Virus record (IMG/VR): IMGVR_UViG_3300030098_004828 | Coordinates: 62,001-126,000 of that record | DNA length: 64,000 bases | Strand: one strand, 5' to 3' | In this document: positions 1-64,000 of the stretch, piece by piece | How the letters are laid out: every line of letters starts with the position of its first letter | How positions within the stretch are numbered: position 1 is the stretch's first letter | Notes under the pieces: generated by a model | The model's database searches: none | Told to the model about the DNA's origin: nothing | The model's input: the letters and a program-made list of their open reading frames with translations, nothing else | Made by a program: the position numbers and the translations under genes

Positions 1-2
1 CT

Positions 3-3000
3 GAAGCTTTTGCAGAATATCATAAACTTCTAGGTCCTGGACAAGAATTTACTTGGCAAGGAAAAATATATAGCACAGATATGGCAGATGATGGTTCAGA
101 ACCTTCAGAAAATAATAATGCTATTAATAATGCAGATTCTAATGCTAATGCTGATAATTCAAATATGAATGATAACAGCGACTCAGAAGAAATTCTTAAT
201 AATGAAGAAGTAGATGAGTTTAATGAACAACCTCAATTTAAAAACAAAAAAATAAAAGATACTTTTAGAATGGATAATTCTTCTTCATTAGCATTTTTAG
301 AAAGTAAATCATCTCCTCTTTTTTCTCTTATAGCTGCTATTGGAGATACTGTTGATTCATATAAATCAGAAAATTTTATAGATCCAGGATCTAAAGAAGA
401 TTATGAAAAATGGTCAATAAAAAACACTACAGATAAAGCCGGTTATATAGATGAGGATGGTAATGTAATATCAGAAAAAGACTATGTAGAAGGAGAAGTT
501 CTTAAAGGAATGCAAGAAAGAACTAATTTAGCTCCAGATGTATTTGGGCAAGCAGTGGGTTATGATGCTAATGCAAAAACAGTGGATTATAAAGGAGGTT
601 CAAAACAAGGAAACTATTTAGAGTCAATGAATCCGGATGCAAATTATTTTGGATTTTCACAAGACACAGAAGGTAATTATATGTTTGAAAACAAATTAGT
701 TACAGATAACCAAGAAGGTACAGTATATAGTCCTACAAGTCAAACAAGATATAGAAGTGATAAACTTATAACAGGATATGAAGGAGATTATTCAGATGAT
801 TTTATTCAATATGATGCAGATGCACAAGAGTATATAGATTATTCTAATCCTGATCATGTAATTCCTGATCAAGCAGGATGGCTTACTCCTATAGCTAATC
901 AACAGCAAAATACAAATAATCCTAATCAACCAACAGGTTCTGATGATATATTTGCTAGATATGGAGGAGGTTTACCTTTGTTTCAAGATAAAGGAGAATT
1001 TAGTATTAATGAACATGGTATAATAGATACATCTGAAATGGAAGGATATGATCCAGATGATCTATATGATTTCCTAGCAGAAAATTATGGTAAAGTAGAT
1101 ACATCTAAACAGCAACAAGCTCTTCTTACAAAATTACAATCTCCAACTTTTAGAGATAGATATGCCGCTAATATATATAATATTACAGGAGAACAATTAT
1201 CTGAAGATGAATTAACAGAAAGAATAAATGCTCAGTATGATTTTACTGCAGCAGGTGCACCATTTCATACTGTATATCCACCAGTTTCACATAGTCCAGG
1301 AGGATTTCCTTATTGGAGTACTACAAATATAAATCCATATCAGCCTAAAGATATTGCAACGATGGACTACTTCGGAACGGGTAATATGATGGATAGAATG
1401 AGGGGTAATAAGGGAATGTTTTTTACTAATAAAGAAGGATATGATATTTCTGAACTACCTATACCAGAACTTGCCCAGTATAGTTTTGTACCTGGTTTAA
1501 ATAAAACAAGACAGGTAGGATGGATGGGTGATAATCCTTGGACTTTTCGTGATGATGCTGATGATACAATTATACATGAGTATGCACATTCATATAATAC
1601 TGATGTATCTCCATTATTTGCACCTGCAGGTAAACAATATATTAATCCAGGAGTTTATTATAATGATAAAGCTGGTGAACGTTATCAAGAATGGTTAACT
1701 AATTTATTTGGTGAAGATTATTTTGATGAAACTAAAACAGATTTTATTTCACAGTGGTCTATGCAACCTCAAGAAATAAGTTCTATGAGATCAGAAAATG
1801 AAGCAGCATTATTATCCTCAGGAATTTGGGATCATAATAAAGAAAAATTTGGTGAGCAACATTTAAATGAATTGTTAGAATCAGATTTTTTATTTCCTAG
1901 AGGTCATTCAATGAAGCATTTACAAGCACTGGGATATGGTGAACTTCGTGGTATGAATAAAGATTTGAGTAAACAACAAAAAGAATATGATCTTCAATTA
2001 ACTAGACTTAACCGTGGTGATTTAACTGATTATATAGATAGCTTTATTATAAATAATGAGGATGATGAATTTGATAGAGACTATGTTAAAGGTGCTATAA
2101 GTACAGATAAATTTAATGAGTTATTTAATCAAAGTCAAAGTCATTTAAAAGAAAAGAAAAGATATTCTAGTTATGATGAATTATTAAGTGACTATAATTC
2201 AGGTAAAAAACGTAAAAAAGAAAAAGCTTCAGAAATATTAGATTTACTTCAAGGTAATTTAAAAGGTGAAATAGATAATATATATCAACCTAATATTGAT
2301 GAACAAGAAGAAAAATTTAATAAACAAAAGGACAAAGTATTACCTAAAATGGAAATGTACTTTAATGAAATAGTAATGGATGATAGTGATGATTTAACAA
2401 GAGCAAAATACGGGGGATCATTACCAAAAGCTCAAGATGGTATATTTGGTATAATGCAAGATGCGCAAAATATGCAAATATTAGATGATCATTATGAGGG
2501 TAATGAAAATAAAACTTATTTTACAGGTAATCCTGTTATTGAGGGTTTAGGTGATCTTAGTAGTTTTTTCGGTACTCCAAGTTATATGCAAGGTATATAT
2601 CATGATCCAAAATATAATCCTCAAAATATAAATTATAATCCATTAGCAACTATAGATGCATTAAATGAAGACATGATTAATAGATTTGAAGGTCCTACTT
2701 TTAATAGGTCTGGTTATCCTCAAATTTGGGATCCAAAATTAATATATAATGATCTAATTAGAGAAGGTGGTTTGAGAGGAGAGCATGGATATATTCCACA
2801 AACAGTACGAGGTACAAAAAATGATCCAATACATAATTCTATACTTGAAGGTGATTTAAATATGCTTGAATATACAAACAATATGCTTCTTGCACCAAAG
2901 TATAGACAAACATTAAAAATAGAAGTAAGAGAAAGTTTAAAAGGTGATAAATCTTTTAATAGATTAAGTGAAAATGAAAAAACACAAATAGTTGAACAAT

Positions 3001-5312
3001 ATGTTCAAAAAATATTAGATGATAGATTTACATCAATAAGAAATACTATATGGGGAACTAGAAAAGAAAATGATATAGGAACTGCAGGAAGTTATTATTA
3101 TAGTTATGATAATGATAATCCATACCATGTAATTTCTAATAATCCAAATGCAAGTGTTTATACAGATATACATGAGAATCAACATGCAATGACTATGGGT
3201 AACCGTGGTTTAACAACTCATGCTTTTGATACTTATAAGGATGCTAAGTGGATGAATCCACAAGAATTTATGAAACTACAATATGAAGGTATAATACCAG
3301 AAGATCTTAAGTATCAAGAAGCTTTTGGTACAGGTAATTATTTAGCAGATCCAACTGAAATGGCTGCTAGAAGAGATGAAGTTATGTATTGGCTTGCATC
3401 TAAAGGAATTTATGATCATCACGGAAGAATAGAAGGTGTACCTAGTAAATATACTCCAGAAATAGATGCACAAATAAGATCAATAATAGATAGTGGTGAG
3501 GCTCCTCACTTCTTAGAAGAGTTCTATGGTACTGACAAAATGATTAATATGGGTCCCAAAATGGGAGATCAATGGAATAAAAAAGTTTCTCCAGAAGATA
3601 TGCTTCAAATTTGGAATACTATAGCAATGGAAGAAGAGATTGGTGATGATTTAGGTATTGAATATGGAATGGGTAAATATGGTAAAGAAATCCCATTACC
3701 TAAAGCTCAGATGTGGAATTCTGAAGTAGATGATATAACAACGGAAGATCTTTATAATTCTAATGCACAAACTTATGATGCTAATACAGATGTAACAGGA
3801 GGGGTATATGGTAATCAAGGTCATAGTTCTTATAATGATGGAACTGGATCTAATGCAGGTAATCAAGTATTTGTTCCTGAGCCTTATATAGGAAATGTAA
3901 ATGGAACATGGGGTGTAGATACATCTGCAACAGCAATTACAGATGCTATATCTAATCAAGCTCTTCCTAGCGGTACACCATATGATCCTGATTGGGAAGG
4001 TGATGATTTAACAAGAGATTTCCAAATGTTTGAAGATGCTTATGGAACAGATAATTTAGAAATATTAAAAAGAAATCTTACAGGTGCAGCTAATTTTGTA
4101 CCAGATGATACAACAGTTACAACAGAAACAACAGATACATCACCTACAGATGATGAATTATTTAATAGAGAACTTACAGATTTTACTGAAGAAGAAGAAG
4201 AACAATTAGAAAAAGAAAATAAAAGAAGTTTTAAAGATAGAATTGAGGCAGGATACAATAAGATGAGGAGATTTATGGATAGTAAAGGAATGCAGGTTGC
4301 AACTAAAACTGCTAAAAACATTGTAAATATTGCATCTCCTATTAATGCTGCATTAGAAGCAAGAGAAGAAAAAAGACAAAGAGAACAAAGAATGGATCAG
4401 ATTAGATATGCTGATAATGCATATCAAATAAAGGATGCTGATTTAACTGGCTCTCAAGGTAATTATGATCAATTTGGAAATTTTAGACCGTCTTCACAAA
4501 CTATAGTTATGAATAAAGGAAAGTATGGTACAGAATTAACAAACGCATTATATGGTGGTTTACCAAAAGCACAAATAGGTGCAAATGATAATGTTGCAAT
4601 AGAAGGTGATACTTCAGGTAATGTAAGATTGGAGGGTAATATAGATGTGTTTAATACTTGGGCAGATAGAAGTGCTAGCTGTAGCGGTGGTAGTTGTGAT
4701 TGGTCAAAGCAAGATAAATCAGGAGAAGTATTTGGAGGAATACAATTAGAAACGGGTGTTCAAGGAAGTCCCTCTATAACATCTACAACTACTCCTGCAA
4801 CAACAACAACTAATACTACAACTACAGTTGATGTAGGTGAATCAAATAATTTTGTACCAGAAGAAGTTACTACAACTACAACAACACCAGCTTCAACTAC
4901 TAAGCATTATAATCTTAATGATTTTGTATTTAATATAGGACCTAGAGCATATGCAGGATATGTAGGAGATTCTGGAATTGGATTTGGACTTGAAGCAAGT
5001 GCAGGATTTAAATCAAGAGATTTTAAAAACTTTGATCCATATGCTACAACTAGAGGTTCAATAGGATATTTGGGAGACGGTTGGGGAGTGTCAGGTTTTG
5101 GTGATGTTGATCTTTTAAATAAAACAATAAATCCAGGTGCAAGAGTTAATTATGGACCTGGATATATAGAAGGTACATATGATATAAATACAGGTAATCC
5201 AAATATAATGGCAGGACTTTCTTTTAGCTTTAAAGAAGGTGGTGAAATGGATTTAGATGAAGAAACAATTAATCAATTAATAGCTGCAGGTGCAGAAATA
5301 GAAATATTATAA
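3..5312 (+). CDS. Large modular virion (cargo/ejection-type) protein, 5'-partial, with two HExxH zincin-like modules and a C-terminal beta-rich module
   Basis: The frame is open from base 3 (EAFAEYHKLLGPGQEFTWQGKIYSTD) into the ORF-track Met at 81, so the gene starts upstream of the window. Contains IHEYAH (1572-1589) and IHENQH (3168-3185), each followed by a PxE..R motif, plus repeated YGG..LPKAQ motifs. Confidence 0.75.
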   Translation, partial: EAFAEYHKLLGPGQEFTWQGKIYSTDMADDGSEPSENNNAINNADSNANADNSNMNDNSDSEEILNNEEVDEFNEQPQFKNKKIKDTFRMDNSSSLAFLESKSSPLFSLIAAIGDTVDSYKSENFIDPGSKEDYEKWSIKNTTDKAGYIDEDGNVISEKDYVEGEVLKGMQERTNLAPDVFGQAVGYDANAKTVDYKGGSKQGNYLESMNPDANYFGFSQDTEGNYMFENKLVTDNQEGTVYSPTSQTRYRSDKLITGYEGDYSDDFIQYDADAQEYIDYSNPDHVIPDQAGWLTPIANQQQNTNNPNQPTGSDDIFARYGGGLPLFQDKGEFSINEHGIIDTSEMEGYDPDDLYDFLAENYGKVDTSKQQQALLTKLQSPTFRDRYAANIYNITGEQLSEDELTERINAQYDFTAAGAPFHTVYPPVSHSPGGFPYWSTTNINPYQPKDIATMDYFGTGNMMDRMRGNKGMFFTNKEGYDISELPIPELAQYSFVPGLNKTRQVGWMGDNPWTFRDDADDTIIHEYAHSYNTDVSPLFAPAGKQYINPGVYYNDKAGERYQEWLTNLFGEDYFDETKTDFISQWSMQPQEISSMRSENEAALLSSGIWDHNKEKFGEQHLNELLESDFLFPRGHSMKHLQALGYGELRGMNKDLSKQQKEYDLQLTRLNRGDLTDYIDSFIINNEDDEFDRDYVKGAISTDKFNELFNQSQSHLKEKKRYSSYDELLSDYNSGKKRKKEKASEILDLLQGNLKGEIDNIYQPNIDEQEEKFNKQKDKVLPKMEMYFNEIVMDDSDDLTRAKYGGSLPKAQDGIFGIMQDAQNMQILDDHYEGNENKTYFTGNPVIEGLGDLSSFFGTPSYMQGIYHDPKYNPQNINYNPLATIDALNEDMINRFEGPTFNRSGYPQIWDPKLIYNDLIREGGLRGEHGYIPQTVRGTKNDPIHNSILEGDLNMLEYTNNMLLAPKYRQTLKIEVRESLKGDKSFNRLSENEKTQIVEQYVQKILDDRFTSIRNTIWGTRKENDIGTAGSYYYSYDNDNPYHVISNNPNASVYTDIHENQHAMTMGNRGLTTHAFDTYKDAKWMNPQEFMKLQYEGIIPEDLKYQEAFGTGNYLADPTEMAARRDEVMYWLASKGIYDHHGRIEGVPSKYTPEIDAQIRSIIDSGEAPHFLEEFYGTDKMINMGPKMGDQWNKKVSPEDMLQIWNTIAMEEEIGDDLGIEYGMGKYGKEIPLPKAQMWNSEVDDITTEDLYNSNAQTYDANTDVTGGVYGNQGHSSYNDGTGSNAGNQVFVPEPYIGNVNGTWGVDTSATAITDAISNQALPSGTPYDPDWEGDDLTRDFQMFEDAYGTDNLEILKRNLTGAANFVPDDTTVTTETTDTSPTDDELFNRELTDFTEEEEEQLEKENKRSFKDRIEAGYNKMRRFMDSKGMQVATKTAKNIVNIASPINAALEAREEKRQREQRMDQIRYADNAYQIKDADLTGSQGNYDQFGNFRPSSQTIVMNKGKYGTELTNALYGGLPKAQIGANDNVAIEGDTSGNVRLEGNIDVFNTWADRSASCSGGSCDWSKQDKSGEVFGGIQLETGVQGSPSITSTTTPATTTTNTTTTVDVGESNNFVPEEVTTTTTTPASTTKHYNLNDFVFNIGPRAYAGYVGDSGIGFGLEASAGFKSRDFKNFDPYATTRGSIGYLGDGWGVSGFGDVDLLNKTINPGARVNYGPGYIEGTYDINTGNPNIMAGLSFSFKEGGEMDLDEETINQLIAAGAEIEIL

Positions 5313-5314
5313 CT

Positions 5315-7942
5315 ATGGCAAGAGTAAAAATAAAAAAGCTTCCGCAAGGAATGGAACTTAAAGATGGTAAACTAGTTAGAGTTATGGCTTCAGGAGGAGC
5401 TACTAGAACTGGAGATCAAAGAAATTATGGTTTAGTTAAATTGCCTGAGTTAATTGATGAAAAAGATGATAGCGGACAAAAAGCATATAGTGAAGTTAAT
5501 AAAACTTTAGGACCTGTACCAAGAGATGAAGCTAATCTTGAGGCAGAAAAAGGAGAAACTGTTTTAACTGATATGAATAATGATGGTGATTTTGAGTTAT
5601 ATGAAATTACTGGTAATAGACATTCTAGTGGAGGAACTCCTTTAAGATTGCCACCTCAATCTTTTGTATATTCTGATACTCAAAAAATGAAATTTAATAA
5701 AGATGAGTTAGCTGAATTAGGACTAGATCAAAAAAAGAAAATTACACCAGCAGATGCATCTAAAAAATTTGGATTAAATGAATTTATAGAAAAATTGGAT
5801 AATGAATATGATGATCCAATTTCAAAAGAAACAGCTCATTATATGTTAGATAAAAACAAAATGAAGTTATCTCACATAGCGTTTTTACAAGAACATAAAA
5901 AAGAATTTAAAGAAGGTGTACCTTTAGCATCTTATCCTTATATACAAAAACAAGGTATAGATCCAATACAATTTTCTTCACAAGTTCAAGGTATAACTGA
6001 ACAAGAAGCTCAAGCAGAAGCATTACTACAAATGCCTGTAGATATGCAAGCAAAAATAATGGAGTTAAAAAACTTCATGCAACAAGTAAGTCAAAAAGAT
6101 GCACAAGAAACTCAGGCAGTTAATCATCAATTAGCAATGGGTGAACCTCCTGTTGCTCCAATGCCTCAAGGGCAACAACCTATGATGCCACCTCAAGGAC
6201 AACCAATGGCTCCTCCTCCAGGAATGCCTCAAGGAGATCCTATGCAAGCGCCTATGCCACCACAACAACCAATGGCACCACCTCAAGACATGGCTCAACA
6301 ACCTATGCCACCAATGGGACAACCAATGGTTAAAGAAGGAGGAGATCCTTTTATGAATAATGACTTATATAATTTCATGTATGGTGGAGATTTACCTAAA
6401 GCACAAAATGGAAGAAATGTATATTACAGTCCAAATGCTACAGCTAGTATGGATGCATTAACTCCGTATTATTCAATAACTATGGCTGAAGATATAGGAG
6501 AAGGGGGATATGCATATACACAAAAGGGACCAGAAGGAGGATATTATGGTGATGTAGATTCTGATCATATGGAAGTTTTCTATAATAGAAATAAAGATAT
6601 CATGTTAGATATGGGTATTGAAAGCTATGATCAGTTTAATCCTGAAACTCATACTCAAGATTATCAAAATAAATATAATGAAAGACTGAAAAATGCATGG
6701 GATAATAATCCAGATTTACAACAACAATTTAGAAATAAACTTAATAATCAAGATGCAGGATGGGATGAATTCTCAGAATTAGGATTTTATGGTCCAGAAG
6801 GTAGTTCTACACATGCTGATAATCAATTTGGAGAATATACTTGGAGTAGACCTGGTTTAAATGCACTTGAAGTAGAAGAAGATCCTTGTCCTAATAGAGA
6901 TAGTGTTAAAGCACAATGTGATGCTCAAGGATTACCATTTATTGAAGCAGAATGTAGATGTGGAGAAGGAGAAAAAGATGATCCTATACAAAAGGTAACC
7001 GAAGAAGTAGATCCAGAATTTTGGTTGCAGGATAAAATGAAAGTTGCTGGAGCTATAGCTAATAAATTTAATATTAAAAAAAGATATCCGTGGGCTCCTA
7101 CATATGATGAACAGCAGATAGATCCTGTATTTACAAGTCCAGATAGAGAGATAGCAGCTTTAAGTGAAAATGCTAATCAAGCATTAACTGCTGCATCTAA
7201 ATTTTCAGGACCTCAAAGAACCGCTGCTTTTGCTTCTCAAATACAAGGAAAATTAGCTGATCAAATAAATGATACAATAAATAAAAATGCTGCTGCTAAT
7301 ATTAAAGTTGCAAATGATTCATTAAAAACAAATGCTCTTTTAGCACATGAAGCTGATAAATTAAATAAAGCTTCTAAGCAGAATCTATATGACAAGACAA
7401 TATTAACAGATGAAAATTATGATATTGCTGTAGCTAAAGCAAATGAGCAAATATTAAAACATACAGCAAATGCATATACTAATAGAGCATATACTCATAA
7501 TTTAAATGAATTATATCCTCAATTCAATATTAATCCAGAAACAGGTGGAATAGCAGAGTTTGATCCTAAATATACACAGGAACCTCAACCTAAAACTCCA
7601 GCTGAAAAAGATGCTGCTTTAAAAGAGTATATAAGAAAAAATAATGAATTGAAAAAACAGAACATGGAGATAGGGGATATGCCTGAAGAATTAAGAAATC
7701 AAATATTTTTAGATGGAAATAATCCAGGAGGTGATGATCAGTGGAAAAATTTATTTACAGATCCTTCATCTAGTCCTTATCCTACAGGGCCTGAGGCTAC
7801 TGGACCAAGTCCTTTAATTGATCCAAGTATGTTAGGTTACCCTGGTGCTAAATGGGGAAAAGAAACGAGAAAGCAAAGAATAGCAAGAAAAGGAGCGGAA
7901 TTAAGACAATGGTTTTCACCATTAAGAAAAAGATGGGTATAA
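5315..7942 (+). CDS. Putative virion structural/cargo protein (875 aa) with a Pro/Gln/Met-rich linker
   Basis: Long ORF starting 2 nt after the upstream stop. N-terminal ANLEAEKGE...GNRHSSGG motif of a kind recurrent in crAss-like virion proteins; MYGGDLPKAQ motif shared with the upstream gene. Confidence 0.6.
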   Translation: MARVKIKKLPQGMELKDGKLVRVMASGGATRTGDQRNYGLVKLPELIDEKDDSGQKAYSEVNKTLGPVPRDEANLEAEKGETVLTDMNNDGDFELYEITGNRHSSGGTPLRLPPQSFVYSDTQKMKFNKDELAELGLDQKKKITPADASKKFGLNEFIEKLDNEYDDPISKETAHYMLDKNKMKLSHIAFLQEHKKEFKEGVPLASYPYIQKQGIDPIQFSSQVQGITEQEAQAEALLQMPVDMQAKIMELKNFMQQVSQKDAQETQAVNHQLAMGEPPVAPMPQGQQPMMPPQGQPMAPPPGMPQGDPMQAPMPPQQPMAPPQDMAQQPMPPMGQPMVKEGGDPFMNNDLYNFMYGGDLPKAQNGRNVYYSPNATASMDALTPYYSITMAEDIGEGGYAYTQKGPEGGYYGDVDSDHMEVFYNRNKDIMLDMGIESYDQFNPETHTQDYQNKYNERLKNAWDNNPDLQQQFRNKLNNQDAGWDEFSELGFYGPEGSSTHADNQFGEYTWSRPGLNALEVEEDPCPNRDSVKAQCDAQGLPFIEAECRCGEGEKDDPIQKVTEEVDPEFWLQDKMKVAGAIANKFNIKKRYPWAPTYDEQQIDPVFTSPDREIAALSENANQALTAASKFSGPQRTAAFASQIQGKLADQINDTINKNAAANIKVANDSLKTNALLAHEADKLNKASKQNLYDKTILTDENYDIAVAKANEQILKHTANAYTNRAYTHNLNELYPQFNINPETGGIAEFDPKYTQEPQPKTPAEKDAALKEYIRKNNELKKQNMEIGDMPEELRNQIFLDGNNPGGDDQWKNLFTDPSSSPYPTGPEATGPSPLIDPSMLGYPGAKWGKETRKQRIARKGAELRQWFSPLRKRWV

Positions 7943-8006
7943 TTTAAACTTTAAAAGTGTAGAATGAAAAGAAGAAAAACTTATAAAATTTTAGTATCTT
8001 AGTATT

Positions 8007-11000
8007 ATGGCAAGTTATATAGAAGGTGTACAAGATTATATACCAAATTTAGAAGTATTTACTCCAGATTATCAGTTTTTAAATAATGTTTTAAAGACTA
8101 GACAAGATAGGTATGATGCAGGTTTTGAGCAAGTTAATCAGCTTTATGGTCAAATTGTACATGCTCCTTTAACAAATCCTCATAACATTGAAAAGAGACA
8201 ACAATATGTTGATGGTTTAAGTGAAAAAATTAAACAAGTTAGTGGGTTAGATCTTTCTTTAAATCAGAATATTACTACAGCACGTTCTTTATTTAAACCT
8301 TTCTATGAAGATAAAAATATGCTTTTTGATATGGCTTGGTCACAAATGTATAAAGATGGAATGACTCAAGCTAAAATGTATAAGGAATCTGCAGATGAAG
8401 AAGTCCGTAAAAAATATTGGGACTATGGAATTAGATGGATGGATATACAAAAAGAAAAAATGGTAAATTCACCTTTAGAAAATATAATGAGTGTCCCTAT
8501 GCCAGAATATCATGAAGATCCAAATCTTTATGCTAGAGCTGTAAAGTCTTTATCAACTTTTGGACCTGAAGGTAAAGGTATGGTTATACAAAAACCTAGT
8601 ACATCTCCTGATGATTTTTGGTTATATGATCAAATAAATGGATCATTAATTTATGCAGAACCTGTTGGTGAAAGAATAAATGATGAAACTGGAAAAAAGG
8701 AAACTATATATCATAATCCAGCAATGCCTTATTTAGCTAGAACCTTATTAAATGATCCTGAAGTTATAGATGGTTATAGAATAAGAGCAGAAGTTGATGC
8801 TTATGATTATGGTAAAGCACACGCACAACAATTTGGTGGAGATGAAAAGCTTGCTAGATTAAACTTTATGAAAACATTTATAGATGATACAACTAATACA
8901 GCTATTCAGCAATTAGCAGAATTTAATACTATTCATGAACGTGATAAAAATATTGCTTTAAATTGGGAAGCATATCAAAAACAATTTGGAATTGTACCAG
9001 GAAGTCAAGATGAAAAACTTTTAAAAGAATTTGAAACAAAATATTTCCTTAATGAGCAGAGCATGTTATCATTAAGAAAAGATATACAAAGAATTCAGCA
9101 ACCAACAGAAGAATATAATTCAATGTTTAATACAATGATTTATGCATATGCGATGTCTATGATAGATCATGATTTAACAAGTGCAACACAATTTTATGGT
9201 GATGCTACAGCAAAGATTACAAGAAAACATAATCCATATAAAATGGAAGCTATACAAGCTGAGAATAGAAGAAATCAAGCAATATTAGAATCTTGGTTAA
9301 GAACGCAAGAAGCAATAGCAAAAGGAGAAATGGCAAATCCTGGATTATTATTTCCAGAAGCAAATCCTATGACGGGAGATGCTAGTAAACATGGTTATAC
9401 ATATGACGATATTTCAGAAGTTCTTGGTGAAGATTTTACAGTGTTTGATGACGGTTTCAACGCTTTACAAAAATCAATGAAGACAGACGTGTATACACCT
9501 ATGATGAATGATATAACTAAATTATATTTAGGAGTAGATGGTATTAGAAATACATTGAGAGGAGATGGTCCTATAGGAACAATTGAATTTGTAGATTCAG
9601 ATGGTGTAACAAAAAATGTAACATTAAATGAAGCTGTTCCATTATTATTAGAGGATCCAGATGCTTTAAATGAAGTCTATGATAAAGCTATGTCTTACTG
9701 GAATAATGAAGTATACATAGATGGAGTGCTGACAAATACAAATGTTCCTCAAAAAAAATTCTATCAAGAATTATCAAACTACCTTAATGAAAGTGAAGCA
9801 GATAGACTTTTAGCTCAAAATTATATTAATACAGGTTTAAATGAATGGATGCAAACTGTTGATGCAACATTAACTATGATGAATACTGCAGATGGAGCAT
9901 ATGGTGATTTAAATAATTCAGAATTTCCTCCTATGGTTATAACAGAACTTGATAAATATTTAATGAAAGAACAAAAAATACCATGGGAAATAGTAAATAA
10001 AGAAGGAGGTGCTAGAGATCAGCACTTAGCAGAACATCCTAATGATGTTAGAAAAGATCAAAGAACTTTTCTTTTTAAAGATGAATATGAACATATAGTG
10101 TTAAATAGTTATAATGCTGTTAATAATGATAATAAACATTTAAAAAGTGTTTTAGAAACAGCTCTTAATGATTATAAGATACAAAATAATTTACCAGCAG
10201 GTTGGCCAGGCCCAACTTATGAACAAGTAACTATACAACCAACTAATACTTATGGTGTTAGTGGAGCAAATACTGGAGGTACTGAATTACGAATAGTTGA
10301 TCCTGGAATTAGTAGTCAAGAGGCAACTAAAATTATGCAACAAATTATGTCTCAAAATCCATTGTTTCAAGGTAAAGAAGATTACTGGAGATGGGAAGTT
10401 CCTTTTACACAAGGTACAACATCACAAGGACAGACTCAAGATGTAGGAGCATATTCTAATTATCTTAATATGGGTAAATCTGATCAACAAATAGCTGATA
10501 GTAAAAAGGCTAACATTGTATACTCTGGTCCAACTTTAGATGGAGATGTTGCTGAATATTATGATTTAATGGAAAAGAATGTTAATAATATTATGACAGA
10601 TGCTAATGCAAGAGGAGAATATGGTTTACCTTCTTATAATTTAAGAGCATATCTTGAAGGTGCAGATCCTAATTTAGGTGTAGCTGGTATATTATCAACA
10701 CCTGTTCAAGTTAATTTTGATGTTAAAAATATGCATCCAAATAGTGATGGATATAAAACATGGGTTGATATAATGAATGCTATGAATTCAGATGCAGGAG
10801 GAAATGTAATTATTAAATTAGGAGATTGGAGTGGTACATTTGATCCTAATGACACAGAAGATGATCCTTTAGCTGTAAAACTATTACAAGAATATAGTAA
10901 TATGGTAAGAAAAGATGCTGGTAATGCAAAAGCTGGAGAAACAAGAGCTACAGGTACAGTTATTTATTCAGAAATAGGAGGAGGTCCAGGAGCTGCAGGA

Positions 11001-11657
11001 CAATATGGAATGATGGTTATTACTATGGATCAAAAAGCTTTAAATGATCTTATGCATAAAGATGATGGAAGTTATGTAACAAAAGCAGGTGATGACGGAT
11101 TTGGAGATGCAGCGACTGATCATGGTACTATAACAATGTTTTTTGATAGAGATATGGATTTAGGAATATTTGATCAACAGAATCAACCAGTTAGTTGGAT
11201 AGAAAGAGAAGTTAAAAATAATGGATCTTTCACTAAAAGTATTGATGGAGCAGGAGAAATAGTATTTATGTTTGATCAAAATGGTAACTTAGTTATGGAT
11301 ACTAAAAATTATGTAATGGGTGATGATGGTAATATGTATGCTGATCCATCACTTATTACAACAATTAATGATCCAAGTCAAGCAGATGCAATTTATAAAG
11401 ATTTATTAAAAGCATTTCAAAATAATGGCGGAGCTAATACAAACATGCATCAGACTGTATTAGAACAATATAAAACAGATCTTCAGCTTTATAATATGAA
11501 AAATAAAACTAAAATAAAAGCACTTGATTATGATTATGTTAGTAATTATTCTACAAACAATACTCCAAGTGATGTTTATAAAAATAATGCAAGCTCTTCA
11601 AATAATCAAGGAGGAGGTTCATATAATATAAATCCGAATTTTAAAGCATGGCCTTAA
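8007..11657 (+). CDS. Putative virion ejection/cargo protein (1216 aa)
   Basis: Long ORF directly upstream of the RNAP-bearing gene, as in the crAss-like three-gene ejection cassette. No catalytic motif recognised. Confidence 0.55.
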   Translation: MASYIEGVQDYIPNLEVFTPDYQFLNNVLKTRQDRYDAGFEQVNQLYGQIVHAPLTNPHNIEKRQQYVDGLSEKIKQVSGLDLSLNQNITTARSLFKPFYEDKNMLFDMAWSQMYKDGMTQAKMYKESADEEVRKKYWDYGIRWMDIQKEKMVNSPLENIMSVPMPEYHEDPNLYARAVKSLSTFGPEGKGMVIQKPSTSPDDFWLYDQINGSLIYAEPVGERINDETGKKETIYHNPAMPYLARTLLNDPEVIDGYRIRAEVDAYDYGKAHAQQFGGDEKLARLNFMKTFIDDTTNTAIQQLAEFNTIHERDKNIALNWEAYQKQFGIVPGSQDEKLLKEFETKYFLNEQSMLSLRKDIQRIQQPTEEYNSMFNTMIYAYAMSMIDHDLTSATQFYGDATAKITRKHNPYKMEAIQAENRRNQAILESWLRTQEAIAKGEMANPGLLFPEANPMTGDASKHGYTYDDISEVLGEDFTVFDDGFNALQKSMKTDVYTPMMNDITKLYLGVDGIRNTLRGDGPIGTIEFVDSDGVTKNVTLNEAVPLLLEDPDALNEVYDKAMSYWNNEVYIDGVLTNTNVPQKKFYQELSNYLNESEADRLLAQNYINTGLNEWMQTVDATLTMMNTADGAYGDLNNSEFPPMVITELDKYLMKEQKIPWEIVNKEGGARDQHLAEHPNDVRKDQRTFLFKDEYEHIVLNSYNAVNNDNKHLKSVLETALNDYKIQNNLPAGWPGPTYEQVTIQPTNTYGVSGANTGGTELRIVDPGISSQEATKIMQQIMSQNPLFQGKEDYWRWEVPFTQGTTSQGQTQDVGAYSNYLNMGKSDQQIADSKKANIVYSGPTLDGDVAEYYDLMEKNVNNIMTDANARGEYGLPSYNLRAYLEGADPNLGVAGILSTPVQVNFDVKNMHPNSDGYKTWVDIMNAMNSDAGGNVIIKLGDWSGTFDPNDTEDDPLAVKLLQEYSNMVRKDAGNAKAGETRATGTVIYSEIGGGPGAAGQYGMMVITMDQKALNDLMHKDDGSYVTKAGDDGFGDAATDHGTITMFFDRDMDLGIFDQQNQPVSWIEREVKNNGSFTKSIDGAGEIVFMFDQNGNLVMDTKNYVMGDDGNMYADPSLITTINDPSQADAIYKDLLKAFQNNGGANTNMHQTVLEQYKTDLQLYNMKNKTKIKALDYDYVSNYSTNNTPSDVYKNNASSSNNQGGGSYNINPNFKAWP

Positions 11658-11673
11658 AATAAAACTAAAATAA

Positions 11674-14600
11674 ATGGCAGAAGAAACACAAATAATTCCA
11701 GAAGGTTCAGGAAAAACAGGTAATGTTTTTGAAGAAGGGTTAAATGTTAATAGCACTCCTAATGATGCTAATTTAGATTTAACATCATCTTCTGTTGTAG
11801 ATAATTTACCTTATGATAATACACCTTTACATACACCCGGATGGAAAAATATATCAGATGTTGTAGCTGAACAAGGTGAATATTTTGCAGGACCTCCTGG
11901 AATGAATATAGATCCTTCTATATGGGCAGATGTTGGTAGAATGGATAAGATGTTAGCTGAACATGGTCTTGGTAATAATAATAACTTTTATAATCCTCTT
12001 CCTGGACAATCTGCAGGATCATTTAATCCTTTTGCAGAAAGCTCAGGAATTCTTGATCCTAATACTCTTGAAGGAAGAAGAGCTAAATTAACTCAAGTAA
12101 TTAATAATGCTCAACAAAATACACCTGGAAGAAATCCCGCATATAGAGATCCTATTTATTATGGAGCTAAGGCTTTTAATTTAGATAGATATACTAGTCA
12201 TCCAGCTTTTGATAGATTAGGTTTTCATCCTTTTGCAGATAATGATGCTTACTATAATGCAAATTCTAGTAAATGGGAAAACTTTCAAAGAACTTGGGGA
12301 GCTTTTGGTAGTATGTTTCATGAAGCATTTACAAGCCCTTGGAGATCTATAGGAGACTTTTTAGAAGGTGATTGGAATAGGGCTGATTATATAGGAGCTT
12401 CAGCAATGGAAGATGCTATGAGAATAGGTAGATCTACAAAAGGTGGAGTAGGAGGATTTTTTAATGATTTATTTTTAAATTTTTCATATACTTTAGGTAT
12501 TATTTCAAATGTTGTTTTAGAAGAAATGGCTCTTGCTGGAATAACATATTTATCAGGAGGTACAGCTGCTCCTGCTGCTGGTGCTAGAACAGTTTATAAT
12601 GTTGGAAGAATAATGAGGACTGGTGATAAAATAAATGATGCAAGAAAAGCTTCTCAAAGAACATTAGAAGCTATGAAAAATTATAACAATGTTAATAATT
12701 TTTGGAAGTTTACAAGAGGTGTAGGTAGATGGACTATGCCACAAACAGCTCAATTCTATAGAAGATTGCGTACTGCAGGTAGTACTGTAGATAACATGAA
12801 CAATCTAGGGAAATTAAGATTGGGTGCTGGTGCTCTATATAGAGATCTTAGAATGGCAAATTTAGCTTGGTCAGAAGCTAAAATGGAAGCAGGTCTTGTT
12901 GAAATGCAATTGCGTAATAAAAAATATCAAGAATATAGAAGAGCTAATAATGGAGCTCATCCAGATGAAGAATGGTTAAACGCATTAAATGTAGATGCAT
13001 TAAATGCAGCACAAACTACAATATTTTGGAATGCTCCTTTTATTCATTTAACTAATCAATTTGTTTTTCCTGGCTTAGGACGTGGTTTTAGAGGTGTAGG
13101 TAGACAATTTGATGACTCATTAGATGCAGTACCAGATGCAATACAAAGAGAATTAAAGAAACAAAAACCAAGTGGTATGCCTGGAAAATTTTATGATGCA
13201 GGTAAAGGTGTTTCTAGAATTAAATCAGAAGGTCTTAAAGGAGGATTAACTAAAGGTGCAAATTATGCATTAAGATATTTTGGAGCTAATGTTGGTGAGG
13301 GTGCGCAAGAGCTATATCAAGAAGCTGTTGCTGTAGGTGTAGAACACTATTATGGAAGTCTTTTTGATATGAGATTATCTACAGGATTAGATCTTCAAAG
13401 AGCTGATATGGAATTGTCTGCACAACAAGGTAGTAAATTATTTTGGGATTCTTTTCAAGAAGGTGCAAACTCTCAAATGGGATGGAATGGTTTTAAAGTT
13501 TTTATGTCTGGATTTATGATGGGGGGATTAGCAAGAATGGTTCAAACTCCAGTTTTAGATTGGGCTCCCAATTATGTTAATAAAAAATGGAATCAAGCTA
13601 AGTATGATAAATACGAAAAGCAAAAAGAAAAATTTAAAGCAAATGCTTTAGAGTATTTAGAAAACGGTAGAAAAGATCCTTTACATGTATTTGATAAAAC
13701 AAAAATAAATGTATTAAATCAAAGAGAAGCAAATCAACAAATGTATGCTGCATCTTTTTCTGGACAAGCTATGGAACATTATGATGCAAAAGATTGGGCT
13801 AAATTTGAACACTTTGAAACATATGTATCTATGGGTAAAACTCATCATTTTATTGATATAATAGATGATTACTTAGCATTAGATAATAAATCTTTTAGAG
13901 AAGCTTTTCCAGTAGAAACATATCCTGATTCAGTTGCAAAAATTAGATCTAGATTAGAGCAAAACAAAAAGGAAATAAATGAAATGAAAAGGAAGTATGA
14001 GGAAAGAAAAGAATTATACTCCAATCCTTTTAGTGAAGACAGATTTGAAGAAGGAACTGTATTATATCAACAAGAAAAATTACGAAGACTATCCTATGAC
14101 CATGCTAGAAAATTAGCTATGTATGTAGATTCATCTTTTGAAAGAGCTGTAGAAAGAATAAACAATATGTATAAAGCTTTATCTAGTGGGGATCTTAAAG
14201 TTTTAAAAAATATACAAGCTAATGAATTAGATCCTTTAATGGGTAAAAGACAATTAGAAGCAGAATTAGAATTATTAAATGTTGAACTAACAGGAACACT
14301 TAGTCAAAAAGATATAAAATTTAAAACTAAAAAGAAAGAACTTCTTACAGAGTTTTCTAATATAATTCATAATCCTAAATATCAAACTCCAAAAACAAAA
14401 GTATTTAGTAAAACTCATATGCCTAAATTAAGAAAAGCTTTTACAGATTATCTTAATTTTTTAGCTAAAGCAAAAAATGAATTTGTTGAAAGTAAAAATA
14501 TTGACAAAGCTCTTAATGCAATAGTTGATACACAATGGTTAGAAAAAAGATCAGGAGATCTTCATGATGCTGCAAGAATTTTGATGAATCCTAAAAAACT

Positions 14601-17600
14601 AGAACAAGTAGCAGATAGAATAAACTTTTCTATGAGAAGAGTTTGGAATACTATGCGTGATAAAAATCATCAAATAAAAGAAATAGATAAGTATATTAGA
14701 GAGACAGAAAGAATGGCTGTATTACAAAAGCTTTCAGAAGAAGATATATATCCACATCCAATTCAAACAATGATATACTTAGAGCAAGGTATAAAACCTA
14801 CTCTATTTTATAATAAGAAAGGTATTATAGATCAATTAAATCAACCAGAAGAACATAAAAAAATACTTAGTATTTTTAATTTAAGTGATGATACATCAGA
14901 AGATGGAAAAGATGCTAAAAAAGAAAATGCAGAAGAAATAGAAAAACAAGCTAAAGAAAGTAAAGAAAAAGATGAGGTAGAAAAAGAAGAAACAGATTTA
15001 ACAGTGGGTGGAACAGGGGAAGTTCCTGATGAAAAAAAGAAAGAAAAAGAAGAAGAAGTAGAGTATGAAGTTCCAAAAAATACTGATAGTGATAGTACTA
15101 TAGTAGATTTAGTACCAAAAAATAATGATAAACCTCCAGCATCTTTAGGTAAAGTGTTAAGTTCTGTAAACAATGATACAAAAATTCAAAATGTTCTTAA
15201 TAATAAATATGAACAATGGGCAGCTAATCAAGCACTAGAAGATCCTAATAGAAGTATAATGACTCAAGAATTATGGGAACAAGATGAAACATTAGGAGGT
15301 GCAATAAAATCTGCAAGAAAAGAACTTTTTAAATTATATGCTAAAAAGGTAAGTCTTAAAGATAGACAATCAACTCCTTTTGATACTTGGTTAAAATCTA
15401 ATGCCGCAAATTTAGAAGTTGATGATATTATTGAAAAATATCCTTTAGCTACTAGCAGTGTGCAAGATATTATGATAGGTGATGTTACAGCAGTACAACC
15501 TATGCCTGAAGAAAAATTAAATCCTAGTTTAGAATCTATAGTATCTGATGGTAAAAAAGATAAAACAGGAATATGGATTCTTAAATCATCAATAGAATTA
15601 GATCCTGATGCAGATCCTAAAGAACTTTATACAGTTACTGATAATAATAAAATTGATTTGTCTGAGAAGTTTTTTCATTTAGATCCTGCATCTTTAGATC
15701 CAGATGGTTATGATACATTAGATGAAGCACAAAGAGCTAAAGATAAAATACTTAAATGGTTAGGTAAACCAGAAGATAGAGATTTTGTTTTTGATGGAAT
15801 ACAGTTTAGAAGAGGAATGAGTATTGTTAAAGGAGAAGATCTTAATGATTGGAAAAATGCTGAACAAGAAGATAAAGGAAATTATGAATGGACAGTAATG
15901 GCCAATAAAAAAACTGTAGAAAATAATAATAATGTATGGATTCAAAAAAAGGTTGGAAATACTATAGAAAAAGGAGACAAGCCTATAGTATTAGAAGAAG
16001 GTGATTGGGCAGCTGATGGATGGGTTATTGAGTTTGATGCAAAAGAATTATCACAAAAAGAAAAACAAAAAACAAAAACTAAATTACAAAAGACAGAACC
16101 TTTACAATTTTTTGCTATTACAGAAAGTAAAGGTGAAACCACTTATACTAAAATAAAAAGACACGAGAAGCTTTTAAAATCAATGACTCCTGAAAAACAA
16201 AAGAATCTTGTATTACGTATAATGAGAATGGAAGACTTTGAAGAAAAAATGAAGATTCCAGTAAAAAAATTAACACCTTTAGAATTTGAAACTAAGCAGC
16301 CAAATAAGAGAATTAGAAAAGGATATGTTAAACATAGAGTCTTTTTAGAATATGATGGTTATGATATTGCAGAACTTCAAGGTATACATTCTTCAGTAAT
16401 ACTAGATGAAAACAATAAGGAATTAAATCCTATGACAATGTCTAACAAACAAATCCTTGAAACATTTGTTATGGGTGAGCATGATAAAGCTAGAGGTGTA
16501 ACAGAACAAGAATTTGCAGATACTGTTAGAAATAACTATAAGCAAGGATATCTTATAATGAAAAAGATAGATGAATATATGGGAGAAAACTTAGCAACTG
16601 AGATTCCTTTCTATATAGAGGGTAAAAAGAATCCTGTCTTAGAAGATATAGGTATTACTATACAAGCTGGTAATATAGCATATTCAACTTCAGTAGCTAA
16701 TAGAAGTACATTTGATCAATTAGAATATAAATCTGCAGATAGTAAAATAAATAAAGATGGTTCTAAAGGTAGTCAAGTTATTTATAGTTTATATAAAGAT
16801 AAAAATGGAGATTGGAGAGAAGCTCCTTTTGATAATTTTGATCAAGCTACTACAGAGAATGAAGATTATAGAGATTCACAATTAGAATTAATTGAGAATG
16901 ATAGAAAGATGGTAGATTTAGATATTAAGTCTTTAGGAAGATATGTAATGGTTATTAGAGATGATAGAGGGGTTTATACTTATGCAGCTTTACAACCTAG
17001 AGAAAAAACTTCTGTAGAGTTAGAAGAAATGTTTACTCAATTAAAAGAAAGACATATAGAAACTTTAAAAGAAAACTATGTATCTGTAGAGGGAACAAAT
17101 AAAAGAATGATTAAAAAGGGTAAAAAATATACAGATCAAGGTTTTGGAATGCAATACAATAATGAATTTAATTCAAACTTTTCAGAGACCCATTTCATTG
17201 CTAGTAAAACAAAAGGAGATGTTATTGTACTAGGAGTAGATCCTTATGGAAATATTAATCTAGAGTATTTTAATAGGATAACAAAGCATGAAACACGTGT
17301 GTCACTTAATGAAGAAGAAGTGGCCACTGCATCAAACTTTTTAGAATTATTAAATTTACTTAATGAAAAATGGAAAAAAACAGAATGGGCTAAAGCTTAT
17401 AAAAAAGTAGAGGGAACAAAAAAAGCAGTTAAAGATGTTAATAGACCTAACTTTAAAATACAACCTATAGACTTTAGAATTTCATTACCAAGAACTATAA
17501 CTACAGAACAATTATCAGATGTTAAAATATTAATACAACCTGAAATAAGAAAAAATATACGTACAGTATTAAGTTATACAAAACAATCTGAAATAGATAT

Positions 17601-20600
17601 GCTAACTGCAAATGCAAGTTCTATACAATATAGACATTCATTTCTTAAAACGTCTTCAGAAAAGAAAATAGAATCAGATGAAAGAGAGGCAATAAATGAA
17701 CCAGAAGCTAATAAGATAGGAACTACAGACAGTGTAACTACAATGTTTACCAATTATCTAAAAAACGGTAAAGCTTCAAATGAATTATTAGATTCTTTAT
17801 CAGATGCTTTAGTTGCAGCTCAACAAGACATGTCTGTTTATGCAGCACAAGCTCTTGATATAGTTAAGAAAGCAGGACTAACACACCATGATGTTAAAAA
17901 TGCTCTTGATTTTGTTTACTCTTTTAAATTTGATAGTGATTTTGTTAATCCTATTACACAAAAAGTAATAGGAACAAAACAAGATCTAATGGAATATGTT
18001 CATACAATAGCATTAGGAAAGAAAAAAGTTACTGAATATACTCAAGAAGAATTAGATAATATGGATTCTGTATTTGAAAGTATAGATAATTTACACGATG
18101 TTGTACAAGCTGTAAATAAACCTATACTTCAAAGAGCTAATCAACTTTTAAAAGATGACAACTATAAGGTAGAGCTTCAAGCTATGGTTGATAATAAACT
18201 TTACAAATCTATGCCGGGTGGAACTAGTACACAAAAAGCTAAACAGAAAGGTCCTGCTGTAAGTATAGTTAATAAAGAAAAACAATTTAATTTAAAAGCA
18301 TATCAAAAAGCTCAAGAAGAACTTGAACAGTTAAATAATGCTTTAGAAGATGCAGCTTTTGATGAGGCAGTAGTACGTCAAGAATATATTAATTTAAAAA
18401 CTAATAAAGCTAAAAATGACTTTATACAAACATTAGAAGATACAGGTGATTTTAGAATTTTAGAAAATAAAAATAAATGGAATAGAAGAAATGTACTTTT
18501 AGAATTAATGAATCAATATGAAGCTGATATTAAAGGTATAGATCCTAATTTAGCAGGAAAATTTTTACCAGAAGTATTAAAATCTATAGATGAACATGAT
18601 ATAGCTAGACGTCAAGAGTTTATTGAATTTATGAGAGAGAATCTTCCACAATTTATGGTGGATAGAATAGATAATTTAGAATGGAATTCTGAAAAAATGG
18701 GAGCTTTGATGGGAGCTTTTGTAATAGATTTAAAATCAGTTGGTCAAGGTTTAACATTAGATAATCTAGTTGGTAAAGTTTATTTGAGCAAAACTTCTAA
18801 ATTTGATTATCATGAGGCAGGTCATGCTACTATGAGAATGCTTATGACAGATGAAGAAATTGCTACATGGATGGCAACTGCTAGAAAAAATGTTAGAGCA
18901 CAAATGAGATCTAAAGAGGGTTACAAAATAGGTGAAAATGCTGATGGTAGTTCTATAATAGTTAAAAATGTAAAACAAGCTTTAGAGCATTTAAGATTAC
19001 AGTCCTATATGTATTCTCAAATGTCTGATAATCTATTAGAGAAAAGACTTTATGAAGAAGATATCTGGGATAATTTTCAATTATATAAAGAGAATCCTAA
19101 AAATAAAAAAGTAAGAAAAGAATATAAAGGATTCTTTAGCTGGTTAGTTGAAATGATTAAAAAAGTATTTAAGTTTTTTACAACTAGTTATTGGAATAGT
19201 ACAAGGTCAAGTGGATTGGGAGGTCCTTATGATTCTTTATTTGAAAAAATAGATAATGGAAAATATAGAACAAGAGCTATTCAAAAAAATCAATTTACAG
19301 AAGGATTTTTAGAAGGAGGTTTATCTTTTAAATATGCTTTAAAACCTATTCCTACAGGAAGACCTAAAGTATTAGCAACAAGTAAATTAATTGAAGGGCA
19401 AGAGCAAGAAGTTCTTAAACAAGTTACAGAGTATTTTCCGCCAGAAGAGGAAGCAAGATATGTAGCTAATATAGTTAAGATATATTTAGAGCTGTTAGAT
19501 AAGATGGAGGGTAAATACATACCCAATAAAGTTCTATTAGATGCTGTTAATATTGTTACAGAGAGTCTTAATCCTAAAAGACAAATATTCCAAGATATGG
19601 ATCCTGGTGATTATAGAAAAATAAAATCACAATTAAAAAAAGACTATGCAGCATTAAGTAGTCCAGAAGCAAAAAGAGCTTTAATGAAATCTGCAAGAGT
19701 TGCTTTAACTAGACATGATCAATTTCAAGATGCATTTGATGAAATGATAATGGATAAAGATCATGAATTAGAAGGAAGAACTAATGAAACAAGTTGGGAC
19801 GAACAGTTACAAGAAATAGGACCAGAAAAAACAGCTTCAAGATTTGTAAGAGATCTTATTGCCACAACAGTTCTTACTGATCAAGCAGGACAACCTTTAG
19901 GAGATAAAAAATATGGTTTTAAATGGTTAGATGATGCTAAAACAATACCTGCTGTTCAACCTGTAGATTATATGAAAGCTTTTAATGCACTTCTTTTAGC
20001 AGGAGAAGGTATTGAAAATCATTATGAAAGATTTAGAACTATATGGAATCAAACTCACTATAAGCCTGATCTTAAAGCAGTTATGGTAAATATACTTAAT
20101 TTATTGGGTGTAAAACCTGCCCAATTAAGAGGTAACAGTTGGATGCAAAATGTAGAAAAAAATGGGACTGCAAAACAACAATGGTATTTGGGTAGAATAA
20201 TTAAAGCTTTTGATACAGTAAGAGTTGATTATTATAATTTAATTCAAAGTGATTCAGGAAATACAAAAGGTTATGTCAATATAATTAATGCAGCTCATAA
20301 AGATGATGCATCTAATCAATTAAGAAGTGCAACTAATGTATATTTAGGTCTTGATTCAAAATGGCAAGGAGAAGGAAAAGAATCAAGAAAACTTCACAGG
20401 CGTGCAACAGGTGTTTTAAATGATTGGAATAATATATTGTCTGAAGGAAAACCTATGACTGATGCAAAATTAGCAAGAAAGTCTAAAGAAATAAGTACAA
20501 GACTAAGAGAAAGATTGGGTATTGAACTTCATCCTGCAACTATAGAAAATAGTATAATTAATTTTATAGAACTTAGTACTGAATATCAAAAACAATTATT

Positions 20601-23600
20601 CAAACAACAAAATAAATTACAAGATTCTAAACAATTTAAATGGCAAAAAGATGATGTCTTTTTCTCATTAGAAACTATTTCTACTTTAAGAGATGCTAAT
20701 GTTCCTCATCAATATCTTAGTTTATTAGCTCATAGTCAATATCTTGAGTTTGATGAAATGAGTGATAAAGAATTTAAATCTGTAATGAATGAAAGAGAAT
20801 CAGGTGCTTTAGGTAGATGGAGAAGAATTTTTAGAATTAATGCTTTATATGATCCTAATGTTGGTCATACTGTATTTAGAGATATGAAAGGTAATTGGAT
20901 ATATGCACATCAAATTCCTACATATACTATAAGAGCAATGCAGAAATGGAATGATTTAAATCATCTTGATAACTTAAAAGCAAAAAATTGGTTTAATAAA
21001 AATCATAGTTATTTTTTACAGTCTCCAGATTTTAGAGCGATGAGTAAAAAAGGTATGCATAGAACAACTAGACTTTTAGGAGGAAAGATGACTTCTATGA
21101 AAGTTAAAGATAATAAGTTAATAGAAATGAGAATGAAAGATGAAGCTCCTGCAAAAGGTGTTTCAACAGGTGAAATGTCTCCTGCTCAAATATATTCTTC
21201 ATTAGCTAATATGATGTTGAAATTCTATAATGCTGAAAATCAAGAAGTTACTACTGTAGTAGACGAAGATAGAAACGGTTATGAATTTGCCTTAATGACA
21301 AGTCTTTTAAGAACTAGATCAACATCTAATACATTTGATTTTGGAGATTTTCCTGTGTTAGATGCTGTAATTAAAAATAAATCAGGACAAAGTATTATAA
21401 ATCCTGAGTTTGTTGAAATGGTTATAAGATGGATGATTCAACCTCAATATGAAAGAATAAGATTAGAGAATGCAAGATTTAATAATGTTAATGAAGGTAT
21501 TCCATTAACAAAAGAAATAATAATAAACTATAATGATTTTGCAGATCCTACAAGTGATCTTACTTCTATATATCTTCAAACTGATTTATTAGATATTGTA
21601 AATATAGCAAGTGGTATAAAGAAAATAAAATTACCAAAATTTGTTACAGAAGCTGAAACAAAAGATATACTTAGTGGAAAGCAAACAGCATTCTTAAGAA
21701 CAGCTGAAGGACAAGGTAAGATAGGTTTATTTGGTGAAGGGAAAAGAGCTGTTGTAGAAAGTGAAGAGGGTACATTTGTTCTTACTTATCATGGTTTTAA
21801 AAACTCAGATGCTTTTGATGATATAAATGAAATAAAAGAAATGTTTGGTGCTAGAATTTTAGATAAGAAAACTCTTACTCATACTGAAGCTATAAAAGTT
21901 GGTAATGAGTTTTGGTGGACAGATATGAAAGTAATTAAAAATTTCTTTAGTCAGAATCAAGCTAAAAAAGAATCATACAAAAGACATTTATATACTATAA
22001 AACCTTTAGATGCATATACAGGAATGTCAGGAAGTTTGGCAGAAGAACTTTTACAAAGACAAGCTTTAGAGGTAAATAAATGGTTTGGAAGTCATAAAGA
22101 TGAAAATTTTGCAGAAAAAGTTGCAGAAGAAGATGTTGTAGTTGTATTTGGTGCAAATAGCCTAGGACTTCATGGAAGAGGAGGTGCTGGATTTGCAATG
22201 GGAAAACAAAGAAGTTTAAAACAAATAGAAGAAGTAGAAGATGGTACTGTAGGAGATTATGCAATTAAAGGTAAGACAGGTATTATGCAAGGATCTAAAG
22301 GTCTTGGATATGGATTAATTACTGTTTCTGGAAAGCCAAAAGGAAGATATGGTGGAGCAAGCATGACAACAATAGAAATAGTAAATGAAATAAAAAATTT
22401 ATATTCTTTAGCTGAAAATAATCCTGAAACAACATTTAAAGTTCTTTATGAATTAGAAGAAAATGAAAAGAGTTTAAATGGATATACAGGTCAAGAATTA
22501 GCAGATATGTTTGTATCGGCAGGTGCTATTCCAGAAAATATACAATTTAATGAAACGTTTGCTGACTTATTATATGTATCAAAAGATACAGGATCAAGAA
22601 GCAGATTAATGGCAGATGTTAATACTAAACTTACTGAAGATGCACAAACATTAGCACAAGATGGTGTGACATTCAAAAAATTTAGAGAAGAATTTCAAGG
22701 ACCTAATGGTGAATCATTAGTTGAAATTGTTACAAATAGATTACAGGCAGATTTTGATGCTTGGCATATTTCTTTAAGAGACACAGGTGCATTAGATTTA
22801 ATTAATCCTATGCTTAAAAAAGATGGATTAACAAGTAATTCAGGTAAGAAAAATAAGAAAACTAAATTAGCAAATAAATCTTTAGGTTTAATACCAGGTA
22901 ATGCTACACATAACTTAATGCAAATATTTCTTAATGATTATTTTAATACAAAAGCAGCAATGGCTTTATTATTTGGAGATGAAGCAAAAGTTTTAGGAGG
23001 TTCTCAAGATAAAACTAAAAGAGGCCCTGCTCTTAATTATGGAGGAGATAATGTATCTTCACAAGTTGCTTCTCCAGAAAATGGAATTCCTACTCCTGTT
23101 AATAAATTTAAAATTTGGGTTTATGATGATACTGTAGCACAAGATATGTTTATGGGAACTGAGATAAAAACAAATGACGCTTATGTTCTTGCAACTACTT
23201 TTGGACGTAGAGCTATAGCATGGGGATTAGGTATAGGGCAATTAGCAATGTATCCTATGATAGATGAGATTGAATCTAATCAAGAAGGTGGTATGTCTGC
23301 CACAAGATATTTAGGCAATAAAGAAACTGGAGAAGAAGGTTATAAAAAGTTTGGAGCAAATTTAGCATCATTAAAACTTGCTTATATGGATGGGAGCAGT
23401 ATGCTTAAAATGACTGTAGGATCTGCTACTCCTGAAATGATTAGTCATTATGATGGTACACCTATGGAATCATCCATACCATTGTGGAATATGATGGAAA
23501 AAATGAGACAATGGGAATCTAAAAATCCAGGTCAATTTGTATTAGCGGTTCCAAGATCTGCAGCTAAAATGTTAAAAGTAAATCCAGCAAATATTAATGA

Positions 23601-26600
23601 TGCATTTGGTGAACCTAATCAATTTCCTATAAGTGAACAAAGTTTAACTGAAGCAACTGCTGAAAATCTTTATCTACAAGTTGTAAATCCAACAAATAAA
23701 ATGGAAGGTCCTGATCCAAGACAAAAGAAAACAGGTATAACACAAGAACAAGATTTTGTTAATATACATGGAGAAGATATAGAAATTCCTGGATGGGAAG
23801 TTATTAAGGATGGTAAAAAACAACCTATTACAATTAAAGAAGTAAAAGAATTTTATAAGGATAATACCAAAGCACGTGTAACCTTACAGTTTACAGGAAG
23901 AAGAAATTTAATGTTTGACTTAGGAACAGGTAGAGATAAAAATATAATTGAAACAGATATTGATCCTATAAATATAACAGTAAATTGGCGTGCTTTCTTA
24001 GAGTATGCACGTACTTCATTGATGTCTGGTAAAACTCCAGAACAATTTTTAGAATTTTTTGAAACAACTATAAGAGGTCAAAATGCATATGAGTTAAATA
24101 ATCCTTTAACACTTCCTAAATTTGATGAATTGTTTAGAAGCTTCTTTGCTAAAGGAGTATTAGGTGAAAGAGTTCCTGGTCATGGTTTAACTCTTATAGG
24201 AAATGGTAGAAAAGTTGTAAAGCAAGTAGTTGCTCTTGATAAAAATGATCAACCTGTTCACGGTAAGTCTAGAGTTATTAGAGATAAACATTGGAAACTA
24301 CTATATAAAAAAGGAGAAAAAATAGCAGTAGCAGGTATGAATTATGCTAGAGAAAATAAAGTAATAGATGGTAAAAGTGTTTTTGTTGGTGAATTTGATG
24401 GGTTAAAGGTTGGTGATTATTATATAGATGTGTTAAGAACAGACGTTCCTCAGTATATAAAACATAACTCTAATGGTGAATTTATTTCAGATCATAATAA
24501 GTGGGAATTAAGTGGTGAAGTTAGAACAGAAATTATGGTTCCTTTTCATAATCCACATGCTGAAACCATACCTATAGATCAAGAAATTCCAGAGTCTCTT
24601 TCTACAATGTATATGACACGTATTCCTACAGATGATAAAAAATCTCAAGATGTAGGTAAAGTTGTTAATGAACTTCCTGTATATATGGGATCTGTAGTTA
24701 TGGCATCAAATGAGCATATATTTAGATCAGGTGCCGATATGGATAATGATAAAGATTATACTCAAATTTTTGATACATATGTAGATGACAAAGGTGTTAT
24801 ACAAATTTATGGAGATCAATTTCATAGTAAAAAAAGAAAGAGTATAGATAAAAAATATGAAGAATATATTAGAAAAGTTGTAAGTGAAGCAAAGAAAAAG
24901 AATTCTAATATGAGTTATGCTGTTAAAGTATTTAAAGAAAGACTTTCTCAATTTAAACAAGAATCAGGTGTAATATTAAAAACATCAGAAAAATTAGAAC
25001 AAGAATTTGTAGAATGGCTTTCTAATCTTGATAAAGATAGAAAAGTAAAAGGTAAAAGTTTATTTGCTCAACAGCTTTATAATGCAATGAAAAGATTAGA
25101 TGGGGATAATTTAGATATGCTATCAGCAAAACTTAGATTTGCGTCTATGAGAGGATATGAATATGATATAGTTACTGGTAAATTTATAGATTTATTTGAA
25201 GAAGACATACATATTGATAGTGACTCAAGATATAGTGTTATACAAAAGTTTTATAATAATAATAAAATCCTACAAGGTGCTATGACTTTATTGGGTTTAC
25301 CTTTAACAATGGAACAGTTTATTGAATTTGAACTTAATCATGGATCTCCTAATTTAGGAGCATTAAATAATAATATTTTACAAGCTTCTATAGCTCTTTT
25401 ACAACATGAAGGAATGCGTAAATCACAAGAAAATGGTTTACCAGGAATTAAAAATGAACCTACAACAACTAGTCCTTATGATACAGCTTGGAAATATTAT
25501 GAAGATAATTTGCCAGGTTTATTTAAAAGAAGAGATACATCTAATATTAATGTAGATAATATGGATGGAAAAAGTAAAGCTTTTATGACTAATAAAATTG
25601 CAGAAAAAAATGTTGGAGCTGTTGTAACTCCAAAACAAATATTAGATTTATTAGGAGAACATAATGTTGAATTATTTGTAGAAGATTGGCAAGGAAAACC
25701 TTTACCATATATATCTTTTCAAGGTCATACTTTTAATAAACTTAATACTCAGTATATTATAAGAAATGGTAAGGAAGATAAAATAGATGGTGTTAGAACT
25801 GGAACAAATCTAGCTGCAATGATAAATGCAATGACGGATAATGGAACTCATATGCATGCAGGTAAATTTAATATAACTGCTAATCAAGCAGCATTACAAA
25901 CTTTACAAGCTAAGTTAGGAATGGATATGACTACAATACTTACACTTAGTGATAATCCTATACTTGAAAAATATATTATAATGGGAGCTTTCAAACAACC
26001 TGGTGAACCAGGAACAAGAAAATTAGTGGAAGGTCATATGAGTAATTTAGTTAAGAAGTATGGACAAGATATGTTAGATATAGTTGCTGTAACTGTATTA
26101 GATCAGGAAATAATTAATTCACATATTAATAGTCATCCGGATAATAATCCTGCTGAATATGGTTTTGAAATTATTGATCCTTCTAAAAGCTATGGAGAAC
26201 TATTTAAAAAAGATCCTCAATTAGCTTTAACAAGAGCTGCAGAAGAATATTTAATTCTTCAACTTTGGTTAAATACAAATAGAGTTTCAGACAGTGTATC
26301 TAGAACTCAAAAACCATTAAGACTTCTTAAAGGTCCAGGTAGAAATAGTGAAGAAACTTCTTTTATAATGGAAAATATAAAAGAAATGGGTCTAGATCTA
26401 GATACTTCTAAAAAAGGAAATGATAAGTTTAATAAATTAATAGATCCTATAGATAATATGGCATTACCTTTTGATGCTAGAAAAGCTTTTAGAGATTCTA
26501 TTATGAAAACATATTTAGATATATTCTTTCAAATGGAAAAAAGTTTAGCACCTGCTCTTTTAATAACAGAAACTCCATTCTTTAAAAAAGCTACTGATAT

Positions 26601-29049
26601 AATATTAACTCAACTTAAAAATAAAGCAAAGACGAATGAAAGAAAACATAAGATTAAAAAAGATATATTAAGCTATCTTACAGCACGTGCAGTTAGACAA
26701 CATTATTTAAATAATGGAATGATAAAAGAAGCTCAAGATATGACTAATGGAACATTATATGAAACTTTAAAAATATCTGAAACTCAATTAACAGCATCAG
26801 AAGCTTTAGCAAAACTTAGTGAGTATTATAATGGACAAGAAGAATATAACTTTTTTGCTCAAGGTTTTTTAAGTAGTATTGGTGAAAGATCTCCTATGAA
26901 TGCTTCAGGTATGAGTAAAGTCACATCTAATACTTGGACAAAATTAGAAGATAAGACAGTTAGACATATAAGATCTGCATTTATGAAAGCTTATGATAAT
27001 CCAGTTACACATGATTGGATAATGACTTTGTTACATTATGAACTTGTTAAGAATGGGCTTCAATATACTGCTGATACTTTTATTACTGCAATTCCACCAC
27101 AAGCTTTAGAAGAAGTAATTTCAACAATTACTCCTGTACATAATTTCTTTAAACAACTTCAGTTGTCTGATACAAGAGCAGAAAATTTATTAGGAATGAC
27201 TGTACACCAACTATTACAAGATATGACTCTTGGTTATTTAGGAGCAGAAAAAAACAATAGTATACTTAAAGAGTTGTATGGAAAACCTGTAACAGATTTA
27301 GGATCTCCAGATATGGTTGATGTATATGATGATCAAATAACAGAAGAAATGGCAGATGCAAATCCTAATATATTATTTGTATATGAAGATGTACTTAGAG
27401 GTGGAAAACCTTTAAATGCAAGAATAAGATCTAAAGAAAATGTAATGGGTCTTAGAATGAGAAAGCATTATAAAAAAGATGAAAAAAGTCCTTTCTTAGA
27501 TGCTAATGAACAAACATTAATGAAAGATAATTTTGATAAAGATTTAGCTGCTATTAGAGAATTAATGAATGAAACAAAAGAAGATGGATCACCTCTCTAT
27601 GAAAGTATAGTATTCCCAAGTTTTTATTTAATGGGAGATGTGTATTTAGAAAAACAAGAAGTTCAAGAAGAAACAGAAGAAAAAGAAAAGAAGAAAAAAG
27701 AAAAAGCTCCATATAAAGGTAAGTCAGAGAAGGTTTATAAACATATGCGTGAACAAATAAAAAAACAATTTGGTTTTAATATACAATCAGGTAGAGTTGC
27801 TGCCTCTGAAAGTATTAAAGCTAAACGAGCTAAACAATTAAAAGAAGCTGCAATAGCAAAATATCCTAATGAAGGTCTTCTTGTTTTAAGTATGAAAAGT
27901 GGATTAATTCCTGCACAAGATATTAGATCATTAAAAAGAAAAGCAAAAGGAAAAGGTAATAAGAAAGAGGAAAAGAAATTTAAAGCAATGTTGGGTGAAG
28001 CTGTTAAAAAGAATAAAGAACAATGGAAAACTAATTTAACAACATTAAGAGAGGGTGGTGTTAGGATAATAGAAATAGAAGATCCGAATGATGCAAATGC
28101 AACAATCTTAGTTATGGAAGCTCCTCTTTATTATAGAGAATTGGAATATACCTATACAAAAGATGCTAACACAGGTAAGAAGGTTAGAAATCTTTCAGGT
28201 ATTACAACTTATAGATTATTGCAATTTAATGATCCTACAAGACAAGAAGAAGAAATAGAAAACTTTTTTGAATTTGATGCTAGATTAGAAAAGAAAGGTA
28301 TAACAACTCCAAATATTGTCTATGCTACAGAAGCAATATATGAAGCTGTTAAAACTACATTTTCAAATTTACAAAACCCAATGGTAGGAAACGCTTTATT
28401 ATTACCTACTCAAGAGCCTATATACTATGAAACAATAAGAGAAAGACAAGAAGAAATTAAAGAAAGATATGATAGTTTGTTTAATAAAAAGAAAGGTTTT
28501 ATGGGTATTGATATATCAGCACAAGTAGCTAATTTACTTGCAAGTAGAATGGCAGCTATAACTGGAGGAAAAAAACCAGATATTAATAAAGTTCTTACAT
28601 CATCATTACCTCAATCAGCTTTTAAAAATGAAGTAAAAGATGTTCAATACACACAAGAAATAAAAGCTACAAATGAATCTGTAGAAGTAGGTGGTAAAGA
28701 AATTACAAGTCAAACTCCTGCAGAAAAATTATTAATGATGATGGCAAAAGGAGCTATAAAACAACAAGAAATTAAAAAACAATTGCCAAGCTCTACTAAA
28801 AAAAGTGTTACTAAAAAAATTGATCAATCAACTCCTGAAACAAGTAAATATGAAGGAAGATTAAGAGGTATTTGGAAGAGTTTAAGTCAAGATAAAAAAG
28901 AAGCAATTGCTAATGTTTTTGGAGAAGGAGATATAGCAATGACTGAAGTTAGTGAGCAAGAGTTTGTAAATTATTATTTTAGATATAAAAAGTATAACCC
29001 AACCTTTACGTTAAAGGAATTCATTAAAAAAATCAATGAGTGTTACTAG
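11674..29049 (+). CDS. Giant virion-associated RNA polymerase polyprotein (5791 aa)
   Basis: YMTRIPT (about 24610-24630) followed about 35 aa later by GADMDNDK (24730-24753), matching the R.P...DxDxD two-barrel RNAP catalytic loop (DFDID in crAss-like virion RNAPs). Also HEAGH zincin motif, two macro-like segments and N-terminal hydrophobic stretches. Confidence 0.85.
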   Translation: MAEETQIIPEGSGKTGNVFEEGLNVNSTPNDANLDLTSSSVVDNLPYDNTPLHTPGWKNISDVVAEQGEYFAGPPGMNIDPSIWADVGRMDKMLAEHGLGNNNNFYNPLPGQSAGSFNPFAESSGILDPNTLEGRRAKLTQVINNAQQNTPGRNPAYRDPIYYGAKAFNLDRYTSHPAFDRLGFHPFADNDAYYNANSSKWENFQRTWGAFGSMFHEAFTSPWRSIGDFLEGDWNRADYIGASAMEDAMRIGRSTKGGVGGFFNDLFLNFSYTLGIISNVVLEEMALAGITYLSGGTAAPAAGARTVYNVGRIMRTGDKINDARKASQRTLEAMKNYNNVNNFWKFTRGVGRWTMPQTAQFYRRLRTAGSTVDNMNNLGKLRLGAGALYRDLRMANLAWSEAKMEAGLVEMQLRNKKYQEYRRANNGAHPDEEWLNALNVDALNAAQTTIFWNAPFIHLTNQFVFPGLGRGFRGVGRQFDDSLDAVPDAIQRELKKQKPSGMPGKFYDAGKGVSRIKSEGLKGGLTKGANYALRYFGANVGEGAQELYQEAVAVGVEHYYGSLFDMRLSTGLDLQRADMELSAQQGSKLFWDSFQEGANSQMGWNGFKVFMSGFMMGGLARMVQTPVLDWAPNYVNKKWNQAKYDKYEKQKEKFKANALEYLENGRKDPLHVFDKTKINVLNQREANQQMYAASFSGQAMEHYDAKDWAKFEHFETYVSMGKTHHFIDIIDDYLALDNKSFREAFPVETYPDSVAKIRSRLEQNKKEINEMKRKYEERKELYSNPFSEDRFEEGTVLYQQEKLRRLSYDHARKLAMYVDSSFERAVERINNMYKALSSGDLKVLKNIQANELDPLMGKRQLEAELELLNVELTGTLSQKDIKFKTKKKELLTEFSNIIHNPKYQTPKTKVFSKTHMPKLRKAFTDYLNFLAKAKNEFVESKNIDKALNAIVDTQWLEKRSGDLHDAARILMNPKKLEQVADRINFSMRRVWNTMRDKNHQIKEIDKYIRETERMAVLQKLSEEDIYPHPIQTMIYLEQGIKPTLFYNKKGIIDQLNQPEEHKKILSIFNLSDDTSEDGKDAKKENAEEIEKQAKESKEKDEVEKEETDLTVGGTGEVPDEKKKEKEEEVEYEVPKNTDSDSTIVDLVPKNNDKPPASLGKVLSSVNNDTKIQNVLNNKYEQWAANQALEDPNRSIMTQELWEQDETLGGAIKSARKELFKLYAKKVSLKDRQSTPFDTWLKSNAANLEVDDIIEKYPLATSSVQDIMIGDVTAVQPMPEEKLNPSLESIVSDGKKDKTGIWILKSSIELDPDADPKELYTVTDNNKIDLSEKFFHLDPASLDPDGYDTLDEAQRAKDKILKWLGKPEDRDFVFDGIQFRRGMSIVKGEDLNDWKNAEQEDKGNYEWTVMANKKTVENNNNVWIQKKVGNTIEKGDKPIVLEEGDWAADGWVIEFDAKELSQKEKQKTKTKLQKTEPLQFFAITESKGETTYTKIKRHEKLLKSMTPEKQKNLVLRIMRMEDFEEKMKIPVKKLTPLEFETKQPNKRIRKGYVKHRVFLEYDGYDIAELQGIHSSVILDENNKELNPMTMSNKQILETFVMGEHDKARGVTEQEFADTVRNNYKQGYLIMKKIDEYMGENLATEIPFYIEGKKNPVLEDIGITIQAGNIAYSTSVANRSTFDQLEYKSADSKINKDGSKGSQVIYSLYKDKNGDWREAPFDNFDQATTENEDYRDSQLELIENDRKMVDLDIKSLGRYVMVIRDDRGVYTYAALQPREKTSVELEEMFTQLKERHIETLKENYVSVEGTNKRMIKKGKKYTDQGFGMQYNNEFNSNFSETHFIASKTKGDVIVLGVDPYGNINLEYFNRITKHETRVSLNEEEVATASNFLELLNLLNEKWKKTEWAKAYKKVEGTKKAVKDVNRPNFKIQPIDFRISLPRTITTEQLSDVKILIQPEIRKNIRTVLSYTKQSEIDMLTANASSIQYRHSFLKTSSEKKIESDEREAINEPEANKIGTTDSVTTMFTNYLKNGKASNELLDSLSDALVAAQQDMSVYAAQALDIVKKAGLTHHDVKNALDFVYSFKFDSDFVNPITQKVIGTKQDLMEYVHTIALGKKKVTEYTQEELDNMDSVFESIDNLHDVVQAVNKPILQRANQLLKDDNYKVELQAMVDNKLYKSMPGGTSTQKAKQKGPAVSIVNKEKQFNLKAYQKAQEELEQLNNALEDAAFDEAVVRQEYINLKTNKAKNDFIQTLEDTGDFRILENKNKWNRRNVLLELMNQYEADIKGIDPNLAGKFLPEVLKSIDEHDIARRQEFIEFMRENLPQFMVDRIDNLEWNSEKMGALMGAFVIDLKSVGQGLTLDNLVGKVYLSKTSKFDYHEAGHATMRMLMTDEEIATWMATARKNVRAQMRSKEGYKIGENADGSSIIVKNVKQALEHLRLQSYMYSQMSDNLLEKRLYEEDIWDNFQLYKENPKNKKVRKEYKGFFSWLVEMIKKVFKFFTTSYWNSTRSSGLGGPYDSLFEKIDNGKYRTRAIQKNQFTEGFLEGGLSFKYALKPIPTGRPKVLATSKLIEGQEQEVLKQVTEYFPPEEEARYVANIVKIYLELLDKMEGKYIPNKVLLDAVNIVTESLNPKRQIFQDMDPGDYRKIKSQLKKDYAALSSPEAKRALMKSARVALTRHDQFQDAFDEMIMDKDHELEGRTNETSWDEQLQEIGPEKTASRFVRDLIATTVLTDQAGQPLGDKKYGFKWLDDAKTIPAVQPVDYMKAFNALLLAGEGIENHYERFRTIWNQTHYKPDLKAVMVNILNLLGVKPAQLRGNSWMQNVEKNGTAKQQWYLGRIIKAFDTVRVDYYNLIQSDSGNTKGYVNIINAAHKDDASNQLRSATNVYLGLDSKWQGEGKESRKLHRRATGVLNDWNNILSEGKPMTDAKLARKSKEISTRLRERLGIELHPATIENSIINFIELSTEYQKQLFKQQNKLQDSKQFKWQKDDVFFSLETISTLRDANVPHQYLSLLAHSQYLEFDEMSDKEFKSVMNERESGALGRWRRIFRINALYDPNVGHTVFRDMKGNWIYAHQIPTYTIRAMQKWNDLNHLDNLKAKNWFNKNHSYFLQSPDFRAMSKKGMHRTTRLLGGKMTSMKVKDNKLIEMRMKDEAPAKGVSTGEMSPAQIYSSLANMMLKFYNAENQEVTTVVDEDRNGYEFALMTSLLRTRSTSNTFDFGDFPVLDAVIKNKSGQSIINPEFVEMVIRWMIQPQYERIRLENARFNNVNEGIPLTKEIIINYNDFADPTSDLTSIYLQTDLLDIVNIASGIKKIKLPKFVTEAETKDILSGKQTAFLRTAEGQGKIGLFGEGKRAVVESEEGTFVLTYHGFKNSDAFDDINEIKEMFGARILDKKTLTHTEAIKVGNEFWWTDMKVIKNFFSQNQAKKESYKRHLYTIKPLDAYTGMSGSLAEELLQRQALEVNKWFGSHKDENFAEKVAEEDVVVVFGANSLGLHGRGGAGFAMGKQRSLKQIEEVEDGTVGDYAIKGKTGIMQGSKGLGYGLITVSGKPKGRYGGASMTTIEIVNEIKNLYSLAENNPETTFKVLYELEENEKSLNGYTGQELADMFVSAGAIPENIQFNETFADLLYVSKDTGSRSRLMADVNTKLTEDAQTLAQDGVTFKKFREEFQGPNGESLVEIVTNRLQADFDAWHISLRDTGALDLINPMLKKDGLTSNSGKKNKKTKLANKSLGLIPGNATHNLMQIFLNDYFNTKAAMALLFGDEAKVLGGSQDKTKRGPALNYGGDNVSSQVASPENGIPTPVNKFKIWVYDDTVAQDMFMGTEIKTNDAYVLATTFGRRAIAWGLGIGQLAMYPMIDEIESNQEGGMSATRYLGNKETGEEGYKKFGANLASLKLAYMDGSSMLKMTVGSATPEMISHYDGTPMESSIPLWNMMEKMRQWESKNPGQFVLAVPRSAAKMLKVNPANINDAFGEPNQFPISEQSLTEATAENLYLQVVNPTNKMEGPDPRQKKTGITQEQDFVNIHGEDIEIPGWEVIKDGKKQPITIKEVKEFYKDNTKARVTLQFTGRRNLMFDLGTGRDKNIIETDIDPINITVNWRAFLEYARTSLMSGKTPEQFLEFFETTIRGQNAYELNNPLTLPKFDELFRSFFAKGVLGERVPGHGLTLIGNGRKVVKQVVALDKNDQPVHGKSRVIRDKHWKLLYKKGEKIAVAGMNYARENKVIDGKSVFVGEFDGLKVGDYYIDVLRTDVPQYIKHNSNGEFISDHNKWELSGEVRTEIMVPFHNPHAETIPIDQEIPESLSTMYMTRIPTDDKKSQDVGKVVNELPVYMGSVVMASNEHIFRSGADMDNDKDYTQIFDTYVDDKGVIQIYGDQFHSKKRKSIDKKYEEYIRKVVSEAKKKNSNMSYAVKVFKERLSQFKQESGVILKTSEKLEQEFVEWLSNLDKDRKVKGKSLFAQQLYNAMKRLDGDNLDMLSAKLRFASMRGYEYDIVTGKFIDLFEEDIHIDSDSRYSVIQKFYNNNKILQGAMTLLGLPLTMEQFIEFELNHGSPNLGALNNNILQASIALLQHEGMRKSQENGLPGIKNEPTTTSPYDTAWKYYEDNLPGLFKRRDTSNINVDNMDGKSKAFMTNKIAEKNVGAVVTPKQILDLLGEHNVELFVEDWQGKPLPYISFQGHTFNKLNTQYIIRNGKEDKIDGVRTGTNLAAMINAMTDNGTHMHAGKFNITANQAALQTLQAKLGMDMTTILTLSDNPILEKYIIMGAFKQPGEPGTRKLVEGHMSNLVKKYGQDMLDIVAVTVLDQEIINSHINSHPDNNPAEYGFEIIDPSKSYGELFKKDPQLALTRAAEEYLILQLWLNTNRVSDSVSRTQKPLRLLKGPGRNSEETSFIMENIKEMGLDLDTSKKGNDKFNKLIDPIDNMALPFDARKAFRDSIMKTYLDIFFQMEKSLAPALLITETPFFKKATDIILTQLKNKAKTNERKHKIKKDILSYLTARAVRQHYLNNGMIKEAQDMTNGTLYETLKISETQLTASEALAKLSEYYNGQEEYNFFAQGFLSSIGERSPMNASGMSKVTSNTWTKLEDKTVRHIRSAFMKAYDNPVTHDWIMTLLHYELVKNGLQYTADTFITAIPPQALEEVISTITPVHNFFKQLQLSDTRAENLLGMTVHQLLQDMTLGYLGAEKNNSILKELYGKPVTDLGSPDMVDVYDDQITEEMADANPNILFVYEDVLRGGKPLNARIRSKENVMGLRMRKHYKKDEKSPFLDANEQTLMKDNFDKDLAAIRELMNETKEDGSPLYESIVFPSFYLMGDVYLEKQEVQEETEEKEKKKKEKAPYKGKSEKVYKHMREQIKKQFGFNIQSGRVAASESIKAKRAKQLKEAAIAKYPNEGLLVLSMKSGLIPAQDIRSLKRKAKGKGNKKEEKKFKAMLGEAVKKNKEQWKTNLTTLREGGVRIIEIEDPNDANATILVMEAPLYYRELEYTYTKDANTGKKVRNLSGITTYRLLQFNDPTRQEEEIENFFEFDARLEKKGITTPNIVYATEAIYEAVKTTFSNLQNPMVGNALLLPTQEPIYYETIRERQEEIKERYDSLFNKKKGFMGIDISAQVANLLASRMAAITGGKKPDINKVLTSSLPQSAFKNEVKDVQYTQEIKATNESVEVGGKEITSQTPAEKLLMMMAKGAIKQQEIKKQLPSSTKKSVTKKIDQSTPETSKYEGRLRGIWKSLSQDKKEAIANVFGEGDIAMTEVSEQEFVNYYFRYKKYNPTFTLKEFIKKINECY
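24610..24753 (+). other. RNA polymerase catalytic motif region (RIP...GADMDND)
   Basis: Asp triad D4355/D4357/D4359 with the conserved upstream Arg-x-Pro. Confidence 0.85.
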
Positions 29050-29069
29050 ATAATTAGTATATTAGTATT

Positions 29070-32000
29070 ATGGCATGTGTAAATAGAAATACAACAGAAT
29101 ATAAAGTTTTATTAGAGGAATTTAAGAGTCCTATAGCAGTTGACTTATTAGTTGATAATTGGCAAAAGTTTAATAAAAAAAATACAATGCCTACAGTAAG
29201 TGAACTTAAAGATTACAATAATCAAAGAAAGAAACTCTTTAGTTTACAAAAAAGACAGTTTACAGAATCAATTGTTGTAAAGCTATCTGATTTAGGAATT
29301 ATAAAAAAAGATTATAATATTTCAAGGAATGGTGATTTTTCAGGATCAATTGAAGATGGTGGAATGTGGCATGAAGAACTTGATGAAGAATATGTAACAA
29401 TACTAGAAGATCAATTAAGAAATGAAGAGATAGAACCTATGGATTATGATATAGCCTTGGAGCAGGCATATGTTTATAAGTATAGAGGAGCATCTTTAGA
29501 AACTTTAGAGCAAAATAGAAACAGATTAATGTCTTTTTTAGATGCATTTAATCTTCCTTCAGATTTTATAAATGTTAGAGTTAGAAGTTTGGAAGAAAGC
29601 ATGTTTATAGAAAACGAACCTTTAATAAGATATGCTGATGAGATTGCAACAAAAGAAAATAAAAAGATATATAGAAAAAAATTACCTATAAAACTTACAC
29701 GTCCAGCAATTAATATTATTAGGGAGTTAAATAAAAAAGGAAATAAAGCTTTAATTGTAGGTGGTGCTGTAAGAGATTCATTAAGAGGAGTTGAAAATAA
29801 AGATATTGATATTGAAGTATATGGAATTAGTTATGGTAATCTAGAAAACTTGTTATCAAAATATGGTAGAGTTAGTGTGGTTGGAAAATCTTTTGGTGTT
29901 ATTAAATTTGAAGATGAGTCAGGAGTAGAATATGATTTTTCTGTACCAAGAAGAGAAAGCACTAAGGGTGTTGGTCATAAAGATTTTAAAATAGATGTAG
30001 ACCCTAATATGTCACCTGAAGAAGCTGCTAAAAGAAGAGACTTTACATGGAATGCTTTAGCTTATGATCCTATTAAAGAAGAAATACATGATTATTTTGG
30101 TGGTATAAAAGCTATACAAAGAGGTACAATGGAAATTACTTCTGAACAATTTATAGAAGACCCCTTAAGAGTTCTTAGAGCAATGCAGTTTCAATCCAGA
30201 TCCGGAGATAAAATTTCTGCAAAAGATTATGGAATAATGAAACAAATGGTAAGACAGGGAGCATGGGATAACTTACCTAAAGAAAGAATATCTGAAGAGT
30301 TTATGAAGTGGGCATTAAAGGGAAAAAATCCTTCAATGATATTTAACTTCTTAAGAAAAACAAATTTAATGCAAGAGCTTCCTTATATTGGTCTACTAAA
30401 AGGTGTTAAGCAGGATAAAGAATGGCATCCAGAAGGAGATGTAGAAGTTCATACAGGTTATGTTATGGACGCTGCAGTAAAAATAGCTGACAGAGAAGGA
30501 TTAAAAGGAGATGATAGAGCGGTATTAATATTTGCAGCTTTAACACATGATTTTGCTAAACCTCAAACTACAGAAAAAAATTTAATAGAGTATCAAGAAA
30601 AAGAAACAGGGAAGACACAAACAAGAATGGCAATTACTTCTAGGGGTCATGAAAAAGCAGGTGGGCCTTTAGCAAAAGAATTTTTAGAATCAATAGGAAT
30701 TAAAAAATCTATTATAGATAGAGTTGTACCACTTGTTGTAGAACACTTACAACATGTTAGTATAGCAGCATTACCTGAAGAAAAAGGAAAAGTAACTGCA
30801 GTAAAAACATTGGCTAGAAAATTAGAGCCTTCTAATATACAGGAGCTTTTATATTTAATAGAAGCAGATAATTCTGGTAGACCTCCATTACCTAAAGGTC
30901 TTGGTCAAGCTGGTGTTGAATTAAAAAGATTAGCTAAAAATGTAAAAGTTACTACTAAACCTAAAAAAGATTTATTACAAGGAAGAGATCTTATTAGTTT
31001 AGGTATGAAACCAGGTGAACAGTTTTCAGAAGTTTTAAATAAAGCAAGGCGTGCAGAAGATGAAGGTATATTTAATACAGTTGAAGGTGGAAAACTTTGG
31101 GTTAGAAAAAACATATTAAAAGAAGATGTAGAACTTGAAGAAGTTAAACCTATGAATGTTAAAGTTGAAAGCAAAGATGATTCAATGGAAACGGACATGG
31201 AGCCTTTAGCTAATGATAATTATGAATATCTTCCTGAATATGAATTTAATACAAATAGAAATACTTTAGAAGTAGATGATATTATAACAGAAGATATTTC
31301 TAAAGATCTTACCTTTACAAGAACTATAATAAATCATTTAGAAAGAATATTTCCTGATATAAATGTACAATATATAACAGAGTTGGAATATAAAGCAATG
31401 AGACTTGTAGAACAAGATGTTACAAGAGAGTTGTTAGAAGCAGAAGGAATGGAGACAATAAAAGAGGATGAAGTTAAAAGCTTTTTTTATGATGGAACTG
31501 CTTATATAATAAAAGATAGAATTACTGCAGAAACAGCTATAGAAGAAGTATTACATCCATTTGTAAATGCATTAGAGAGTGACAATAAAGCACTATTCAA
31601 TTCTTTATTAAAAGAAGCAAAATTAAATTTTCCTACTTTAAGAGCTCAAATAGAAGGTGTATATACAGATGAAAAAGGTTTTTCTCCTTTAGAAAGAAAC
31701 TTAGAGCTTGTTACACAAGCTTTAACAAGACACTTTAAAAAAGAATATGAAGATACACCAACTACAAATTGGAGATCTAAAATTAAAGATTTAATAACAT
31801 GGTTAGCAGAAACTGTTAAAAACATTTATACTTATATTACAAGTGGTTTTTTAAGTGTAAGCCCAGAACAAATAAGTTCTGCAAATAACTTAACAGATGT
31901 TGCTAAACTTCTTAATACAGAAGGTTTATTAATTAGATTTAAAGGAGGTAAAAAAGATAAAGGTGCCTTTAGATCATTTAAACAATATAGTCTTACTGAG

Positions 32001-35000
32001 TCAAGAAAAGAACAGTATAATAAAGCTTTAGCTTTAGCTAAAACAGATCTTCAAAAAGCTACTATAGAATTCTTTTTTAATAGACAGATAACAAATCCTA
32101 AACAATTTAGTCAACTTGTTGCAAGTCATACTATAGAAGGTATAGCAGGACCATTAGTTACATTAAATAAAAAAGATCATATTTATTATGAAATTCCAAA
32201 TCTATTAGAATATACTAGTGTTACAACAGCTATTAAAGGTTATATGACATCTAAAAATCCTCATGTAGTTAAAAAGGGAGAAACTATAAATGACATAATT
32301 AAAGAATTTGAAGTTAGTAGAAAAATTTTAGACAGAATGAATCCTGAAATTAATCTTGATACTATTAAAACTGGTGATTCTGTAAACATACCTGATCAAG
32401 ATTTTGTTCTTAATAGAAAAATAGGAGATGATTTTGATTCTATTGTAGATGGATTAGCTGCTTTTAAATCTTTTAACGAACTTCCTGCAATGAAAGTTTT
32501 AAATAAAGAAGTAGCAGAAGAAGCTTATAAAGAAGCATCACTTGTACTTACAGGTATAAGAGCAGCTGGTGCAGTTCTTATACCTCAAGTTATAGTTGCA
32601 GATCCTATAAATAAAATAGCAGGTAGTATTGATATATTAGCAATATATCCTGATGGTACTTATCAGGTTATAGACTTAAAAACAAGTAGAAATAGTGTTG
32701 TAGGATTAAAAAGTAAATACAAAACTGTAGCATATCCTGTTAACGTTGGTAGTATATTTACAAAAGGAAAGGTTGAAAGACAACACAAAATAGTAGATGG
32801 AAAAAAGAAATATACAGAAGAATATAATCCTACTATTCATTGGCCAGAATTTACTACAGAACAACAACACAATATGCAGGTTAATCTTTATAATAGAATG
32901 TTACATAATATGGGTTATGTTCAAAATACTGCTCCATCTATAACATTACATATTAAAGTTGAAGTTGAAGGTTATGGTAAAGATCAAAAGTTTTTAGATG
33001 AATTTAATTTTGAAGAATCTAATTTTCATCCTATGTCACAAAATCAAGATAAGGTTGATAAAGTTATTCCTGTCAAAGTTAATCAAGAAATGAGAAAAGT
33101 ATTACACGAGGTGTATAAAAATTCTCCTGAATTTAATCCAGTAAGAGGTGATAACTTTTTAACTGATGATCAAGCTCAACCTGAATCAACAACTAATATA
33201 GATTCTGCTAAAGGTAAAGAAGAGTATAAAGCTGTAATGAAAATTACAAAAGATTATGTTGGACATCTTACAAACAGAGAAGAATCAATTAAACAACTAA
33301 CTAAGCATATTAAAAATATTGACAAGTATGCTAAAATGGAATTAGAAAGAATTCAAGTACACACAGATATGATAACTTTAGCATTTAAAAAAGGTAAAGT
33401 TAGACAGGTTTACACTAGACTTCTTAAAGAAAGTATTGATCAATTAACAGAAGTTAAAAATTATTTTTTAGATCCAAAAAACTTTAATAAGAATGAATAC
33501 TTAAAAAGAATAAATCACTATGAAACTTTTATAGATTCTTTTGAAGGTCTTACTACAATAGATAAAGAATCTTTAAAACAATTAAATTCTGAGCAACGTG
33601 CATTAAAAGATGAATTGGTGTCTTTAATACAAGATCTAAAAGGTAGAATAAATACGAAAGGACAAATAGTTGAAGTTGGTATTTTACAAACTGCACAAGA
33701 AAATTGGATGAAAGCTTTTGTAAAACAAAGAAGTTCCGGGAAAATGATTCAAGGAACTGAATATGGTTTTGGTACTGCACAAGAAAGTCAAGTAATTAGA
33801 GACTGGTCAGATGAAGATTTAAATGAATTATTACAATGGGCATATGAGATACAAGGAGGAGAGGCAAATCTTGGAGATATGTCAACATCTAGTGATACCT
33901 TAATGGCATTGGCTGATCAGTTTTATTCAGAAAAAGTTCAAGAGGTTATTGATATAAGAGAAAAATTTGATTCAATGATTAGTGTTTTAGAACGTAGACT
34001 TGAAAGATTAGGATCAAAAAATCCTCAAACTAGATATGAGTTTATGTTAAATGAAGATGGTTCTATTGTTAAAGAATTAGGAGGTGAATATTCTAAACTA
34101 AAAAGAGAGCTTATGGATCTCATGATGAATCATGATGGTAGTAAAAGAGAATATATTATAAAAGGTTTTGATGGAGAATACACTAAACAAGAAATAGAAC
34201 ATAATGAAAAATTGTTTAAGGATAAAAAAAGAGCAGGTGATTTTTGGAGACCAGAAATTATTGTAGAAGGTGTTGTTGACCATGGAGAATATCATCAATA
34301 CTCTCCAGAATATATAAAAGAAAGGAAAAAGTTTATGCGTTATAAGTATTGGAAGAAAAAAGGTTGGGGAGAATGGCAACAAAAACCTGGTGTTTCTGAT
34401 AAGGCTTTTAGAGAATTTTGGAGCAAATGGCATGAAACAAGAACATATAATAAACCTCAAATAATAAAAGGAAGATTTACTGGTAAAATGGAAACAGCAA
34501 CTAAGGACTTTATAAAATGGACAGTTGATGGTAAACCAACCAAGATACCAAGATTAATTACAGGTTCTGGTAAAAGCATGCGTAGTAAAAGATATGATAA
34601 AATAATGAATCCTAAAACAGAATTGGGTAGAGCTGAAAAAGAGTTTTATGAATTTTGGATAAAACATTGGGAGGGACCTAAAGGTATGTTAAGTAGAATG
34701 CCAGAAGGGGTTAGAAAAATGATGACAGATAGATCTCCTTTAGTAGTTAGTAGATTAGCTAAAGAATTAAAAGGTAAACCTAGTTTTATTAGAAAATTAT
34801 GGGCAAAAACTATTGGTGGAAGTTTAAAAGATGGTGTAAAAAGTTTATTTGGTGATAATACATTTGATGGTAAAAAAGTTCTTGTAGATGAATATGGATA
34901 TGTTGTAGACAGCATTCCTATGTATTTTATAGGTAAACCAAAATTAAAAGAAGATTTAGAAAAAATAGAAAAAGCACTTAATAAGCTTGATTCTCAACTT

Positions 35001-36851
35001 GAAAAAAATATAATAGGTAAACAAGCTTATATAAAAAAGAAAGCAGAATTAGATAGGGTTAGAACTAGAATTATGAATGCTCCATCTGTGGAAGAAGTTA
35101 GTAGAGATTTAGGAGATAGTCTTAAGAAATTTAATTTAATGTCAGCTCATTATAATATTATGAGTGAATCAGAAGATGTATTTTCAACTATACTTAAAGT
35201 CATGGAGCGTAGAGAATATTTCCCTAAGGATAAAAGACATAGACAATATAAAATAGGAAAAAAAGGAGAGCAAATAGAAGTAGGAACAAAGAAAGGGGGA
35301 CAGTCTTTAAAAGAAGCAAAAAATGTAACCAGATTTAAAAAATGGTTGCACATGGTGTTCTATGATAAAGATGCTTTAGATCAACCTAGATATCAAAAAA
35401 TGGTTAACGCTTTAAAAAATTATACATCTGTTGCTTATGTTGCTTTTAATACATTTGGTAACATAAATAACTATATGATTGGTAGAATGAACAACTGGAT
35501 TGAAACTGCCGGTGCTCAATTTTATACAAGGAAAGCTTATGCTCAAGCTGAACTTGAGTTTAATACGAAAGTTATGCCAGATATGATGGAGCAATTAGGT
35601 AAGAAAAATGCAGTAGGAGACTTAATAGGACTTAGTAAAAGTGATTATGATCCTGTAGTTCCTAGAACTAAAGCATTAGCAGCCATAGGTTATTTCAGAA
35701 TGATGGATGATAAACAAGAAATAGCAGAGACAGGATTAGGTTATGATCAATCTTACTTAGGAAAAATTATAACATGGGCCTATGGTATTAACTATTCTTT
35801 TGAGTTTAATGTGCAAAGTAAAGTTGGTAGAGCAATACTTGGAAGTTTAATGTTAGAGAAATCTACAGTTAATGAACAAGGAGAATATATTGAAAAACCT
35901 GTTGGTGAACCAGAAACTCTTTCTATTTTTGATGCAATGCAATATAACAATCAAACAGGAGAGGTAACATTTAAAGAAGGATTTAATACATTTATAGATC
36001 AACACGGTAGAAAAATGCCTTGGACTGGAGAAGGTGGAAGAGCTCATAAGCTAGTAAGAAATTATATAAGAGAAGTAAATAAACAAATTCACGGTAACTA
36101 TGCTCATAAAGATAGAGCAGCTTTTCAACAAGGAGCAATAGGTCAACTATTATTTCAATTTCATAAATGGACTTATCCAGCATTAAAGGCTAGATTTAGA
36201 CCAGAATATTATGATGAAAATTTAGGATACCTACAAGGTAGATACAGAACTTGGATTAGTTTCTTTGGTTATTTATCTAAATATGTATATGATAGTAAGA
36301 ACAAAGGTAATCAACCAGGGTTTTTTACAGATCCTATAAAAGGAAAAGTAAGAAGAGCAAATATGATAAAAAATGGAACAGAGCTTACATTTTTTGTAAC
36401 ATCATATATATTAACAATATTATTAAGCAATCTTTTTGAAGATGATGATGATGAAGTTGGTACAAGTAGTAGAAGATTAAAGAATGCTCTTATATATCAA
36501 ATAAATAGATTACGTAGAGAAACTGGTCAATTTATACCTGTATTAGGATGGCCAGAATTATTTCAAATGGTTCAAAGCCCAATGGCATCTACAAGAACTC
36601 TTGGAGAATTAGGAGGGGCAATTGAAAAATCTTTTGCTACAGGATTAGCGTTTATGTATTATCCTTTATTTGTTGGTGGAAACTGGCAAAAAGAAATGAA
36701 GAAAAATAAAGATTTCTATTATCAAAGAGGAGCAAGAAAAGGATCTTTAAAATTAGGTAAAGAATGGTCAGATGTTATCCCTCTGTGGTACTTAAGAAAT
36801 AGATGGATAGGATATGACACAGTTAGGGATATGCATATACCAGGATTATAA
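29070..36851 (+). CDS. Giant virion ejection-type polyprotein (2593 aa) with CCA-adding/HD, PD-(D/E)xK nuclease, LysM and membrane segments
   Basis: CCA motifs GGAVRD..DIDIE, RRDFTWNA, EDPLRVLR, HPEGDVEVH, HDFAKP; TAIEEVLHPF; LysM HVVKKGET...NIP; nuclease IAGSIDIL..IDLKT..QVNLY; hydrophobic C-terminal helices. Confidence 0.85.
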   Translation: MACVNRNTTEYKVLLEEFKSPIAVDLLVDNWQKFNKKNTMPTVSELKDYNNQRKKLFSLQKRQFTESIVVKLSDLGIIKKDYNISRNGDFSGSIEDGGMWHEELDEEYVTILEDQLRNEEIEPMDYDIALEQAYVYKYRGASLETLEQNRNRLMSFLDAFNLPSDFINVRVRSLEESMFIENEPLIRYADEIATKENKKIYRKKLPIKLTRPAINIIRELNKKGNKALIVGGAVRDSLRGVENKDIDIEVYGISYGNLENLLSKYGRVSVVGKSFGVIKFEDESGVEYDFSVPRRESTKGVGHKDFKIDVDPNMSPEEAAKRRDFTWNALAYDPIKEEIHDYFGGIKAIQRGTMEITSEQFIEDPLRVLRAMQFQSRSGDKISAKDYGIMKQMVRQGAWDNLPKERISEEFMKWALKGKNPSMIFNFLRKTNLMQELPYIGLLKGVKQDKEWHPEGDVEVHTGYVMDAAVKIADREGLKGDDRAVLIFAALTHDFAKPQTTEKNLIEYQEKETGKTQTRMAITSRGHEKAGGPLAKEFLESIGIKKSIIDRVVPLVVEHLQHVSIAALPEEKGKVTAVKTLARKLEPSNIQELLYLIEADNSGRPPLPKGLGQAGVELKRLAKNVKVTTKPKKDLLQGRDLISLGMKPGEQFSEVLNKARRAEDEGIFNTVEGGKLWVRKNILKEDVELEEVKPMNVKVESKDDSMETDMEPLANDNYEYLPEYEFNTNRNTLEVDDIITEDISKDLTFTRTIINHLERIFPDINVQYITELEYKAMRLVEQDVTRELLEAEGMETIKEDEVKSFFYDGTAYIIKDRITAETAIEEVLHPFVNALESDNKALFNSLLKEAKLNFPTLRAQIEGVYTDEKGFSPLERNLELVTQALTRHFKKEYEDTPTTNWRSKIKDLITWLAETVKNIYTYITSGFLSVSPEQISSANNLTDVAKLLNTEGLLIRFKGGKKDKGAFRSFKQYSLTESRKEQYNKALALAKTDLQKATIEFFFNRQITNPKQFSQLVASHTIEGIAGPLVTLNKKDHIYYEIPNLLEYTSVTTAIKGYMTSKNPHVVKKGETINDIIKEFEVSRKILDRMNPEINLDTIKTGDSVNIPDQDFVLNRKIGDDFDSIVDGLAAFKSFNELPAMKVLNKEVAEEAYKEASLVLTGIRAAGAVLIPQVIVADPINKIAGSIDILAIYPDGTYQVIDLKTSRNSVVGLKSKYKTVAYPVNVGSIFTKGKVERQHKIVDGKKKYTEEYNPTIHWPEFTTEQQHNMQVNLYNRMLHNMGYVQNTAPSITLHIKVEVEGYGKDQKFLDEFNFEESNFHPMSQNQDKVDKVIPVKVNQEMRKVLHEVYKNSPEFNPVRGDNFLTDDQAQPESTTNIDSAKGKEEYKAVMKITKDYVGHLTNREESIKQLTKHIKNIDKYAKMELERIQVHTDMITLAFKKGKVRQVYTRLLKESIDQLTEVKNYFLDPKNFNKNEYLKRINHYETFIDSFEGLTTIDKESLKQLNSEQRALKDELVSLIQDLKGRINTKGQIVEVGILQTAQENWMKAFVKQRSSGKMIQGTEYGFGTAQESQVIRDWSDEDLNELLQWAYEIQGGEANLGDMSTSSDTLMALADQFYSEKVQEVIDIREKFDSMISVLERRLERLGSKNPQTRYEFMLNEDGSIVKELGGEYSKLKRELMDLMMNHDGSKREYIIKGFDGEYTKQEIEHNEKLFKDKKRAGDFWRPEIIVEGVVDHGEYHQYSPEYIKERKKFMRYKYWKKKGWGEWQQKPGVSDKAFREFWSKWHETRTYNKPQIIKGRFTGKMETATKDFIKWTVDGKPTKIPRLITGSGKSMRSKRYDKIMNPKTELGRAEKEFYEFWIKHWEGPKGMLSRMPEGVRKMMTDRSPLVVSRLAKELKGKPSFIRKLWAKTIGGSLKDGVKSLFGDNTFDGKKVLVDEYGYVVDSIPMYFIGKPKLKEDLEKIEKALNKLDSQLEKNIIGKQAYIKKKAELDRVRTRIMNAPSVEEVSRDLGDSLKKFNLMSAHYNIMSESEDVFSTILKVMERREYFPKDKRHRQYKIGKKGEQIEVGTKKGGQSLKEAKNVTRFKKWLHMVFYDKDALDQPRYQKMVNALKNYTSVAYVAFNTFGNINNYMIGRMNNWIETAGAQFYTRKAYAQAELEFNTKVMPDMMEQLGKKNAVGDLIGLSKSDYDPVVPRTKALAAIGYFRMMDDKQEIAETGLGYDQSYLGKIITWAYGINYSFEFNVQSKVGRAILGSLMLEKSTVNEQGEYIEKPVGEPETLSIFDAMQYNNQTGEVTFKEGFNTFIDQHGRKMPWTGEGGRAHKLVRNYIREVNKQIHGNYAHKDRAAFQQGAIGQLLFQFHKWTYPALKARFRPEYYDENLGYLQGRYRTWISFFGYLSKYVYDSKNKGNQPGFFTDPIKGKVRRANMIKNGTELTFFVTSYILTILLSNLFEDDDDEVGTSSRRLKNALIYQINRLRRETGQFIPVLGWPELFQMVQSPMASTRTLGELGGAIEKSFATGLAFMYYPLFVGGNWQKEMKKNKDFYYQRGARKGSLKLGKEWSDVIPLWYLRNRWIGYDTVRDMHIPGL
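29680..31110 (+). other. cca: Class II CCA-adding tRNA nucleotidyltransferase domain with HD phosphohydrolase (within the 2593-aa protein)
   Basis: Motif A GGAVRD-x7-DIDIE, motif B RRDFTWNAL, motif D EDPLRVLRAMQF, LPKERISEE, HD-domain entry HPEGDVEVHT, HD dyad in THDFAKP, GHEK, EHLQH, ADNSGR, and tail LLQGRDLISLGMKPGEQFSEVL. Confidence 0.9.
32262..32393 (+). other. LysM domain (within the 2593-aa protein)
   Basis: HVVKKGETINDIIKEFEVSRKILDRMNPEINLDTIKTGDSVNIP fits the LysM consensus (h.V..GDTL..IA......l...N......l..Gq.l.iP). Confidence 0.85.
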
Positions 36852-37021
36852 TGCCAGTAAACAAAAAAATAATAAGAATAGATAAAGATAAGTACGAAGA
36901 ACTTAAAAGTAACTTCAGTACTATCTTTGATCTATATATATCTGATAATGACTATTACGTTATTGGAACCTTTGAAGATCTTAAGTCTGTTGGTGTTGAT
37001 CCGGGCGTTCCTTTTGTTTAA
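36851..37021 (+). CDS. Small hypothetical protein (56 aa), not in ORF track
   Basis: ATG overlaps the upstream TAA (TAATG coupling). Translation: MPVNKKIIRIDKDKYEELKSNFSTIFDLYISDNDYYVIGTFEDLKSVGVDPGVPFV. Confidence 0.55.
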   Translation: MPVNKKIIRIDKDKYEELKSNFSTIFDLYISDNDYYVIGTFEDLKSVGVDPGVPFV

Positions 37022-37142
37022 AAGGACAATGCTTACAACCATTCCCGCAGCAATATCCTCTTTTAAGATGATATGCTGCAGTCATGACTGTATTACCGTC
37101 TCTATCTTTATAGAAATATGGAGTAAATTTACTTAACTTCAC
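36981..37142 (-). CDS. Small Cys-rich DUF5522-like protein (53 aa), not in ORF track
   Basis: GTG start overlapping the last RNR codons. Translation MKLSKFTPYFYKDRDGNTVMTAAYHLKRGYCCGNGCKHCPF...; HLKRGYCCGNGCKHCP matches the DUF5522 signature as I recall it. Confidence 0.75.
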   Translation of the reverse strand: MKLSKFTPYFYKDRDGNTVMTAAYHLKRGYCCGNGCKHCPFKQKERPDQHQQT

Positions 37143-38988
37143 AAGCTCCACCAGCACACGCTAGCTCTCCAGTTAAATTAGTTTCATCATTCTCTTCAGT
37201 GATCTTAGATAGATCAATATCCATTAATGATTTAACCATTTCATTATACTTCTTTTTAGTAATGTCTTCAAATGGAGCCTGAGTATAAGTACCACCATCA
37301 TATGGAAGCACAGCAAGACCATTATAATGATCTCTGTTTTTCCACATCCAGTCACCAGCTAATTCCCAGTCTTCATCCTTTAAGCTAATTGTAGCAGAAA
37401 CATTATGAGTATTAGATCCAGATCTATGCCCAGTCTTTACCCATTCTGTAGCTACCTTCTTTACTCTTTCAAGTAATTGGAAAGCAGATTCAGTTCTTAA
37501 GATAGAGCCTTCCGGAGCCTTTTGGGGTATACTTATAACTGCTGTATCATGGCCACGGAAGACACAATCTTCTACTAGATCAGGATGATTCTTAGCAAGA
37601 TACCCATATATAGCCTCATTCTTACCTACACGTATTCTTCTTATATAGTAATCATTATGCCATGCATGAATACCAGAACTAGTTCCTAATGTTAATGATG
37701 TTGTACCAGCAGGTTTTACTGTTGTTGTTCTAGCAGCCTTTTTGATACCAATTAATTTAGCAATTCTAGCATTCTCTTTTTTTACTACTTTAGCAGCTGC
37801 TTCCATATCATAACCAAGTATTTTACCAGATCCTATACCAGTCATAGATACACCAATCAATGCATCTTTTTCTGTAGTCTCTTGCCATACTGGTCTGAGA
37901 TAGTGGAAGTTAGTGTATCCTGCTTGAAGTGTTCCTATAAATGTAGCAGCTTTGACTCTTAGCTCAAGATCTTCTTGAGAATCAATATTACTTACATTAA
38001 CTTCACATAAATTGCAGAATTGAAAAGGACGTAGAGCAATCTCACAACATGGATTAGTTCCCCAGTCTTTATCATTATTAAAATATATACCAGGTTCACC
38101 GGCTTTACTTAACTCTACTCTTTTCCATAGATCCATAAAGAAAGACTTAGTTATCTTATGTCTCATAAGAACAGCAGAATTGTTAGCTCTACCACGTTGT
38201 GGATTTAATTCCCACCAAGCACCAGCTTTACAAGCAATCATTTCATCATCATCAGCACTAAATAGACTGATAAGAGCAGCACGTCTAATACCACCAGCTA
38301 ATACAGCATCTGCTATGTAACATATAATATCATGTGCTTCAAGTGTACTAAGTGAATCACCATCTTCTTTATTCTCAAGAATACCAGTGATTTTAAGTAT
38401 ACATTCTTTTAATGGTTGTGGTCCAGGAGCTTTACCACCAGAAGTTACTAATCTTGCTCCTTTAGGTCTAATATCTGAATAGTCAAATACTATACGTGAA
38501 CTCTTACCATTTAAATATGATTTCATTAACATCTTAATAGCATCTGCCCATCCTTCTATAGAGTCACCAATTAAGTAACGTCTTGTTCTTTTTTTATATG
38601 GTTTATTAATCAATGGTAATTTATCTACATGATGTTGTTGTACTGAATATCCCACACCTGTTCCACCAAGTAATAAGAACATGGTTTCACTAAAAGCATC
38701 TATATGATCTATAGGAAGGTATGCACAATTATATATTCTATTAGGACTAATTTCAATTGGTTTACCACCAAACTGCATAGATCTCATAGATGGCAAAACC
38801 TTTTTGTCAAATACATATTCATATGTACCTCTTATATCATCCTCAAGTTCAGGATATGTTTTAATATGCATATTCATATTTCTAGTGACCAATTCTTTCC
38901 AGGTCTCTCTTCTTTTTAATTCAGGATTATACCGTGCATATTTCATATGGACAGTAATATCACTAAGAATTTTGTTATTCAATTCCAT
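37129..38988 (-). CDS. nrdJ: Class II (adenosylcobalamin-dependent) ribonucleotide reductase
   Basis: PSMRSMQFGG, NCAY, TNPCCEI, CNLCEVN, TVKPAGT, C-terminal CAGGAC. No small-subunit gene adjacent. Confidence 0.92.
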   Translation of the reverse strand: MELNNKILSDITVHMKYARYNPELKRRETWKELVTRNMNMHIKTYPELEDDIRGTYEYVFDKKVLPSMRSMQFGGKPIEISPNRIYNCAYLPIDHIDAFSETMFLLLGGTGVGYSVQQHHVDKLPLINKPYKKRTRRYLIGDSIEGWADAIKMLMKSYLNGKSSRIVFDYSDIRPKGARLVTSGGKAPGPQPLKECILKITGILENKEDGDSLSTLEAHDIICYIADAVLAGGIRRAALISLFSADDDEMIACKAGAWWELNPQRGRANNSAVLMRHKITKSFFMDLWKRVELSKAGEPGIYFNNDKDWGTNPCCEIALRPFQFCNLCEVNVSNIDSQEDLELRVKAATFIGTLQAGYTNFHYLRPVWQETTEKDALIGVSMTGIGSGKILGYDMEAAAKVVKKENARIAKLIGIKKAARTTTVKPAGTTSLTLGTSSGIHAWHNDYYIRRIRVGKNEAIYGYLAKNHPDLVEDCVFRGHDTAVISIPQKAPEGSILRTESAFQLLERVKKVATEWVKTGHRSGSNTHNVSATISLKDEDWELAGDWMWKNRDHYNGLAVLPYDGGTYTQAPFEDITKKKYNEMVKSLMDIDLSKITEENDETNLTGELACAGGACEVK

Positions 38989-39020
38989 TATTTTAGTATT
39001 TAATAGTTAATAAATGTAGA

Positions 39021-39039
39021 TACCTGAGATAATCAGGTA
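39021..39039. promoter_or_regulatory. Perfect 7-bp hairpin upstream of nrdJ
   Basis: TACCTGA-gataa-TCAGGTA in the divergent intergenic region. Confidence 0.4.
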
Positions 39040-39100
39040 ATAATAATATACTCAATTTCTTGAAAATAATCTGTATGAATTCCATTTTTAGTTGTTAAAG

Positions 39101-39118
39101 TTTTTTTGTATATTATAA
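39101..39118 (+). promoter_or_regulatory. Putative late-promoter motif TTTGTATATTA
   Basis: The same core recurs upstream of + strand genes at about 40423 and 46350, with variants at 7989 and 29054. Confidence 0.5.
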
Positions 39119-39159
39119 TATAGAGTAAAGTGAATACAAATATATAAAAATAATATAAT

Positions 39160-39498
39160 ATGACAACATGGAATAATTTAAATCCTGTAGAAGCTGCAAA
39201 AACTCAAAAACAATTAGAGTATCAAGAGAATTTAAACAAAATGACAGGTGTTACAGGTGCTGTTCTGTTACATACTTCAGGTGCAAATTTAACAGCTACT
39301 GGTAATTTTTTTGCAATCCAAGGAATAAAAGCAGCTAATGTAGATTTTACATCAGGCGCAGGTACTCAAACATTAGTAACTGGTAGTAATATGGATCAGT
39401 TTACTATTGATTTTATGATTCCTGATGGTGCAACAATTTATGGAAATTTTAGCAAGGTTACATTAGCAAGTGGATATGCTATTGCTTATAAAAAATAA
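39160..39498 (+). CDS. Small beta-rich putative structural protein (112 aa)
   Basis: First gene after the candidate promoter; Gly/Thr/Ala-rich, ending GATIYGNFSKVTLASGYAIAYKK. Confidence 0.5.
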   Translation: MTTWNNLNPVEAAKTQKQLEYQENLNKMTGVTGAVLLHTSGANLTATGNFFAIQGIKAANVDFTSGAGTQTLVTGSNMDQFTIDFMIPDGATIYGNFSKVTLASGYAIAYKK

Positions 39499-39500
39499 AT

Positions 39501-40418
39501 ATGTTTAGTTCTATAGGAAATACAAATACAAGTGTACATAGAAGACAACTTGATCCTCAAACAATTACAGATTATCATGCAGAACTTAATCAAAGGCTTG
39601 TAGGGTGGTTTGATTTTAGTGACGCATCTACAGTTTTTGAAGATATAGGAGGAACAGATCCTGCAGAAAATGCTGATAGAATAGCACGAATAAATAATAA
39701 AGCATATGATGGTAATGGAGCAAGTTCAGCATCACTAAATCTATTTGCAGGTCAAACATCTGTTCCTGAACAACCTACATGGACTGCTCCTGTTGGTTTT
39801 ACTCCTGGATATGGAACATTTCATGATATGGTTTTAGAATCTGATACAACACAAGGAAATGTATCTACTGGTAAAATGGGTGGGTATGCGTTTACTCCTC
39901 AAAAGTTTACATATATGGTGGTTGTAAAAGGTAATCCATCAGGTATAACCAGTCCTTCTGAACCTATATTTTCATTTACTGACCAAACTAGATCTGATAC
40001 AGGACTTGTGTATGCAGGTGCTGCACTTGGAAGTAATGTTAATTTTATATTTAATTTAAAAATGAATACTCCTAGATCAGATAGTACCTATAGGCCTGAT
40101 ACTGCTATAACATGCTACACATTAACAGGAGGTACACCAACTGCTCCAGCTAATAGTCTAAAGTGGTATGTGAATGGTGCATTGGGAGCTACTGATACAA
40201 CAGATTATAGTGCACAAACACGTGATTTAACTGTAAATGATCCTTCTATTCACTTTCATATGGGGTGGTGTTTTAGTCTTAATAGAGGTATGACTAAAGG
40301 TTTTGATGGAAGAATTTATGAAGTTGTTATGTATGATAATTGTTTAAATGAATATCAATTACGTCAATTACATAGATATGTAGGTTCAAAGTATGGAATT
40401 AGTATGGCAATAATCTAA
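39501..40418 (+). CDS. Concanavalin A/LamG-like domain protein, putative tail/receptor-binding or decoration protein
   Basis: LVGWFDFSD...WYVNG...FDGRIYEVVMYDNCL pattern typical of LamG-like folds. Confidence 0.6.
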   Translation: MFSSIGNTNTSVHRRQLDPQTITDYHAELNQRLVGWFDFSDASTVFEDIGGTDPAENADRIARINNKAYDGNGASSASLNLFAGQTSVPEQPTWTAPVGFTPGYGTFHDMVLESDTTQGNVSTGKMGGYAFTPQKFTYMVVVKGNPSGITSPSEPIFSFTDQTRSDTGLVYAGAALGSNVNFIFNLKMNTPRSDSTYRPDTAITCYTLTGGTPTAPANSLKWYVNGALGATDTTDYSAQTRDLTVNDPSIHFHMGWCFSLNRGMTKGFDGRIYEVVMYDNCLNEYQLRQLHRYVGSKYGISMAII

Positions 40419-40437
40419 AATATTTGTATATTATATT

Positions 40438-40746
40438 ATGGAGGAATACATCTTTACAATCATAATTACAGCACTAACAGTATTGTTTAGTGCAGAAGCG
40501 TGGAGATACTATAGGTCTAGAATGAATATTAAATACAACAAAGAATCTATGGCAGAAAAAAGAGAAACAGCATATGTTGACAGTTTAGAACAAAGAGTTT
40601 GTAAATTAGAAGATCTTCTAGGTGCAAGTGCAGCAGAAAAAGATGATCTTAGAGATAAGGTAGTAGAATTAACTGCTGAAGTTGCTACTCTACGTGAAAG
40701 AGTTAAGTTTCTTGAGGCAGATAATGAACGTTTAAAATTATTATAA
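40438..40746 (+). CDS. N-terminal TM helix plus coiled-coil protein (possible lysis accessory)
   Basis: Hydrophobic IFTIIITALTVLFSA followed by a heptad-rich coil. Confidence 0.5.
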   Translation: MEEYIFTIIITALTVLFSAEAWRYYRSRMNIKYNKESMAEKRETAYVDSLEQRVCKLEDLLGASAAEKDDLRDKVVELTAEVATLRERVKFLEADNERLKLL

Positions 40747-40747
40747 T

Positions 40748-40972
40748 ATGAATAAATTGAATCCAAAAGCATCTAGAGGAGAGCAATTACTTGTTGGTTT
40801 GATGGGTAGTGTAGAAAAATTAGGACAAGAAAATGAACTTCTTAAGATTAAATTACAAAAAAAAGAATTAATAGATGGTCCAAGAAAAAAATTAATAGTT
40901 GCACACAAAGATAGACCTGTTAAAAGAAAAGGAGGTTCTTGTGGAACTCCTAGAGGTTTAAAACGTAGATAA
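40748..40972 (+). CDS. Hypothetical basic protein (74 aa)
   Basis: Tightly packed ORF with 1-nt gaps on both sides. Confidence 0.5.
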   Translation: MNKLNPKASRGEQLLVGLMGSVEKLGQENELLKIKLQKKELIDGPRKKLIVAHKDRPVKRKGGSCGTPRGLKRR

Positions 40973-40973
40973 A

Positions 40974-41258
40974 ATGGCAAAAGAATTAAACGAGGACACA
41001 GGTTTTAAGGTTAGTATTAAAACATTAATAGGTATAGGAGTTGCAATGGCTACTGTTATTGGTATGTGGTTTGCTCTTCAAGCAGATATTGAAGAAGCTA
41101 AAATGCTTCCAGAACCTCCTGCACCAGATGTAACACGAATGGAGTTTGATATGAAGGATAAAAATATACGTCTCACTATTGAGAATACTCAGGATGATGT
41201 GACAGAGATCAAAGAAGATCTAAGACGTATAGAGGACAAAATTGATGATTTAAAATGA
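40974..41258 (+). CDS. Single-TM plus coiled-coil protein (94 aa)
   Basis: LIGIGVAMATVIGMWFAL followed by an acidic coil; ATGA overlap with the next gene. Confidence 0.55.
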   Translation: MAKELNEDTGFKVSIKTLIGIGVAMATVIGMWFALQADIEEAKMLPEPPAPDVTRMEFDMKDKNIRLTIENTQDDVTEIKEDLRRIEDKIDDLK

Positions 41259-41578
41259 AAAACTTAATAATTACCTTTTTTCTATTTGTAGGTATAACAA
41301 ATGCACAAATAGAAGTTATTCAATATAATGCGGGATGGAACGCTTCTAATGATGTAGAATGGTGTGAAGATCTTAATGATTGTGATACAGACTATGTTGA
41401 TATAATGGAAAAACCTAAACAACAAGAAAAATATAATATAGCAGTTGTACCAACTATCATTATATTTGATGATGGAGAGGAAATTAAAAGATATCAAGCA
41501 GATATTTCTTTTAGCATCAAAGCAACAAGAGAAGAGGTACAAGAATTTATAGATGAACAAATTGCAAATAAATTTTAA
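41255..41578 (+). CDS. Secreted thioredoxin-like protein lacking CxxC
   Basis: Signal peptide MKNLIITFFLFVGITNA|Q; YNAGWN...YNIAVVPTIIIFDDGEEIKRYQ matches the Trx fold; WCxxC replaced by WNASN. Confidence 0.7.
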   Translation: MKNLIITFFLFVGITNAQIEVIQYNAGWNASNDVEWCEDLNDCDTDYVDIMEKPKQQEKYNIAVVPTIIIFDDGEEIKRYQADISFSIKATREEVQEFIDEQIANKF

Positions 41579-41579
41579 A

Positions 41580-41675
41580 ATGAAAAAAATTTTATGTAAA
41601 TTATTATGTATAGTTAGTTTTAACTCTATATGTATGAAATGGTGTGGTAAATCATGCTGTAAGACCAAGAAATAG
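41580..41675 (+). CDS. Tiny Cys/Lys-rich peptide (31 aa), not in ORF track
   Basis: MKKILCKLLCIVSFNSICMKWCGKSCCKTKK fills the gap, starting 1 nt after the upstream stop. Confidence 0.4.
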   Translation: MKKILCKLLCIVSFNSICMKWCGKSCCKTKK

Positions 41676-41698
41676 TAATAACTTTTAATTAATTAATT

Positions 41699-42073
41699 AT
41701 GGCAAACTCATTAACTCCAACATTAACGTTGAACAGTAATACTGCCCCAACTAATTCACCTCCATTGGTTTTTACAGAGACTGATGTACTTGCTACAGCT
41801 GTCCCAATTGTTGAAACATCACAGGTAAGTGTTGGCACTGTTACTGCTCATCAAATTTTGGACTCAACAACACAAACTTCTGCTACATATGTGTATCTTA
41901 AAAACGAAGATACTGTTAATTCAGTGCTTGTTAAAACAGATGCTGGGGTCACTTTTGGAAAATTACATCCTGGTGAATTTATGTTCTATTGTGCAAATGT
42001 ACAAGAAGGACTAGAAGTGATAGCATTGACTGCTGATTGCGTTGTAGAAATTGGATACTGGACTAAAGCTTAG
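41699..42073 (+). CDS. Small beta-rich protein, paralog of 46534-46908
   Basis: TYVYLKNED..N.VLVKTD.G....L.PGEFMF aligns with TYVYVKNTD..N.VVLKTD.G.....GPDEFAF. Confidence 0.6.
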   Translation: MANSLTPTLTLNSNTAPTNSPPLVFTETDVLATAVPIVETSQVSVGTVTAHQILDSTTQTSATYVYLKNEDTVNSVLVKTDAGVTFGKLHPGEFMFYCANVQEGLEVIALTADCVVEIGYWTKA

Positions 42074-42077
42074 TAAT

Positions 42078-45000
42078 ATGCTTTTTAGGTATAGTCTTAT
42101 ATGGGTTGTGTTATTCCTGTGTTCCGCAGTGAATGCACAATCTACAGACTCTTGGATAAATATTCAATTACAAACAGATAATTATCCAGAGGAAACATCA
42201 TGGCAATTATATAATATTAGCGGTGGTGCAATTGCTGTTAGTGATTCTGTTTTAACAGAACTTACATTACATGACACTGTAGTAAATGTATTATCTGGAG
42301 ATTATATAATTTCTTTAGAAGATTCATGGGGTGATGGATTAGGTGGTTCTCAATGGGGAGGTTCTGATGGATCTTTTCTTATACAAAATGATTGTCAAGA
42401 TACTTTATTTTATGCAGAAGGTGACTTTGGTTTACAATTAATAGATACATTAACTATAGCTCCTTGTGCTCCTCCTATTTCAGGATGTATAGATGAACTT
42501 GCAACAAACTTTAATCCAGATGCTACTGTCTCAGATAATTCTTGCACTTATCCTCCTTGTGAAGGATGGGGAGAACCTTTTGTAGATCAAATATGTGATG
42601 GCGGTCAAGCACTTCTTTATTTTAATTGGGAAGCTTCAGATAATCCTAATTGTAATGTAATTCAAATAACTTATAGTGGTGAAAATACTAACTCTTATAA
42701 CTTTGATGTTAATATAGATAATGGTATATGGGGTGTTTATACCGGTAATGGTCAGATGCCTCCTAACTGGGAAGAGGAATATTCATTCCAAGTAATGTAT
42801 GCTGATAGTACTATGTCAGATACATTTGTACATACTCCATATCCATGTACACAAGGATGTACAGATAATGATGCTCCTAATTATAATCCATGGGCTACAG
42901 TAGATGATGGATCATGTGGAGGTCAAGCATGTGATGCGGGATACACTTCTATAACAATAGATATAACTTTAGATAATTGGCCAGGTGAAACAGGATGGTC
43001 ATTAATTAGTGGTGGTGTAATAGATGAACATATTGATGGGGACTATGACTATCAAGATATAGGTCAAACATTTTCATACTCTTATTGTGTAATGGAAGCT
43101 GGATTTGAATTTATTGTATCTGATACATATGGTGATGGTTTAGCTGGTTCAACTACAGGTGGAAGTTTAGATGGAGATATTCTTATTAGAGGTTGTAATG
43201 GAGATACAATAACTCAATTATCTTCTGGAACTTGGTTAAATGCAGCACAAGAAAATGTTGGTGTTGGTTTTGGTAGTGTAGCTTATTCAGGATGGCAAGA
43301 ACCTATTATATGTGAGACAGATGATGTTGCAGGATGTACTGATCCAACATATCAAGAATTTAATCCAGAAGCTGTTATAGATGATGGTTCATGTGTTATA
43401 GAGCATATATATGGTTGTATAAATGAAAATGCTTTTAACTATGATGAGAACGCAACAGCAATGGATATATATCCTAATTGTAATTATGAACTATGGATAG
43501 GAGATGCAGCTGCTGATGGTTGGGGTAATTCATTCTTAGGAGTTGTACAAGGAGATAATCAATGGTCATTCACAATGGGTCCAGGAGAATATGAACAAAC
43601 TTTTCCTATTTGGTTAGAAACAGATGAACCTGTGAAAATATTTTACTTTGAAGTAGGTGGAGCACAAACTCCTCCAGAAGAAGTGGCTTTTCAAACATTA
43701 CATAATTCATTTAAATTAACAAATGATAACGGAACTGTATTATTATATGAAGGATGGAATCCTTTTGCAGACAATGGTCAAGGTGCACTTCAGCCTTTTG
43801 AGCCTCCATTCTTTCAAACATATAATGCAATGCCTTTCTGTGGTACTCTTTGTATTCCTACAGTAGAAGGTTGTTTAGATTCTACAGCACTGAACTATAA
43901 TGAAGAGGCTAATACAGATGACGGTAGTTGTATAGAGATTATAGAAGGTTGTACTAATGAATTAGCTTTCAATTATGATGAAGAAGCTAACTATGATGAT
44001 GGGTCATGTGAAGCCGTAATTGTTGGTTGTATGGATTCAATAGCATGGAATTATAATGAGGATGCTAACACAGATGGTGGTGATTGTATATATTTAGGTT
44101 GCACTGATTCTTCAGCATGCAACTTCAATCCAAATGCTAATGCAGACAGTGGAGGATGCACTTATCCTGATCAATACTATAATTGTAATGATGTATGTAT
44201 AAATGATGCTGACTCAGATGGAGTATGTGATGAGCTTGAAATACTAGGATGTACTAGTATAGCTGCCATTAACTATAACCCGGAAGCAACTGATGATGAT
44301 GGTAGTTGTGTTGGTGTAGTATACGGTTGTACAGATCCCACTGCTTTTAATTATGACGCTACAGCTAATACAGACAATGGTTCATGTGTACCTGTAATAT
44401 ACGGATGTATAGATGACACAGCATATAATTATGACCCAGCTGCCAATACAGACAATGGAACTTGTATAGAATATGTATATGGTTGTACTGATACAACAGC
44501 TCTTAACTTTGATCCTTTAGCAAATACATTAGACAATTCATGTTGTTATCTTGGAGGATGTACTGATACCACTGCACTAAATTATGATTCAGATGCTTGT
44601 TTTGATGATGGCAGTTGTGTAGTTATAATAGAAGGATGTGCTGATCCTAATGCATATAACTATGATCCGCTAGTTAACTTACCAGATAACAGTACATGTC
44701 TTTATGATGCTGGTTGTTATGGTGGACCAGGTCAACCTTATTGGTTAAATGATCCTTGTTATGCTTGGGTTATAGATGTAGACAGTTATTGTTGTACTTC
44801 TATATGGGATGAAACCTGTCAGGCCATGTATAACTATTGTGAAGATGGTTGGCCTGTAGATCTAAATGAACTATCAGGTAGTGATATAGTTGTTTATCCT
44901 AATCCTACAGCAAACATTTTTAATATAGAAACAAGATTAGATGTTAATGTAGAACTATATAACATGATAGGTGAACTTATAAATACAGATAATATTAAAA

Positions 45001-45092
45001 GAATAGATTTATCAGATAAACCGGATGGTGTTTATAATCTCATTATTACATATGATAAAATAAGAATAACTAAGAAAATAATTAAATTATGA
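42078..45092 (+). CDS. Type IX secretion system (T9SS) cargo protein with 14 Cys-rich GCxD...NY...A..D.GSC repeats
   Basis: Probable start at Met 42078 gives Sec signal MLFRYSLIWVVLFLCSAVNA|Q. C-terminal IVVYPNPTANIFNIE...VELYNMIG...IDLSDKPDGVYNLII...KKIIKL is a type A T9SS sorting domain. Confidence 0.85.
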   Translation: MLFRYSLIWVVLFLCSAVNAQSTDSWINIQLQTDNYPEETSWQLYNISGGAIAVSDSVLTELTLHDTVVNVLSGDYIISLEDSWGDGLGGSQWGGSDGSFLIQNDCQDTLFYAEGDFGLQLIDTLTIAPCAPPISGCIDELATNFNPDATVSDNSCTYPPCEGWGEPFVDQICDGGQALLYFNWEASDNPNCNVIQITYSGENTNSYNFDVNIDNGIWGVYTGNGQMPPNWEEEYSFQVMYADSTMSDTFVHTPYPCTQGCTDNDAPNYNPWATVDDGSCGGQACDAGYTSITIDITLDNWPGETGWSLISGGVIDEHIDGDYDYQDIGQTFSYSYCVMEAGFEFIVSDTYGDGLAGSTTGGSLDGDILIRGCNGDTITQLSSGTWLNAAQENVGVGFGSVAYSGWQEPIICETDDVAGCTDPTYQEFNPEAVIDDGSCVIEHIYGCINENAFNYDENATAMDIYPNCNYELWIGDAAADGWGNSFLGVVQGDNQWSFTMGPGEYEQTFPIWLETDEPVKIFYFEVGGAQTPPEEVAFQTLHNSFKLTNDNGTVLLYEGWNPFADNGQGALQPFEPPFFQTYNAMPFCGTLCIPTVEGCLDSTALNYNEEANTDDGSCIEIIEGCTNELAFNYDEEANYDDGSCEAVIVGCMDSIAWNYNEDANTDGGDCIYLGCTDSSACNFNPNANADSGGCTYPDQYYNCNDVCINDADSDGVCDELEILGCTSIAAINYNPEATDDDGSCVGVVYGCTDPTAFNYDATANTDNGSCVPVIYGCIDDTAYNYDPAANTDNGTCIEYVYGCTDTTALNFDPLANTLDNSCCYLGGCTDTTALNYDSDACFDDGSCVVIIEGCADPNAYNYDPLVNLPDNSTCLYDAGCYGGPGQPYWLNDPCYAWVIDVDSYCCTSIWDETCQAMYNYCEDGWPVDLNELSGSDIVVYPNPTANIFNIETRLDVNVELYNMIGELINTDNIKRIDLSDKPDGVYNLIITYDKIRITKKIIKL
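43868..44700 (+). repeat. Tandem protein-level repeats (GCxDxxAxNYxxxAxxDDGSC), 10 units in this stretch
   Basis: Counted by eye in the translation; four further dispersed units lie between about 42480 and 43470. Confidence 0.85.
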
Positions 45093-45280
45093 AATATTTA
45101 GCAGCATTATGGGTTTTAGTTATTGTAGGTTGTGGATTATTTAATCCTGCAAAATACAATCCTAATCCCACACCAGTAGTAAAAGACTGTTGTCCTAAAG
45201 ATTCAATTAGAGTTGATACAATAAGATTAACAAACGGAGTAGATCATATTATAATGTTAGATACAGTTAAAGTAAAATGA
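45089..45280 (+). CDS. Small lipoprotein (63 aa)
   Basis: MKYLAALWVLVIVG|C lipobox-like signal; ATGA overlaps on both sides. Confidence 0.6.
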   Translation: MKYLAALWVLVIVGCGLFNPAKYNPNPTPVVKDCCPKDSIRVDTIRLTNGVDHIIMLDTVKVK

Positions 45281-46335
45281 GAATAATTTTGTCCATATTA
45301 TTACTTTTATCATTTACGATAAATGCACAAGAAGAAAGTAAGTTTAAAAAAGAACTTAAAAAGACTTTCAAGTTTTCTACATTCTATGCTGCAGTAAATG
45401 GTGGTACTTCTATTTCAGATCAGAATACATATTCTATATTAGATGGACTTCAAACCGATGTAATAGAAACCCCATTTGACTATGCCTTAACCCTAGGTAT
45501 AAGAAAGATACAAAGATTTGGTTACGAAAATAAAGCTAAAAGCTTTAAAGATGGTACAGAATCTTCTTATTCTGATGCCGCTACTATTGGACGAACTAAA
45601 GGTTTTGAGTTTTTATTTGAGATGGACTACCAAAGAAAGTTTGGTGATACATACATAGACCAGAACCACTTTCTACGATACCTAGCAGATAAATGGGTTG
45701 TTAAGGTAGAGTATCTACAGGATGGCTTTGCTGATGTAGAGTACATGGAAGCATCACAACGATATAGACAAAAGATAGGTAAGAGACTTTCCCTTACTGC
45801 AGGGACAGCACAGAGGATCTCCGAGCCTTATGGTTTTGATCCATTAGCACAATGGGTGTTATCCAACGGAAACCTACACTACACAAACCTTGCTTTAGAA
45901 GAAGGGTACACAATTGGCTTTGCACCAACAGGAATAGAGTATATAGACCCTAATGGAGCAGTCGTGGCTACAAGTACTGAAGTTTGGGAAGAGGTGGTGA
46001 TTCCACAAATGCTTGATGACTATGTTAAATCTAGTAAAGACGCATTACCTGTGCAATGGTGTCACTCTTTGGTAATTGGGTTTGACTACTATTATTATAA
46101 AAAGGATATTTGGTTACACTCCTGGGGCAACATCCTTCCTTATCATTTAAATACAGGAGGAGACTATTCATATCATAATTTTAATGGAGGTAATTGGATA
46201 GACTATTCAGCCGGTTTAATATTTGGATATAAGATCAATAAGAACCTTGGTGTCTTTATTGAAGGTAAATATAACAAATACTGGAATAGGGACTGGCATG
46301 ATTTCAAGTTTGGAATAAACTACATCATACTTTAA
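45277..46335 (+). CDS. Predicted outer-membrane beta-barrel protein (352 aa)
   Basis: Signal MRIILSILLLLSFTINA|Q; alternating aromatic/hydrophobic strands; C-terminal FKFGINYIIL resembles a beta-signal. Confidence 0.65.
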   Translation: MRIILSILLLLSFTINAQEESKFKKELKKTFKFSTFYAAVNGGTSISDQNTYSILDGLQTDVIETPFDYALTLGIRKIQRFGYENKAKSFKDGTESSYSDAATIGRTKGFEFLFEMDYQRKFGDTYIDQNHFLRYLADKWVVKVEYLQDGFADVEYMEASQRYRQKIGKRLSLTAGTAQRISEPYGFDPLAQWVLSNGNLHYTNLALEEGYTIGFAPTGIEYIDPNGAVVATSTEVWEEVVIPQMLDDYVKSSKDALPVQWCHSLVIGFDYYYYKKDIWLHSWGNILPYHLNTGGDYSYHNFNGGNWIDYSAGLIFGYKINKNLGVFIEGKYNKYWNRDWHDFKFGINYIIL

Positions 46336-46384
46336 TTTCTAGTATTTTTTTTGTATATTATTATATAACCAAAAATGTAAAACT

Positions 46385-46534
46385 ATGAACTGGATAAACA
46401 GTTGGCGTGAAGGTAACAAGAAAAATATTGTAGACTTCACATTTAGATTTGGGTATTTTACCCTATTAGAATTAAATTGGAACCCTGGCAAAAGCTTTAG
46501 GTTTATAATATTAAATTTTGGATTTGAAATATAA
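46385..46534 (+). CDS. Small hypothetical protein (49 aa), not in ORF track
   Basis: MNWINSWREGNKKNIVDFTFRFGYFTLLELNWNPGKSFRFIILNFGFEI; stop overlaps the next ATG (TAATG); preceded by the TTTGTATATTA motif. Confidence 0.6.
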   Translation: MNWINSWREGNKKNIVDFTFRFGYFTLLELNWNPGKSFRFIILNFGFEI

Positions 46535-46908
46535 TGGCAACAAAAGTACTAAATCTGAGTCTTAAATTATCTATAGATGGTAATTTTAATGGTTTATTTA
46601 ACCTAAATACTACAGAGGATAGTACTGTTGGTTTTGATGACACAACTGCCGCAAGTCAAACTACCACAATAACAACAGGTGGAGCAACAGTAATTGTAGC
46701 TTCTGGAGTTAGTGATATAACGTATGTATATGTAAAAAACACTGATCCTACTAATATTGTAGTATTAAAAACTGATTCTGGTACAGCTTATGCAGATGTT
46801 GGACCAGATGAATTTGCGTTTATACCTGTAAAAGGTGGTGTAGGAATAGAAGCTCAAGCAGCAGGTGGTGACTGTGTAGTTGAATATGCAACATTTAAAA
46901 AAGTTTAA
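46534..46908 (+). CDS. Small beta-rich protein, paralog of 41699-42073
   Basis: Shared TYVYxKNxD motif and C-terminal A..(G/A)DCVVE. Confidence 0.6.
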   Translation: MATKVLNLSLKLSIDGNFNGLFNLNTTEDSTVGFDDTTAASQTTTITTGGATVIVASGVSDITYVYVKNTDPTNIVVLKTDSGTAYADVGPDEFAFIPVKGGVGIEAQAAGGDCVVEYATFKKV

Positions 46909-46912
46909 ACTA

Positions 46913-47245
46913 ATGAATATTGACGGATTAAAAAACGTAAAAATTACTGCTCAGAGAACTCAAATGACTTTCTGTGCAAGCTGTAAGAGTTGTCCAGCTA
47001 TTGACATCTCAAAAGAATCTGATAAAGTAGTAGTAGGAGGAGAAGATGAAGGTTACACTGAATTTACAAAAGAACAGTTTGCTCTTTTTGTAAAGACTGT
47101 TAAAGAAGGTGCTTATGATAGATTTTTAGATAAAGAATGTATATGCGGAGGGACCTCTAACGAAGATGGTTCTTGTGATGAATCTCATGCTAATGTATGT
47201 GCTGAACCACAAGATCAGAACGAAGATGTTCCCTTTGGAGATTAA
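46913..47245 (+). CDS. Small Cys-containing protein with a C-terminal CDGSH-like Fe-S motif
   Basis: Probable start at Met 46913. CASCKSCP...FTKEQFALFVKTVKEG (DUF397-like), then CICGGTSNEDGSCDESH (CDGSH-like). Confidence 0.55.
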   Translation: MNIDGLKNVKITAQRTQMTFCASCKSCPAIDISKESDKVVVGGEDEGYTEFTKEQFALFVKTVKEGAYDRFLDKECICGGTSNEDGSCDESHANVCAEPQDQNEDVPFGD

Positions 47246-47267
47246 TAATAATTAAAATTTTAAAGTT

Positions 47268-47708
47268 ATGCCAAGAAATATAAAAGGAAAATATCCTACT
47301 TACAAAAGTGCTGCTACAGGCAGAGAAATGCGTGTACCAGGAATGAAAATGGCTCAAGATGGTGATCCTGGACAAGCATTTATTGAAAAAGCAAATACAA
47401 ATAATGTTGGTGAAGAAACTAAGTACATGGGAAATGTTGGTCAAGATACTCAACTATCAGATGCAGAAATCAAAATGATTCAAATGAAGAATACTGAAGA
47501 TGCTATGGCTAAGATGAATTATGGACCTGCAGGTGGACCACAAACAGTGGTAGGTTCTCCTGGTGGTTTTGTTCCAGCTACTCAACAAGGTGTAAATGTA
47601 ACCGCACCAGCTCATGAAGGGGTTCATACTACAGATCCTAATATGTTGAGATCTGGTGGAACTCCAAAGAAAAAATTTGGAGGAGCAGGACGTAATGGTA
47701 TTTTATAA
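47268..47708 (+). CDS. Hypothetical protein with GG-motifs (putative virion cargo)
   Basis: KMAQDG, RSGG and C-terminal FGGAGRNGIL. Confidence 0.5.
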   Translation: MPRNIKGKYPTYKSAATGREMRVPGMKMAQDGDPGQAFIEKANTNNVGEETKYMGNVGQDTQLSDAEIKMIQMKNTEDAMAKMNYGPAGGPQTVVGSPGGFVPATQQGVNVTAPAHEGVHTTDPNMLRSGGTPKKKFGGAGRNGIL

Positions 47709-47720
47709 AAATGAAGTGTT

Positions 47721-47990
47721 ATGAGTATATTTAATAAAATATTTAGAAAAAGAAAAAAAGAATTTGGAACAAGAAATGAACCAATGTCTTTTAGCGAAGA
47801 TAAAGTTGTTAAAGTAACAGATTCCCGTGGTAAAACAAGAAAAACAAAAGTGAAGAATGAACACGGAAAGTTTAAAGATAAGATGGATAAATATGGGAAT
47901 GTTAAAAAACAAGTAACTTGGATAGACGGTAAAAGAACTGTTGAAAAATTTAATACTGGAGGGGCAGTAGGGCCCAATAACATTTTATAA
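47721..47990 (+). CDS. Small basic protein with C-terminal GG motif
   Basis: Lys-rich; ends FNTGGAVGPNNIL. Confidence 0.5.
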   Translation: MSIFNKIFRKRKKEFGTRNEPMSFSEDKVVKVTDSRGKTRKTKVKNEHGKFKDKMDKYGNVKKQVTWIDGKRTVEKFNTGGAVGPNNIL

Positions 47991-48005
47991 ACTAAAATAT
48001 AAAAT

Positions 48006-48401
48006 ATGAGTATACTAAAAAAGATTTTTTCAGGCGCAGGAAGTCAGCTTGTAGAATCAGTTGGTGGTGTAATAGATAATTTAGTAACAACAGATGATGA
48101 AAAGAAAGAAGCTAAGAGGAAGCTCAAGGAACTTATCTTAAATCATGAAGCTCAAATGGAAAAGAACATTACTGACCGTTGGACGGCAGATATGAATTCT
48201 GATTCCTGGTTAAGTAAGAATGTAAGACCTATGGTTCTTATATTTTTAATTGTATGCACCATGCTTTTAATATTTATTGATGCAGGCGCATTAAGTTTTG
48301 AAGTAGAAGAAAAATGGACAGATTTACTTCAGTTAGTACTAATTACAGTAATTGGTGCTTATTTTGGTGGAAGAACTGCAGAAAAATTTAAAAAGAAATA
48401 G
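48006..48401 (+). CDS. Holin-like protein (GTA-type 3TM holin family)
   Basis: DRWTADMNSDSWLSKNVRPMVLIFL...LLQLVLITVIGAYFGGRTAEK pattern with hydrophobic helices. Confidence 0.7.
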   Translation: MSILKKIFSGAGSQLVESVGGVIDNLVTTDDEKKEAKRKLKELILNHEAQMEKNITDRWTADMNSDSWLSKNVRPMVLIFLIVCTMLLIFIDAGALSFEVEEKWTDLLQLVLITVIGAYFGGRTAEKFKKK

Positions 48402-48403
48402 TA

Positions 48404-48532
48404 ATGGCAAAAATAGCAGCTTTTGTATATAGGGGTAGTAATAGCAAGAAAAAAAGACCAGGTGTACATAGCAAAAATGCTAGTAGATCTCAAAATGCTT
48501 ATAAAAAGCCTTATAGAGGACAAGGAAATTAA
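48404..48532 (+). CDS. Small basic peptide (42 aa), not in ORF track
   Basis: MAKIAAFVYRGSNSKKKRPGVHSKNASRSQNAYKKPYRGQGN fills the gap with 2-nt spacing on both sides; basic, with a YRGQG tail of the kind I recall from phage DNA-binding/core peptides. Confidence 0.6.
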   Translation: MAKIAAFVYRGSNSKKKRPGVHSKNASRSQNAYKKPYRGQGN

Positions 48533-48534
48533 TT

Positions 48535-49263
48535 ATGTATGTATATAATACACATCCTATGTATAATACTGGAGGTACTACACCACCCCCACCTTCCCCT
48601 AATGACGCCTATAATAAGTTTTTACAAGAACTAGAAGCGTTAAAATTTAGATATGATATAAAATCTAATCATATACCTTCAGCAGCTGATTATGGTTTAC
48701 CTGAGAATTACGATGAAATAATGGATAAAAAATATAAAGAAGCAGGTACAAATGCTAAAGATCCATTAAGAAACAGAAGAATTTATCAACATCAACAATT
48801 TAAAAAAGAATTAGAATTATTATTAAAAAGAAATAGTATCACAACTGGTACTGATGATGCAATTACAGGTGTAAATAAACTTATTCAAAAGTATGGTAAA
48901 GTTGCATCTAATTTGAATGAAACCGTTATTCCTAGAAATTGGTGGAAATCATCAGAAATTTTAGATAATATTAAAGATGCTAAAGCTAATAAATTATTAG
49001 AACAAGCAAATGAAGCTACTAAATGGCAAAAAGCAAAGAATTTTTTTGGTAAAGTTGGAAAATTTGGTGGTAAATTTTTAAGAGCAATAGATCCGTTTCC
49101 ATGGATGATAGTACCAACAACTATGGATCCTAATTATTTTGGTAATCCATATGGTGAACAACAAGCATTTAGAAAAGGAGGAAATGTACCTCCAGATTGG
49201 GCTACTTATAAAAATCCTTATTTAAAAAAGAATGCCCAAACTAAAAGCAATAATCATCATTAG
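48535..49263 (+). CDS. Hypothetical protein (242 aa) bracketed by GG motifs
   Basis: MYNTGG near the N-terminus, FRKGG near the C-terminus. Confidence 0.55.
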   Translation: MYVYNTHPMYNTGGTTPPPPSPNDAYNKFLQELEALKFRYDIKSNHIPSAADYGLPENYDEIMDKKYKEAGTNAKDPLRNRRIYQHQQFKKELELLLKRNSITTGTDDAITGVNKLIQKYGKVASNLNETVIPRNWWKSSEILDNIKDAKANKLLEQANEATKWQKAKNFFGKVGKFGGKFLRAIDPFPWMIVPTTMDPNYFGNPYGEQQAFRKGGNVPPDWATYKNPYLKKNAQTKSNNHH

Positions 49264-49354
49264 TATATAACATATATTTGTAACATTTACCTTCATATAA
49301 ATAATATACAAAACAGATATGAACTGTATGTTATAGGAAAGTTAAGTTAATGTT

Positions 49355-49386
49355 AAAAAAAAGGGACCATTACAGTCCCTTTTTTG
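49355..49386. terminator. Bidirectional intrinsic terminator between the convergent late and early blocks
   Basis: AAAAAAAAGGGAC-cattaca-GTCCCTTTTTT: inverted repeat with an A-tract on the left and a T-tract on the right. Confidence 0.8.
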
Positions 49387-49417
49387 AATTAATAACAATT
49401 AAAAATATGTTGGGTTT

Positions 49418-49543
49418 TTAAGAGTTTCCCCTCTCTTTTTTGTTTAAGTATTCTTTAACAGGATTTGTATTTGTCATCCTATTCACAAGTGCCTTTAATT
49501 TAGCAGGCATTCCTTGATTAGTGTCTAATTTGGTTTTTTTCAT
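49418..49543 (-). CDS. Possible small protein (41 aa)
   Basis: MKKTKLDTNQGMPAKLKALVNRMTNTNPVKEYLNKKERGNS, AT-rich leader, ends just before the terminator. Confidence 0.35.
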   Translation of the reverse strand: MKKTKLDTNQGMPAKLKALVNRMTNTNPVKEYLNKKERGNS

Positions 49544-49629
49544 AATTAATTAATTTAATATTAAACAAATGTGAAAGGATGAAACCGAAAGGAAAATGGA
49601 AAGTAAACCAAACGGTATCACCCGTTCAC

Positions 49630-50070
49630 TTAAACTCCAGTACTTCCTAAACCTCCAGATCCTCTATCAGTATCTTCAAGAAATTCAACGCTTTTAAATT
49701 TCATTTGCTCACATGGAGCAAATACAATTTGTGCAATTCTATCTCCTTTTAATACACTATAATGAGATTTTCCAAGATTTATTAGTATAATTTTTATTTC
49801 TCCTCTATAATCTGAATCAATTGTTCCAGGAGAGTTTAAAACTATAATCTGTTTTTTGGCAGCAAGACCACTGCGTGATCTTATTTGCCCTTCATACCCT
49901 TTAGGTATTTCCATAAATAATCCTGTACCAACAACAACACTGCTTCCTTTTTTAATTACAGCATCTTCATTAGCCCTAAGATCCATACCTGCTGAATTTG
50001 CAGTTTCATACCTAGGATCAGGATTATTGGATTTATTTATTAATTTTATTTTAGATTTAAATATATTCAT
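49630..50070 (-). CDS. dut: dUTP diphosphatase (trimeric dUTPase)
   Basis: All five motifs present: AGMDL, RSGL, GTIDSDYRGEI, GDRIAQ, RGSGGLGSTG. Start at 50070 gives an ATGA overlap with the upstream gene. Confidence 0.95.
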   Translation of the reverse strand: MNIFKSKIKLINKSNNPDPRYETANSAGMDLRANEDAVIKKGSSVVVGTGLFMEIPKGYEGQIRSRSGLAAKKQIIVLNSPGTIDSDYRGEIKIILINLGKSHYSVLKGDRIAQIVFAPCEQMKFKSVEFLEDTDRGSGGLGSTGV

Positions 50071-50249
50071 AGTTCTTCGCCTATACATTTTTTCATTAGG
50101 TTTGCTAGCTTGCTTTCAATAAGTTCAACTATACTTACTAATGAGGTTAAAACAAATAATGTTGCCCAGAACATTATAACTAGTATAAGTAGTATAATAC
50201 CACATAAAGTTCTACCGCAATTTAATAATAATTTTGATATTTTTTTCAT
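50067..50249 (-). CDS. Small membrane protein (60 aa)
   Basis: Long hydrophobic core; coupled by ATGA overlaps on both sides. Confidence 0.55.
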   Translation of the reverse strand: MKKISKLLLNCGRTLCGIILLILVIMFWATLFVLTSLVSIVELIESKLANLMKKCIGEEL

Positions 50250-51112
50250 TTAAAGTATTTTATTTTGTTCCAAGGTATGGAATTTTTGTGACATTTTACA
50301 AAATCTTCCATCCATTGTCTTTTATATTCTGTTCTATATACTATATTGTTTTTATCATACTCTTCATAATCTTCTTCTTGTAATTCTGGCACCCAAAGTT
50401 CTGTTTCTGCGTCAAAATTATTTAATAAATTATGATGATGTCTTCTATTATTATGTGTTAAAAACTCACAACCTGCATGAAGACTTTTTTCTGATATTAC
50501 ATGATCATTAATTAAAGCAAATAATTCTTCATAATCATCTAACCATCCATCATAAATTATAATAGGACTATAGTTTATACGAACATCATAATCTGCTTTT
50601 ATAAATTTTTCTAAAGATTGTATTCTTTCTAATATTGTTGATGTTTCTGGTTCATGTATTATTCTTTTTGATTCAGGCATTAAGTTGAATGTTATTCTGA
50701 TTTTTTGGTCTGGTTTATAGTCTAAAAGCTTTTCATTTACATATCTTGTTGAAAATGAAGCCATTATATCATTGTGATTTTTAAAAAAATTAAATATTCT
50801 TTTCCATTCATGATGTTCAAGATGAAACGCAAAGTCTTCATAATGTCCAATATCATATACTATATACTTATCATGAGCAGAATTTGGTTTTATTATTTTA
50901 GATTTTTCAAATATTACGTGATTGTTTATTTCTGTTAAAATCTGGTTAGTGTTTTTTGCAAGAGATAAACCTGTTGGTTTATTTCTTTTTGCACTCATAT
51001 AAGTACAATTATATAAACACCCTAAACCAAAAGAGGGAGATATATAATCTGAAGAACTACCATCTGGTAATATCTTCAGATTATTTCTAATATCTCTTGT
51101 GATTAATGTCAT
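50246..51112 (-). CDS. Spore photoproduct lyase (radical SAM)-like protein with a degenerate cluster motif
   Basis: SPSFGLGCLYNCTYM (CxxxCxxM), YDIG..EDF..H, FST.YVN, LMPE, ERI, SPII, FLTHN follow the SPL-family pattern. Confidence 0.7.
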   Translation of the reverse strand: MTLITRDIRNNLKILPDGSSSDYISPSFGLGCLYNCTYMSAKRNKPTGLSLAKNTNQILTEINNHVIFEKSKIIKPNSAHDKYIVYDIGHYEDFAFHLEHHEWKRIFNFFKNHNDIMASFSTRYVNEKLLDYKPDQKIRITFNLMPESKRIIHEPETSTILERIQSLEKFIKADYDVRINYSPIIIYDGWLDDYEELFALINDHVISEKSLHAGCEFLTHNNRRHHHNLLNNFDAETELWVPELQEEDYEEYDKNNIVYRTEYKRQWMEDFVKCHKNSIPWNKIKYFK

Positions 51113-52005
51113 ATTTTGAATTCCTCAAATGTATCATACTCTTGAGCTTCCATATCAGCATCAAAATCTGATCCTTTAATAGCATGACTCCATACTCCTG
51201 CAGATCCAGATCCATATATTCCATCAGTTACATGCCCGTTGCCATTTTTATCTATCCAATTTTTATCCATTTGATGTAAACCAGATTGACTTAATAGTTC
51301 TGCAGTCATAAACTCATGAAATTTAACTTGATCACTCATCCATGTTCTTGGGTGAGATTTCTTAAAAGCGTGTGTAACATGATTATAAAATGTCCAAGCA
51401 TTATTAAGATCAGCATTATAATTATATGATGGATCTTTCATTTCTGCTTTAATAATAGAAACTTGTGATGCATCAATAATTTCTTCATCTAAAAATAGTC
51501 TGCCCACTAATTCAGCTTGACTTTTCTTAGGTAAGAATAGTTTTCTCATTTGATTTTTATCCTGAATTAATTTGGTATAATACTTATTAGCTGACTTAAT
51601 TTGTGAACTTATCTGAGTATGAATATCATGATCTGCTTTACCTGTATGTTTTCTAGCATAGTTTGCCATGTCTCCACATAACATACCGTTACTGCATACA
51701 TTTACGAAAGCTCCTACAGCACACTGAAAACGTGTACTTTTATCATAAGAGTTAGTCCAAGCAAACATCATACCCATTTCTTCATCTTCATTTGAAGCAA
51801 GGTGATATACTCCTTGTGCAACTTTAGCATTCATATTTGCTCTGTAAAGTTCTTTTGTGATTATAAAACCACTTTTGTTTAATAGAGTTTTAGTTTTCTC
51901 TATAACATCTTTATGAGGAATAACTGTGTAAGTTTTTCCATGATTAGGTAGTGGAGCTGCCACTAAAAAATCTTTTGTAGTAGTTGTTGGTCTTGTGTAT
52001 CCCAT
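51109..52005 (-). CDS. DUF932/DUF945-like protein
   Basis: WTNSYDKSTRF..AVGA...VCSNGM...RKHTG pattern. Confidence 0.65.
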   Translation of the reverse strand: MGYTRPTTTTKDFLVAAPLPNHGKTYTVIPHKDVIEKTKTLLNKSGFIITKELYRANMNAKVAQGVYHLASNEDEEMGMMFAWTNSYDKSTRFQCAVGAFVNVCSNGMLCGDMANYARKHTGKADHDIHTQISSQIKSANKYYTKLIQDKNQMRKLFLPKKSQAELVGRLFLDEEIIDASQVSIIKAEMKDPSYNYNADLNNAWTFYNHVTHAFKKSHPRTWMSDQVKFHEFMTAELLSQSGLHQMDKNWIDKNGNGHVTDGIYGSGSAGVWSHAIKGSDFDADMEAQEYDTFEEFKI

Positions 52006-52075
52006 TTTTAATTAGTTTTAATTTGCCAGAGGGGAGCCATGCACGAACGAAATCCTTGACTCCCTTGGACTTATG

Positions 52076-52105
52076 CAAATATAATAATAAAACTTATTCA
52101 AACAA
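52076..52105 (-). promoter_or_regulatory. Bacteroidota sigma-A-type promoter (TTG-N19-TATATTTG)
   Basis: Minus strand: TTG at 52105-52103, 19-nt spacer, TATATTTG at 52083-52076, upstream of the DUF932 gene. Confidence 0.6.
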
Positions 52106-53998
52106 TAATAATTGATTGTTTTTTACACCAATTATATTATTTATTTCTTTCTCAATTGCATTTAAATAATATTTCTCATTAATGTCATAGTCTGACCATT
52201 TTTTATTTTCTATCTTATTCATTACAGTTTGCACCCATTGGCCTGCTTCTAGTTGTATTTCTCTTTTATCATTTTTATTAATTTTTACTATTTTACAACC
52301 TTTGTTTGAAATGTAATATCTATTTATTTTTTGTAATTTATCTTTTGTTGCTATTCCTTTATTAATACATAATCCATATTGTTCCCATGCACCTTTAGAT
52401 TTACCTCCTATACAATAATCAAGAATATTTCTATTATGTTTTATTGTATGTTCTGGTAAAGTTCCATCAACAAAATAAGCGTACAGTGCTTTTGGAATGA
52501 TCAGTTTAGACTTGTTCTTATGAAGAGCTAATCCTTCAAATTCAAATCTACCTTTACATTTAGCTTTACCATTGGTATCAACAGCTATATAGTTATTGAC
52601 ATCAGCTAATACCAGTTTACTATACTGATCATGTTCAAGATTAAGACCGGTTATTTCCTCCCATTCTTTACATACTTCCATATATTGAGATATGTATTCT
52701 TTAGGGATTATAGTCTCAACACCATCAGTATTTTGCAATAAAGCAACAGCTTCTGGTATTCTAGTCATAATCATTTCATATAGCATCATTAATGTAAGTT
52801 GACCATTAACAGTAATAAACATAGTAAACTGCGGATCATATAGAAAAGAGTTTTTATCATTACTCAACCCGTAAGTTGAATTTAAGATAATTTTATACAC
52901 ATAGTTCATTGGATCACTTTTTGGTATCTTCTTTCTTTCATCAAAGAACCATTGATATAATTCACAAAACTTTTCTTTAGGTATATGAGCCGGTGCATAT
53001 TTATTAACAATAGCTAAATTAGGATAGAAGCTAGTAACATCTGATGACATTATAACCTTTTCATCATTAGATTCATAAACTCCAGCTTTAGTAGCACCAT
53101 GGGCACCACCTAATCCAAAATGAGTTTTAACTCCTTTATATGTAACAAAAGATTTAAACCCTCCTTTAGTATAATTAGGATTTACTTCAACCGTTTTAAA
53201 CTTTTCTAATAAAGTTATAAATTCAGGTGTCTCAAACTTAATATAATCTAATATAAGATCTTTAACTTTAATTACATTTCTAAAAGTCCTTAACTTCTTA
53301 ATTTCATATTTTGGCATATCTAGTTCTTTACTAAGATAATAAGCAAATAATTCTTTACTTATCCTTGGTTCAGATGCACTAAATAAATTAATATTATATT
53401 TCTCAGTTAAGTTCTTTCTCAATGCAATCAAAGGTTTACATCTATTAAAAATCTCTTTAGTTGCTTCTACATCATTAATACAGTATTCAATAACTAGATT
53501 TAACTGATCTTGTGTATTTATTTCTGTTTCATGATGTATGGGCATATCTAAGATGTTATCCCAATCCATAGTGTATTCTATCCACTTAAGACTAGATCTC
53601 TTAGCCATGTTATCCCAATGGTTTAATTTAAATACATCTATTTGTTTAATAGACATATGCCATTCGGGAAACTCTTGAAACTCATGTTTATTGCTTTTAT
53701 CTATACATGATTGGGCATAATGATATATTTCTTCAGCTATTTCTTCACCAGACATTAACTTTAAATTCTCATAGTCTTTTATTATATAGTGAGTGATCTG
53801 TGCATCAAATGCTAATCCATTATAGGATATATGCCACTCTTTATTTTCAATATTTTCTTTTAGAAACTCTATAAATGACTCAAAATCATTACGCTGTTCA
53901 CATACCGCAAAGATTTTAGTTTCCTCAGTTTTGTAATGTTTAAATACACCTACAAAACAATTCACTAGAGTTTCATAATCCATTATCCAGTGATTCAT
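52094..53998 (-). CDS. polB: Family B DNA polymerase with 3'-5' exonuclease
   Basis: Exo motifs DYET, YNGLAFD, YCINDV; polymerase motifs SSDVTSFYPN, KIILNSTYG, QNTDG. True start is likely MNHW at 53998, since the ORF-track extension runs through a hairpin. Confidence 0.9.
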   Translation of the reverse strand: MNHWIMDYETLVNCFVGVFKHYKTEETKIFAVCEQRNDFESFIEFLKENIENKEWHISYNGLAFDAQITHYIIKDYENLKLMSGEEIAEEIYHYAQSCIDKSNKHEFQEFPEWHMSIKQIDVFKLNHWDNMAKRSSLKWIEYTMDWDNILDMPIHHETEINTQDQLNLVIEYCINDVEATKEIFNRCKPLIALRKNLTEKYNINLFSASEPRISKELFAYYLSKELDMPKYEIKKLRTFRNVIKVKDLILDYIKFETPEFITLLEKFKTVEVNPNYTKGGFKSFVTYKGVKTHFGLGGAHGATKAGVYESNDEKVIMSSDVTSFYPNLAIVNKYAPAHIPKEKFCELYQWFFDERKKIPKSDPMNYVYKIILNSTYGLSNDKNSFLYDPQFTMFITVNGQLTLMMLYEMIMTRIPEAVALLQNTDGVETIIPKEYISQYMEVCKEWEEITGLNLEHDQYSKLVLADVNNYIAVDTNGKAKCKGRFEFEGLALHKNKSKLIIPKALYAYFVDGTLPEHTIKHNRNILDYCIGGKSKGAWEQYGLCINKGIATKDKLQKINRYYISNKGCKIVKINKNDKREIQLEAGQWVQTVMNKIENKKWSDYDINEKYYLNAIEKEINNIIGVKNNQLLLFE

Positions 53999-54015
53999 AT
54001 TATTAAATTTTATGT

Positions 54016-54054
54016 AAAAAAATAGGGAGCCGTCACACAAACCGGCTCCCTATT
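54016..54054 (-). terminator. Intrinsic terminator-like hairpin
   Basis: AATAGGGAGCCG / CGGCTCCCTATT 12-bp perfect inverted repeat followed by a T-tract on the minus strand. Confidence 0.7.
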
Positions 54055-54108
54055 AGAATTAAGTATTAACTTAATTCATCATGAAAACAATAGTCATTTA
54101 ATGGCTGA

Positions 54109-54612
54109 CTAAACCTTATCTATTGGTTTAATAATAGGAACAGGTTCTGATACTATATCAGGTTGTGTAAATATTTTCTTATTATTTTCAGGAGTAATCT
54201 CCTCACCAGTTTCATTATCACAGTCTTCACAACCGTTATAATTTTGGTCTATATATTGCATATAGTCAAAAATTTCTGCGTTTATAGCAAATAATTCAAC
54301 TAATTGCTGAATGTCTTTTATATCACCTATATAAACTTCTCCATATGTATCAACCAATCTTCTTTCTTCTTTGATTGATTCACCACCTGGACGAGGTTTT
54401 TTAGTTGGTACATGATCTCCATTATCATCTAATTTAGGAACCATATGGTAACTTTGCTTTACTTTATCTAAGATAACTGCAAGCATTTGAGATTCTGGAT
54501 CAAATATACACTCAACATAAGGACATTCCCTTCCTATTGGTATAAGCTTAAATGTTTTTTTCATTCTCCATACTGTTGATATTAACAGCATGTTTTTAAA
54601 GTCTTTCTTCAT
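54109..54612 (-). CDS. Hypothetical protein (167 aa)
   Basis: ORF with a TATATTTG element 25 nt upstream. Confidence 0.6.
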   Translation of the reverse strand: MKKDFKNMLLISTVWRMKKTFKLIPIGRECPYVECIFDPESQMLAVILDKVKQSYHMVPKLDDNGDHVPTKKPRPGGESIKEERRLVDTYGEVYIGDIKDIQQLVELFAINAEIFDYMQYIDQNYNGCEDCDNETGEEITPENNKKIFTQPDIVSEPVPIIKPIDKV

Positions 54613-54636
54613 GATTAAAATATTTTAAAATATTAG

Positions 54637-54644
54637 CAAATATA
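54637..54644 (-). promoter_or_regulatory. Bacteroidota -7 element (TATATTTG)
   Basis: Matches TAnnTTTG in an intergenic gap; no clear -33 TTG found. Confidence 0.4.
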
Positions 54645-54653
54645 CTATTTTTT

Positions 54654-55256
54654 TTAATATATAAACATTTTTTCATGAATATATTCTCTTTTAAATTCTT
54701 CAAGTCTTTTATTAGGTTTATCACAAAGCTCACCTACTTCTTCTAATAACTCTATTGGTATGTTTAATAATTCTGAATATTCCTCATAAAAATGATGGGG
54801 ATATAAATAACTTTCTACATATTGAGATATAGTTCCTATAGGTCCAAAAAAATTCATTATTCTTTTTTTTGCAAGTTCAGACATTTTAGAATAGTGTCCC
54901 TTTCTAAAATGTATCATGTCTAATTCAAATGCAGGCATATCAAATAATACTAAATCAAATTCAATACTATTATGAATAAAAGGAAATGATTTATAATAAA
55001 ACTTATTATCTTTAATTATTTCATCAAGAAATGAAAGATACATTGATTTACTTTTTTGATCATCAGGACGTAAATATAAGCAACAAAATTTGCTCCCATT
55101 TTCACCATCACATTTTTCTTCTGGAAGTATAGTATCTTTATACGTCCAAGATGTGTATGTTTGAATAGGAACAAATCTCATTCCTTTTTTAATTCCTAAG
55201 AGTGGATATAAGAAAACTTTACTTTTCTGAAAATATTCTTTATAAATTTCTTTCAT
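54654..55256 (-). CDS. Hypothetical protein (200 aa)
   Basis: ORF coupled by ATGA overlap; no motif assigned. Confidence 0.6.
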   Translation of the reverse strand: MKEIYKEYFQKSKVFLYPLLGIKKGMRFVPIQTYTSWTYKDTILPEEKCDGENGSKFCCLYLRPDDQKSKSMYLSFLDEIIKDNKFYYKSFPFIHNSIEFDLVLFDMPAFELDMIHFRKGHYSKMSELAKKRIMNFFGPIGTISQYVESYLYPHHFYEEYSELLNIPIELLEEVGELCDKPNKRLEEFKREYIHEKMFIY

Positions 55257-56260
55257 AATGTAACATTACCGTTAGCAAAATCATATGGCAGATCATATTT
55301 TCTTTCACTGTAATGATAATTTGCTTCTTGTAATGTATCCATTAATCCTTGTATCCATTTTAATTGTGTTTCTTCTGACACAGGAAAGACATAGACCTGA
55401 TCATATTTGTCTATAACCACAAATTTAAAAATAATTTTGTAATCTTGTTGATTTTCATCAACATTTTTCATTACAAGTAGTGAATATACAGCTGCTTGCA
55501 GCCAATAATTATAAAAATCCACTGTTTCAGCAAAATTTTCTAATGGTTTTGCAGTTGTTTTTAAATCTATTATGGTTATTGTCTTTGTTTTATCATCAAT
55601 TATATATTTATCAATGATACCTTTTAGTCCGAATTTAAACTTACTTAATCCACATTCTAATTTCTTTTCATTATATACTTTAATATTATCTAAATCCCAA
55701 TCAGTGCCTTCTTGCATTAATAGAGACATAACATCTTTATTAGCTTTTATTAATTCAACTCTTTCAGTTGCTTTAAGCAACATTTCATTATCTATAATAT
55801 CTTTTTTCTGATCTTGACACAAAAAATACAGATATTCTGCATTTTCAGGTGTATTAATCTTATCTATTCTTTTTTGATCATCTTTAAACGATTGATATAA
55901 ATTATTTTCTTTTAATGCTTCTAATATTTGTTCATCTAATTCATCTAATTTAATAGTAGTACCTATAGCTTGATGTGGATCAAAAAACATATTACTAATG
56001 CTTTTTAATACTTTACGAACATTGTCTGATGGTACTTTATTTGGAACAATAGAAAACTCATCATGGAGTTTCTCAGGCTGTAATAACATTAAATGAAGTA
56101 ATTTACCTTCAATTAAATGTTTATCAGTCTTAAGTTCCCTTTCTTTAAGAATATAATCTCTATAAAAGAGTTTTGGTGAAAATAACAATCTGTTTAAGGA
56201 GGAGTAGCTAAACTTAAACTCCTCCTTATAAAACAGATCTTCTTTGACTTTATCTATCAT
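55253..56260 (-). CDS. PD-(D/E)xK exonuclease (RecE/ExoVIII-like)
   Basis: FSYSSL..L..SP, GKLLH, LKGIIDK..IIDLKT, YWLQAAVY. Confidence 0.8.
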   Translation of the reverse strand: MIDKVKEDLFYKEEFKFSYSSLNRLLFSPKLFYRDYILKERELKTDKHLIEGKLLHLMLLQPEKLHDEFSIVPNKVPSDNVRKVLKSISNMFFDPHQAIGTTIKLDELDEQILEALKENNLYQSFKDDQKRIDKINTPENAEYLYFLCQDQKKDIIDNEMLLKATERVELIKANKDVMSLLMQEGTDWDLDNIKVYNEKKLECGLSKFKFGLKGIIDKYIIDDKTKTITIIDLKTTAKPLENFAETVDFYNYWLQAAVYSLLVMKNVDENQQDYKIIFKFVVIDKYDQVYVFPVSEETQLKWIQGLMDTLQEANYHYSERKYDLPYDFANGNVTL

Positions 56261-57519
56261 AATCTATGTGATTCAGTGTGCATATCAACCATTGCTTCTA
56301 GGTTATCAAGTACAACTTGTTCAGTTTTAACCCTTGCTTGAAGTTCCGCTTTTAATTGGATACTATCAGGACTAATACTAAATACATTTTTACTATCAAC
56401 ACCCATCTGAGATGATAATACATCATCATACATCTTTTGAGCAACTTCTTTCCAAGCAACTTCAGTTAATGCATCATCTTTAATTAGTTGCTCAATTAAG
56501 TAATTATAACTATGACACCAGTTCCAACCAGATAATTGTATGTACCTATCAAACTTCTTCCTTACGGATTTAAAGTTAACAGTATTCCATACAGATGAAT
56601 CTTTCATAGAATCACTTAAGAATGAAAATAATAGTGCTAAATATGTATGAGACTTTTGAATATTACAATTAGCAATGATGCTCAAAGCTAAGTTCATATT
56701 CTCTTTGTCCCTAGTACCTTCCCAACCACAACCACTTTCAGTCTTTTCCCAACCAAGCATAGTTTTAAGTTGTATATACATTTCTTCATTTAATACTTCA
56801 GAATCTTCTGTAGCAAGTTCATTCATATTAGTGTCCCAAACAAGTTTAGACATATTAACTTGTATATCATTCCACTGATTTAATGATTCAATATAATAAT
56901 GATACTTACTATTACCTCCTACACTTCTTATTGATTCACACATTTTAGAATATCTATCAAGATTATTAACACCATCATAATAATATGTACTAAACCATTC
57001 ACATTCATATACAATATGAGCATCTGCAGGTATTTTACTTAGCATGTTTACAATTTCATCATAAAGATCATCTTCAAACTGATCTTTATAAACTCCTGCC
57101 CAAGAAAGCACATCTGCAGGATCTGTTTCTGCAAGCCATCTAGTACAAAATAATCCATCAAAGTACTTTTCAGATACAATACCATAGTCTGCCTGGTGAA
57201 AATCTCTTTTCAATTTAAGATCAAACTTTTCTTGTAGTATCTTTACCTTATCTCTTGATAAACTAAGTCTAGGAAATCTATATAGTGAATTAGCATTCTT
57301 AAGATCATCAGATGTAATAGTTTCAATACCACTCATTATTTTTTTAATTTCTGCATTATTAACTCTATTAGAATATCTACCACTATTATCACCTGATTCT
57401 ATATGATGACCTAATTGTCTTACTTTAAAACTACCATTTTGCAATTTTAAAGTATTATTTATTTTGTCACATTTACCCGGGTCAATATCAATTAACCATA
57501 ATTGTTTTAAATCTGTCAT
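56257..57519 (-). CDS. Hypothetical protein (420 aa), probable paralog of 57516-58574, possible BRCT-like segment
   Basis: LYRFPRLSLSRDKVKILQEKFDLKLKRDFHQADYGIV and VLNEEMYIQLKTML align loosely with the neighbouring gene. Confidence 0.5.
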   Translation of the reverse strand: MTDLKQLWLIDIDPGKCDKINNTLKLQNGSFKVRQLGHHIESGDNSGRYSNRVNNAEIKKIMSGIETITSDDLKNANSLYRFPRLSLSRDKVKILQEKFDLKLKRDFHQADYGIVSEKYFDGLFCTRWLAETDPADVLSWAGVYKDQFEDDLYDEIVNMLSKIPADAHIVYECEWFSTYYYDGVNNLDRYSKMCESIRSVGGNSKYHYYIESLNQWNDIQVNMSKLVWDTNMNELATEDSEVLNEEMYIQLKTMLGWEKTESGCGWEGTRDKENMNLALSIIANCNIQKSHTYLALLFSFLSDSMKDSSVWNTVNFKSVRKKFDRYIQLSGWNWCHSYNYLIEQLIKDDALTEVAWKEVAQKMYDDVLSSQMGVDSKNVFSISPDSIQLKAELQARVKTEQVVLDNLEAMVDMHTESHRL

Positions 57520-58574
57520 TTTTTAACTTTTAAATATTTCCTATACTCTTCTTTAACTGCCACTTTAAAGGTATATAGTTCTCTATTATTAATACTAATT
57601 TCTTTACGAACAATAGGTTCAAGGTATCTAAATGATTCTGAATCAAGACATTCTTGTTCTTCTAGTTCTTTAATCATGGATTCAGCATTATGATGAGAAT
57701 AACTATTAAAATTAGATTTATCCATCCAATAATTCATATCTTTATCTCTATTAAACCTATACATATAACCACTAACTTCAGTTGCTAACTTCCATATAAG
57801 ATGTTTCTTCTTTCTGTAATCAATAGCAGGCATCATCTTTTTAACTAATTCTTTTTCTTCATGACTACCATCCCTAATCATTCTAACAAGATCATCTAGT
57901 AGTTGTTCATCAAGAACTGTTTTATTAGCTGACTCATTTAAACATGTCTCAGCATATATAACAGGTATTTGTTCATGTCTAATACGATATGCAATTTGTA
58001 TCGCTAATGGTGTAAACACATAAGCTTCATATAGATCTTCATCATAATCAATACTATTTCTACTATATGTCTCTGCCATCTTATCATCAAATACAATTTG
58101 AATATTAGGATCTACATTTGGTTCACTTTGTTTATCAGCTAAGTCTACACTTACACTAATATCCATAGCTTCATAGTTCATAGTTTTAAATAACATACTA
58201 TTAGTTCTAATTGACTCACCATCACTATGATATTGACCATATTCATTATGAGTTACAAAAAAATCAGCTTTATTAAAATCATTTGTTACAGTAATACTAT
58301 GCTCTCTTAATGCTTCCTTTAGTCTAGGTAATGATACTGGACATCCTGGAAGTATAAAAGCTTTTTTATATTGAGATAGATCTACTATATCTATCTCATC
58401 ATTAAAATATTTTTGAAATACTCTATAAGTGTTATTTAGATCACAAAATACGGCTTGACCCATATCCCAACTTTGTCTAGATAAAGCAACCTGATATACA
58501 GGCTGCCCATCTAAACCAAAGTCTTCTAATTGTTCCTTAATAGCACCCAAAGTACAATTATAAACTTTACTCAT
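57516..58574 (-). CDS. Hypothetical protein (352 aa), probable paralog of 56257-57519
   Basis: AFILPGCPVSLPRLKEALREHSITVTNDFNKADFFV and VLDEQLLDDLVRMI. Confidence 0.5.
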   Translation of the reverse strand: MSKVYNCTLGAIKEQLEDFGLDGQPVYQVALSRQSWDMGQAVFCDLNNTYRVFQKYFNDEIDIVDLSQYKKAFILPGCPVSLPRLKEALREHSITVTNDFNKADFFVTHNEYGQYHSDGESIRTNSMLFKTMNYEAMDISVSVDLADKQSEPNVDPNIQIVFDDKMAETYSRNSIDYDEDLYEAYVFTPLAIQIAYRIRHEQIPVIYAETCLNESANKTVLDEQLLDDLVRMIRDGSHEEKELVKKMMPAIDYRKKKHLIWKLATEVSGYMYRFNRDKDMNYWMDKSNFNSYSHHNAESMIKELEEQECLDSESFRYLEPIVRKEISINNRELYTFKVAVKEEYRKYLKVKK

Positions 58575-58575
58575 C

Positions 58576-59838
58576 TTATTTCATTGTCATTTTGATGATT
58601 TCTGGATTCATCATCATTTTATTAAACTTAGTTTTATTACCATTGAAAATAGTTCTAACAATAAGATACTTCAGATCATTAGCGAATACATCTTTAGTGC
58701 ATAATGCTATCAATCTTTCATTTATCTTTGGTGTTACAGTATTTTCATTAGCATAAACAACAGAATAATTAGCCAACCTTGTTGCAAGAGTAGATGCAAT
58801 ATCTGCTCTATATGTGTCACCTTTTCCTAGAACACTATTTAATTCTCCAATAATGTAATCTTGGTTTTCATGTGTCAACATATCTTTAGGTGTGACCAGC
58901 TTGTCCAGCTTGTTGTTAATAAACGTAGTAAACATAGAAGCAAATGTGTCCCCAACTGAACCTTCACCAATCATTTGGATCATACTCAAGTCATCTTCAA
59001 ACTTTTCAAAACTTGAAATAGAATTGAAGAATGCCGTAATGGATCTTGCATTTGTTTCTTTATTTACTAATTCAGGATGCAGTAACATGAAGTTAATACA
59101 ACGAGTGTCAATATGCTGCTCTTCAGCCCATCTTGCCCAAACGTTTACATCAAACTTTAAGTTAGCAGTAATATATCTAGTCTTTTGTGCTGAATCAACA
59201 CTATTAACCATATAATCACCATTATCTGGATTACTAGTTAATATTATATGCCAATCAGCAGGTAAAGACCATGATATATATTGCTGTCTGTCAACTAACT
59301 CCATTACAGCTTGAATAAATCTTACATCTGCACGGTTCCAGTCATCAAGAAGTAATATACCTCCTTTCTTTTTATCAGCAATCCATTCTGGTGCACAATA
59401 AGACATTCTATTCTTACCTGTCATCTTCCATCCTTTTCTCAAATACTCTTCAACTGCAAGTTCATCTACCCATTGACCAACTTTCTTAGTCATAGTAGAG
59501 TCTGCAACTTGTGCAGATGCTGCAGCTCTTTGAGCTACTGTATAAGAAAGATCATCAATTTTTTTAGTAATTTGTTTCTCTTTATACATTTGAAATTGTC
59601 TTACAGGAAATCCTACTAAATCTCCTAATTCTTCTATCTGAGCTAAATTTAACTTAACAAAATCTAAATCATTTTGTTTAGCTAAATCCAATACAGCTGA
59701 AGTTTTACCAATTCCTGATTCACCAACTACTTCCACAGCAACTGGATTTTTTCCTTGTTCTTGTAAGAATCTATTATTCTTAATTATATGGTTTACAAAA
59801 CCGTTTAGTTCATCTATATTTAAATTTACTTGTGCCAT
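58576..59838 (-). CDS. MoxR-like AAA+ ATPase
   Basis: Walker A GESGIGKTS, Walker B ILLLDD, LTSNP, DSAQKTR arginine finger. Confidence 0.8.
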   Translation of the reverse strand: MAQVNLNIDELNGFVNHIIKNNRFLQEQGKNPVAVEVVGESGIGKTSAVLDLAKQNDLDFVKLNLAQIEELGDLVGFPVRQFQMYKEKQITKKIDDLSYTVAQRAAASAQVADSTMTKKVGQWVDELAVEEYLRKGWKMTGKNRMSYCAPEWIADKKKGGILLLDDWNRADVRFIQAVMELVDRQQYISWSLPADWHIILTSNPDNGDYMVNSVDSAQKTRYITANLKFDVNVWARWAEEQHIDTRCINFMLLHPELVNKETNARSITAFFNSISSFEKFEDDLSMIQMIGEGSVGDTFASMFTTFINNKLDKLVTPKDMLTHENQDYIIGELNSVLGKGDTYRADIASTLATRLANYSVVYANENTVTPKINERLIALCTKDVFANDLKYLIVRTIFNGNKTKFNKMMMNPEIIKMTMK

Positions 59839-59839
59839 T

Positions 59840-61009
59840 TTATTGTGCGTTTAATTGTATTGTTAATCCCGGTAAATGATCAGTCCAATTAGATCTTGCA
59901 CTAAGAACCCATAATGTGTTCTTTGGACAATCTTCTGGAGCTGGTGCTTCACCATCTGTTAAATATATAAGGGCAGTATATCTACCTCTCATTTCATTAA
60001 AATGGTCAATAACCGGTTGGAAGCATGTACCTCCTCTACCTCTTATTTCCCAATCCTTTCTTTTGTTAAAAGGGGATATATCAGTTATATTTGTATCACA
60101 TTGTGCTACAGTTATTTGATGTCCCGTTTTTTGAACATGATGCATTTCACTCATGAAATGTTTTAGTTCTTCCGTGTTTACAGATCCTGAAGTATCAACA
60201 CCAATCAAAATATGATTTTTGTGTTTTATTTTAAGACCTGGATTATCTGTATATCTTTTGTTGAATTTTCTTCTCAACTTTTTTGTAAAGGTAAACACAG
60301 AATTACCTACAAATCTCCTTAAATAACCTTTCCAATCAAATGATGGAGGAATTATAGTTTGAAGTCTTTTAATCAACTCTGCTAACTCACCTGGTATAGT
60401 ACCACGTCTTTTAACAGTTTGATCTGCAGTTTCTTTAAGTTGATGCTCAATTTGTTTTTGCACTAGCTTTTTCTCTGCTTCTGTAAGTTCTTCAAACTCT
60501 TTCCAAGTTTTATGACAATATTGACTATCACCATCCATTTGGTTAAGTATAGATTCAAGTGAAGGACAAGGATTATTCTTACACTCTTGCTCTAATAAAT
60601 CATAATACTTTTTAGTACCGGCTTTCTTTGGTAATTTTAACTCAGGAAAACTATCTAAAGTTAATCCACCATCAGGAAGCATACTTCTATCTATATATTG
60701 ATTTATTTCCAAATCTGCTGCTATATTAAATAGTTTATGATTTGCATATAGATCTCTCATCATAAGATGTCCAAATGAAACGTGCAGTAGTTCATGTTTA
60801 AGTAGACCTATCTGGTGTTCATCTGGTAACTTCATAAAGAAATCCGGATTAATAGATAATTGTATACCTATACCATTTTTACTGACACCCGCTGTTGGGA
60901 CATCATTTCTTATTTTCTTGTTTAGTCCAATAAGAAAGAGCCCATAAAAGGGCTCTCTTAATATTAGTGACTTACAAGCTCTTGCTAATTTGTCTTGTAT
61001 ATCATTCAT
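59840..61009 (-). CDS. vWA domain protein with N-terminal metallopeptidase (DUF2201-like)
   Basis: LKHELLH (HExxH), MIDAS DTSGS, GRGGT, LIYLTDG. Confidence 0.85.
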   Translation of the reverse strand: MNDIQDKLARACKSLILREPFYGLFLIGLNKKIRNDVPTAGVSKNGIGIQLSINPDFFMKLPDEHQIGLLKHELLHVSFGHLMMRDLYANHKLFNIAADLEINQYIDRSMLPDGGLTLDSFPELKLPKKAGTKKYYDLLEQECKNNPCPSLESILNQMDGDSQYCHKTWKEFEELTEAEKKLVQKQIEHQLKETADQTVKRRGTIPGELAELIKRLQTIIPPSFDWKGYLRRFVGNSVFTFTKKLRRKFNKRYTDNPGLKIKHKNHILIGVDTSGSVNTEELKHFMSEMHHVQKTGHQITVAQCDTNITDISPFNKRKDWEIRGRGGTCFQPVIDHFNEMRGRYTALIYLTDGEAPAPEDCPKNTLWVLSARSNWTDHLPGLTIQLNAQ

Positions 61010-61011
61010 TA

Positions 61012-61437
61012 TTATAATTTTTCATTCATTATATTATCTATTTCACGTTGCTCTTCTGGACTAACTGGATCTATTGGTTTTGTATGTTCCCAATCAAGTT
61101 CAATTTTAACATTTTTAATAAACTTCCAAGTATCTTTAAAAACAGGAAGCATTTGCTCATGTACTTCAAACTCTATAATTTCCTGTTCATGTCCTATACC
61201 TAAAGTAGAATCAAGATCTTTAAACATTTCACCCCATTCTTTAATAGCGTAGTAATCTAACTTAAATTTTTCACAAAAAGCCTGTCTTTTACCAAACATT
61301 AAAGATTTAGCAAACATTATTTTTGTAATTGAAGTTATTTCCTTCATATTTTTTATATTCTCACAAGCCACTTCATAATCTTCTTCAGATCCGTGGAGGA
61401 GTTCTCTTAATTTTTTATATTCTTCTAAACTAATCAT
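61012..61437 (-). CDS. Hypothetical protein (141 aa)
   Basis: ORF packed between its neighbours. Confidence 0.55.
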   Translation of the reverse strand: MISLEEYKKLRELLHGSEEDYEVACENIKNMKEITSITKIMFAKSLMFGKRQAFCEKFKLDYYAIKEWGEMFKDLDSTLGIGHEQEIIEFEVHEQMLPVFKDTWKFIKNVKIELDWEHTKPIDPVSPEEQREIDNIMNEKL

Positions 61438-61777
61438 TGATTTTCATTGTTTTAATCATCCACAAGGGTAGTTTTTTCTTGTGCATATTATCTAACCATT
61501 CTTTTGCAGAGGGAATGTAATTATTACAATCCTCTCTTACATGCTGCTCTGCAACATATCTTGTATAAACAGGTTTATCATCTGAATTTGTAAATACTGG
61601 CCCGAATTTTCTTTCACATTCAAATATACCTTCACTGTGATGACGAAACATTCTGTGTAAGTGATTGCCCACCCAACTTTTTGTTGCATCTAACCAATTA
61701 TGTATATGTATGTAATCATCAGGACACCCACCAAACTTCTTTACAGAAGACTTGGCATGAATATTTGGATGTGCCAT
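61430..61777 (-). CDS. His-rich DUF6915-like protein
   Basis: HPNIHAKSSVKKFGG..DY..IHNWLD.TK...HR..RHH.EG...EQHV.ED pattern (family name from recall). Confidence 0.6.
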   Translation of the reverse strand: MAHPNIHAKSSVKKFGGCPDDYIHIHNWLDATKSWVGNHLHRMFRHHSEGIFECERKFGPVFTNSDDKPVYTRYVAEQHVREDCNNYIPSAKEWLDNMHKKKLPLWMIKTMKIND

Positions 61778-62145
61778 TAAATAAATTTATCTTCGGTATT
61801 AAAGTCACAATCATAATAATAATCTTCTGTAATACGTTGTGTGTGATGAATTTTAACATCCCATGGATCTTTTGTACAATCAATTATCATTTGACCATGA
61901 CCACCATCATTATTAATCCAATCCCATTCTACATTATCACTGACCATATTATATAGTAAATCATCCCATGCATGCTCTACTTCACCGGTCATATTTACAT
62001 TAATCTTTTTTCCATCAATATCTTCAAATCTAACTTCATCTATACATCCATCATCACCACCACCATTATATTCTACTTCTATATTTGCTATATTGTGATC
62101 TTTAATCACTTGAACTGCTACATTTCTTTTTAGTTTTTTTTCCAT
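61777..62145 (-). CDS. DUF6878-like protein
   Basis: VEYNGGGDDGCI...WINNDGGHG pattern (family name from recall). Confidence 0.5.
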   Translation of the reverse strand: MEKKLKRNVAVQVIKDHNIANIEVEYNGGGDDGCIDEVRFEDIDGKKINVNMTGEVEHAWDDLLYNMVSDNVEWDWINNDGGHGQMIIDCTKDPWDVKIHHTQRITEDYYYDCDFNTEDKFI

Positions 62146-62509
62146 TTTTTATTAATTTAATTTCTACACCTGGATTTTCCTTATCATATTCATAAGGTTC
62201 AAATACAGGTATAATGTTTTCACAATTATCATCATCAATCCAATTATGTTTAACCATATCATCTTGCACTGTCTGTGCAGGATTAATATAGTCAAACTTA
62301 TGTTTGGATCCTCTGATGAATTTAAATGATATTTTTACCGGTAATTCTAGTTTAGCCAATTGCTTCCTAAAGCCCTTTCTAAACTGATCATAGTATTTAG
62401 CTGTTTCTTTTCTATACTTAGTTGTTGCTTTACTGGACACGAAATATCTTCCTGTCCATCTTCTTCCATTTTTACTACTTGGTACGTTACCTGGTATAAA
62501 CCATTTCAT
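62102..62509 (-). CDS. RusA-like Holliday junction resolvase
   Basis: IPGNVPSSKN...FDYIN..Q.VQD.MV....IDDDN...DKENPGVEI acidic-residue pattern. Confidence 0.65.
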   Translation of the reverse strand: MKWFIPGNVPSSKNGRRWTGRYFVSSKATTKYRKETAKYYDQFRKGFRKQLAKLELPVKISFKFIRGSKHKFDYINPAQTVQDDMVKHNWIDDDNCENIIPVFEPYEYDKENPGVEIKLIKNGKKTKKKCSSSSD

Positions 62510-63486
62510 AGAATACTTTTAAGTTTAACTTTAATTTCTTTATGAGCATCAGCAAAACCTTTCTCTTTTACAAGATCAGCAATGTCTTTGCTACTATCTA
62601 ACCATGTGCCTTTTATGTCATATAACTGTTCATATTTATTAACAGCATTATGTCCAGCAACATCATTATCAAATAAAGTTACAACTTTTTTATACTTTTT
62701 CTTAAGATTTTCAATAATATACGGTTTTATTACAGTATTTTCTGAGTCAGGTGCAATAACTTCTAAATTGTATCCAAATTGTTTTAGACACATTGCATCT
62801 TTCAAAGAAGAACATATAACAAGATAAGGTTGATTATACTCTAATTGATCTATACCTTGAAGATGAGGTTTAACTTTTATGAATTTAAACTTCTTATTTT
62901 TTGGTTGATAAATCTTATAGATGTTACCATCTTTATCAAAATAACCATATATATAAGTTTTAGCTAATAATGCACCAATAGTTCTTTGATCTATTGATTC
63001 TTCACTTTCTTTTACCATACGGTAAAAATTAAGTGGTTGAACATTATATTTATTAAGAATATCTTCACCAATATTAAAACTTAACCAAAATTCTCTGTCC
63101 CAATCAGACCATCTTCTTGGATTTACAGATTCTACTTTAAATTTTGCTTCTGGTTTTATAGTTGATTGTTTATATTCTCCTTTTTCTGTAATAAACTTGT
63201 TATAATCTTGACCTATTTTAAATACAGCTTTAGAAAAGTCTATTTTAAATAGTTCTTTAACTAAATCAATTTTATTACCACCTTTACCTGTTGAAAAATC
63301 TTTAAACTTATATTGACCTTTATCCGCAAATATCCACATGCTTGGAGTTCTTTCTGTAGGATGAAATACAGATTTAATCTGCACATTCTGTCCATTTAGT
63401 CTTTCTGGTAGATCCAGATAGAACTCAAACACCCATGTACTTGGAACTTTAGATCCATCTAATATGAGATTCTTTGTACTTATCAT
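62506..63486 (-). CDS. DNA primase (Toprim), crAss-like
   Basis: FHP.ERTPS..F, FKDFSTG.GG, SSLKD, APDSE, LFDND.AG, KDIAD. Confidence 0.8.
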   Translation of the reverse strand: MISTKNLILDGSKVPSTWVFEFYLDLPERLNGQNVQIKSVFHPTERTPSMWIFADKGQYKFKDFSTGKGGNKIDLVKELFKIDFSKAVFKIGQDYNKFITEKGEYKQSTIKPEAKFKVESVNPRRWSDWDREFWLSFNIGEDILNKYNVQPLNFYRMVKESEESIDQRTIGALLAKTYIYGYFDKDGNIYKIYQPKNKKFKFIKVKPHLQGIDQLEYNQPYLVICSSLKDAMCLKQFGYNLEVIAPDSENTVIKPYIIENLKKKYKKVVTLFDNDVAGHNAVNKYEQLYDIKGTWLDSSKDIADLVKEKGFADAHKEIKVKLKSIL

Positions 63487-63492
63487 AATCTT

Positions 63493-63525
63493 AAAAAATA
63501 TAGGGACAAGTAAGTGCCCCTATAT
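63493..63525 (-). terminator. Terminator-like hairpin immediately upstream of primase
   Basis: Minus strand ATATAGGGGCA-cttact-TGTCCCTATAT then TTTTT: 11-bp stem with one G.U pair. Confidence 0.6.
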
Positions 63526-63622
63526 ATTAAAAACTATCTATTAACTGCTATTATGCGGTCCGTATTAAAAACCGTTGCAGGACAGTTAATAGTCCTCTTA
63601 CTAGGTATATTATCCTGCAAAA

Positions 63623-64000
63623 TTATAATTCAAAATCAGAACCTGATCCTGAATCTGCTTTAAATGGTATTTCTTCAGTAGTAGATGAAGAATCTTTCTT
63701 AACTAAAGCTTTAACATGTACTCCACGGTCAAACTTAAGTAATCTAGAATTTTCTTTATCTAATGCTTCCATAGCAATACCATCTTTAGATATACGTGGT
63801 AAATAAAGATCATTATTTATATAACCTTCTTTATTTTCCCACTCACGACCGCCAATACACATGTTAATAAGTTTAGAACCACCCATTAATCTATTACATT
63901 CAGTCATAAATTCTTCTATAGTTTGTGCTTCAATAGAATCTAATCCATCTCTCATATCTAATGTTTCAGCTAAAGTAATCATATGCTTTAAGATTTCTTG
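63623..64000 (-). CDS. 5'-partial protein with acidic C-terminal tail (possible ssDNA-binding protein)
   Basis: Frame is open to the window edge (QEILKHMITLAET...); ends SGSGSDFEL; lies upstream of primase. Confidence 0.45.
   Translation of the reverse strand, partial: QEILKHMITLAETLDMRDGLDSIEAQTIEEFMTECNRLMGGSKLINMCIGGREWENKEGYINNDLYLPRISKDGIAMEALDKENSRLLKFDRGVHVKALVKKDSSSTTEEIPFKADSGSGSDFEL

Follow-up and report, generated by a model that had tools for sequence, protein, structure and literature searches.

A repeated two-part junction motif in the probable virion cargo of a marine crAss-like phage

A 12-residue signature, K-Y-G-G-x-L-P-K-A-Q-x-G, is repeated in ORF1 and ORF2, two proteins encoded at the start of a 64,000-nucleotide stretch of phage DNA (the window), where it stands between unrelated, shuffled modules. 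The original observation of such a repeat is confirmed and is stronger than first noted. Most probably it marks particle-carried proteins for processing or docking. We found no published description of it and classed it as a variant of known phage targeting and processing signals.

A junction motif in two probable cargo proteins

The phage is an uncultured marine crAss-like virus (Crassvirales). Its major capsid protein, a 538-aa ORF (G000:25778-27394), matched PF23898 Crass_capsid with E = 3e-28 and 98.9 bits (cut-off 27), and the terminase and portal matched PHROG families. The gene order runs from a muzzle-like protein through ORF1 and ORF2 to a giant zincin/virion-RNA-polymerase polyprotein of 5,791 aa, in which YHEAGH at aa 2380 (HEAGH at 18811..18825, + strand, belonging to a zincin conserved across the lineage) and GADMDND at aa 4355 were recognised at the level of motifs only. 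Versions in relatives carry YHEAFH and SGADFDIDK, and crAss001 gp47 has YHEAFH at 2157, the longer stretch in both being YHEAFHxVF; judged by these motifs, a virion RNA-polymerase polyprotein with a DFDxD-type motif and a gp47/gp65-type zincin lies downstream of the cargo genes. The order of a muzzle-like protein, ORF2 and a giant protein with a YHEA(F/G)H zincin and a DFDxD-type motif is shared within Crassvirales, and in crAss001 it reads muzzle gp44, C1 gp45, zincin-bearing gp47 and RNA polymerase. Because of this synteny we place ORF1 and ORF2 in a virion-cargo setting; both are probably carried in the particle and ejected into the host. Described Crassvirales cargo includes crAss001 gp45 (C1), gp46 and gp47/49/50 (PMC10172136), and the phi14:2 gp65 zincin, gp66 RNA polymerase and gp67, which sometimes form one fused polyprotein that is "likely cleaved" (bioRxiv 10.1101/2020.03.07.982082, Drobysheva et al.).

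ORF2 is the positional equivalent of C1, with which it shares a place after the muzzle and before the RNA polymerase, a length of about 800-900 aa, a basic N-terminus closing in G-G and a long disordered middle. No Pfam family matched ORF2 at E<=0.1, and PF25725 (crAss_CARG1, a compact portal-binding domain) matched neither ORF2 nor anything else in the record at E<=10. A language-model and structure look-alike search paired ORF2 with C1 at a score of 0.90 and a TM of 0.43, which is a lead only. This phage differs from crAss001 in having two additional hypervariable proteins, ORF1 being one of them, in slots 1 and 2 between the muzzle-like and C1-like proteins, and crAss001 has no LPKAQ-type motif.

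ORF1 (3..5312 in the window, + strand) is truncated by the window edge; the full ORF (G000:59594-67309, 2,572 aa) starts 2,409 nt upstream, at G000:59594. This hypervariable, multi-module "slot-1" protein is conserved at both ends, in an N-terminal K-x-Q-x-GG leader and a C-terminal tail, and carries 8-9 motif copies at full length. Upstream of the window these include KYQEGG at aa 7, KMGGQILTKAQDG at aa 142, KYGGSFRAQNG at aa 335 and YGGSLPKFQG at aa 730. Within the window, all on the + strand, one copy (RYGGGLPLFQDKG, 957..995, aa 1122-1134) directly precedes the zincin-1 fold, the canonical copy (KYGGSLPKAQDG, 2406..2441, aa 1605-1616) lies in a linker with pLDDT about 30, and a variant (GKYGKEIPLPKAQ) occupies 3672..3710. 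A further copy (KYGTELTNALYGGLPKAQIG, 4518..4580) has an extended form that it shares with the copy at aa 716-737, upstream of the window, and FKEGG is followed by a conserved 24-aa C-terminal tail (..LIAAGAEIEIL; 5229..5309) common to the slot-1 proteins of relatives.

ORF2 ("slot 0", 875 aa; 5315..7942, + strand) has a conserved N-domain (aa 60-270) and a helical C-domain, and bears one full copy and half-copies of the motif, likewise on the + strand. A double glycine in MASGG (aa 24-28; 5384..5398) marks its N-terminal leader. The disordered P/Q/M-rich linker (aa 274-417, pLDDT about 30) bears VKEGG (aa 338-342) and the junction motif MYGGDLPKAQNG (together 6326..6412), and close to the C-terminus stands AKWGKE (aa 845-850; 7847..7864), a K-x-G-x-E element conserved among ORF2 homologues. 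Across the family, G27-G28 (MASGG) and G848/E850 (AKWGKE) vary little or not at all.

The strings named in the original prediction, among them RYGGGLPLFQ (957-986), AKYGGSLPKAQ (2403-2435), GKYGT..LYGGLPKAQ (4518-4574) and FKEGG (5229-5243) in ORF1 and MYGGDLPKAQ (6377-6406) in ORF2, were all found in their places. PKAQ occurs four times in the six frames of the window, each time preceded by YGG or YGK and each time in ORF1 or ORF2. Over 5,000 shuffles of ORF1 and ORF2 the loose motif averaged 0.001 occurrences and the strict motif 0, compared with 7 and 3 observed. As to the definition of the motif, YGG..LPKAQ stood and is lengthened by a near-invariant G at Q+2 (85/103 cases), and KAQ.G was enriched 24x relative to the downstream giant proteins, K.GG alone only 1.5-5x.

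Modules, breakpoints and separable halves

As had been proposed, unrelated modules are strung together: ORF1 showed no internal repeats besides the motif, and in relatives the same motif flanks modules at very different offsets and in other combinations. The accompanying claim that motifs mark module boundaries held for zincin 1, from the AlphaFold fold and the motif positions, and for zincin 2, from the limits of homology. The zincin-1 module (993..2378, + strand; HEYAH at 1575-1589, with a conserved E-I-S-S downstream; AlphaFold2 pLDDT about 80-95) folded over residues 30-491 of the model, with motifs at 18-30 and 500-511. For the zincin-2 module (2442..3671, + strand; HENQH at 3171-3185), database homology ran from motif to motif (query 501-946). 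Between two folds, the G-G follows the final helix of the first by about 11 residues and precedes the second by about 9, with pLDDT<50 around it, and in the AlphaFold2 models the motif was not packed against adjacent domains of its own chain. Alignments of the two modules extended from one motif to the next in 37 database proteins, which also carry the motif there, at offsets between 98 and 2,152, and zincin-1 homologues sit at many different positions in other polyproteins. A homology breakpoint fell within 25 aa of the motif at 87% of 99 sites, compared with 57% for random positions (maximum 70% in 200 draws), and alignments across a motif were half as frequent.

The reading of these modules as zincins was upheld for the HExxH...E signature, with H224, E225 and H228 at least 90% conserved and the third ligand, E290, invariant among 20 homologues. 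It was not upheld by a Pfam hit or a convincing fold match: the ORF1 zincin modules matched no Pfam or PHROG family, Foldseek found no match to the zincin-module fold in the PDB, and the best zincin returned by VIA-align for that fold, neprilysin (Z 5.4), ranked 40.

The motif consists of two halves, an upstream [KRQ]-x-G-G that travels with the preceding module and an [LI]-P-K-A-Q-x-G that travels with the following one. Modules at the C-terminus retain ..KYGG or ..TGG without LPKAQ (P0125, P0130), protein-initial modules retain the motif within the first 12-25 residues (L019, L015, L007), and 60/137 N-caps have a G-G upstream. Each slot's proteins combine conserved N- and C-termini with shuffled internal modules. 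A G-G was present within the first 40 residues of 61/61 ORF2-type and 47/60 slot-1 proteins, compared with 0/52 downstream-protein N-termini, and within the last 45 residues of 55/61 slot-1 proteins. The double glycine occurs both at the ends of leaders and between the putative mature parts.

Distribution among relatives and selection on the peptide

Across 82 related loci we counted about 120 motif copies, located in ORF2 homologues and in the one or two hypervariable proteins upstream of them. Hits of at least 4 bits numbered 92 in upstream and 28 in ORF2-type proteins, against 2 in downstream proteins of comparable size; the minus strand of these loci gave zero hits at >=3 bits. Copy number ranged from 0 to 9 per protein, and about a third of the loci carried K-x-GG-[DE] only, with no LPKAQ-type copy. 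L-P-K-A-Q-x-G is near-invariant across hundreds of diverged phages, and a search of 596 Gb of cellular genomes returned 2 hits, both in misbinned phage contigs, confining the motif to this phage lineage. A signal general to the "virion block", as first envisaged, was not borne out: the motif is absent from the capsid, the portal and the 5,791-aa and 2,593-aa giant proteins.

Codon use within the motif equalled the background, synonymous sites varied (GGT/GGA, CCA/CCT, GCA/GCT), and the DNA shared at the motif amounted to about 15-20 nt of imperfect identity with no conserved DNA box. Since the codons vary as the background does, selection acts on the peptide, which together with the amino-acid conservation bears out the earlier proposal of a peptide-level signal.

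Cleavage, docking and other readings

We hypothesized that the motif is cleaved between its halves by a putative protease, and we hold this, tentatively, as the best explanation. The motif would then be a two-part junction signal in the disordered linkers of "beads-on-a-string" hypervariable cargo proteins, in which a payload module closes with a C-cap (a hydrophobic residue, K/R/Q, x, G-G) and the next module opens with an N-cap, [L/I]-P-K-A-Q-x-G; the same G-G would close the short N-terminal leader and precede the conserved slot-1 C-terminal tail. A sequence-specific endopeptidase, we infer, would cut at or just past the G-G, either during particle assembly or once the proteins have been ejected into the host envelope, removing leader and tail and freeing single modules (HExxH peptidase-like and, in relatives, peptidoglycan-binding). 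This hypothesis is supported by the linker location, module boundaries, breakpoints, separable halves and terminal double glycines, and also by the selection on the peptide, its specificity, the enrichment of HExxH in upstream ORFs that carry the motif (38 in 250,000 aa), the adjacent zincin and the "likely cleaved" polyproteins of the literature. The conserved zincin of the 5,791-aa ORF is a candidate processing enzyme that no test supported; a single attempt to co-fold it with the motif peptide scored 0.00, which weighs neither way.

Cleavage is weakened by the fact that the 5,791-aa polyprotein, the one that the literature expects to be cut, has no motif copy, by the third of loci that lack an LPKAQ-type copy, and by the absence of matches to five protease families. 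Neither S78 (PF04586) nor S77 (PF03420) matched at E<=1, so that a prohead protease of HK97 or T4 gp21 type was not detected, and C39 (PF03412), C5 adenain (PF00770) and C48 Ulp-like (PF02902) likewise gave no match at E<=1. Between portal and capsid lies an ORF resembling an acidic coiled-coil scaffold. Also counting against cleavage, proteolysis and cleavage word stems have 0 occurrences in the crAss001 cryo-EM and mass-spectrometry paper (PMC10172136). Twelve conserved residues on both sides of a putative scissile bond, moreover, exceed what most protease sites need and resemble a binding motif.

In length and composition, and in its place in disorder, the signature indeed matches a short linear binding motif. 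Left uncut, it might bind a repeated site inside the particle (portal, tail-barrel rings, muzzle or scaffold), and this would fix the position and order of the cargo chains for packaging and for ejection from N to C. In crAss001, C1 binds the ring and muzzle proteins through short segments, in 12 and 6 copies, and its residues 245-425 span the portal (PMC10172136); the K-x-GG of gp45 at 329 and 371 fall in that span. ORF2 homologues carry the motif after a P/Q/M-rich linker, and it is limited to proteins adjoining the muzzle gene and to this lineage. We nevertheless consider docking unlikely: the halves segregate with different modules, as one would not expect of a single binding unit, the conserved terminal regions of the slot proteins are already obvious assembly handles, copy number varies down to none, and no partner was found, AlphaFold2 having placed the motif on no neighbouring domain of the same chain. 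The evidence favours docking to the capsid, as first proposed, no more than docking to portal or tail.

A motif neither cut nor bound could serve as a hinge or "punctuation" (G-G turn, Pro, Gly) that prevents co-misfolding and permits module-wise unfolding and refolding during tail threading. Such a role fits Gly/Pro-rich, predicted disordered segments lying exactly between folds and the proposal that crAss001 cargo traverses the tail partly unfolded (PMC10172136). It is improbable in our judgement, as a hinge needs no near-invariant L-P-K-A-Q-x-G across so many diverged phages, the longer 5,791-aa chain does without the motif, and G-G also closes leaders and precedes tails, places with no pair of folds to keep apart. 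More improbable still is a recombination junction with no role in the protein, kept as shared sequence since exchanges there yield viable chimeras, in the manner of the conserved boxes in tail-fibre genes and the VENN motif of CdiA. Motifs at homology breakpoints, heavily shuffled modules and halves that travel with different modules would all be expected of it, but the variable synonymous sites, the short and imperfect DNA identity without a conserved box, and conservation at the amino-acid level, including an isolated G at +5, argue against it.

Returning to cleavage, known systems offer partial parallels. T4 has an N-terminal capsid-targeting sequence, and its gp21 prohead protease processes the internal proteins IPI-III and Alt. 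The likeness lies in a short conserved peptide on head-packaged, ejected proteins, a leader cut at a defined site and unrelated payloads; in T4 the signal is confined to the N-terminus and finishes in L/I-x-E, whereas the present one is built on G-G, lies mostly inside the protein and occurs in multiple copies, and the T4-type S77 and HK97-type S78 proteases went undetected in this phage. Double glycines are recognised by the C39 peptidases of bacteriocin leaders, by the protease of adenovirus ((M/I/L)xGG|x) and by pS273R of African swine fever virus, which cuts at GG|x in two polyproteins, pp220 and pp62. These systems share a G-G core after a hydrophobic or basic context, leader removal and the cutting of virion structural polyproteins, but have no counterpart of the conserved prime side LPKAQ-x-G, and their C39, C5 and C48 enzymes were undetected here.

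A broader version of the cleavage hypothesis, which we regard as doubtful, is that the two-part code ..K-x-G-G | x-L-P-K-A-Q-x-G strings interchangeable envelope-attacking or effector cassettes into virion polyproteins and releases them by cleavage at assembly or entry. If true, it would give a lineage of abundant marine crAss-like phages a counterpart to MARTX-type multi-effector delivery, with a protease of an unrecognised kind. MARTX and other polymorphic toxins (Rhs, CdiA with its VENN motif, phage MuF-toxin fusions) likewise have conserved delivery ends and interchangeable modules between conserved junctions. They differ in the built-in releasing cysteine protease of MARTX and the Rhs autoprotease, the peptidase-like modules seen here being HExxH only, and in the vehicle, which here is a phage particle. 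The payload modules of relatives comprise HExxH, LysM and PG_binding domains, and the payloads look cell-wall-directed, not like toxins.

Occurrence and specificity of the junction motif

Giant virion proteins take up a large share of the genome in crAss-like phages. To our knowledge, the organisation, packaging and delivery of these proteins are largely unknown, and their processing as polyproteins is an open question in the literature. The original prediction held that a repeated motif divides ORF1 (2,572-aa giant virion protein, cut by the window edge) and ORF2 (875 aa, window 5315-7942) into modules, and all the strings it had named were found at their positions in the two proteins (for example AKYGGSLPKAQ at window 2403-2435 and MYGGDLPKAQ at window 6377-6406). 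The motif can be written K-Y-G-G-x-L-P-K-A-Q-x-G. Across the six reading frames of the window there are four occurrences of PKAQ, all of them in ORF1 or ORF2 and behind YGG or YGK, and the part of ORF1 upstream of the window carries extra copies at aa 7, 142, 335 and 730. A loose form of the motif was observed seven times, compared with a mean of 0.001 in 5,000 shuffles of ORF1 plus ORF2. Since ORF1 self-BLAST gave no other internal repeat, this is the only motif common to the ORF1 modules, and the same result ruled out that it is a piece of a duplicated domain.

Metagenomic protein collections contained more than 678 ORF2 homologues, many of them of Tara or other marine origin and on contigs of ~95-125 kb; in 45 of the best 120 the motif stands at the same place, behind a P/Q/M-rich linker. 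Relatives of ORF2 were encoded by 364 IMG/VR stretches (tblastn), from which we took 80 loci spanning 10 kb either side, so that counts for the protein position called slot 3 below and for the giant downstream ORFs are partial. PKAQ occurred 103 times in 82 loci, on the coding strand every time, with L at -1 in 73, G at -4 in 65, G at -3 in 45, Y at -5 in 38 and G at +5 in 85. A small profile derived from these 103 sites, applied at a threshold of 4 bits, detected 92 copies in the 219,000 aa of proteins lying upstream of the ORF2 homologue and 28 in the 68,000 aa of ORF2 homologues, with only 2 in the 222,000 aa of downstream proteins; at 3 bits or more, the minus strand of the loci gave no match. 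LPKAQ was also the most enriched 5-mer of the upstream proteins, in 50 distinct contexts versus none downstream. The motif codons follow background usage (GGT/GGA, CCA/CCT, GCA/GCT, CAA/CAG), and comparison of codons found no conserved DNA box at the motif. Judged from these sequences, the motif is a lineage-wide signal, with selection acting on the peptide. At least 120 IMG/VR stretches matched a degenerate DNA pattern for GG.LPKAQ.G; among the matches listed, 78 of 80 were inside long ORFs in the usual K/R-x-GG context. The crAss-like reference phage crAss001 has no LPKAQ-type copy. We ruled out a marker of protein ends, the majority of copies being internal.

Module boundaries and the two parts of the motif

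The original prediction also placed the motifs at module boundaries, and this was borne out for zincin-1 and zincin-2, two ORF1 modules assigned as putative zincins from the conserved HExxH...E signature alone. In an exhaustive HMMER search of ORF1 aa 1100-2060 against 1.84 billion representative proteins, zincin-1 aligned from query 20-38 to 509-532 and zincin-2 from 501 to 946; because these alignment ends match the motif positions, each module runs from motif to motif. The matched proteins carry the modules at offsets of 98 to 2,152, again flanked by the motif. BLAST blocks between ORF1 and its relatives likewise begin and end at motifs (342-758, 726-1196, 1135-1616 and 2210-2322). Among 161 upstream proteins, a homology breakpoint lay within 25 aa of the motif at 87% of 99 sites, compared with 57% at random positions (maximum 70% over 200 draws), and alignments spanning a motif were half as frequent as those spanning random positions; counted from the breakpoints, the motif enrichment was only two-fold (13.7% versus 7.0%).

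Predicted structures place the motif outside the folded parts. The AlphaFold2 model of zincin-1 (25 sequences; pLDDT 79.6, pTM 0.77) is folded at model residues 30-491, and its flanking motifs, at model residues 18-30 and 500-511, both have pLDDT below 50. In the AlphaFold2 model of ORF2, built from a 50-sequence alignment, the folded parts are ~60-270, 420-470 and 570-750, and residues 274-417, which contain the P/Q/M-rich linker and VKEGG...MYGGDLPKAQNG, have a pLDDT of ~30. Fold searches with the zincin-1 model gave no convincing match, and the ORF2 model had no Foldseek match in the PDB and only generic long-helix matches by VIA-align (Z up to 8). The ORF2 family profile matched nothing among PDB sequences; ORF1, ORF2 and the 1,216-aa ORF had no Pfam or PHROGs match, and tblastn against cultured phages gave none for ORF2 or the conserved zincin region.

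The two halves of the motif are separable. Zincin-1 homologues that have no LPKAQ still retain ..MA-[KRQ]-[YD]-G-G as their C-terminal flank, and two of these proteins (P0125 and P0130) terminate there; [LI]-P-x-A-Q-x-G persists as the N-terminal flank ahead of the module even without a preceding G-G. Of 137 distinct N-caps ([LI]-P-K-A-Q-x-G at the start of a module), 60 had G-G up to 8 residues upstream and 13 had a Y-G-x-E form. Where modules internal to ORF1 open separate proteins in other phages, the proteins start 12-20 residues ahead of the G-G and keep the full motif. Phages without LPKAQ-type copies have recurrent K-x-GG-[DE] in the virion proteins of slots 0-2; an example is phage B, the second genome in the record, with ..DTGGDF at the equivalent place of its ORF2 orthologue and ..LGGIKKAQTG in its slot-1 protein.

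Slot architecture and synteny with crAss001

The ORF map of the 245,646-bp IMG/VR record shows two diverged, syntenic phage genomes in tandem, A (to which the window, G000:C1:62001-126000, belongs) and B, offset by ~127 kb and with syntenic proteins 24-60% identical. The record, labelled 'single virus, 100% complete', is probably a mis-join or co-assembly of two related crAss-like phages; it contains an N run at G000:241754-241763 (whole-record coordinates). Phage A is AT-rich (GC ~30%) and encodes a major capsid protein of the crassvirus type (Pfam Crass_capsid, E = 3e-28) as well as terminase and portal proteins by PHROG. No member of its lineage is in culture; by capsid, the closest cultured relative is Leptolyngbya phage Lbo-JY46 (26.5% identity), on which nothing relevant was found in the literature. 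Between the portal and capsid genes lies a 432-aa ORF (L004:5437-6735; G000 ~24436-25734) with a very acidic N-terminus, predicted richness in coiled coil and the C-terminal end ..LPRGGNNNFFKRF; it resembles a scaffolding protein and lacks any protease signature.

Downstream of the head and tail genes are seven very large ORFs (2,730, 3,330, 2,572, 875-889, 1,216-1,220, 5,791 and 2,593-2,597 aa), which take up ~57 kb of the phage's ~120 kb. The true start of ORF1 is at G000:59594, beginning MNKKLRKYQEGG. Only 2 nt separate the ORF1 stop from the ORF2 ATG (window 5310-5317) and the remaining ORFs of the giant block likewise abut or overlap, a spacing suggesting that translation of the cargo genes is tightly coupled. 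At window ~36-40 kb and ~49 kb, coding strand and GC skew both switch; here the virion block ends and a leftward replication module begins (ribonucleotide reductase, DNA polymerase, exonuclease, ATPase, HNH).

Comparison of termini across loci resolved four slots. Slot 3 (2,730 aa here) has conserved ends and an N-terminus, ..F.KGM.KD, like that of the crAss001 muzzle protein gp44. Slot 2 (3,330 aa here) usually starts ..GLPGGPNE.. and ends ..YDKLNR..PNYI... Slot 1, which is ORF1, has a leader ending K-x-Q-x-G-G and finishes with [KQ]-x-G-G-[EQ] and a 24-aa tail ..LIAAGADIE[IM]L; slot 0, which is ORF2, has a leader ending G-G, a conserved N-domain and a conserved K-x-G-x-E near the C-terminus. 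G-G falls within the first 40 residues in 61 of 61 slot-0 and 47 of 60 slot-1 proteins, compared with none of 52 downstream proteins. Inside these conserved ends, the content and length (413 to >3,000 aa) of slots 1 and 2 are hypervariable, and HExxH in a zincin-like context was enriched (38 in 250,000 aa). Slot-2 proteins of relatives carry PG_binding_1, three LysM domains and a weak YkuD-like match. An N-terminal module of ~90 aa (..GLPGGPNE...EGYK.DSPD.NNP.NII..) and the C-terminus ..YDKLNR.HY..AK..PNYI.. are common to L005 (G000:39001-59000) and the slot-2 ORFs of L008-L085, around a hypervariable middle. The slot-1 tail, ..[VI]D...L..LIAAGADIE[IM]L, is strongly conserved behind K-x-GG-E (window 5229-5309; the ORF upstream of the ORF2 homologue in L007-L085) in proteins that are otherwise unrelated, and may either act in assembly as a handle or be removed.

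In crAss001 the muzzle gp44 is followed by the cargo proteins gp45 and gp46, and these by the gp47/49/50 RNA-polymerase proteins (PMC10172136); by this synteny ORF2 would stand in place of cargo protein C1 (gp45). As in ORF2, the N-terminus of gp45 is basic and closes with G-G; gp45 also has K-x-GG elements in its portal-spanning middle. Because the crAss_CARG1 Pfam profile matched neither ORF2 nor anything in the whole record, and a look-alike search gave a lead only, we infer packaging and ejection of ORF1 and ORF2 from position and family context. Further downstream, the 5,791-aa ORF (window 11674-29049, +) has YHEAGH at aa 2380 (HEAGH ~18811), which is YHEAFH in relatives and crAss001 gp47, and GADMDND at aa 4355 (~24736), where 4 of 7 database relatives have SGADFDIDK, the DFDxD motif of crAss virion RNA polymerase. 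This ORF, with a weak DUF7831 match and no junction motif, would join a conserved zincin of gp47 type to an RNA-polymerase motif of DFDxD type, here altered to DMDND. The next ORF, of 2,593 aa (window 29070-36851, +), has a nucleotidyltransferase head of the poly(A)-polymerase/CCA-adding type (PF01743, E = 7e-19) together with an HD domain and a weak match to LysM, a combination unusual for a giant virion-block protein.

Candidate functions of the motif

The motif itself is a solid observation; from the sequences and structural models it is a putative targeting or processing signal of packaged phage proteins. We ranked four readings, led by a processing site, cut at or just after the G-G, which we favour tentatively and at somewhat less than even odds. 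The linker geometry and the separability of C-cap (a hydrophobic residue, then [KRQ]-x-G-G) and N-cap argue for it, as do the same G-G at leader ends and ahead of the C-terminal tail, the pattern of gene fusion and fission, and surroundings rich in peptidase-like modules; fused crAss virion polyproteins are, moreover, expected to be cleaved (bioRxiv 10.1101/2020.03.07.982082). Against cleavage count an unusually long conserved prime side, the lack of a copy in the RNA-polymerase polyprotein, the lack of any cleavage product seen, and the finding of no S78, C48, S77, C39 or C5 family protease in the whole record. An uncleaved motif docking to a site that is repeated within the portal, tail barrel or muzzle ranks second and is rather unlikely. 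crAss001 offers a parallel: its C1 has short segments that are bound in 6 and in 12 copies (PMC10172136). Co-folding of the conserved zincin region (alignment A5) with a 35-aa motif peptide (window 2364-2468) gave an ipSAE of 0.00 in both runs, which, without controls, weighs neither way on binding. We consider a conserved hinge for module-wise unfolding and refolding improbable, and least probable of all a recombination junction without protein function, against which the synonymous variation at the motif argues.

No description of the junction motif, or of Crassvirales polyprotein cleavage sites, was found in the literature searched. The closest concepts are the T4 capsid-targeting sequence with gp21 processing, the way jumbo phages process their head and ejected proteins, double-glycine processing (C39 peptidases; adenovirus and African swine fever virus proteases) and MARTX and polymorphic-toxin architectures; in each case the corresponding enzyme was undetected here and the signature differs. 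An easily searched junction gives virion and metaproteomic data a concrete site, in peptides ending ..GG or starting x-LPKAQ, and a means of dividing thousands of unannotated giant proteins into functional modules. Were processing at the G-G confirmed, it would indicate a new protease specificity and a modular scheme of effector delivery in podoviruses.

The junction also serves as a marker of this uncultured marine lineage, even on contigs wrongly labelled as bacterial MAGs. Across the 596 Gb of prokaryote genomes searched, the DNA pattern YGG.LPKAQ.G matched two records only, both contigs of the same phage lineage deposited as MAGs; since these are the sole matches, the motif is confined to this phage lineage rather than taken over from a host, and host mimicry was ruled out. 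The two contigs, JBLHPD010000256.1 (L206, a 'Clostridium sp.' MAG) and the 120,283-bp CBDHFF010000001.1 (L207, a 'Rickettsiales bacterium' MAG), each show this lineage's slot signatures as well as the junction motif, and look like phage contigs that were binned or deposited as bacterial genomes.

What the first reader, a model, noticed from the sequence alone, without database searches (positions are those of the whole stretch)
4584..5243. Membrane beta-barrel-like module at the end of a virion protein, ending GLSFSF just before a GG motif
Seen: about 215 aa of Gly/aromatic-rich alternating strands (FVFNIGPRAYAGYVG, IGFGLEASAGF, GSIGYLG, WGVSGFGDVDL, GARVNYG, YIEGTYDI, IMAGLSFSF) with one Thr-rich insertion (TSTTTPATTTTNTTTT...VTTTTTTPASTT). 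There is no signal peptide. Established: outer-membrane barrels end in an aromatic beta-signal recognised by BamA. Inference: if cleaved at the flanking GG motifs, the module would be a free barrel ending in Phe, possibly inserted into the host outer membrane during ejection, or acting as a receptor mimic or decoy.
Basis: inference. Interest (0 to 1): 0.6.

Follow-up and report, generated by a model that had tools for sequence, protein, structure and literature searches.

The report
Porin-like barrel module in phage cargo protein
The end of a giant, hypervariable protein of a marine crass-like phage carries a rare, conserved module of about 220 residues that is predicted to fold like a bacterial outer-membrane beta-barrel and is bracketed by conserved Gly-Gly junction motifs; whether it really enters the host's outer membrane is untested.

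Summary
Window 4581-5231 encodes a Gly- and aromatic-rich, strongly period-2 amphipathic module with a Thr-rich insertion. It ends GLSFSF and is followed by KEGGE.

The module is a true but very rare domain. About a dozen protein clusters among billions carry it. All are the syntenic "cargo-slot" protein of related marine crass-like phages, and none is cellular. No Pfam, PHROG, NCBIfam or PDB sequence match was found.

It has three parts:
- an N-subdomain holding the only Cys pair in about 2270 residues;
- a variable loop;
- a seven-strand C-subdomain whose last strand fits the beta-signal pattern GxxΦxΩ.

AlphaFold models are of moderate to low confidence (pLDDT 62 and 53). They are all-beta meanders whose best structural matches are transmembrane barrels (designed TMB10 Z 14.1, KdgM 12.3, autotransporters 11-12). 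Soluble 10-strand barrels also score Z 9-10.

The flanking GG/LPxAQ motifs coincide with module-shuffling breakpoints in homologues.

Cleavage at these motifs and outer-membrane insertion remain inference. Nothing supports a receptor-mimic or decoy role.

The parts
1..5312 (+). 3' 1769 codons of a 2572-aa ORF ('A3'; genome 59594-67312) that starts 2406 bases upstream of the window. It is the modular, hypervariable protein in the cargo-gene slot of a crass-like phage.
   Evidence: Synteny with homologue contigs. TerL, portal and MCP lie upstream.
4551..4580 (+). Upstream junction motif YGGLPKAQIG. Family consensus is [KR]YGG[SA]LP[KIM][AF]Q[TDI]G.
   Evidence: The same motif precedes the module in P0012, and an LQPGG variant precedes it in P0004/5/9/15/16.
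4581..4766 (+). N-subdomain of the module: three predicted amphipathic strands plus a loop carrying the Cys pair.
   Evidence: Alignment A1, AF2 strands, face analysis.
4680..4697 (+). CSGGSC, the conserved Cys pair. These are the only two Cys in the last ~2480 residues of the protein.
   Evidence: The first Cys is nearly invariant, and a second Cys is present in all homologues and in the paralogue CQGGGC.
4767..4913 (+). Thr-rich variable linker or loop. In homologues it is replaced by an acidic DADGDGxIT-containing stretch or a short Gly/Ser linker. It is partly encoded by an imperfect ACA/ACT repeat.
   Evidence: The strand topology places it on the side opposite the module's two ends (inference).
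4914..5231 (+). C-subdomain: seven predicted Gly/aromatic amphipathic strands joined by 2-6-residue turns. This is the best-conserved and best-modelled part (pLDDT about 70-84).
5196..5231 (+). Last strand NPNIMAGLSFSF. It fits the beta-signal-like pattern G-x-x-[hydrophobic/aromatic]-x-[aromatic/hydrophobic], with the Gly invariant.
   Evidence: Alignment A1 invariant G227, columns 224-232. The beta-signal consensus itself comes from my own knowledge of the BAM literature.
5232..5246 (+). Downstream junction KEGGE (the GG motif).
5247..5312 (+). Family-wide conserved C-terminal tail MDLDEETINQLIAAGAEIEIL plus the stop codon. It is present in every member whatever module precedes it, including the orthologue B3, which lacks the barrel module.
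960..986 (+). Further copy of the junction motif (YGGGLPLFQ) in the same protein.
2409..2435 (+). Further copy of the junction motif (YGGSLPKAQ).
3678..3710 (+). Degenerate copy of the junction motif (YGKEIPLPKAQ).
6380..6406 (+). Junction motif YGGDLPKAQ in the next gene (875 aa, window 5315-7942).

Best explanation
Window 4581-5231 encodes an orphan, phage-specific domain that folds as a small (about 10-strand) membrane-type beta-barrel. It consists of three strands plus a probable disulfide loop, one long variable surface loop, and seven Gly/aromatic strands ending in a beta-signal-like strand.

The domain is one interchangeable cassette of a modular protein in the cargo or ejection gene block of a marine crass-like phage. 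The cassettes are joined by conserved GG/LPxAQ junction peptides.

The most likely mechanism is inferred, not shown. The protein is packaged in the virion and extruded unfolded through the tail at infection. The barrel cassette then inserts into the host outer membrane, either spontaneously or through BAM, possibly after release at the junction peptides. There it would anchor or help build the trans-envelope ejection conduit. In T7, P22 and N4-like phages this role is assigned to alpha-helical proteins.

Shown: domain boundaries, conservation, rarity, amphipathic pattern, predicted fold class, and module shuffling at the junction motifs.

Inferred: virion location, cleavage, membrane insertion and role.
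For: - Real, conserved domain: exhaustive HMMER search found P0003, P0004, P0005, P0009 and P0012 (E 7e-38 to 3.5e-4). Further members appear. Alignment A1 has conserved Gly, Tyr and Cys columns.
- Fold: the AF2 model (pLDDT 62, pTM 0.54; C-subdomain blocks 63-84) is an all-beta meander.
- Foldseek against the PDB: the top hits are mainly outer-membrane barrels (KdgM, NanC, designed TMB10, Omp33, autotransporters), with best E 3.6e-4.
- VIA-align: designed TMB10_163 Z 14.1, rmsd 3.0, 135 of 143 residues aligned; KdgM Z 12.3.
- ESM-atlas fold search returns KdgM, Phenol_MetA_deg, DUF2490 and PorP/SprF barrel families.
- An independent model of the most divergent homologue again matches transmembrane barrels at Z 10-11.
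- Sequence pattern: the hydrophobic face of the seven C-subdomain strands has 0% charged residues in 260 alignment cells and stripes of 5-6 alternate positions. Aromatics make up 42% at stripe ends against 12% inside. The opposite face is 26% charged and 38% small-polar.
- Period-2 amphipathicity is z 2.6-3.3 above shuffles and the highest in the protein.
- The last strand fits GxxΦxΩ with an invariant Gly. Phe precedes the GG in A3, P0003, P0004/13, P0005/14 and the paralogue in P0014/15.
- The only Cys pair in about 2480 residues sits in a loop of the module and is conserved. This suggests a disulfide, and so an extracytoplasmic site of action.
- No alpha-helical transmembrane segment exists in the six large neighbouring proteins.
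- Context: the gene lies downstream of TerL, portal and MCP in a co-directional block of giant ORFs. The portal and DNA polymerase are nearest to crass-like, Cellulophaga and Flavobacterium phages. Homologues occupy the same slot in 87- and 101-kb contigs.
- In ΦcrAss001 the genes in this position encode virion cargo proteins expected to form the transmembrane channel (PMC10172136).
- Junction motifs coincide with BLAST breakpoints, and the module order is permuted between P0004 and P0009.
Against: - Model confidence is only moderate to low, and the alignment has 10 rows from about 4 lineages.
- AF2 also drew strands through the Thr-rich linker, which cannot be real membrane strands.
The same alternation would fit a soluble barrel with a hydrophobic core. 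Nitrobindin/Rv2717c (Z 9-10) and LolA (Z 8) are in the hit list.
- There is no sequence relationship to any OMP family and no cellular homologue.
- The terminal aromatic is not universal (Leu in P0009/15/16, none in P0012). In five homologues the module is internal.
- Conserved Gly lie on both faces.
- Loops are short on both sides, and strands are short (7-13 residues).
- A 10-strand monomer cannot itself conduct DNA.
- The orthologue in the sister genome (B3) lacks the module entirely, so it is dispensable for the basic ejection process.
- No virion proteomics exist, and no evidence of cleavage.
Confidence: 0.42

Rival explanations
1. A soluble or virion-internal beta-barrel or sandwich (nitrobindin/lipocalin/LolA-like). 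The hydrophobic face is its core. It serves as a packing, plug or ligand-binding cassette of the cargo protein and never enters a membrane.
For: Soluble 10-strand barrels match the model at Z 9-10 (Rv2717c, nitrobindin) and LolA at Z 8. Alternating polar and apolar strands fit either topology. pLDDT is 62 and 53. There is no OMP sequence homology. The terminal aromatic is not invariant.
Against: The best hits in four independent structural searches are membrane barrels and stand above the soluble ones (Z 14.1 and 12.3 against 10.1). Hydrophobic stripes run 5-6 alternate residues in every strand, with aromatics at the ends rather than the centre. The putative 'core' face is 20% Gly. The putative 'surface' face carries seven conserved Gly columns.
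Confidence: 0.27
2. A protomer of an oligomeric beta-pore. Several copies of the cassette, from the multiple cargo copies per virion, assemble after ejection into a larger barrel, in the manner of beta-pore-forming toxins or secretin-like rings. That larger barrel would form the actual outer-membrane channel for DNA.
For: The same amphipathic strands support this reading. Lysenin and CDTb pores appear among the weaker Foldseek hits. ΦcrAss001 cargo proteins are present in up to 12 copies (PMC10172136). A monomeric 10-strand barrel is too narrow for dsDNA (established geometry).
Against: The models close into a monomeric barrel. The pore-toxin hits are weak (probability 0.15-0.6, TM 0.15). No oligomer prediction was run.
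Confidence: 0.12
3. A Gly-rich outer-membrane or LPS-binding domain that perturbs the envelope without being an integral barrel, in the manner of insect attacins and gloverins.
For: Attacin_C and Gloverin were the nearest named clusters by language-model features for two different members of the family (scores 0.81 and 0.76).
Against: Those scores are at the level shuffled sequences reach a third of the time, by the tool's own calibration. There is no Pfam match even at E 10. The likeness is probably compositional.
Confidence: 0.07
4. Not a functional fold of its own: a low-complexity Gly/aromatic spacer of a giant protein that AlphaFold renders as a barrel by default.
For: Low to moderate pLDDT. 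AF2 also built strands in the poly-Thr linker.
Against: Position-specific conservation across lineages at 28-54% identity, including invariant Gly, Tyr and Thr and a Cys pair. A paralogous second copy in P0014/P0015 has the same ends. The whole unit is shuffled as a cassette.
Confidence: 0.05

Closest known systems
Small monomeric outer-membrane beta-barrels (KdgM/NanC 12-strand porins; OpcA/OmpT-size 10-strand barrels; designed TMB10_163)
   Same: Predicted all-next-neighbour antiparallel barrel. Gly/aromatic-rich amphipathic strands. An uncharged hydrophobic face with aromatic-rich ends. A last strand fitting GxxΦxΩ. Structural matches at Z 12-14.
   Different: No signal peptide. The module is embedded in a 2572-aa phage protein. 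No sequence homology to any OMP family. Short loops on both sides apart from one variable loop. The terminal aromatic is not universal. Membrane residence is untested.
Podovirus ejection proteins that form the outer-membrane pore (T7 gp14, P22 gp7, DEV/N4-like gp73) and ΦcrAss001 cargo proteins gp45/gp46
   Same: The gene lies in the block between tail genes and giant virion-enzyme genes of a crass-like phage. The proposed role is at the host envelope after extrusion through the tail (PMC10172136; PMC11445570).
   Different: For DEV gp73 and ΦcrAss001 gp45 the papers read report a predicted alpha-helical membrane segment; that T7 gp14 and P22 gp7 are helical too is from my own knowledge. No helical segment exists here, and the candidate membrane element is a beta-barrel. 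There is no sequence similarity. Virion packaging is not demonstrated for this protein.
Type Va autotransporter beta-domains (EspP, BrkA, NalP, Hbp, AIDA-I)
   Same: A barrel at the C-terminal end of a very large multidomain protein. Structural matches at Z 10-12.
   Different: Autotransporter barrels have 12 strands with a helix through the pore and are always C-terminal behind a Sec-exported passenger. Here rmsd is 4-6.7 Å, there are about 10 strands and no signal peptide, and the module is internal in five homologues.
Phage-encoded 'moron' outer-membrane proteins (Lom/Ail-like, phage OMP_b-brl proteins, Pfam Phage_OMP PF24653)
   Same: Phage genes encoding OMP-type barrels. There are weak fold matches to several in BFVD.
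   Different: Those are free-standing, signal-peptide-bearing proteins made in the infected or lysogenic cell. No PF24653 match exists anywhere in this genome. BFVD E-values are 1.4e-3 or worse.
Polyvalent or polymorphic giant phage proteins (modular multi-domain virion proteins)
   Same: Cassettes are shuffled between relatives. The N-terminal domain and C-terminal tail are conserved with variable middles. Two HExxH motifs lie in the same chain.
   Different: The conserved GG/LPxAQ junction peptide and a barrel-like cassette are not features I know from described polyvalent proteins (own knowledge; not searched exhaustively).

Membership tests
OMP-type transmembrane beta-barrel (fold class) | Closed antiparallel meander barrel with an even number of strands | tested here: inconclusive
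   AF2 models are meanders matching transmembrane barrels (Z 14.1, rmsd 3.0, 135/143 residues to TMB10). pLDDT is only 62 and 53. Four of the 14 modelled strands lie in the poly-Thr linker. Closure could not be inspected without coordinates.
OMP-type transmembrane beta-barrel (fold class) | Outward-facing hydrophobic belt with aromatic girdles and a polar interior | tested here: inconclusive
   One face of each strand is 0% charged and 71% aliphatic plus aromatic. Aromatics are 42% at stripe ends against 12% inside. Which face points outward was not determinable here.
OMP-type transmembrane beta-barrel (fold class) | C-terminal beta-signal (GxxΦxΩ with a terminal aromatic) recognised by BAM | tested here: inconclusive
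   The pattern is present in all members with an invariant Gly. Phe is the last residue before the GG in 5 of 7 lineages. It is never the protein's C-terminus unless cleavage occurs, and cleavage is untested.
OMP-type transmembrane beta-barrel (fold class) | Sec signal peptide for delivery to the periplasm | tested here: not met
   The module starts at residue about 2330 of a 2572-aa protein. Delivery would have to be by virion ejection.
OMP-type transmembrane beta-barrel (fold class) | Sequence homology to a described OMP family | tested here: not met
   Pfam at E up to 10 gave none. NCBIfam gave none. A PDB profile search gave none. PF24653 is absent. No cellular homologue was found in 1.8 and 5.8 billion proteins.
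OMP-type transmembrane beta-barrel (fold class) | Demonstrated membrane integration (heat modifiability, lipid insertion) | not testable with these tools
   Needs bench work.
Phage ejection/cargo proteins (T7 gp14-16, P22 gp7/16/20, ΦcrAss001 gp45/46) | Present inside the virion and released at infection | not testable with these tools
   Only synteny is available. The gene is co-directional with, and downstream of, TerL, portal and MCP, among giant ORFs as in crassviruses. No cultured relative has proteomics.
Phage ejection/cargo proteins (T7 gp14-16, P22 gp7/16/20, ΦcrAss001 gp45/46) | Sequence or profile similarity to known ejection or cargo families | tested here: not met
   PHROGs and Pfam gave none. 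tblastn against 50,697 phage records gave none.
Type Va autotransporter beta-domain | 12-strand barrel that is strictly C-terminal, with a pore-filling helix and a Sec-exported passenger | tested here: not met
   About 10 credible strands and no helix in the model. The module is internal in P0005/9/14/15/16. There is no signal peptide.
Attacin/gloverin Gly-rich antibacterial proteins | Match to Attacin_C or Gloverin profiles | tested here: not met
   Only language-model feature scores of 0.76-0.81 were obtained, which is chance level. There is no Pfam hit.
Modular (polyvalent-like) phage giant proteins | Independent cassettes shuffled between relatives around conserved termini | tested here: met
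   The order of P0004 and P0009 modules is permuted, with breakpoints at 574/581, 853/854 and 1095. A3 and B3 share only the N-terminal ~160 aa and the C-terminal tail.

The most novel reading that the evidence does not exclude
A tailed phage delivers, through its tail, an unfolded cassette that is a genuine OMP-type beta-barrel. The cassette is released from a modular cargo polyprotein at conserved GG/LPxAQ junctions. It then uses its GxxΦxF beta-signal to be folded into the host outer membrane by the host's own BAM machinery, or self-inserts. This would give a beta-barrel, rather than helical, outer-membrane anchor or pore for genome ejection.
Probability: 0.2. Interest if true: 0.85.

Novelty: new variant of a known kind. 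Interest (0 to 1): 0.55.

Why it matters
How short-tailed phages of Bacteroidota, including the very abundant crassviruses, breach the outer membrane is unresolved. For the outer-membrane components proposed in model podoviruses, a helical membrane segment is reported for DEV gp73. I take T7 gp14 and P22 gp7 to be helical from my own knowledge. A beta-barrel cassette delivered from outside would be a different solution. It would also be a natural example of an OMP reaching the membrane without Sec export.

The GG/LPxAQ junction peptides mark where cassettes are exchanged, and possibly where they are cut. They could serve as a handle for parsing other unannotated giant phage proteins.

If the module turns out to be a soluble barrel, the finding shrinks to a new orphan domain family in a hypervariable phage protein.

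Tried and rejected
- Pfam, PHROGs and NCBIfam scans of the module, the whole protein and homologues gave no family.
- PF24653 Phage_OMP was searched in the whole record with no match.
- tblastn against 50,697 phage records found nothing with the whole protein, the module at E up to 1, or the two downstream proteins.
- The first word search, over residues 1480-1743, was blank. It was probably swamped by poly-Thr words.
- The IMG/VR scan with the module found no relatives. The alignment was too variable for that tool.
- PDB sequence searches gave nothing. The profile search returned only a calmodulin-like loop hit at E 3.8, matching the DADGDG linker of the homologues. The whole-protein search also gave nothing useful.
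- HMMER hits P0006-P0008 were rejected as repeat or ankyrin artefacts. The ankyrin hit matches the tail 'LIAAGA'.
- The Attacin/Gloverin and DUF6321 leads from the ESM features were rejected as chance-level.
- The autotransporter reading was rejected because of the module's position and strand number.
- A receptor-mimic or decoy role has no evidence of any kind.
- I looked for model coordinate files so as to decide the in/out orientation. None were available in the script box.
- Complex prediction, the sequencing-run tools and the metagenome or genome contig scans were not used, because no claim here depends on them.
Full report
**1. What is there**

The window is bases 62001-126000 of a 245,646-bp IMG/VR virus record.

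The ORF holding the finding is open to the window's first base. In the genome it runs from 59594 to 67312 and encodes 2572 aa. I call this protein A3. A3 residue number equals P0001 number plus 829.

The core is 21% Gly and 16% aromatic, against 9% and 10% for the whole protein. Its period-2 hydrophobic moment is the strongest in the protein. Only 23 and 7 of 2000 shuffles reach it for the two subdomains.

**2. Genome context**

Upstream lie TerL, portal and a major head protein. Downstream, on the other strand, lie DNA polymerase, primase, exonuclease, dUTPase and ribonucleotide reductase.

The DNA polymerase is nearest to Cellulophaga phage phi14:2, at 35% identity. The portal is nearest to Leptolyngbya phage Lbo-JY46, to crass-like phages (csAssE-Sib, cr109_1, IAS virus), and to Cellulophaga and Flavobacterium phages. 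With about 30% G+C, this is a distant crass-like phage. Its host is most probably a marine member of Bacteroidota, which is Gram-negative. That host assignment is inference. A TARA Oceans fragment of the family (P0017) supports a marine origin.

A3 sits in a co-directional block of giant ORFs of 2728, 3329, 2572, 875, 1216, 5791 and 2593 aa. In ΦcrAss001 the equivalent block after the muzzle gene encodes virion cargo proteins. Of these, gp45 and gp46 are expected to form the trans-envelope channel (PMC10172136). The 'virion protein' label is therefore plausible by synteny but not shown. No PHROG or Pfam family, and no GenBank phage, matches A3 or its two downstream neighbours.

**3. The module is a real but very rare domain**

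An exhaustive HMMER search of 1.84 billion representatives with residues 1612-1743 found only a few true hits:
- a self fragment;
- P0003 (61% identity);
- P0004 (E 1e-17);
- P0005, P0009 and P0012.

The remaining hits are repeat or ankyrin artefacts. Word searches added P0013 to P0019. No cellular protein and no annotated family turned up.

P0004 and P0009 lie in the same syntenic slot of 87- and 101-kb contigs. P0012 lies near a faint crAss muzzle hit.

Alignment A1 shows that the module runs from the upstream junction to the downstream GG. It has three parts:
- **N-subdomain** of about 62 aa (window 4581-4766) with a conserved Cys pair.
- **Variable linker**: Thr-rich here, an acidic DADGDGxIT-containing stretch in most homologues, and Gly/Ser in P0012.
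- **C-subdomain** of 106 aa (window 4914-5231), rich in Gly and aromatics.

A3 has only nine Cys in 2572 residues. Seven are in the N-terminal domain and two are in this module. That argues for a disulfide, and so for action outside the cytoplasm. This is inference.

P0014 and P0015 carry a second, paralogous copy. It has a CQGGGC loop and ends LNVKF-RDGG-LP(I/K)AQTG.

**4. Fold**

AlphaFold2 with A1 gave pLDDT 62 and pTM 0.54. The C-subdomain blocks score about 63-84, and the model is an all-beta meander. Four of its 14 strands lie in the poly-Thr linker and are not credible. That leaves 3 + 7 = 10 strands.

| Search | Result |
|---|---|
| Foldseek vs PDB | Top hits mainly outer-membrane barrels; best E 3.6e-4, TM 0.40/0.55 |
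| VIA-align, all PDB clusters | Designed TMB10_163 Z 14.1 (rmsd 3.0, 135/143 aligned); KdgM 12.3; VhGalP 12.0; autotransporter domains 11-12 |
| Same search, soluble barrels | Rv2717c/nitrobindin Z 9-10; LolA Z 8 |
| ESM-atlas fold search | KdgM, Phenol_MetA_deg, DUF2490, PorP/SprF and unnamed Bacteroidota/viral clusters; TM 0.43-0.55 |
| BFVD (viral structures) | Only weak matches (E 1.4e-3 or worse) to phage OMP morons, a NIOZ-UU157 protein and a 'large polyvalent protein' domain |
| VIA-align, second model (P0012 module, pLDDT 53) | Again best matches transmembrane barrels, Z 10-11 |

**5. Membrane barrel or soluble barrel?**

Across seven non-redundant sequences, one face of the seven C-subdomain strands has 0% charged residues in 260 cells. 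It is 48% aliphatic, 23% aromatic and 20% Gly. Its stripes cover 5-6 alternate positions. Aromatics are concentrated at stripe ends (42%) rather than inside (12%).

The other face is 26% charged, 38% Ser/Thr/Asn/Gln/His and 20% Gly.

Stripe length and end-placed aromatics are what a 24-Å lipid belt with aromatic girdles would give. A soluble core would be expected to place aromatics centrally and to avoid 20% Gly. Conserved Gly occur on both faces, however, so that argument is not decisive.

The last strand fits the beta-signal pattern GxxΦxΩ, with the Gly invariant in all members. The consensus itself is from my own knowledge of the BAM literature. The final residue is Phe in five lineages, Leu in one lineage (P0009/15/16), and absent as such in P0012.

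By the model's topology, both ends of the module and the Cys loop lie on one side and the variable linker on the other. That is the arrangement of an OMP with one long surface loop. This is inference.

None of the six large proteins A1-A6 has a helical transmembrane segment.

I estimate a membrane-type barrel fold at about 0.6. The full ejection-and-insertion mechanism stands at about 0.4.

**6. The GG motifs**

The upstream motif YGGLPKAQIG belongs to a family-specific junction peptide, [KR]YGG[SA]LP[KIM][AF]Q[TDI]G. It occurs four to five times in A3, once in the next gene, and repeatedly in every homologue. It is absent from the other giant proteins.

BLAST breakpoints between P0004 and P0009 fall exactly at these motifs. 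The barrel cassette and the acidic cassette are swapped in order between the two proteins. The motifs therefore delimit exchangeable cassettes.

Whether they are also protease sites is untested. A3 carries two HExxH motifs. Cleavage could just as well follow the conserved Gln as the GG.

After the last GG, every family member ends in the same tail, roughly (D/E)GGE-x-(V/I)DID-x-ET-x-x-LIAAGAE(I/L)EI(L/V/M). This includes B3, which lacks the barrel cassette. The tail is thus a signature of the protein family, perhaps an incorporation signal, and not part of the barrel.

**7. Comparison with the sister genome**

The record is two related genomes joined head to tail at about 124,782. They share 75-90% nucleotide identity in conserved genes.

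Their cargo slot is the most divergent region. A3 (2572 aa) and B3 (828 aa) share only about 160 N-terminal residues at 30% identity, plus the tail. The barrel module has no second copy in the record.

The cassette is therefore accessory and fast-evolving. That fits a host-envelope-specific function. It also shows the cassette is not essential for ejection as such.

**8. Verdict**

Its structural inference is supported at the level of prediction. Its functional inferences, cleavage and outer-membrane insertion, remain open, and the decoy idea has no support.

Relative to known systems, this is a new variant of a phage ejection or cargo module. It has an orphan sequence family and a porin-like predicted fold. 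Comparison proteins such as DEV gp73 and ΦcrAss001 gp45 instead carry a predicted membrane helix (PMC11445570; PMC10172136).

No alternative genetic code was needed.

Noticed in passing
whole record G000 (window = 62001-126000); junction near genome 124,782: The 245.6-kb 'genome' is two related but distinct phage genomes of about 121-125 kb joined head to tail. Gene order repeats, and position 2 aligns with 124,783. Conserved genes share 75-90% nucleotide identity, while cargo genes are nearly unalignable. The likely cause is an assembly chimera of two co-occurring strains, so the CheckV value of 100% completeness is misleading.
   Followed up: partly
window 29070-36851 (+): A 2593-aa protein combines a CCA-adding tRNA nucleotidyltransferase (PolyA_pol head plus RNA-binding domain), an HD domain and a LysM peptidoglycan-binding domain. 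This is an unusual fusion in the giant-ORF block.
   Followed up: no
window 11674-29049 (+): A single 5791-aa ORF with no Pfam or PHROG assignment was seen. Homologues of 5073-5459 aa occupy the same slot in related contigs and carry a faint DUF7831 hit. It may be the virion RNA-polymerase-like giant protein of crass-like phages. This was not tested.
   Followed up: no
window 1575-1589 and 3171-3185 (+): The same protein carries two HExxH motifs (HEYAH, HENQH) in cassettes without any family match. The first cassette is 27% identical to part of the upstream 3329-aa protein. They may be zincin-like peptidases that act on the junction motifs or on the cell wall.
   Followed up: no
window 5247-5309 (+); also B3 C-terminus (genome ~188,370-188,444): A conserved C-terminal tail of about 21-25 aa...DID.ET...LIAAGAE(I/L)EI(L/V/M), is shared by all proteins of this slot regardless of their cassettes. 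It is a candidate virion-incorporation or interaction signal. It also drew spurious ankyrin-repeat hits in HMMER.
   Followed up: partly
homologues P0004/5/9/14/15/16, linker between the two subdomains (alignment A1 columns ~125-145): In these homologues the linker that is Thr-rich in the window carries a DADGDGxIT motif. This resembles an EF-hand or dockerin-type calcium-binding loop. The only PDB profile hit was calmodulin, at E 3.8.
   Followed up: no
genome 59594-60100 (upstream of window; A3 residues 1-160) and B3 residues 17-182: The conserved N-terminal domain of the slot protein holds seven Cys (CPGP...C..C...C pattern). It is the only sizeable region shared by A3 and B3. It may be a metal-binding or virion-anchoring domain.
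   Followed up: no
locus L008 (contig of P0012, 3x coverage): The region upstream of P0012 is split into many short ORFs, where relatives have giant ORFs. One fragment gives a faint crAss_MUZ (PF25731) hit. This is probably frameshift errors in a low-coverage assembly.
   Followed up: no

What the first reader, a model, noticed from the sequence alone, without database searches (positions are those of the whole stretch)
8007..36851. Ejection cassette as a pre-loaded multi-enzyme takeover and counter-defence kit
Seen: three consecutive giant genes together encode an RNAP, two macro-like domains, HExxH and EExxH zincin-like modules, CCA/HD, a PD-(D/E)xK nuclease, LysM and membrane segments. Established: crAss-like phages package large proteins, including the RNAP, that are ejected into the host. 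Inference: the conserved channel/RNAP scaffold serves as a carrier into which accessory enzymes are plugged, each matched to an early host response (tRNA end damage, ADP-ribose/NAD-type modification, DNA degradation). This would be a modular injected anti-defence payload system.
Basis: inference. Interest (0 to 1): 0.8.

Follow-up and report, generated by a model that had tools for sequence, protein, structure and literature searches.

The report
Modular injected-protein genes, marine crAss-like phage
Three giant neighbouring genes of an uncultured marine crAss-like phage encode the RNA polymerase and partner proteins that such phages carry in the virion, and this lineage has spliced extra enzyme modules into them, including a tRNA-end repair enzyme found in no relative; the general idea of injected multi-enzyme proteins is already published.

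Summary
A (1216 aa), B (5791 aa) and C (2593 aa) are intact, tightly spaced ORFs.

- **B** holds a crAss-type virion RNA polymerase (family profile vs PDB 6VR4, E=7e-14; invariant DxDxD), an invariant HExxH…EE zincin motif, a macro-fold module of the A1S_2505 family and a divergent DUF7831 module.
- **C** holds an intact class-II CCA-adding/HD enzyme, an invariant EExxH motif, a LysM and a PD-(D/E)xK nuclease.
- **Not confirmed:** the "membrane segments" are weak, and the second "macro" was not shown to have a macro fold.

About 100 relatives show a conserved scaffold with variable linkers.
- **Lineage-specific inserts:** CCA/HD and LysM are absent from all 101 other C-family proteins. The A1S_2505 module sits at different positions in different relatives. 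DUF7831 sits at one fixed site in 18 of 67.
- **Invariant scaffold, not plug-ins:** both zincin-like motifs, the nuclease and the polymerase. Most variable segments match no known family.

Virion delivery rests on homology and gene order only. Anti-defence roles are untested. The concept matches the published "polyvalent proteins" of Iyer et al. 2017. I rate it a new variant of a known kind, of moderate interest.

The parts
8007..11657 (+). Gene A (1216 aa). Residues 1-450 are conserved in 20 homologues. Residues 480-1216 are unique to this lineage. No family assigned.
11674..29049 (+). Gene B (5791 aa): giant fusion protein containing the virion-type RNA polymerase.
11971..14973 (+). B residues 100-1100: conserved N-terminal block of unknown function, present in 20/21 homologues.
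18571..21543 (+). B residues 2300-3290: conserved block with the zincin-type motif HEAGH (nt 18811-18825) and E2461/E2462 (nt 19054-19059), invariant in 21/21.
21544..22770 (+). B residues 3291-3699: variable insert at the block2/RNAP junction. Half of the relatives have only 50-90 aa here. The first ~190 aa match nothing.
22126..22566 (+). B residues 3485-3631: A1S_2505-family module (FGANSLGLHGRGGAG) with a predicted macro fold.
22771..27273 (+). B residues 3700-5200: crAss-type RNA polymerase region. Catalytic DMDND at nt 24736-24750.
24964..25275 (+). B residues 4431-4534: ~100-aa insert inside the polymerase region. Most relatives have 6-33 aa here. It contains a chance EExxH at residue 4509.
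27301..27786 (+). B residues ~5210-5371: divergent DUF7831 module directly after the polymerase. The same site is occupied in 18/67 relatives. It is interrupted by a Lys/Glu-rich stretch.
27787..29046 (+). B C-terminal tail with no detectable relatives. Only a 63%-identical fragment was found among 1.84 billion representatives.
29070..36851 (+). Gene C (2593 aa): partner cargo protein, an orthologue of phi14:2 GenBank gp076.
29070..29369 (+). C residues 1-100: N-terminal leader conserved in the whole family (M1, C3, N5, N7, E10...).
29370..31229 (+). C residues ~101-720: inserted CCA-adding nucleotidyltransferase plus HD domain (detected core 225-666), with flanking linkers. Absent from all other family members.
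31230..31844 (+). C residues 721-925: conserved block with the invariant EEVLH motif (nt 31542-31556). Weak profile match, with motifs in register, to B's HExxH block.
32256..32393 (+). C residues 1063-1108: LysM peptidoglycan-binding module, a 46-aa insert absent from all relatives.
32394..33104 (+). C residues 1109-1345: PD-(D/E)xK (RecB/Cas4-like) nuclease domain, conserved in the family.
33105..36848 (+). C residues 1346-2593: conserved C-terminal region. Its last ~600 aa are homologous to phi14:2 gp076 and the Kolpuevirus 1372-aa protein. Conserved hydrophobic stretch plus acidic run at nt 36381-36437.
81..7942 (+). Two upstream genes of the same block, outside the finding. U1 is 2572 aa in full, starts before the window and has two HExxH motifs. 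U2 is 875 aa.

Best explanation
**What it is.** Genes B and C, probably together with A and the two genes upstream, are the 'cargo' genes of a marine crAss-like podophage. Its host is probably a Bacteroidota.

**How it most likely works.** In characterised relatives these proteins are packed in the virion. They are pushed into the cell ahead of or with the DNA, and the polymerase then transcribes the early genes.

**Conserved core of this lineage:**
- in B: an N-terminal block, a zincin-like HExxH block and the polymerase, fused into one 5791-aa protein;
- in C: a leader, an EExxH block, a PD-(D/E)xK nuclease and a C-terminal block.

**Extra modules inserted into the linkers between these blocks:**
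- in B: a macro-fold A1S_2505 module, a DUF7831 module and sequences with no relatives;
- in C: a complete CCA-adding/HD enzyme and a LysM.

Anything fused into a cargo protein is made late, packaged, and present in the next host cell before any phage gene is expressed.

**Inferred functions:**
- the CCA/HD module restores or heals tRNA 3' ends;
- the macro-fold module binds or removes ADP-ribose or a related nucleotide adduct or signal;
- LysM holds C on peptidoglycan during envelope crossing;
- the zincin-like block may cut the giant proteins into working pieces.

**Shown:** domain identities, insertion status and conservation. **Inferred:** packaging, delivery, cleavage and every biochemical role.
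For: - **RNAP:** homology and catalytic motif.
- **C is an orthologue of MS-verified virion proteins, and gene order is conserved**. The literature reports that gp66 is delivered into the cell and that gp65-67 orthologues are sometimes fused (10.1101/2020.03.07.982082). The crAss001 cargo proteins gp45-50 are described in PMC10172136.
- **Scaffold versus insert maps**.
- **CCA/HD:** intact motifs. Unique among 34+69 family proteins.
- **The fusion is real:** it is contiguous in contigs of four studies.
- **LysM is an insert**.
- **Macro fold**.
- **The A1S_2505 module is mobile:** 168 hits in IMG/VR. About 49 of the best 80 lie inside large ORFs, at N-terminal, internal or C-terminal positions. 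It is also the first gene at the left end of a T7-like Vibrio phage.
- **DUF7831** at a fixed site in 18/67 relatives.
- **Other modules in relatives:** cpYpsA, weak NADAR and weak ART-PolyVal.
- **Published framework:** polyvalent proteins built around a zincin hub (PMC5512222). Phage macro, NADAR and CCA enzymes have been proposed as counter-measures (PMC7824862).
Against: - No proteomic or experimental evidence exists for this phage. Only the polymerase region and C's C-terminal part are detectably homologous to proven virion proteins. A, U1, U2 and B's N-terminal 2300 aa are not.
- The CCA insert occurs in one lineage only, so it says little about a general mechanism.
- B's DUF7831 copy lacks the family's FxDN motif and may be inactive.
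- The macro model is of moderate confidence (pLDDT 68, TM about 0.5). No Pfam Macro match and no PDB match by sequence.
- If the giant proteins are cleaved before packaging, a given module need not enter the virion.
- A 99.6%-identical contig has a stop codon right after the CCA/HD module.
Confidence: 0.6

Rival explanations
1. The extra modules serve the phage's own housekeeping or entry mechanics, not counter-defence. The CCA/HD enzyme would mature or maintain tRNAs for phage translation. LysM and the zincin-like blocks would work on the cell wall during ejection. The nuclease would degrade host DNA for takeover. The macro-type modules would regulate a phage-driven ADP-ribosylation.
For: - Stand-alone CCA enzymes sit among tRNA-metabolism genes in zeta crAss-like phages (PMC12386605).
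- The published suggestion for the crAss zincin is polymerase activation or peptidoglycan digestion.
- The nuclease and both zincin-like motifs are invariant, as expected for core infection functions.
- A C-family relative may carry an ADP-ribosyltransferase-like insert (ART-PolyVal, E=0.0026, below cut-off).
Against: - No tRNA genes in the 64-kb window.
- A housekeeping enzyme has no obvious need to be fused into a cargo protein.
- The A1S_2505 module also occurs as the first left-end gene of a T7-like phage. I infer from T7-like genome layout that this is an early position.
Confidence: 0.25
2. The fusions are only translational. B and C are polyproteins cut by their zincin-like domains in the producing cell. 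The accessory enzymes are released there and act late, and only the conserved parts are packaged.
For: - The literature proposes that fused crAss giant proteins are cleaved. P1 DdrB is processed before packaging (PMC5512222).
- The natural variant with a stop after the CCA/HD module suggests the two parts can be made as separate proteins.
Against: - The CCA module sits behind the family's conserved N-terminal leader rather than at a free end.
- N4 vRNAP is packaged unprocessed.
- The stop variant is absent from contigs of two other studies that carry the same strain-marker SNPs.
Confidence: 0.12
3. The giant multi-domain ORFs are assembly or gene-calling artefacts, such as chimeric joins or read-through of separate genes.
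For: The source contig of 245,646 bp holds a second, divergent C-family gene about 118 kb away, so it is probably a join of two related genomes.
Against: - The B-to-C region is identical or near-identical in independent contigs from four studies. An 18.9-kb contig spans both borders of the CCA insert.
- Exact copies of A are on at least 24 contigs.
- Relatives have equally large ORFs in the same order.
Confidence: 0.03

Closest known systems
Virion RNA polymerase gp66 of Cellulophaga phage phi14:2 (PDB 6VR4) and its neighbours gp65/gp67; crAss001 gp47/gp49/gp50
   Same: - Homologous polymerase region with the DxDxD catalytic loop.
- A partner protein homologous to C's C-terminal part.
- The same late gene block next to the RNR genes.
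- A zincin-like motif in the partner: HExxH at residue 245 of phi14:2 gp076, against EExxH at a comparable offset in C once the insert is discounted.
- The same nuclease domain in the Kolpuevirus 2241-aa protein, which by size corresponds to crAss001 gp47.
   Different: - Here the polymerase is fused with about 3700 aa of upstream sequence into one 5791-aa protein.
- B carries its own invariant HExxH block upstream of the polymerase.
- C has EExxH instead of HExxH.
- CCA/HD, LysM, A1S_2505 and DUF7831 modules are added.
- No detectable similarity for B's first 2300 aa, or for A, U1 and U2.
Polyvalent proteins of phages and conjugative elements (Iyer et al. 2017, PMC5512222), including N4-like virion RNAP fused to a zincin peptidase, ART or lysozyme
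   Same: - Several unrelated enzymatic domains in one very large polypeptide.
- Encoded among late virion genes.
- A zincin-like peptidase as a recurring hub.
- A polymerase as one of the payloads.
- Proposed delivery with the DNA to act at the moment of invasion.
   Different: - The polymerase is the crAss two-barrel type, not the N4 single-subunit type.
- The words 'crAss' and 'CCA-adding' gave no hit in that paper's text.
- A CCA-adding enzyme, A1S_2505/DUF7831 and a RecB/Cas4-like nuclease are the modules here.
Stand-alone phage CCA-adding enzymes, macrodomains and NADAR proteins proposed as RNA-repair and counter-NAD/ADP-ribose factors (Iyer et al. 2021, PMC7824862)
   Same: The same enzyme families and the same proposed logic: repair of tRNA ends, and removal of ADP-ribose-derived signals or adducts.
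   Different: Those are ordinary expressed genes. Here the modules are embedded in presumed virion cargo proteins, so they would be present before any phage gene is expressed.
Packaged anti-defence or takeover proteins of model phages (T4 Alt and IPI*, P1 DarA/DarB/DdrB, T7 gp16 with its transglycosylase domain); named from my own knowledge, apart from P1 DdrB, which one search covers
   Same: The principle of pre-loaded proteins that act on arrival, and of an enzymatic domain fused to an ejection protein.
   Different: No sequence relationship was tested or expected. The enzymes and the virion architecture are different.

Membership tests
crAss-like virion RNA polymerase (phi14:2 gp66 type) | Sequence or profile homology to the solved enzyme across the catalytic region | tested here: met
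   Family profile A1 vs PDB 6VR4: E=7.4e-14. Two stretches match, gp66 836-1053 and 1332-1852. B alone gives no phmmer hit.
crAss-like virion RNA polymerase (phi14:2 gp66 type) | DxDxD metal-binding motif (DFDID in gp66) | tested here: met
   GADMDND in B. D4355/4357/4359 are invariant in 20 sequences and aligned to DFDID.
crAss-like virion RNA polymerase (phi14:2 gp66 type) | Encoded in the late block beside gp65/gp67-type genes | tested here: met
   C is homologous to phi14:2 gp076 (2.1e-18). The same gene order is seen in marine relative L003.
crAss-like virion RNA polymerase (phi14:2 gp66 type) | [quoted passage not shown] | not testable with these tools
   Uncultured phage; no proteomics available.
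Macrodomain (for B 3485-3631) | Macro fold | tested here: met
   AF2 model pLDDT 68, pTM 0.69. Nearly all of the top 50 Foldseek PDB hits are macrodomains (E from 5.5e-4, prob 0.9-1.0, TM 0.43-0.55). An Atlas structural neighbour of a look-alike includes microbial PARG.
Macrodomain (for B 3485-3631) | Match to a curated macro family model, or by sequence to a solved macrodomain | tested here: not met
   No Pfam Macro hit. The module profile finds no PDB chain. It does match NCBIfam A1S_2505_Nterm (34 bits, cut-off 45) and phrog_2072.
Macrodomain (for B 3485-3631) | ADP-ribose binding or hydrolysis | not testable with these tools
   Invariant N, H and Gly-rich loop (FGSNxxGxHGxGAA) are retained in B. 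Their role is unknown.
DUF7831 (for B ~5210-5371) | Match to the Pfam model above its cut-off, and the family's FxDN...NAFGI motifs | tested here: inconclusive
   Pfam 22.4-24.6 bits, cut-off 27. Clade HMM 1.7e-10. FxDN is replaced by YEDV, while the N of NAFGI is kept. The link to the macro-fold family is only 16 columns.
Class II CCA-adding enzyme with HD domain | Head-domain motifs GGxVRD and DxD, RRDxTxNA, EDxxRxxRxxxF | tested here: met
   GGAVRD 231, DIDIE 245, RRDFTWNA 322, EDPLRVLRAMQF 363. Pfam PolyA_pol 68.9 bits, cut-off 23.
Class II CCA-adding enzyme with HD domain | HD phosphohydrolase domain | tested here: met
   Pfam HD 28.9 bits, cut-off 22. THD at residue 492.
Class II CCA-adding enzyme with HD domain | Reaches an NCBIfam equivalog cut-off, so the specific function can be assigned | tested here: not met
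   Best hit PRK10885 at 156.6 bits against a cut-off of 451. CCA- versus A-adding or poly(A) specificity therefore stays open.
Zincin-like metallopeptidase | HExxH plus a downstream Glu ligand, conserved | tested here: met
   In B, H2380, E2381, H2384 and E2461/2462 are invariant in 21/21. The fold was not modelled, and the profile finds no PDB hit.
Zincin-like metallopeptidase (C 721-925) | HExxH | tested here: not met
   All 34 family members have EExxH. Profile-profile comparison to B's block gives E=0.005 and probability 7%, with the motifs in register. It is best called zincin-derived, with activity doubtful.
PD-(D/E)xK nuclease, RecB/Cas4-like | Motifs hxD, (D/E)xK and QxxxY | tested here: met
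   D1188, D1202-L-K1204 and Q1270...Y1274 are at least 90% conserved in 51 sequences.
PD-(D/E)xK nuclease, RecB/Cas4-like | Fold | tested here: met
   AF2 pLDDT 93. BFVD: 18 hits at E<=1e-3, the best at 7.8e-8, many named exonuclease, PD-(D/E)XK or Cas4. PDB hits are individually marginal (best 6e-3), but almost all belong to this superfamily.
LysM | Match to the Pfam model at its cut-off | tested here: inconclusive
   18.2 bits against 20.9, covering 43/43 model positions. A NCBIfam DipM hit and a PHROG endolysin hit fall on the same residues.
Polyvalent proteins (Iyer et al. 2017) | Two or more conflict-type domains in one polypeptide, with a zincin hub, encoded among virion genes | tested here: met
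   B has zincin, macro-fold, RNAP and DUF7831. C has CCA/HD, a zincin-like block, LysM and a nuclease. Both lie in the late block.
Polyvalent proteins (Iyer et al. 2017) | Delivered into the recipient cell with the DNA | not testable with these tools
   Inferred from homology to phi14:2 and crAss001 proteins only.

The most novel reading that the evidence does not exclude
This marine crAss-like lineage injects a working tRNA 3'-end repair enzyme (CCA-adding/HD), physically tethered to an ejection protein, together with a macro-fold enzyme of the uncharacterised A1S_2505 family built into the polymerase polyprotein. Host defences that clip tRNA ends or use ADP-ribose chemistry would then be neutralised before the first phage transcript is made. 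The linkers of crAss cargo proteins would be a general docking place where phages try out such 'time-zero' counter-defence enzymes. The many unrecognisable inserts would then be a reservoir of unknown anti-defence activities.
Probability: 0.2. Interest if true: 0.75.

Novelty: new variant of a known kind. Interest (0 to 1): 0.5.

Why it matters
Injected proteins are the only tools a phage has before its genes are read, so what is fused into them shows which host responses matter in the first seconds of infection.

- **A concrete, testable case.** This is an abundant ocean phage group. The stretch is held by 20 marine metagenome runs dated 2014-2025. An apparently intact tRNA-repair enzyme has been grafted into a cargo protein.
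- **A widespread uncharacterised family.** The A1S_2505 family has 168 hits in IMG/VR. It has a macro fold and hops between positions in giant virion proteins.
- **Where to look next.** The map of conserved blocks and variable linkers shows where to search for new early-acting phage enzymes.

The framework is not new. Polyvalent proteins and crAss cargo proteins are both published. The functional claims remain inference.

Tried and rejected
- **Direct scans.** Pfam, PHROG and NCBIfam scans of A and of B's first 3000 aa found nothing. Single-sequence PDB searches of B gave only noise.
- **Zincin block.** The profile of B's zincin block found no solved structure.
- **B 3300-3480.** No phage tblastn hit and no usable Atlas neighbour (best 0.69).
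- **B 5200-5340.** The Atlas gave noise (0.59).
- **B tail.** An exhaustive HMMER search found one close fragment only.
- **NADAR-like motif.** I suspected one (Y.GK.F.S..HAYQ..K.G) at the tail start of P0004, P0018 and P0002. Pfam was negative and a PDB profile search was negative. Only P0006 has a weak NADAR hit (0.0032). I keep it as a lead only.
- **'PD...ExK' string at C 762-775.** Rejected, because only P762 is conserved.
- **Hydrophobic C 1158-1176.** Rejected as a membrane helix. It is the IPQVVV strand of the nuclease.
- **EExxH at B 4509.** It lies in a lineage-specific insert and is probably a chance motif.
- **Upstream proteins.** B's N-terminal block, the 1100-2300 region, A, U1 and U2 show no significant match to phi14:2, Kolpuevirus or cr271 proteins.
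- **P0056.** This 3779-aa protein shares only the CCA region with C.
  - The same alignment had gone to the PDB sequence search in the same turn.
  - I then used it once as a query to fetch loci, which failed for lack of conserved columns.
  - I fetched relatives with another family alignment (A7) and built the accepted job only from window and fetched-locus translations.
  - Read laying was busy once and worked on the identical retry.
Full report
**1. What is in the sequence**

The window has five large co-oriented ORFs on the + strand, followed by a ribonucleotide reductase gene on the − strand:

| Name | Coordinates | Length |
|---|---|---|
| U1 | 81-5312 | 1743 aa in the window |
| U2 | 5315-7942 | 875 aa |
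| A | 8007-11657 | 1216 aa |
| B | 11674-29049 | 5791 aa |
| C | 29070-36851 | 2593 aa |

- None has an internal stop.
- U1 really starts upstream of the window and is 2572 aa.
- The DNA polymerase's best-covered annotated relative is Cellulophaga phage phi14:2, a marine crassvirus.
- The same gene order (>1455, 912, 1111, 4908 and 1880 aa, then RNR) is found on a Tara Oceans contig.
- In phi14:2 the corresponding block, GenBank gp082 to gp076, consists entirely of proteins found in virions by mass spectrometry.

**2. Gene B**

Twenty-one homologues of 4285-5614 aa exist, none more than 33% identical. Mapping them on B gives these regions:

| B residues | Status |
|---|---|
| 100-1100 | conserved block |
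| 1100-2300 | weakly conserved |
| 2300-3290 | conserved block |
| 3290-3700 | variable |
| 3700-4430 | conserved block |
| 4430-4535 | variable |
| 4535-5200 | conserved block |
| 5200-5791 | variable |

- **Polymerase.**
  - A profile of residues 3700-5200 hits the solved phi14:2 virion RNA polymerase (6VR4) at E=7.4e-14.
  - The invariant GADxDxDK loop aligns to gp66's DFDID.
  - Single-sequence searches miss this hit.
- **Zincin motif.** HEAGH at 2380 and E2461/E2462 are invariant in all 21 homologues. This zincin-type motif is therefore part of the scaffold.
- **Macro-fold module, residues 3485-3631.**
  - It matches phrog_2072 and NCBIfam A1S_2505_Nterm, the latter below its cut-off.
  - Protein-language-model look-alikes are A1S_2505 and DUF7831 clusters.
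  - With a 54-sequence alignment, AlphaFold2 gives a model of moderate confidence (pLDDT 68, pTM 0.69).
  - Its Foldseek hits are almost exclusively macrodomains: alphavirus nsP3, macroH2A, MacroD, DarG and TARG1.
  - B keeps the family's invariant residues (FG[SA]N..G.HG.G.A).
- **DUF7831 module, residues ~5210-5371.** It is a divergent member, below Pfam's cut-off but at 1.7e-10 against a clade-specific HMM. It lacks the FxDN motif and is interrupted by a Lys/Glu-rich stretch. I could not show that it has a macro fold. The profile-profile link to A1S_2505 covers 16 columns only.
- **Rest of the tail.** An exhaustive search of 1.84 billion representatives found one fragment, 63% identical.

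**3. Gene C**

- **Family size.** Thirty-three full-length homologues in the protein database are 1762-2610 aa. Sixty-eight further complete ones from IMG/VR are 1762-1991 aa, so C at 2593 aa is an outlier among these.
- **CCA/HD insert.**
  - C's first ~100 residues and residues 720-2593 align with the family.
  - Residues ~100-720 are an insertion. In P0023, for example, query 3-80 aligns to 4-81 and query 753-2590 to 161-1875.
  - The insert is a class-II CCA-adding-type nucleotidyltransferase with an HD domain, and all catalytic motifs are intact.
  - No NCBIfam equivalog cut-off is reached, so its exact specificity is open.
- **EExxH motif.** 'AIEExLHPF' (C 823-831) is invariant in 34/34 members. 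It lies at about the offset of the HExxH of phi14:2 gp076 once the insert is discounted. It aligns, weakly but in register, with B's HExxH block.
- **LysM.** Residues 1063-1108 are a 46-aa insertion absent from every relative.
- **Nuclease, residues 1109-1345.**
  - It carries conserved D1188, D1202-x-K1204 and Q1270xxxY1274.
  - The model has pLDDT 93.
  - It matches segments of crAss-phage giant or structural proteins labelled exonuclease or PD-(D/E)XK at E down to 7.8e-8.
  - In the PDB it matches EXO5, MGME1, AdnAB and Cas4 marginally.
  - The same domain sits at residues 1887-2066 of the Kolpuevirus 2241-aa 'RNAP subunit'.
- **C-terminal part.** About 600 residues are homologous to phi14:2 gp076 (2.1e-18), the Kolpuevirus 1372-aa protein (2.7e-26) and the C-terminus of the fused cr271_1 giant protein (3.5e-29).
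- **Membrane segments.** The best hydrophobic window, 1158-1176, is a strand of the nuclease. Residues 2438-2456 form a conserved hydrophobic stretch followed by an acidic run.

**4. Gene A**

Residues 1-450 are shared with 20 homologues. Residues 480-1216 are unique, while 17 of the homologues share a different C-terminal half. No family or fold was assigned.

**5. Is the plug-in picture right?**

It is partly right.

- **Insertion sites exist and recur.**
  - The block2/polymerase junction is 48-90 aa in half of B's relatives and 200-480 aa in the rest.
  - The junction inside the polymerase is usually 6-33 aa, but 105 aa in B and larger in two others.
  - Tails range from 240 to 803 aa.
- **The A1S_2505 module moves.**
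  - It sits at three different junctions in B, P0006 and P0021.
  - It sits at various places in giant proteins of gut crassviruses.
  - Among the best 80 of 168 IMG/VR hits, about 49 lie inside large ORFs (N-terminal, internal or C-terminal) and about 23 are stand-alone ORFs of ~150 aa.
  - In the T7-like Vibrio phage MGD2 it is the first gene at the left end.
- **DUF7831** occupies exactly one site, just after the polymerase, in 18 of 67 relatives.
- **Other relatives** carry a cpYpsA SLOG domain, and weak NADAR and ART-PolyVal matches, at such sites.
The two zincin-like motifs, the nuclease and the polymerase never vary. Most variable segments match nothing. The CCA/HD and LysM insertions are unique events.

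**6. Is the fusion real?**

- Contigs from four independent studies cover the region. One 29-kb contig is identical, and an 18.9-kb contig from a 2025 study spans both borders of the CCA insert with five substitutions.
- One 99.64%-identical contig has TTA→TAA at codon 621. This separates leader plus CCA/HD (620 aa) from the rest (1948 aa).
- Contigs sharing that strain's other SNPs keep TTA. The variant is therefore a rare allele or an error.

**7. Mechanism**

- **Shown here:** domain identities, conservation and insertion status.
- **Established elsewhere.**
  - gp66 of phi14:2 is packaged, enters the cell and transcribes early genes. Its neighbours are virion proteins, sometimes fused with it into a polyprotein.
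  - crAss001 stores about 5.5 MDa of cargo proteins, including three polymerase-associated ones.
- **Inferred for this phage.**
  - B and C are packaged.
  - Their extra modules therefore arrive with the DNA.
  - The CCA/HD module repairs tRNA 3' ends.
  - The macro-fold module handles ADP-ribose-type adducts or signals.
  - LysM anchors C in the wall.
  - The zincin block processes the giant proteins.
- No evidence links any module to a particular host defence.

**8. Comparison with what is known**

The architecture fits the 'polyvalent proteins' of Iyer et al. 2017. These are many conflict-type domains in one late-encoded polypeptide, with a zincin peptidase hub, delivered at invasion. N4-type virion polymerases fused to peptidase, ART or lysozyme are one example. 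Phage macro, NADAR and CCA-adding enzymes have been proposed as counter-measures, but as ordinary genes.

Three things appear new:
- a CCA-adding/HD enzyme inside a crass cargo protein;
- the macro fold and the positional mobility of the A1S_2505 family;
- the explicit scaffold/insert map for this marine clade.

I found no paper in the held library describing these, although those searches were limited. UniProt's automatic names already flag the nuclease in gut crAss proteins.

**9. Verdict**

I rate it a new variant of a known kind, of moderate interest.

Noticed in passing
window 30930-30932 (C codon 621); locus L005: A 9.6-kb contig from another metagenome is 99.64% identical to the window. 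It has TTA->TAA here, splitting C into a 620-aa leader+CCA/HD protein and a 1948-aa remainder. Contigs of two other studies with the same marker SNPs keep TTA.
   Followed up: yes
L016, L096 and L116 (IMGVR_UViG_3300030098_004828, 245,646 bp): The window's source contig holds a second, divergent C-family gene (1984 aa, 66% identical in the conserved motif) about 118 kb away. Relatives have contigs of 113-123 kb. The contig is therefore probably two related genomes joined, or else a genome with two cassettes.
   Followed up: partly
window 42051-45092 (+): A 1013-aa ORF ends in a type IX secretion C-terminal sorting domain (Por_Secre_tail, 2.2e-10). This points to a Bacteroidota host and to a phage protein exported by the host's T9SS.
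   Followed up: no
window 81-7942 (+): Two further large genes belong to the same block. U1 (2572 aa in full) has two HExxH motifs (HEYAH, HENQH), as does phi14:2 gp081. Neither U1 nor U2 matches any family.
   Followed up: partly
window 9444-11654 (A residues 480-1216): A's C-terminal 60% is unique, while 17 homologues share another C-terminal half. Its composition is Asn/Gly/Asp/Thr/Tyr-rich, unlike the helical-looking cargo proteins. It could be a swapped host-interaction or payload domain.
   Followed up: partly
window 27876-28709 (B residues 5401-5679): Between the window and L005, B's unmatched tail has 5 amino-acid-changing and 5 silent codon differences, against 3 and 19 in C (Fisher p=0.07). 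This hints at relaxed or diversifying selection.
   Followed up: partly
L001 (Kolpuevirus OQ198718) 20563-27288, protein residues 1887-2066: The gut crassvirus 2241-aa 'RNA-polymerase subunit' carries the same PD-(D/E)xK domain that C carries here. The nuclease is thus an old cargo component that sits in different polypeptides in different lineages.
   Followed up: partly
L014 (Vibrio phage MGD2) 1869-2333: A stand-alone A1S_2505 protein is the first gene at the left end of a T7-like genome. From T7-like genome layout I take this to be an early position, typical of host-takeover or anti-defence genes.
   Followed up: no
P0056 (3779 aa, JGI contig of 14 kb): An unrelated giant protein has a DxDxT HAD-like start, then a CCA/HD module at 234-706 that is 37% identical to C's. 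Nothing else is shared with this cassette.
   Followed up: partly
window 58576-61009 (-): An ATPase gene is followed by a DUF2201 putative metallopeptidase plus VWA-like protein (2.4e-20, 1.1e-16) in the replication-side block.
   Followed up: no
window 36381-36460 (C residues 2438-2465): A conserved hydrophobic segment is followed immediately by a conserved run of Asp residues in the whole C family. Its function is unknown.
   Followed up: no
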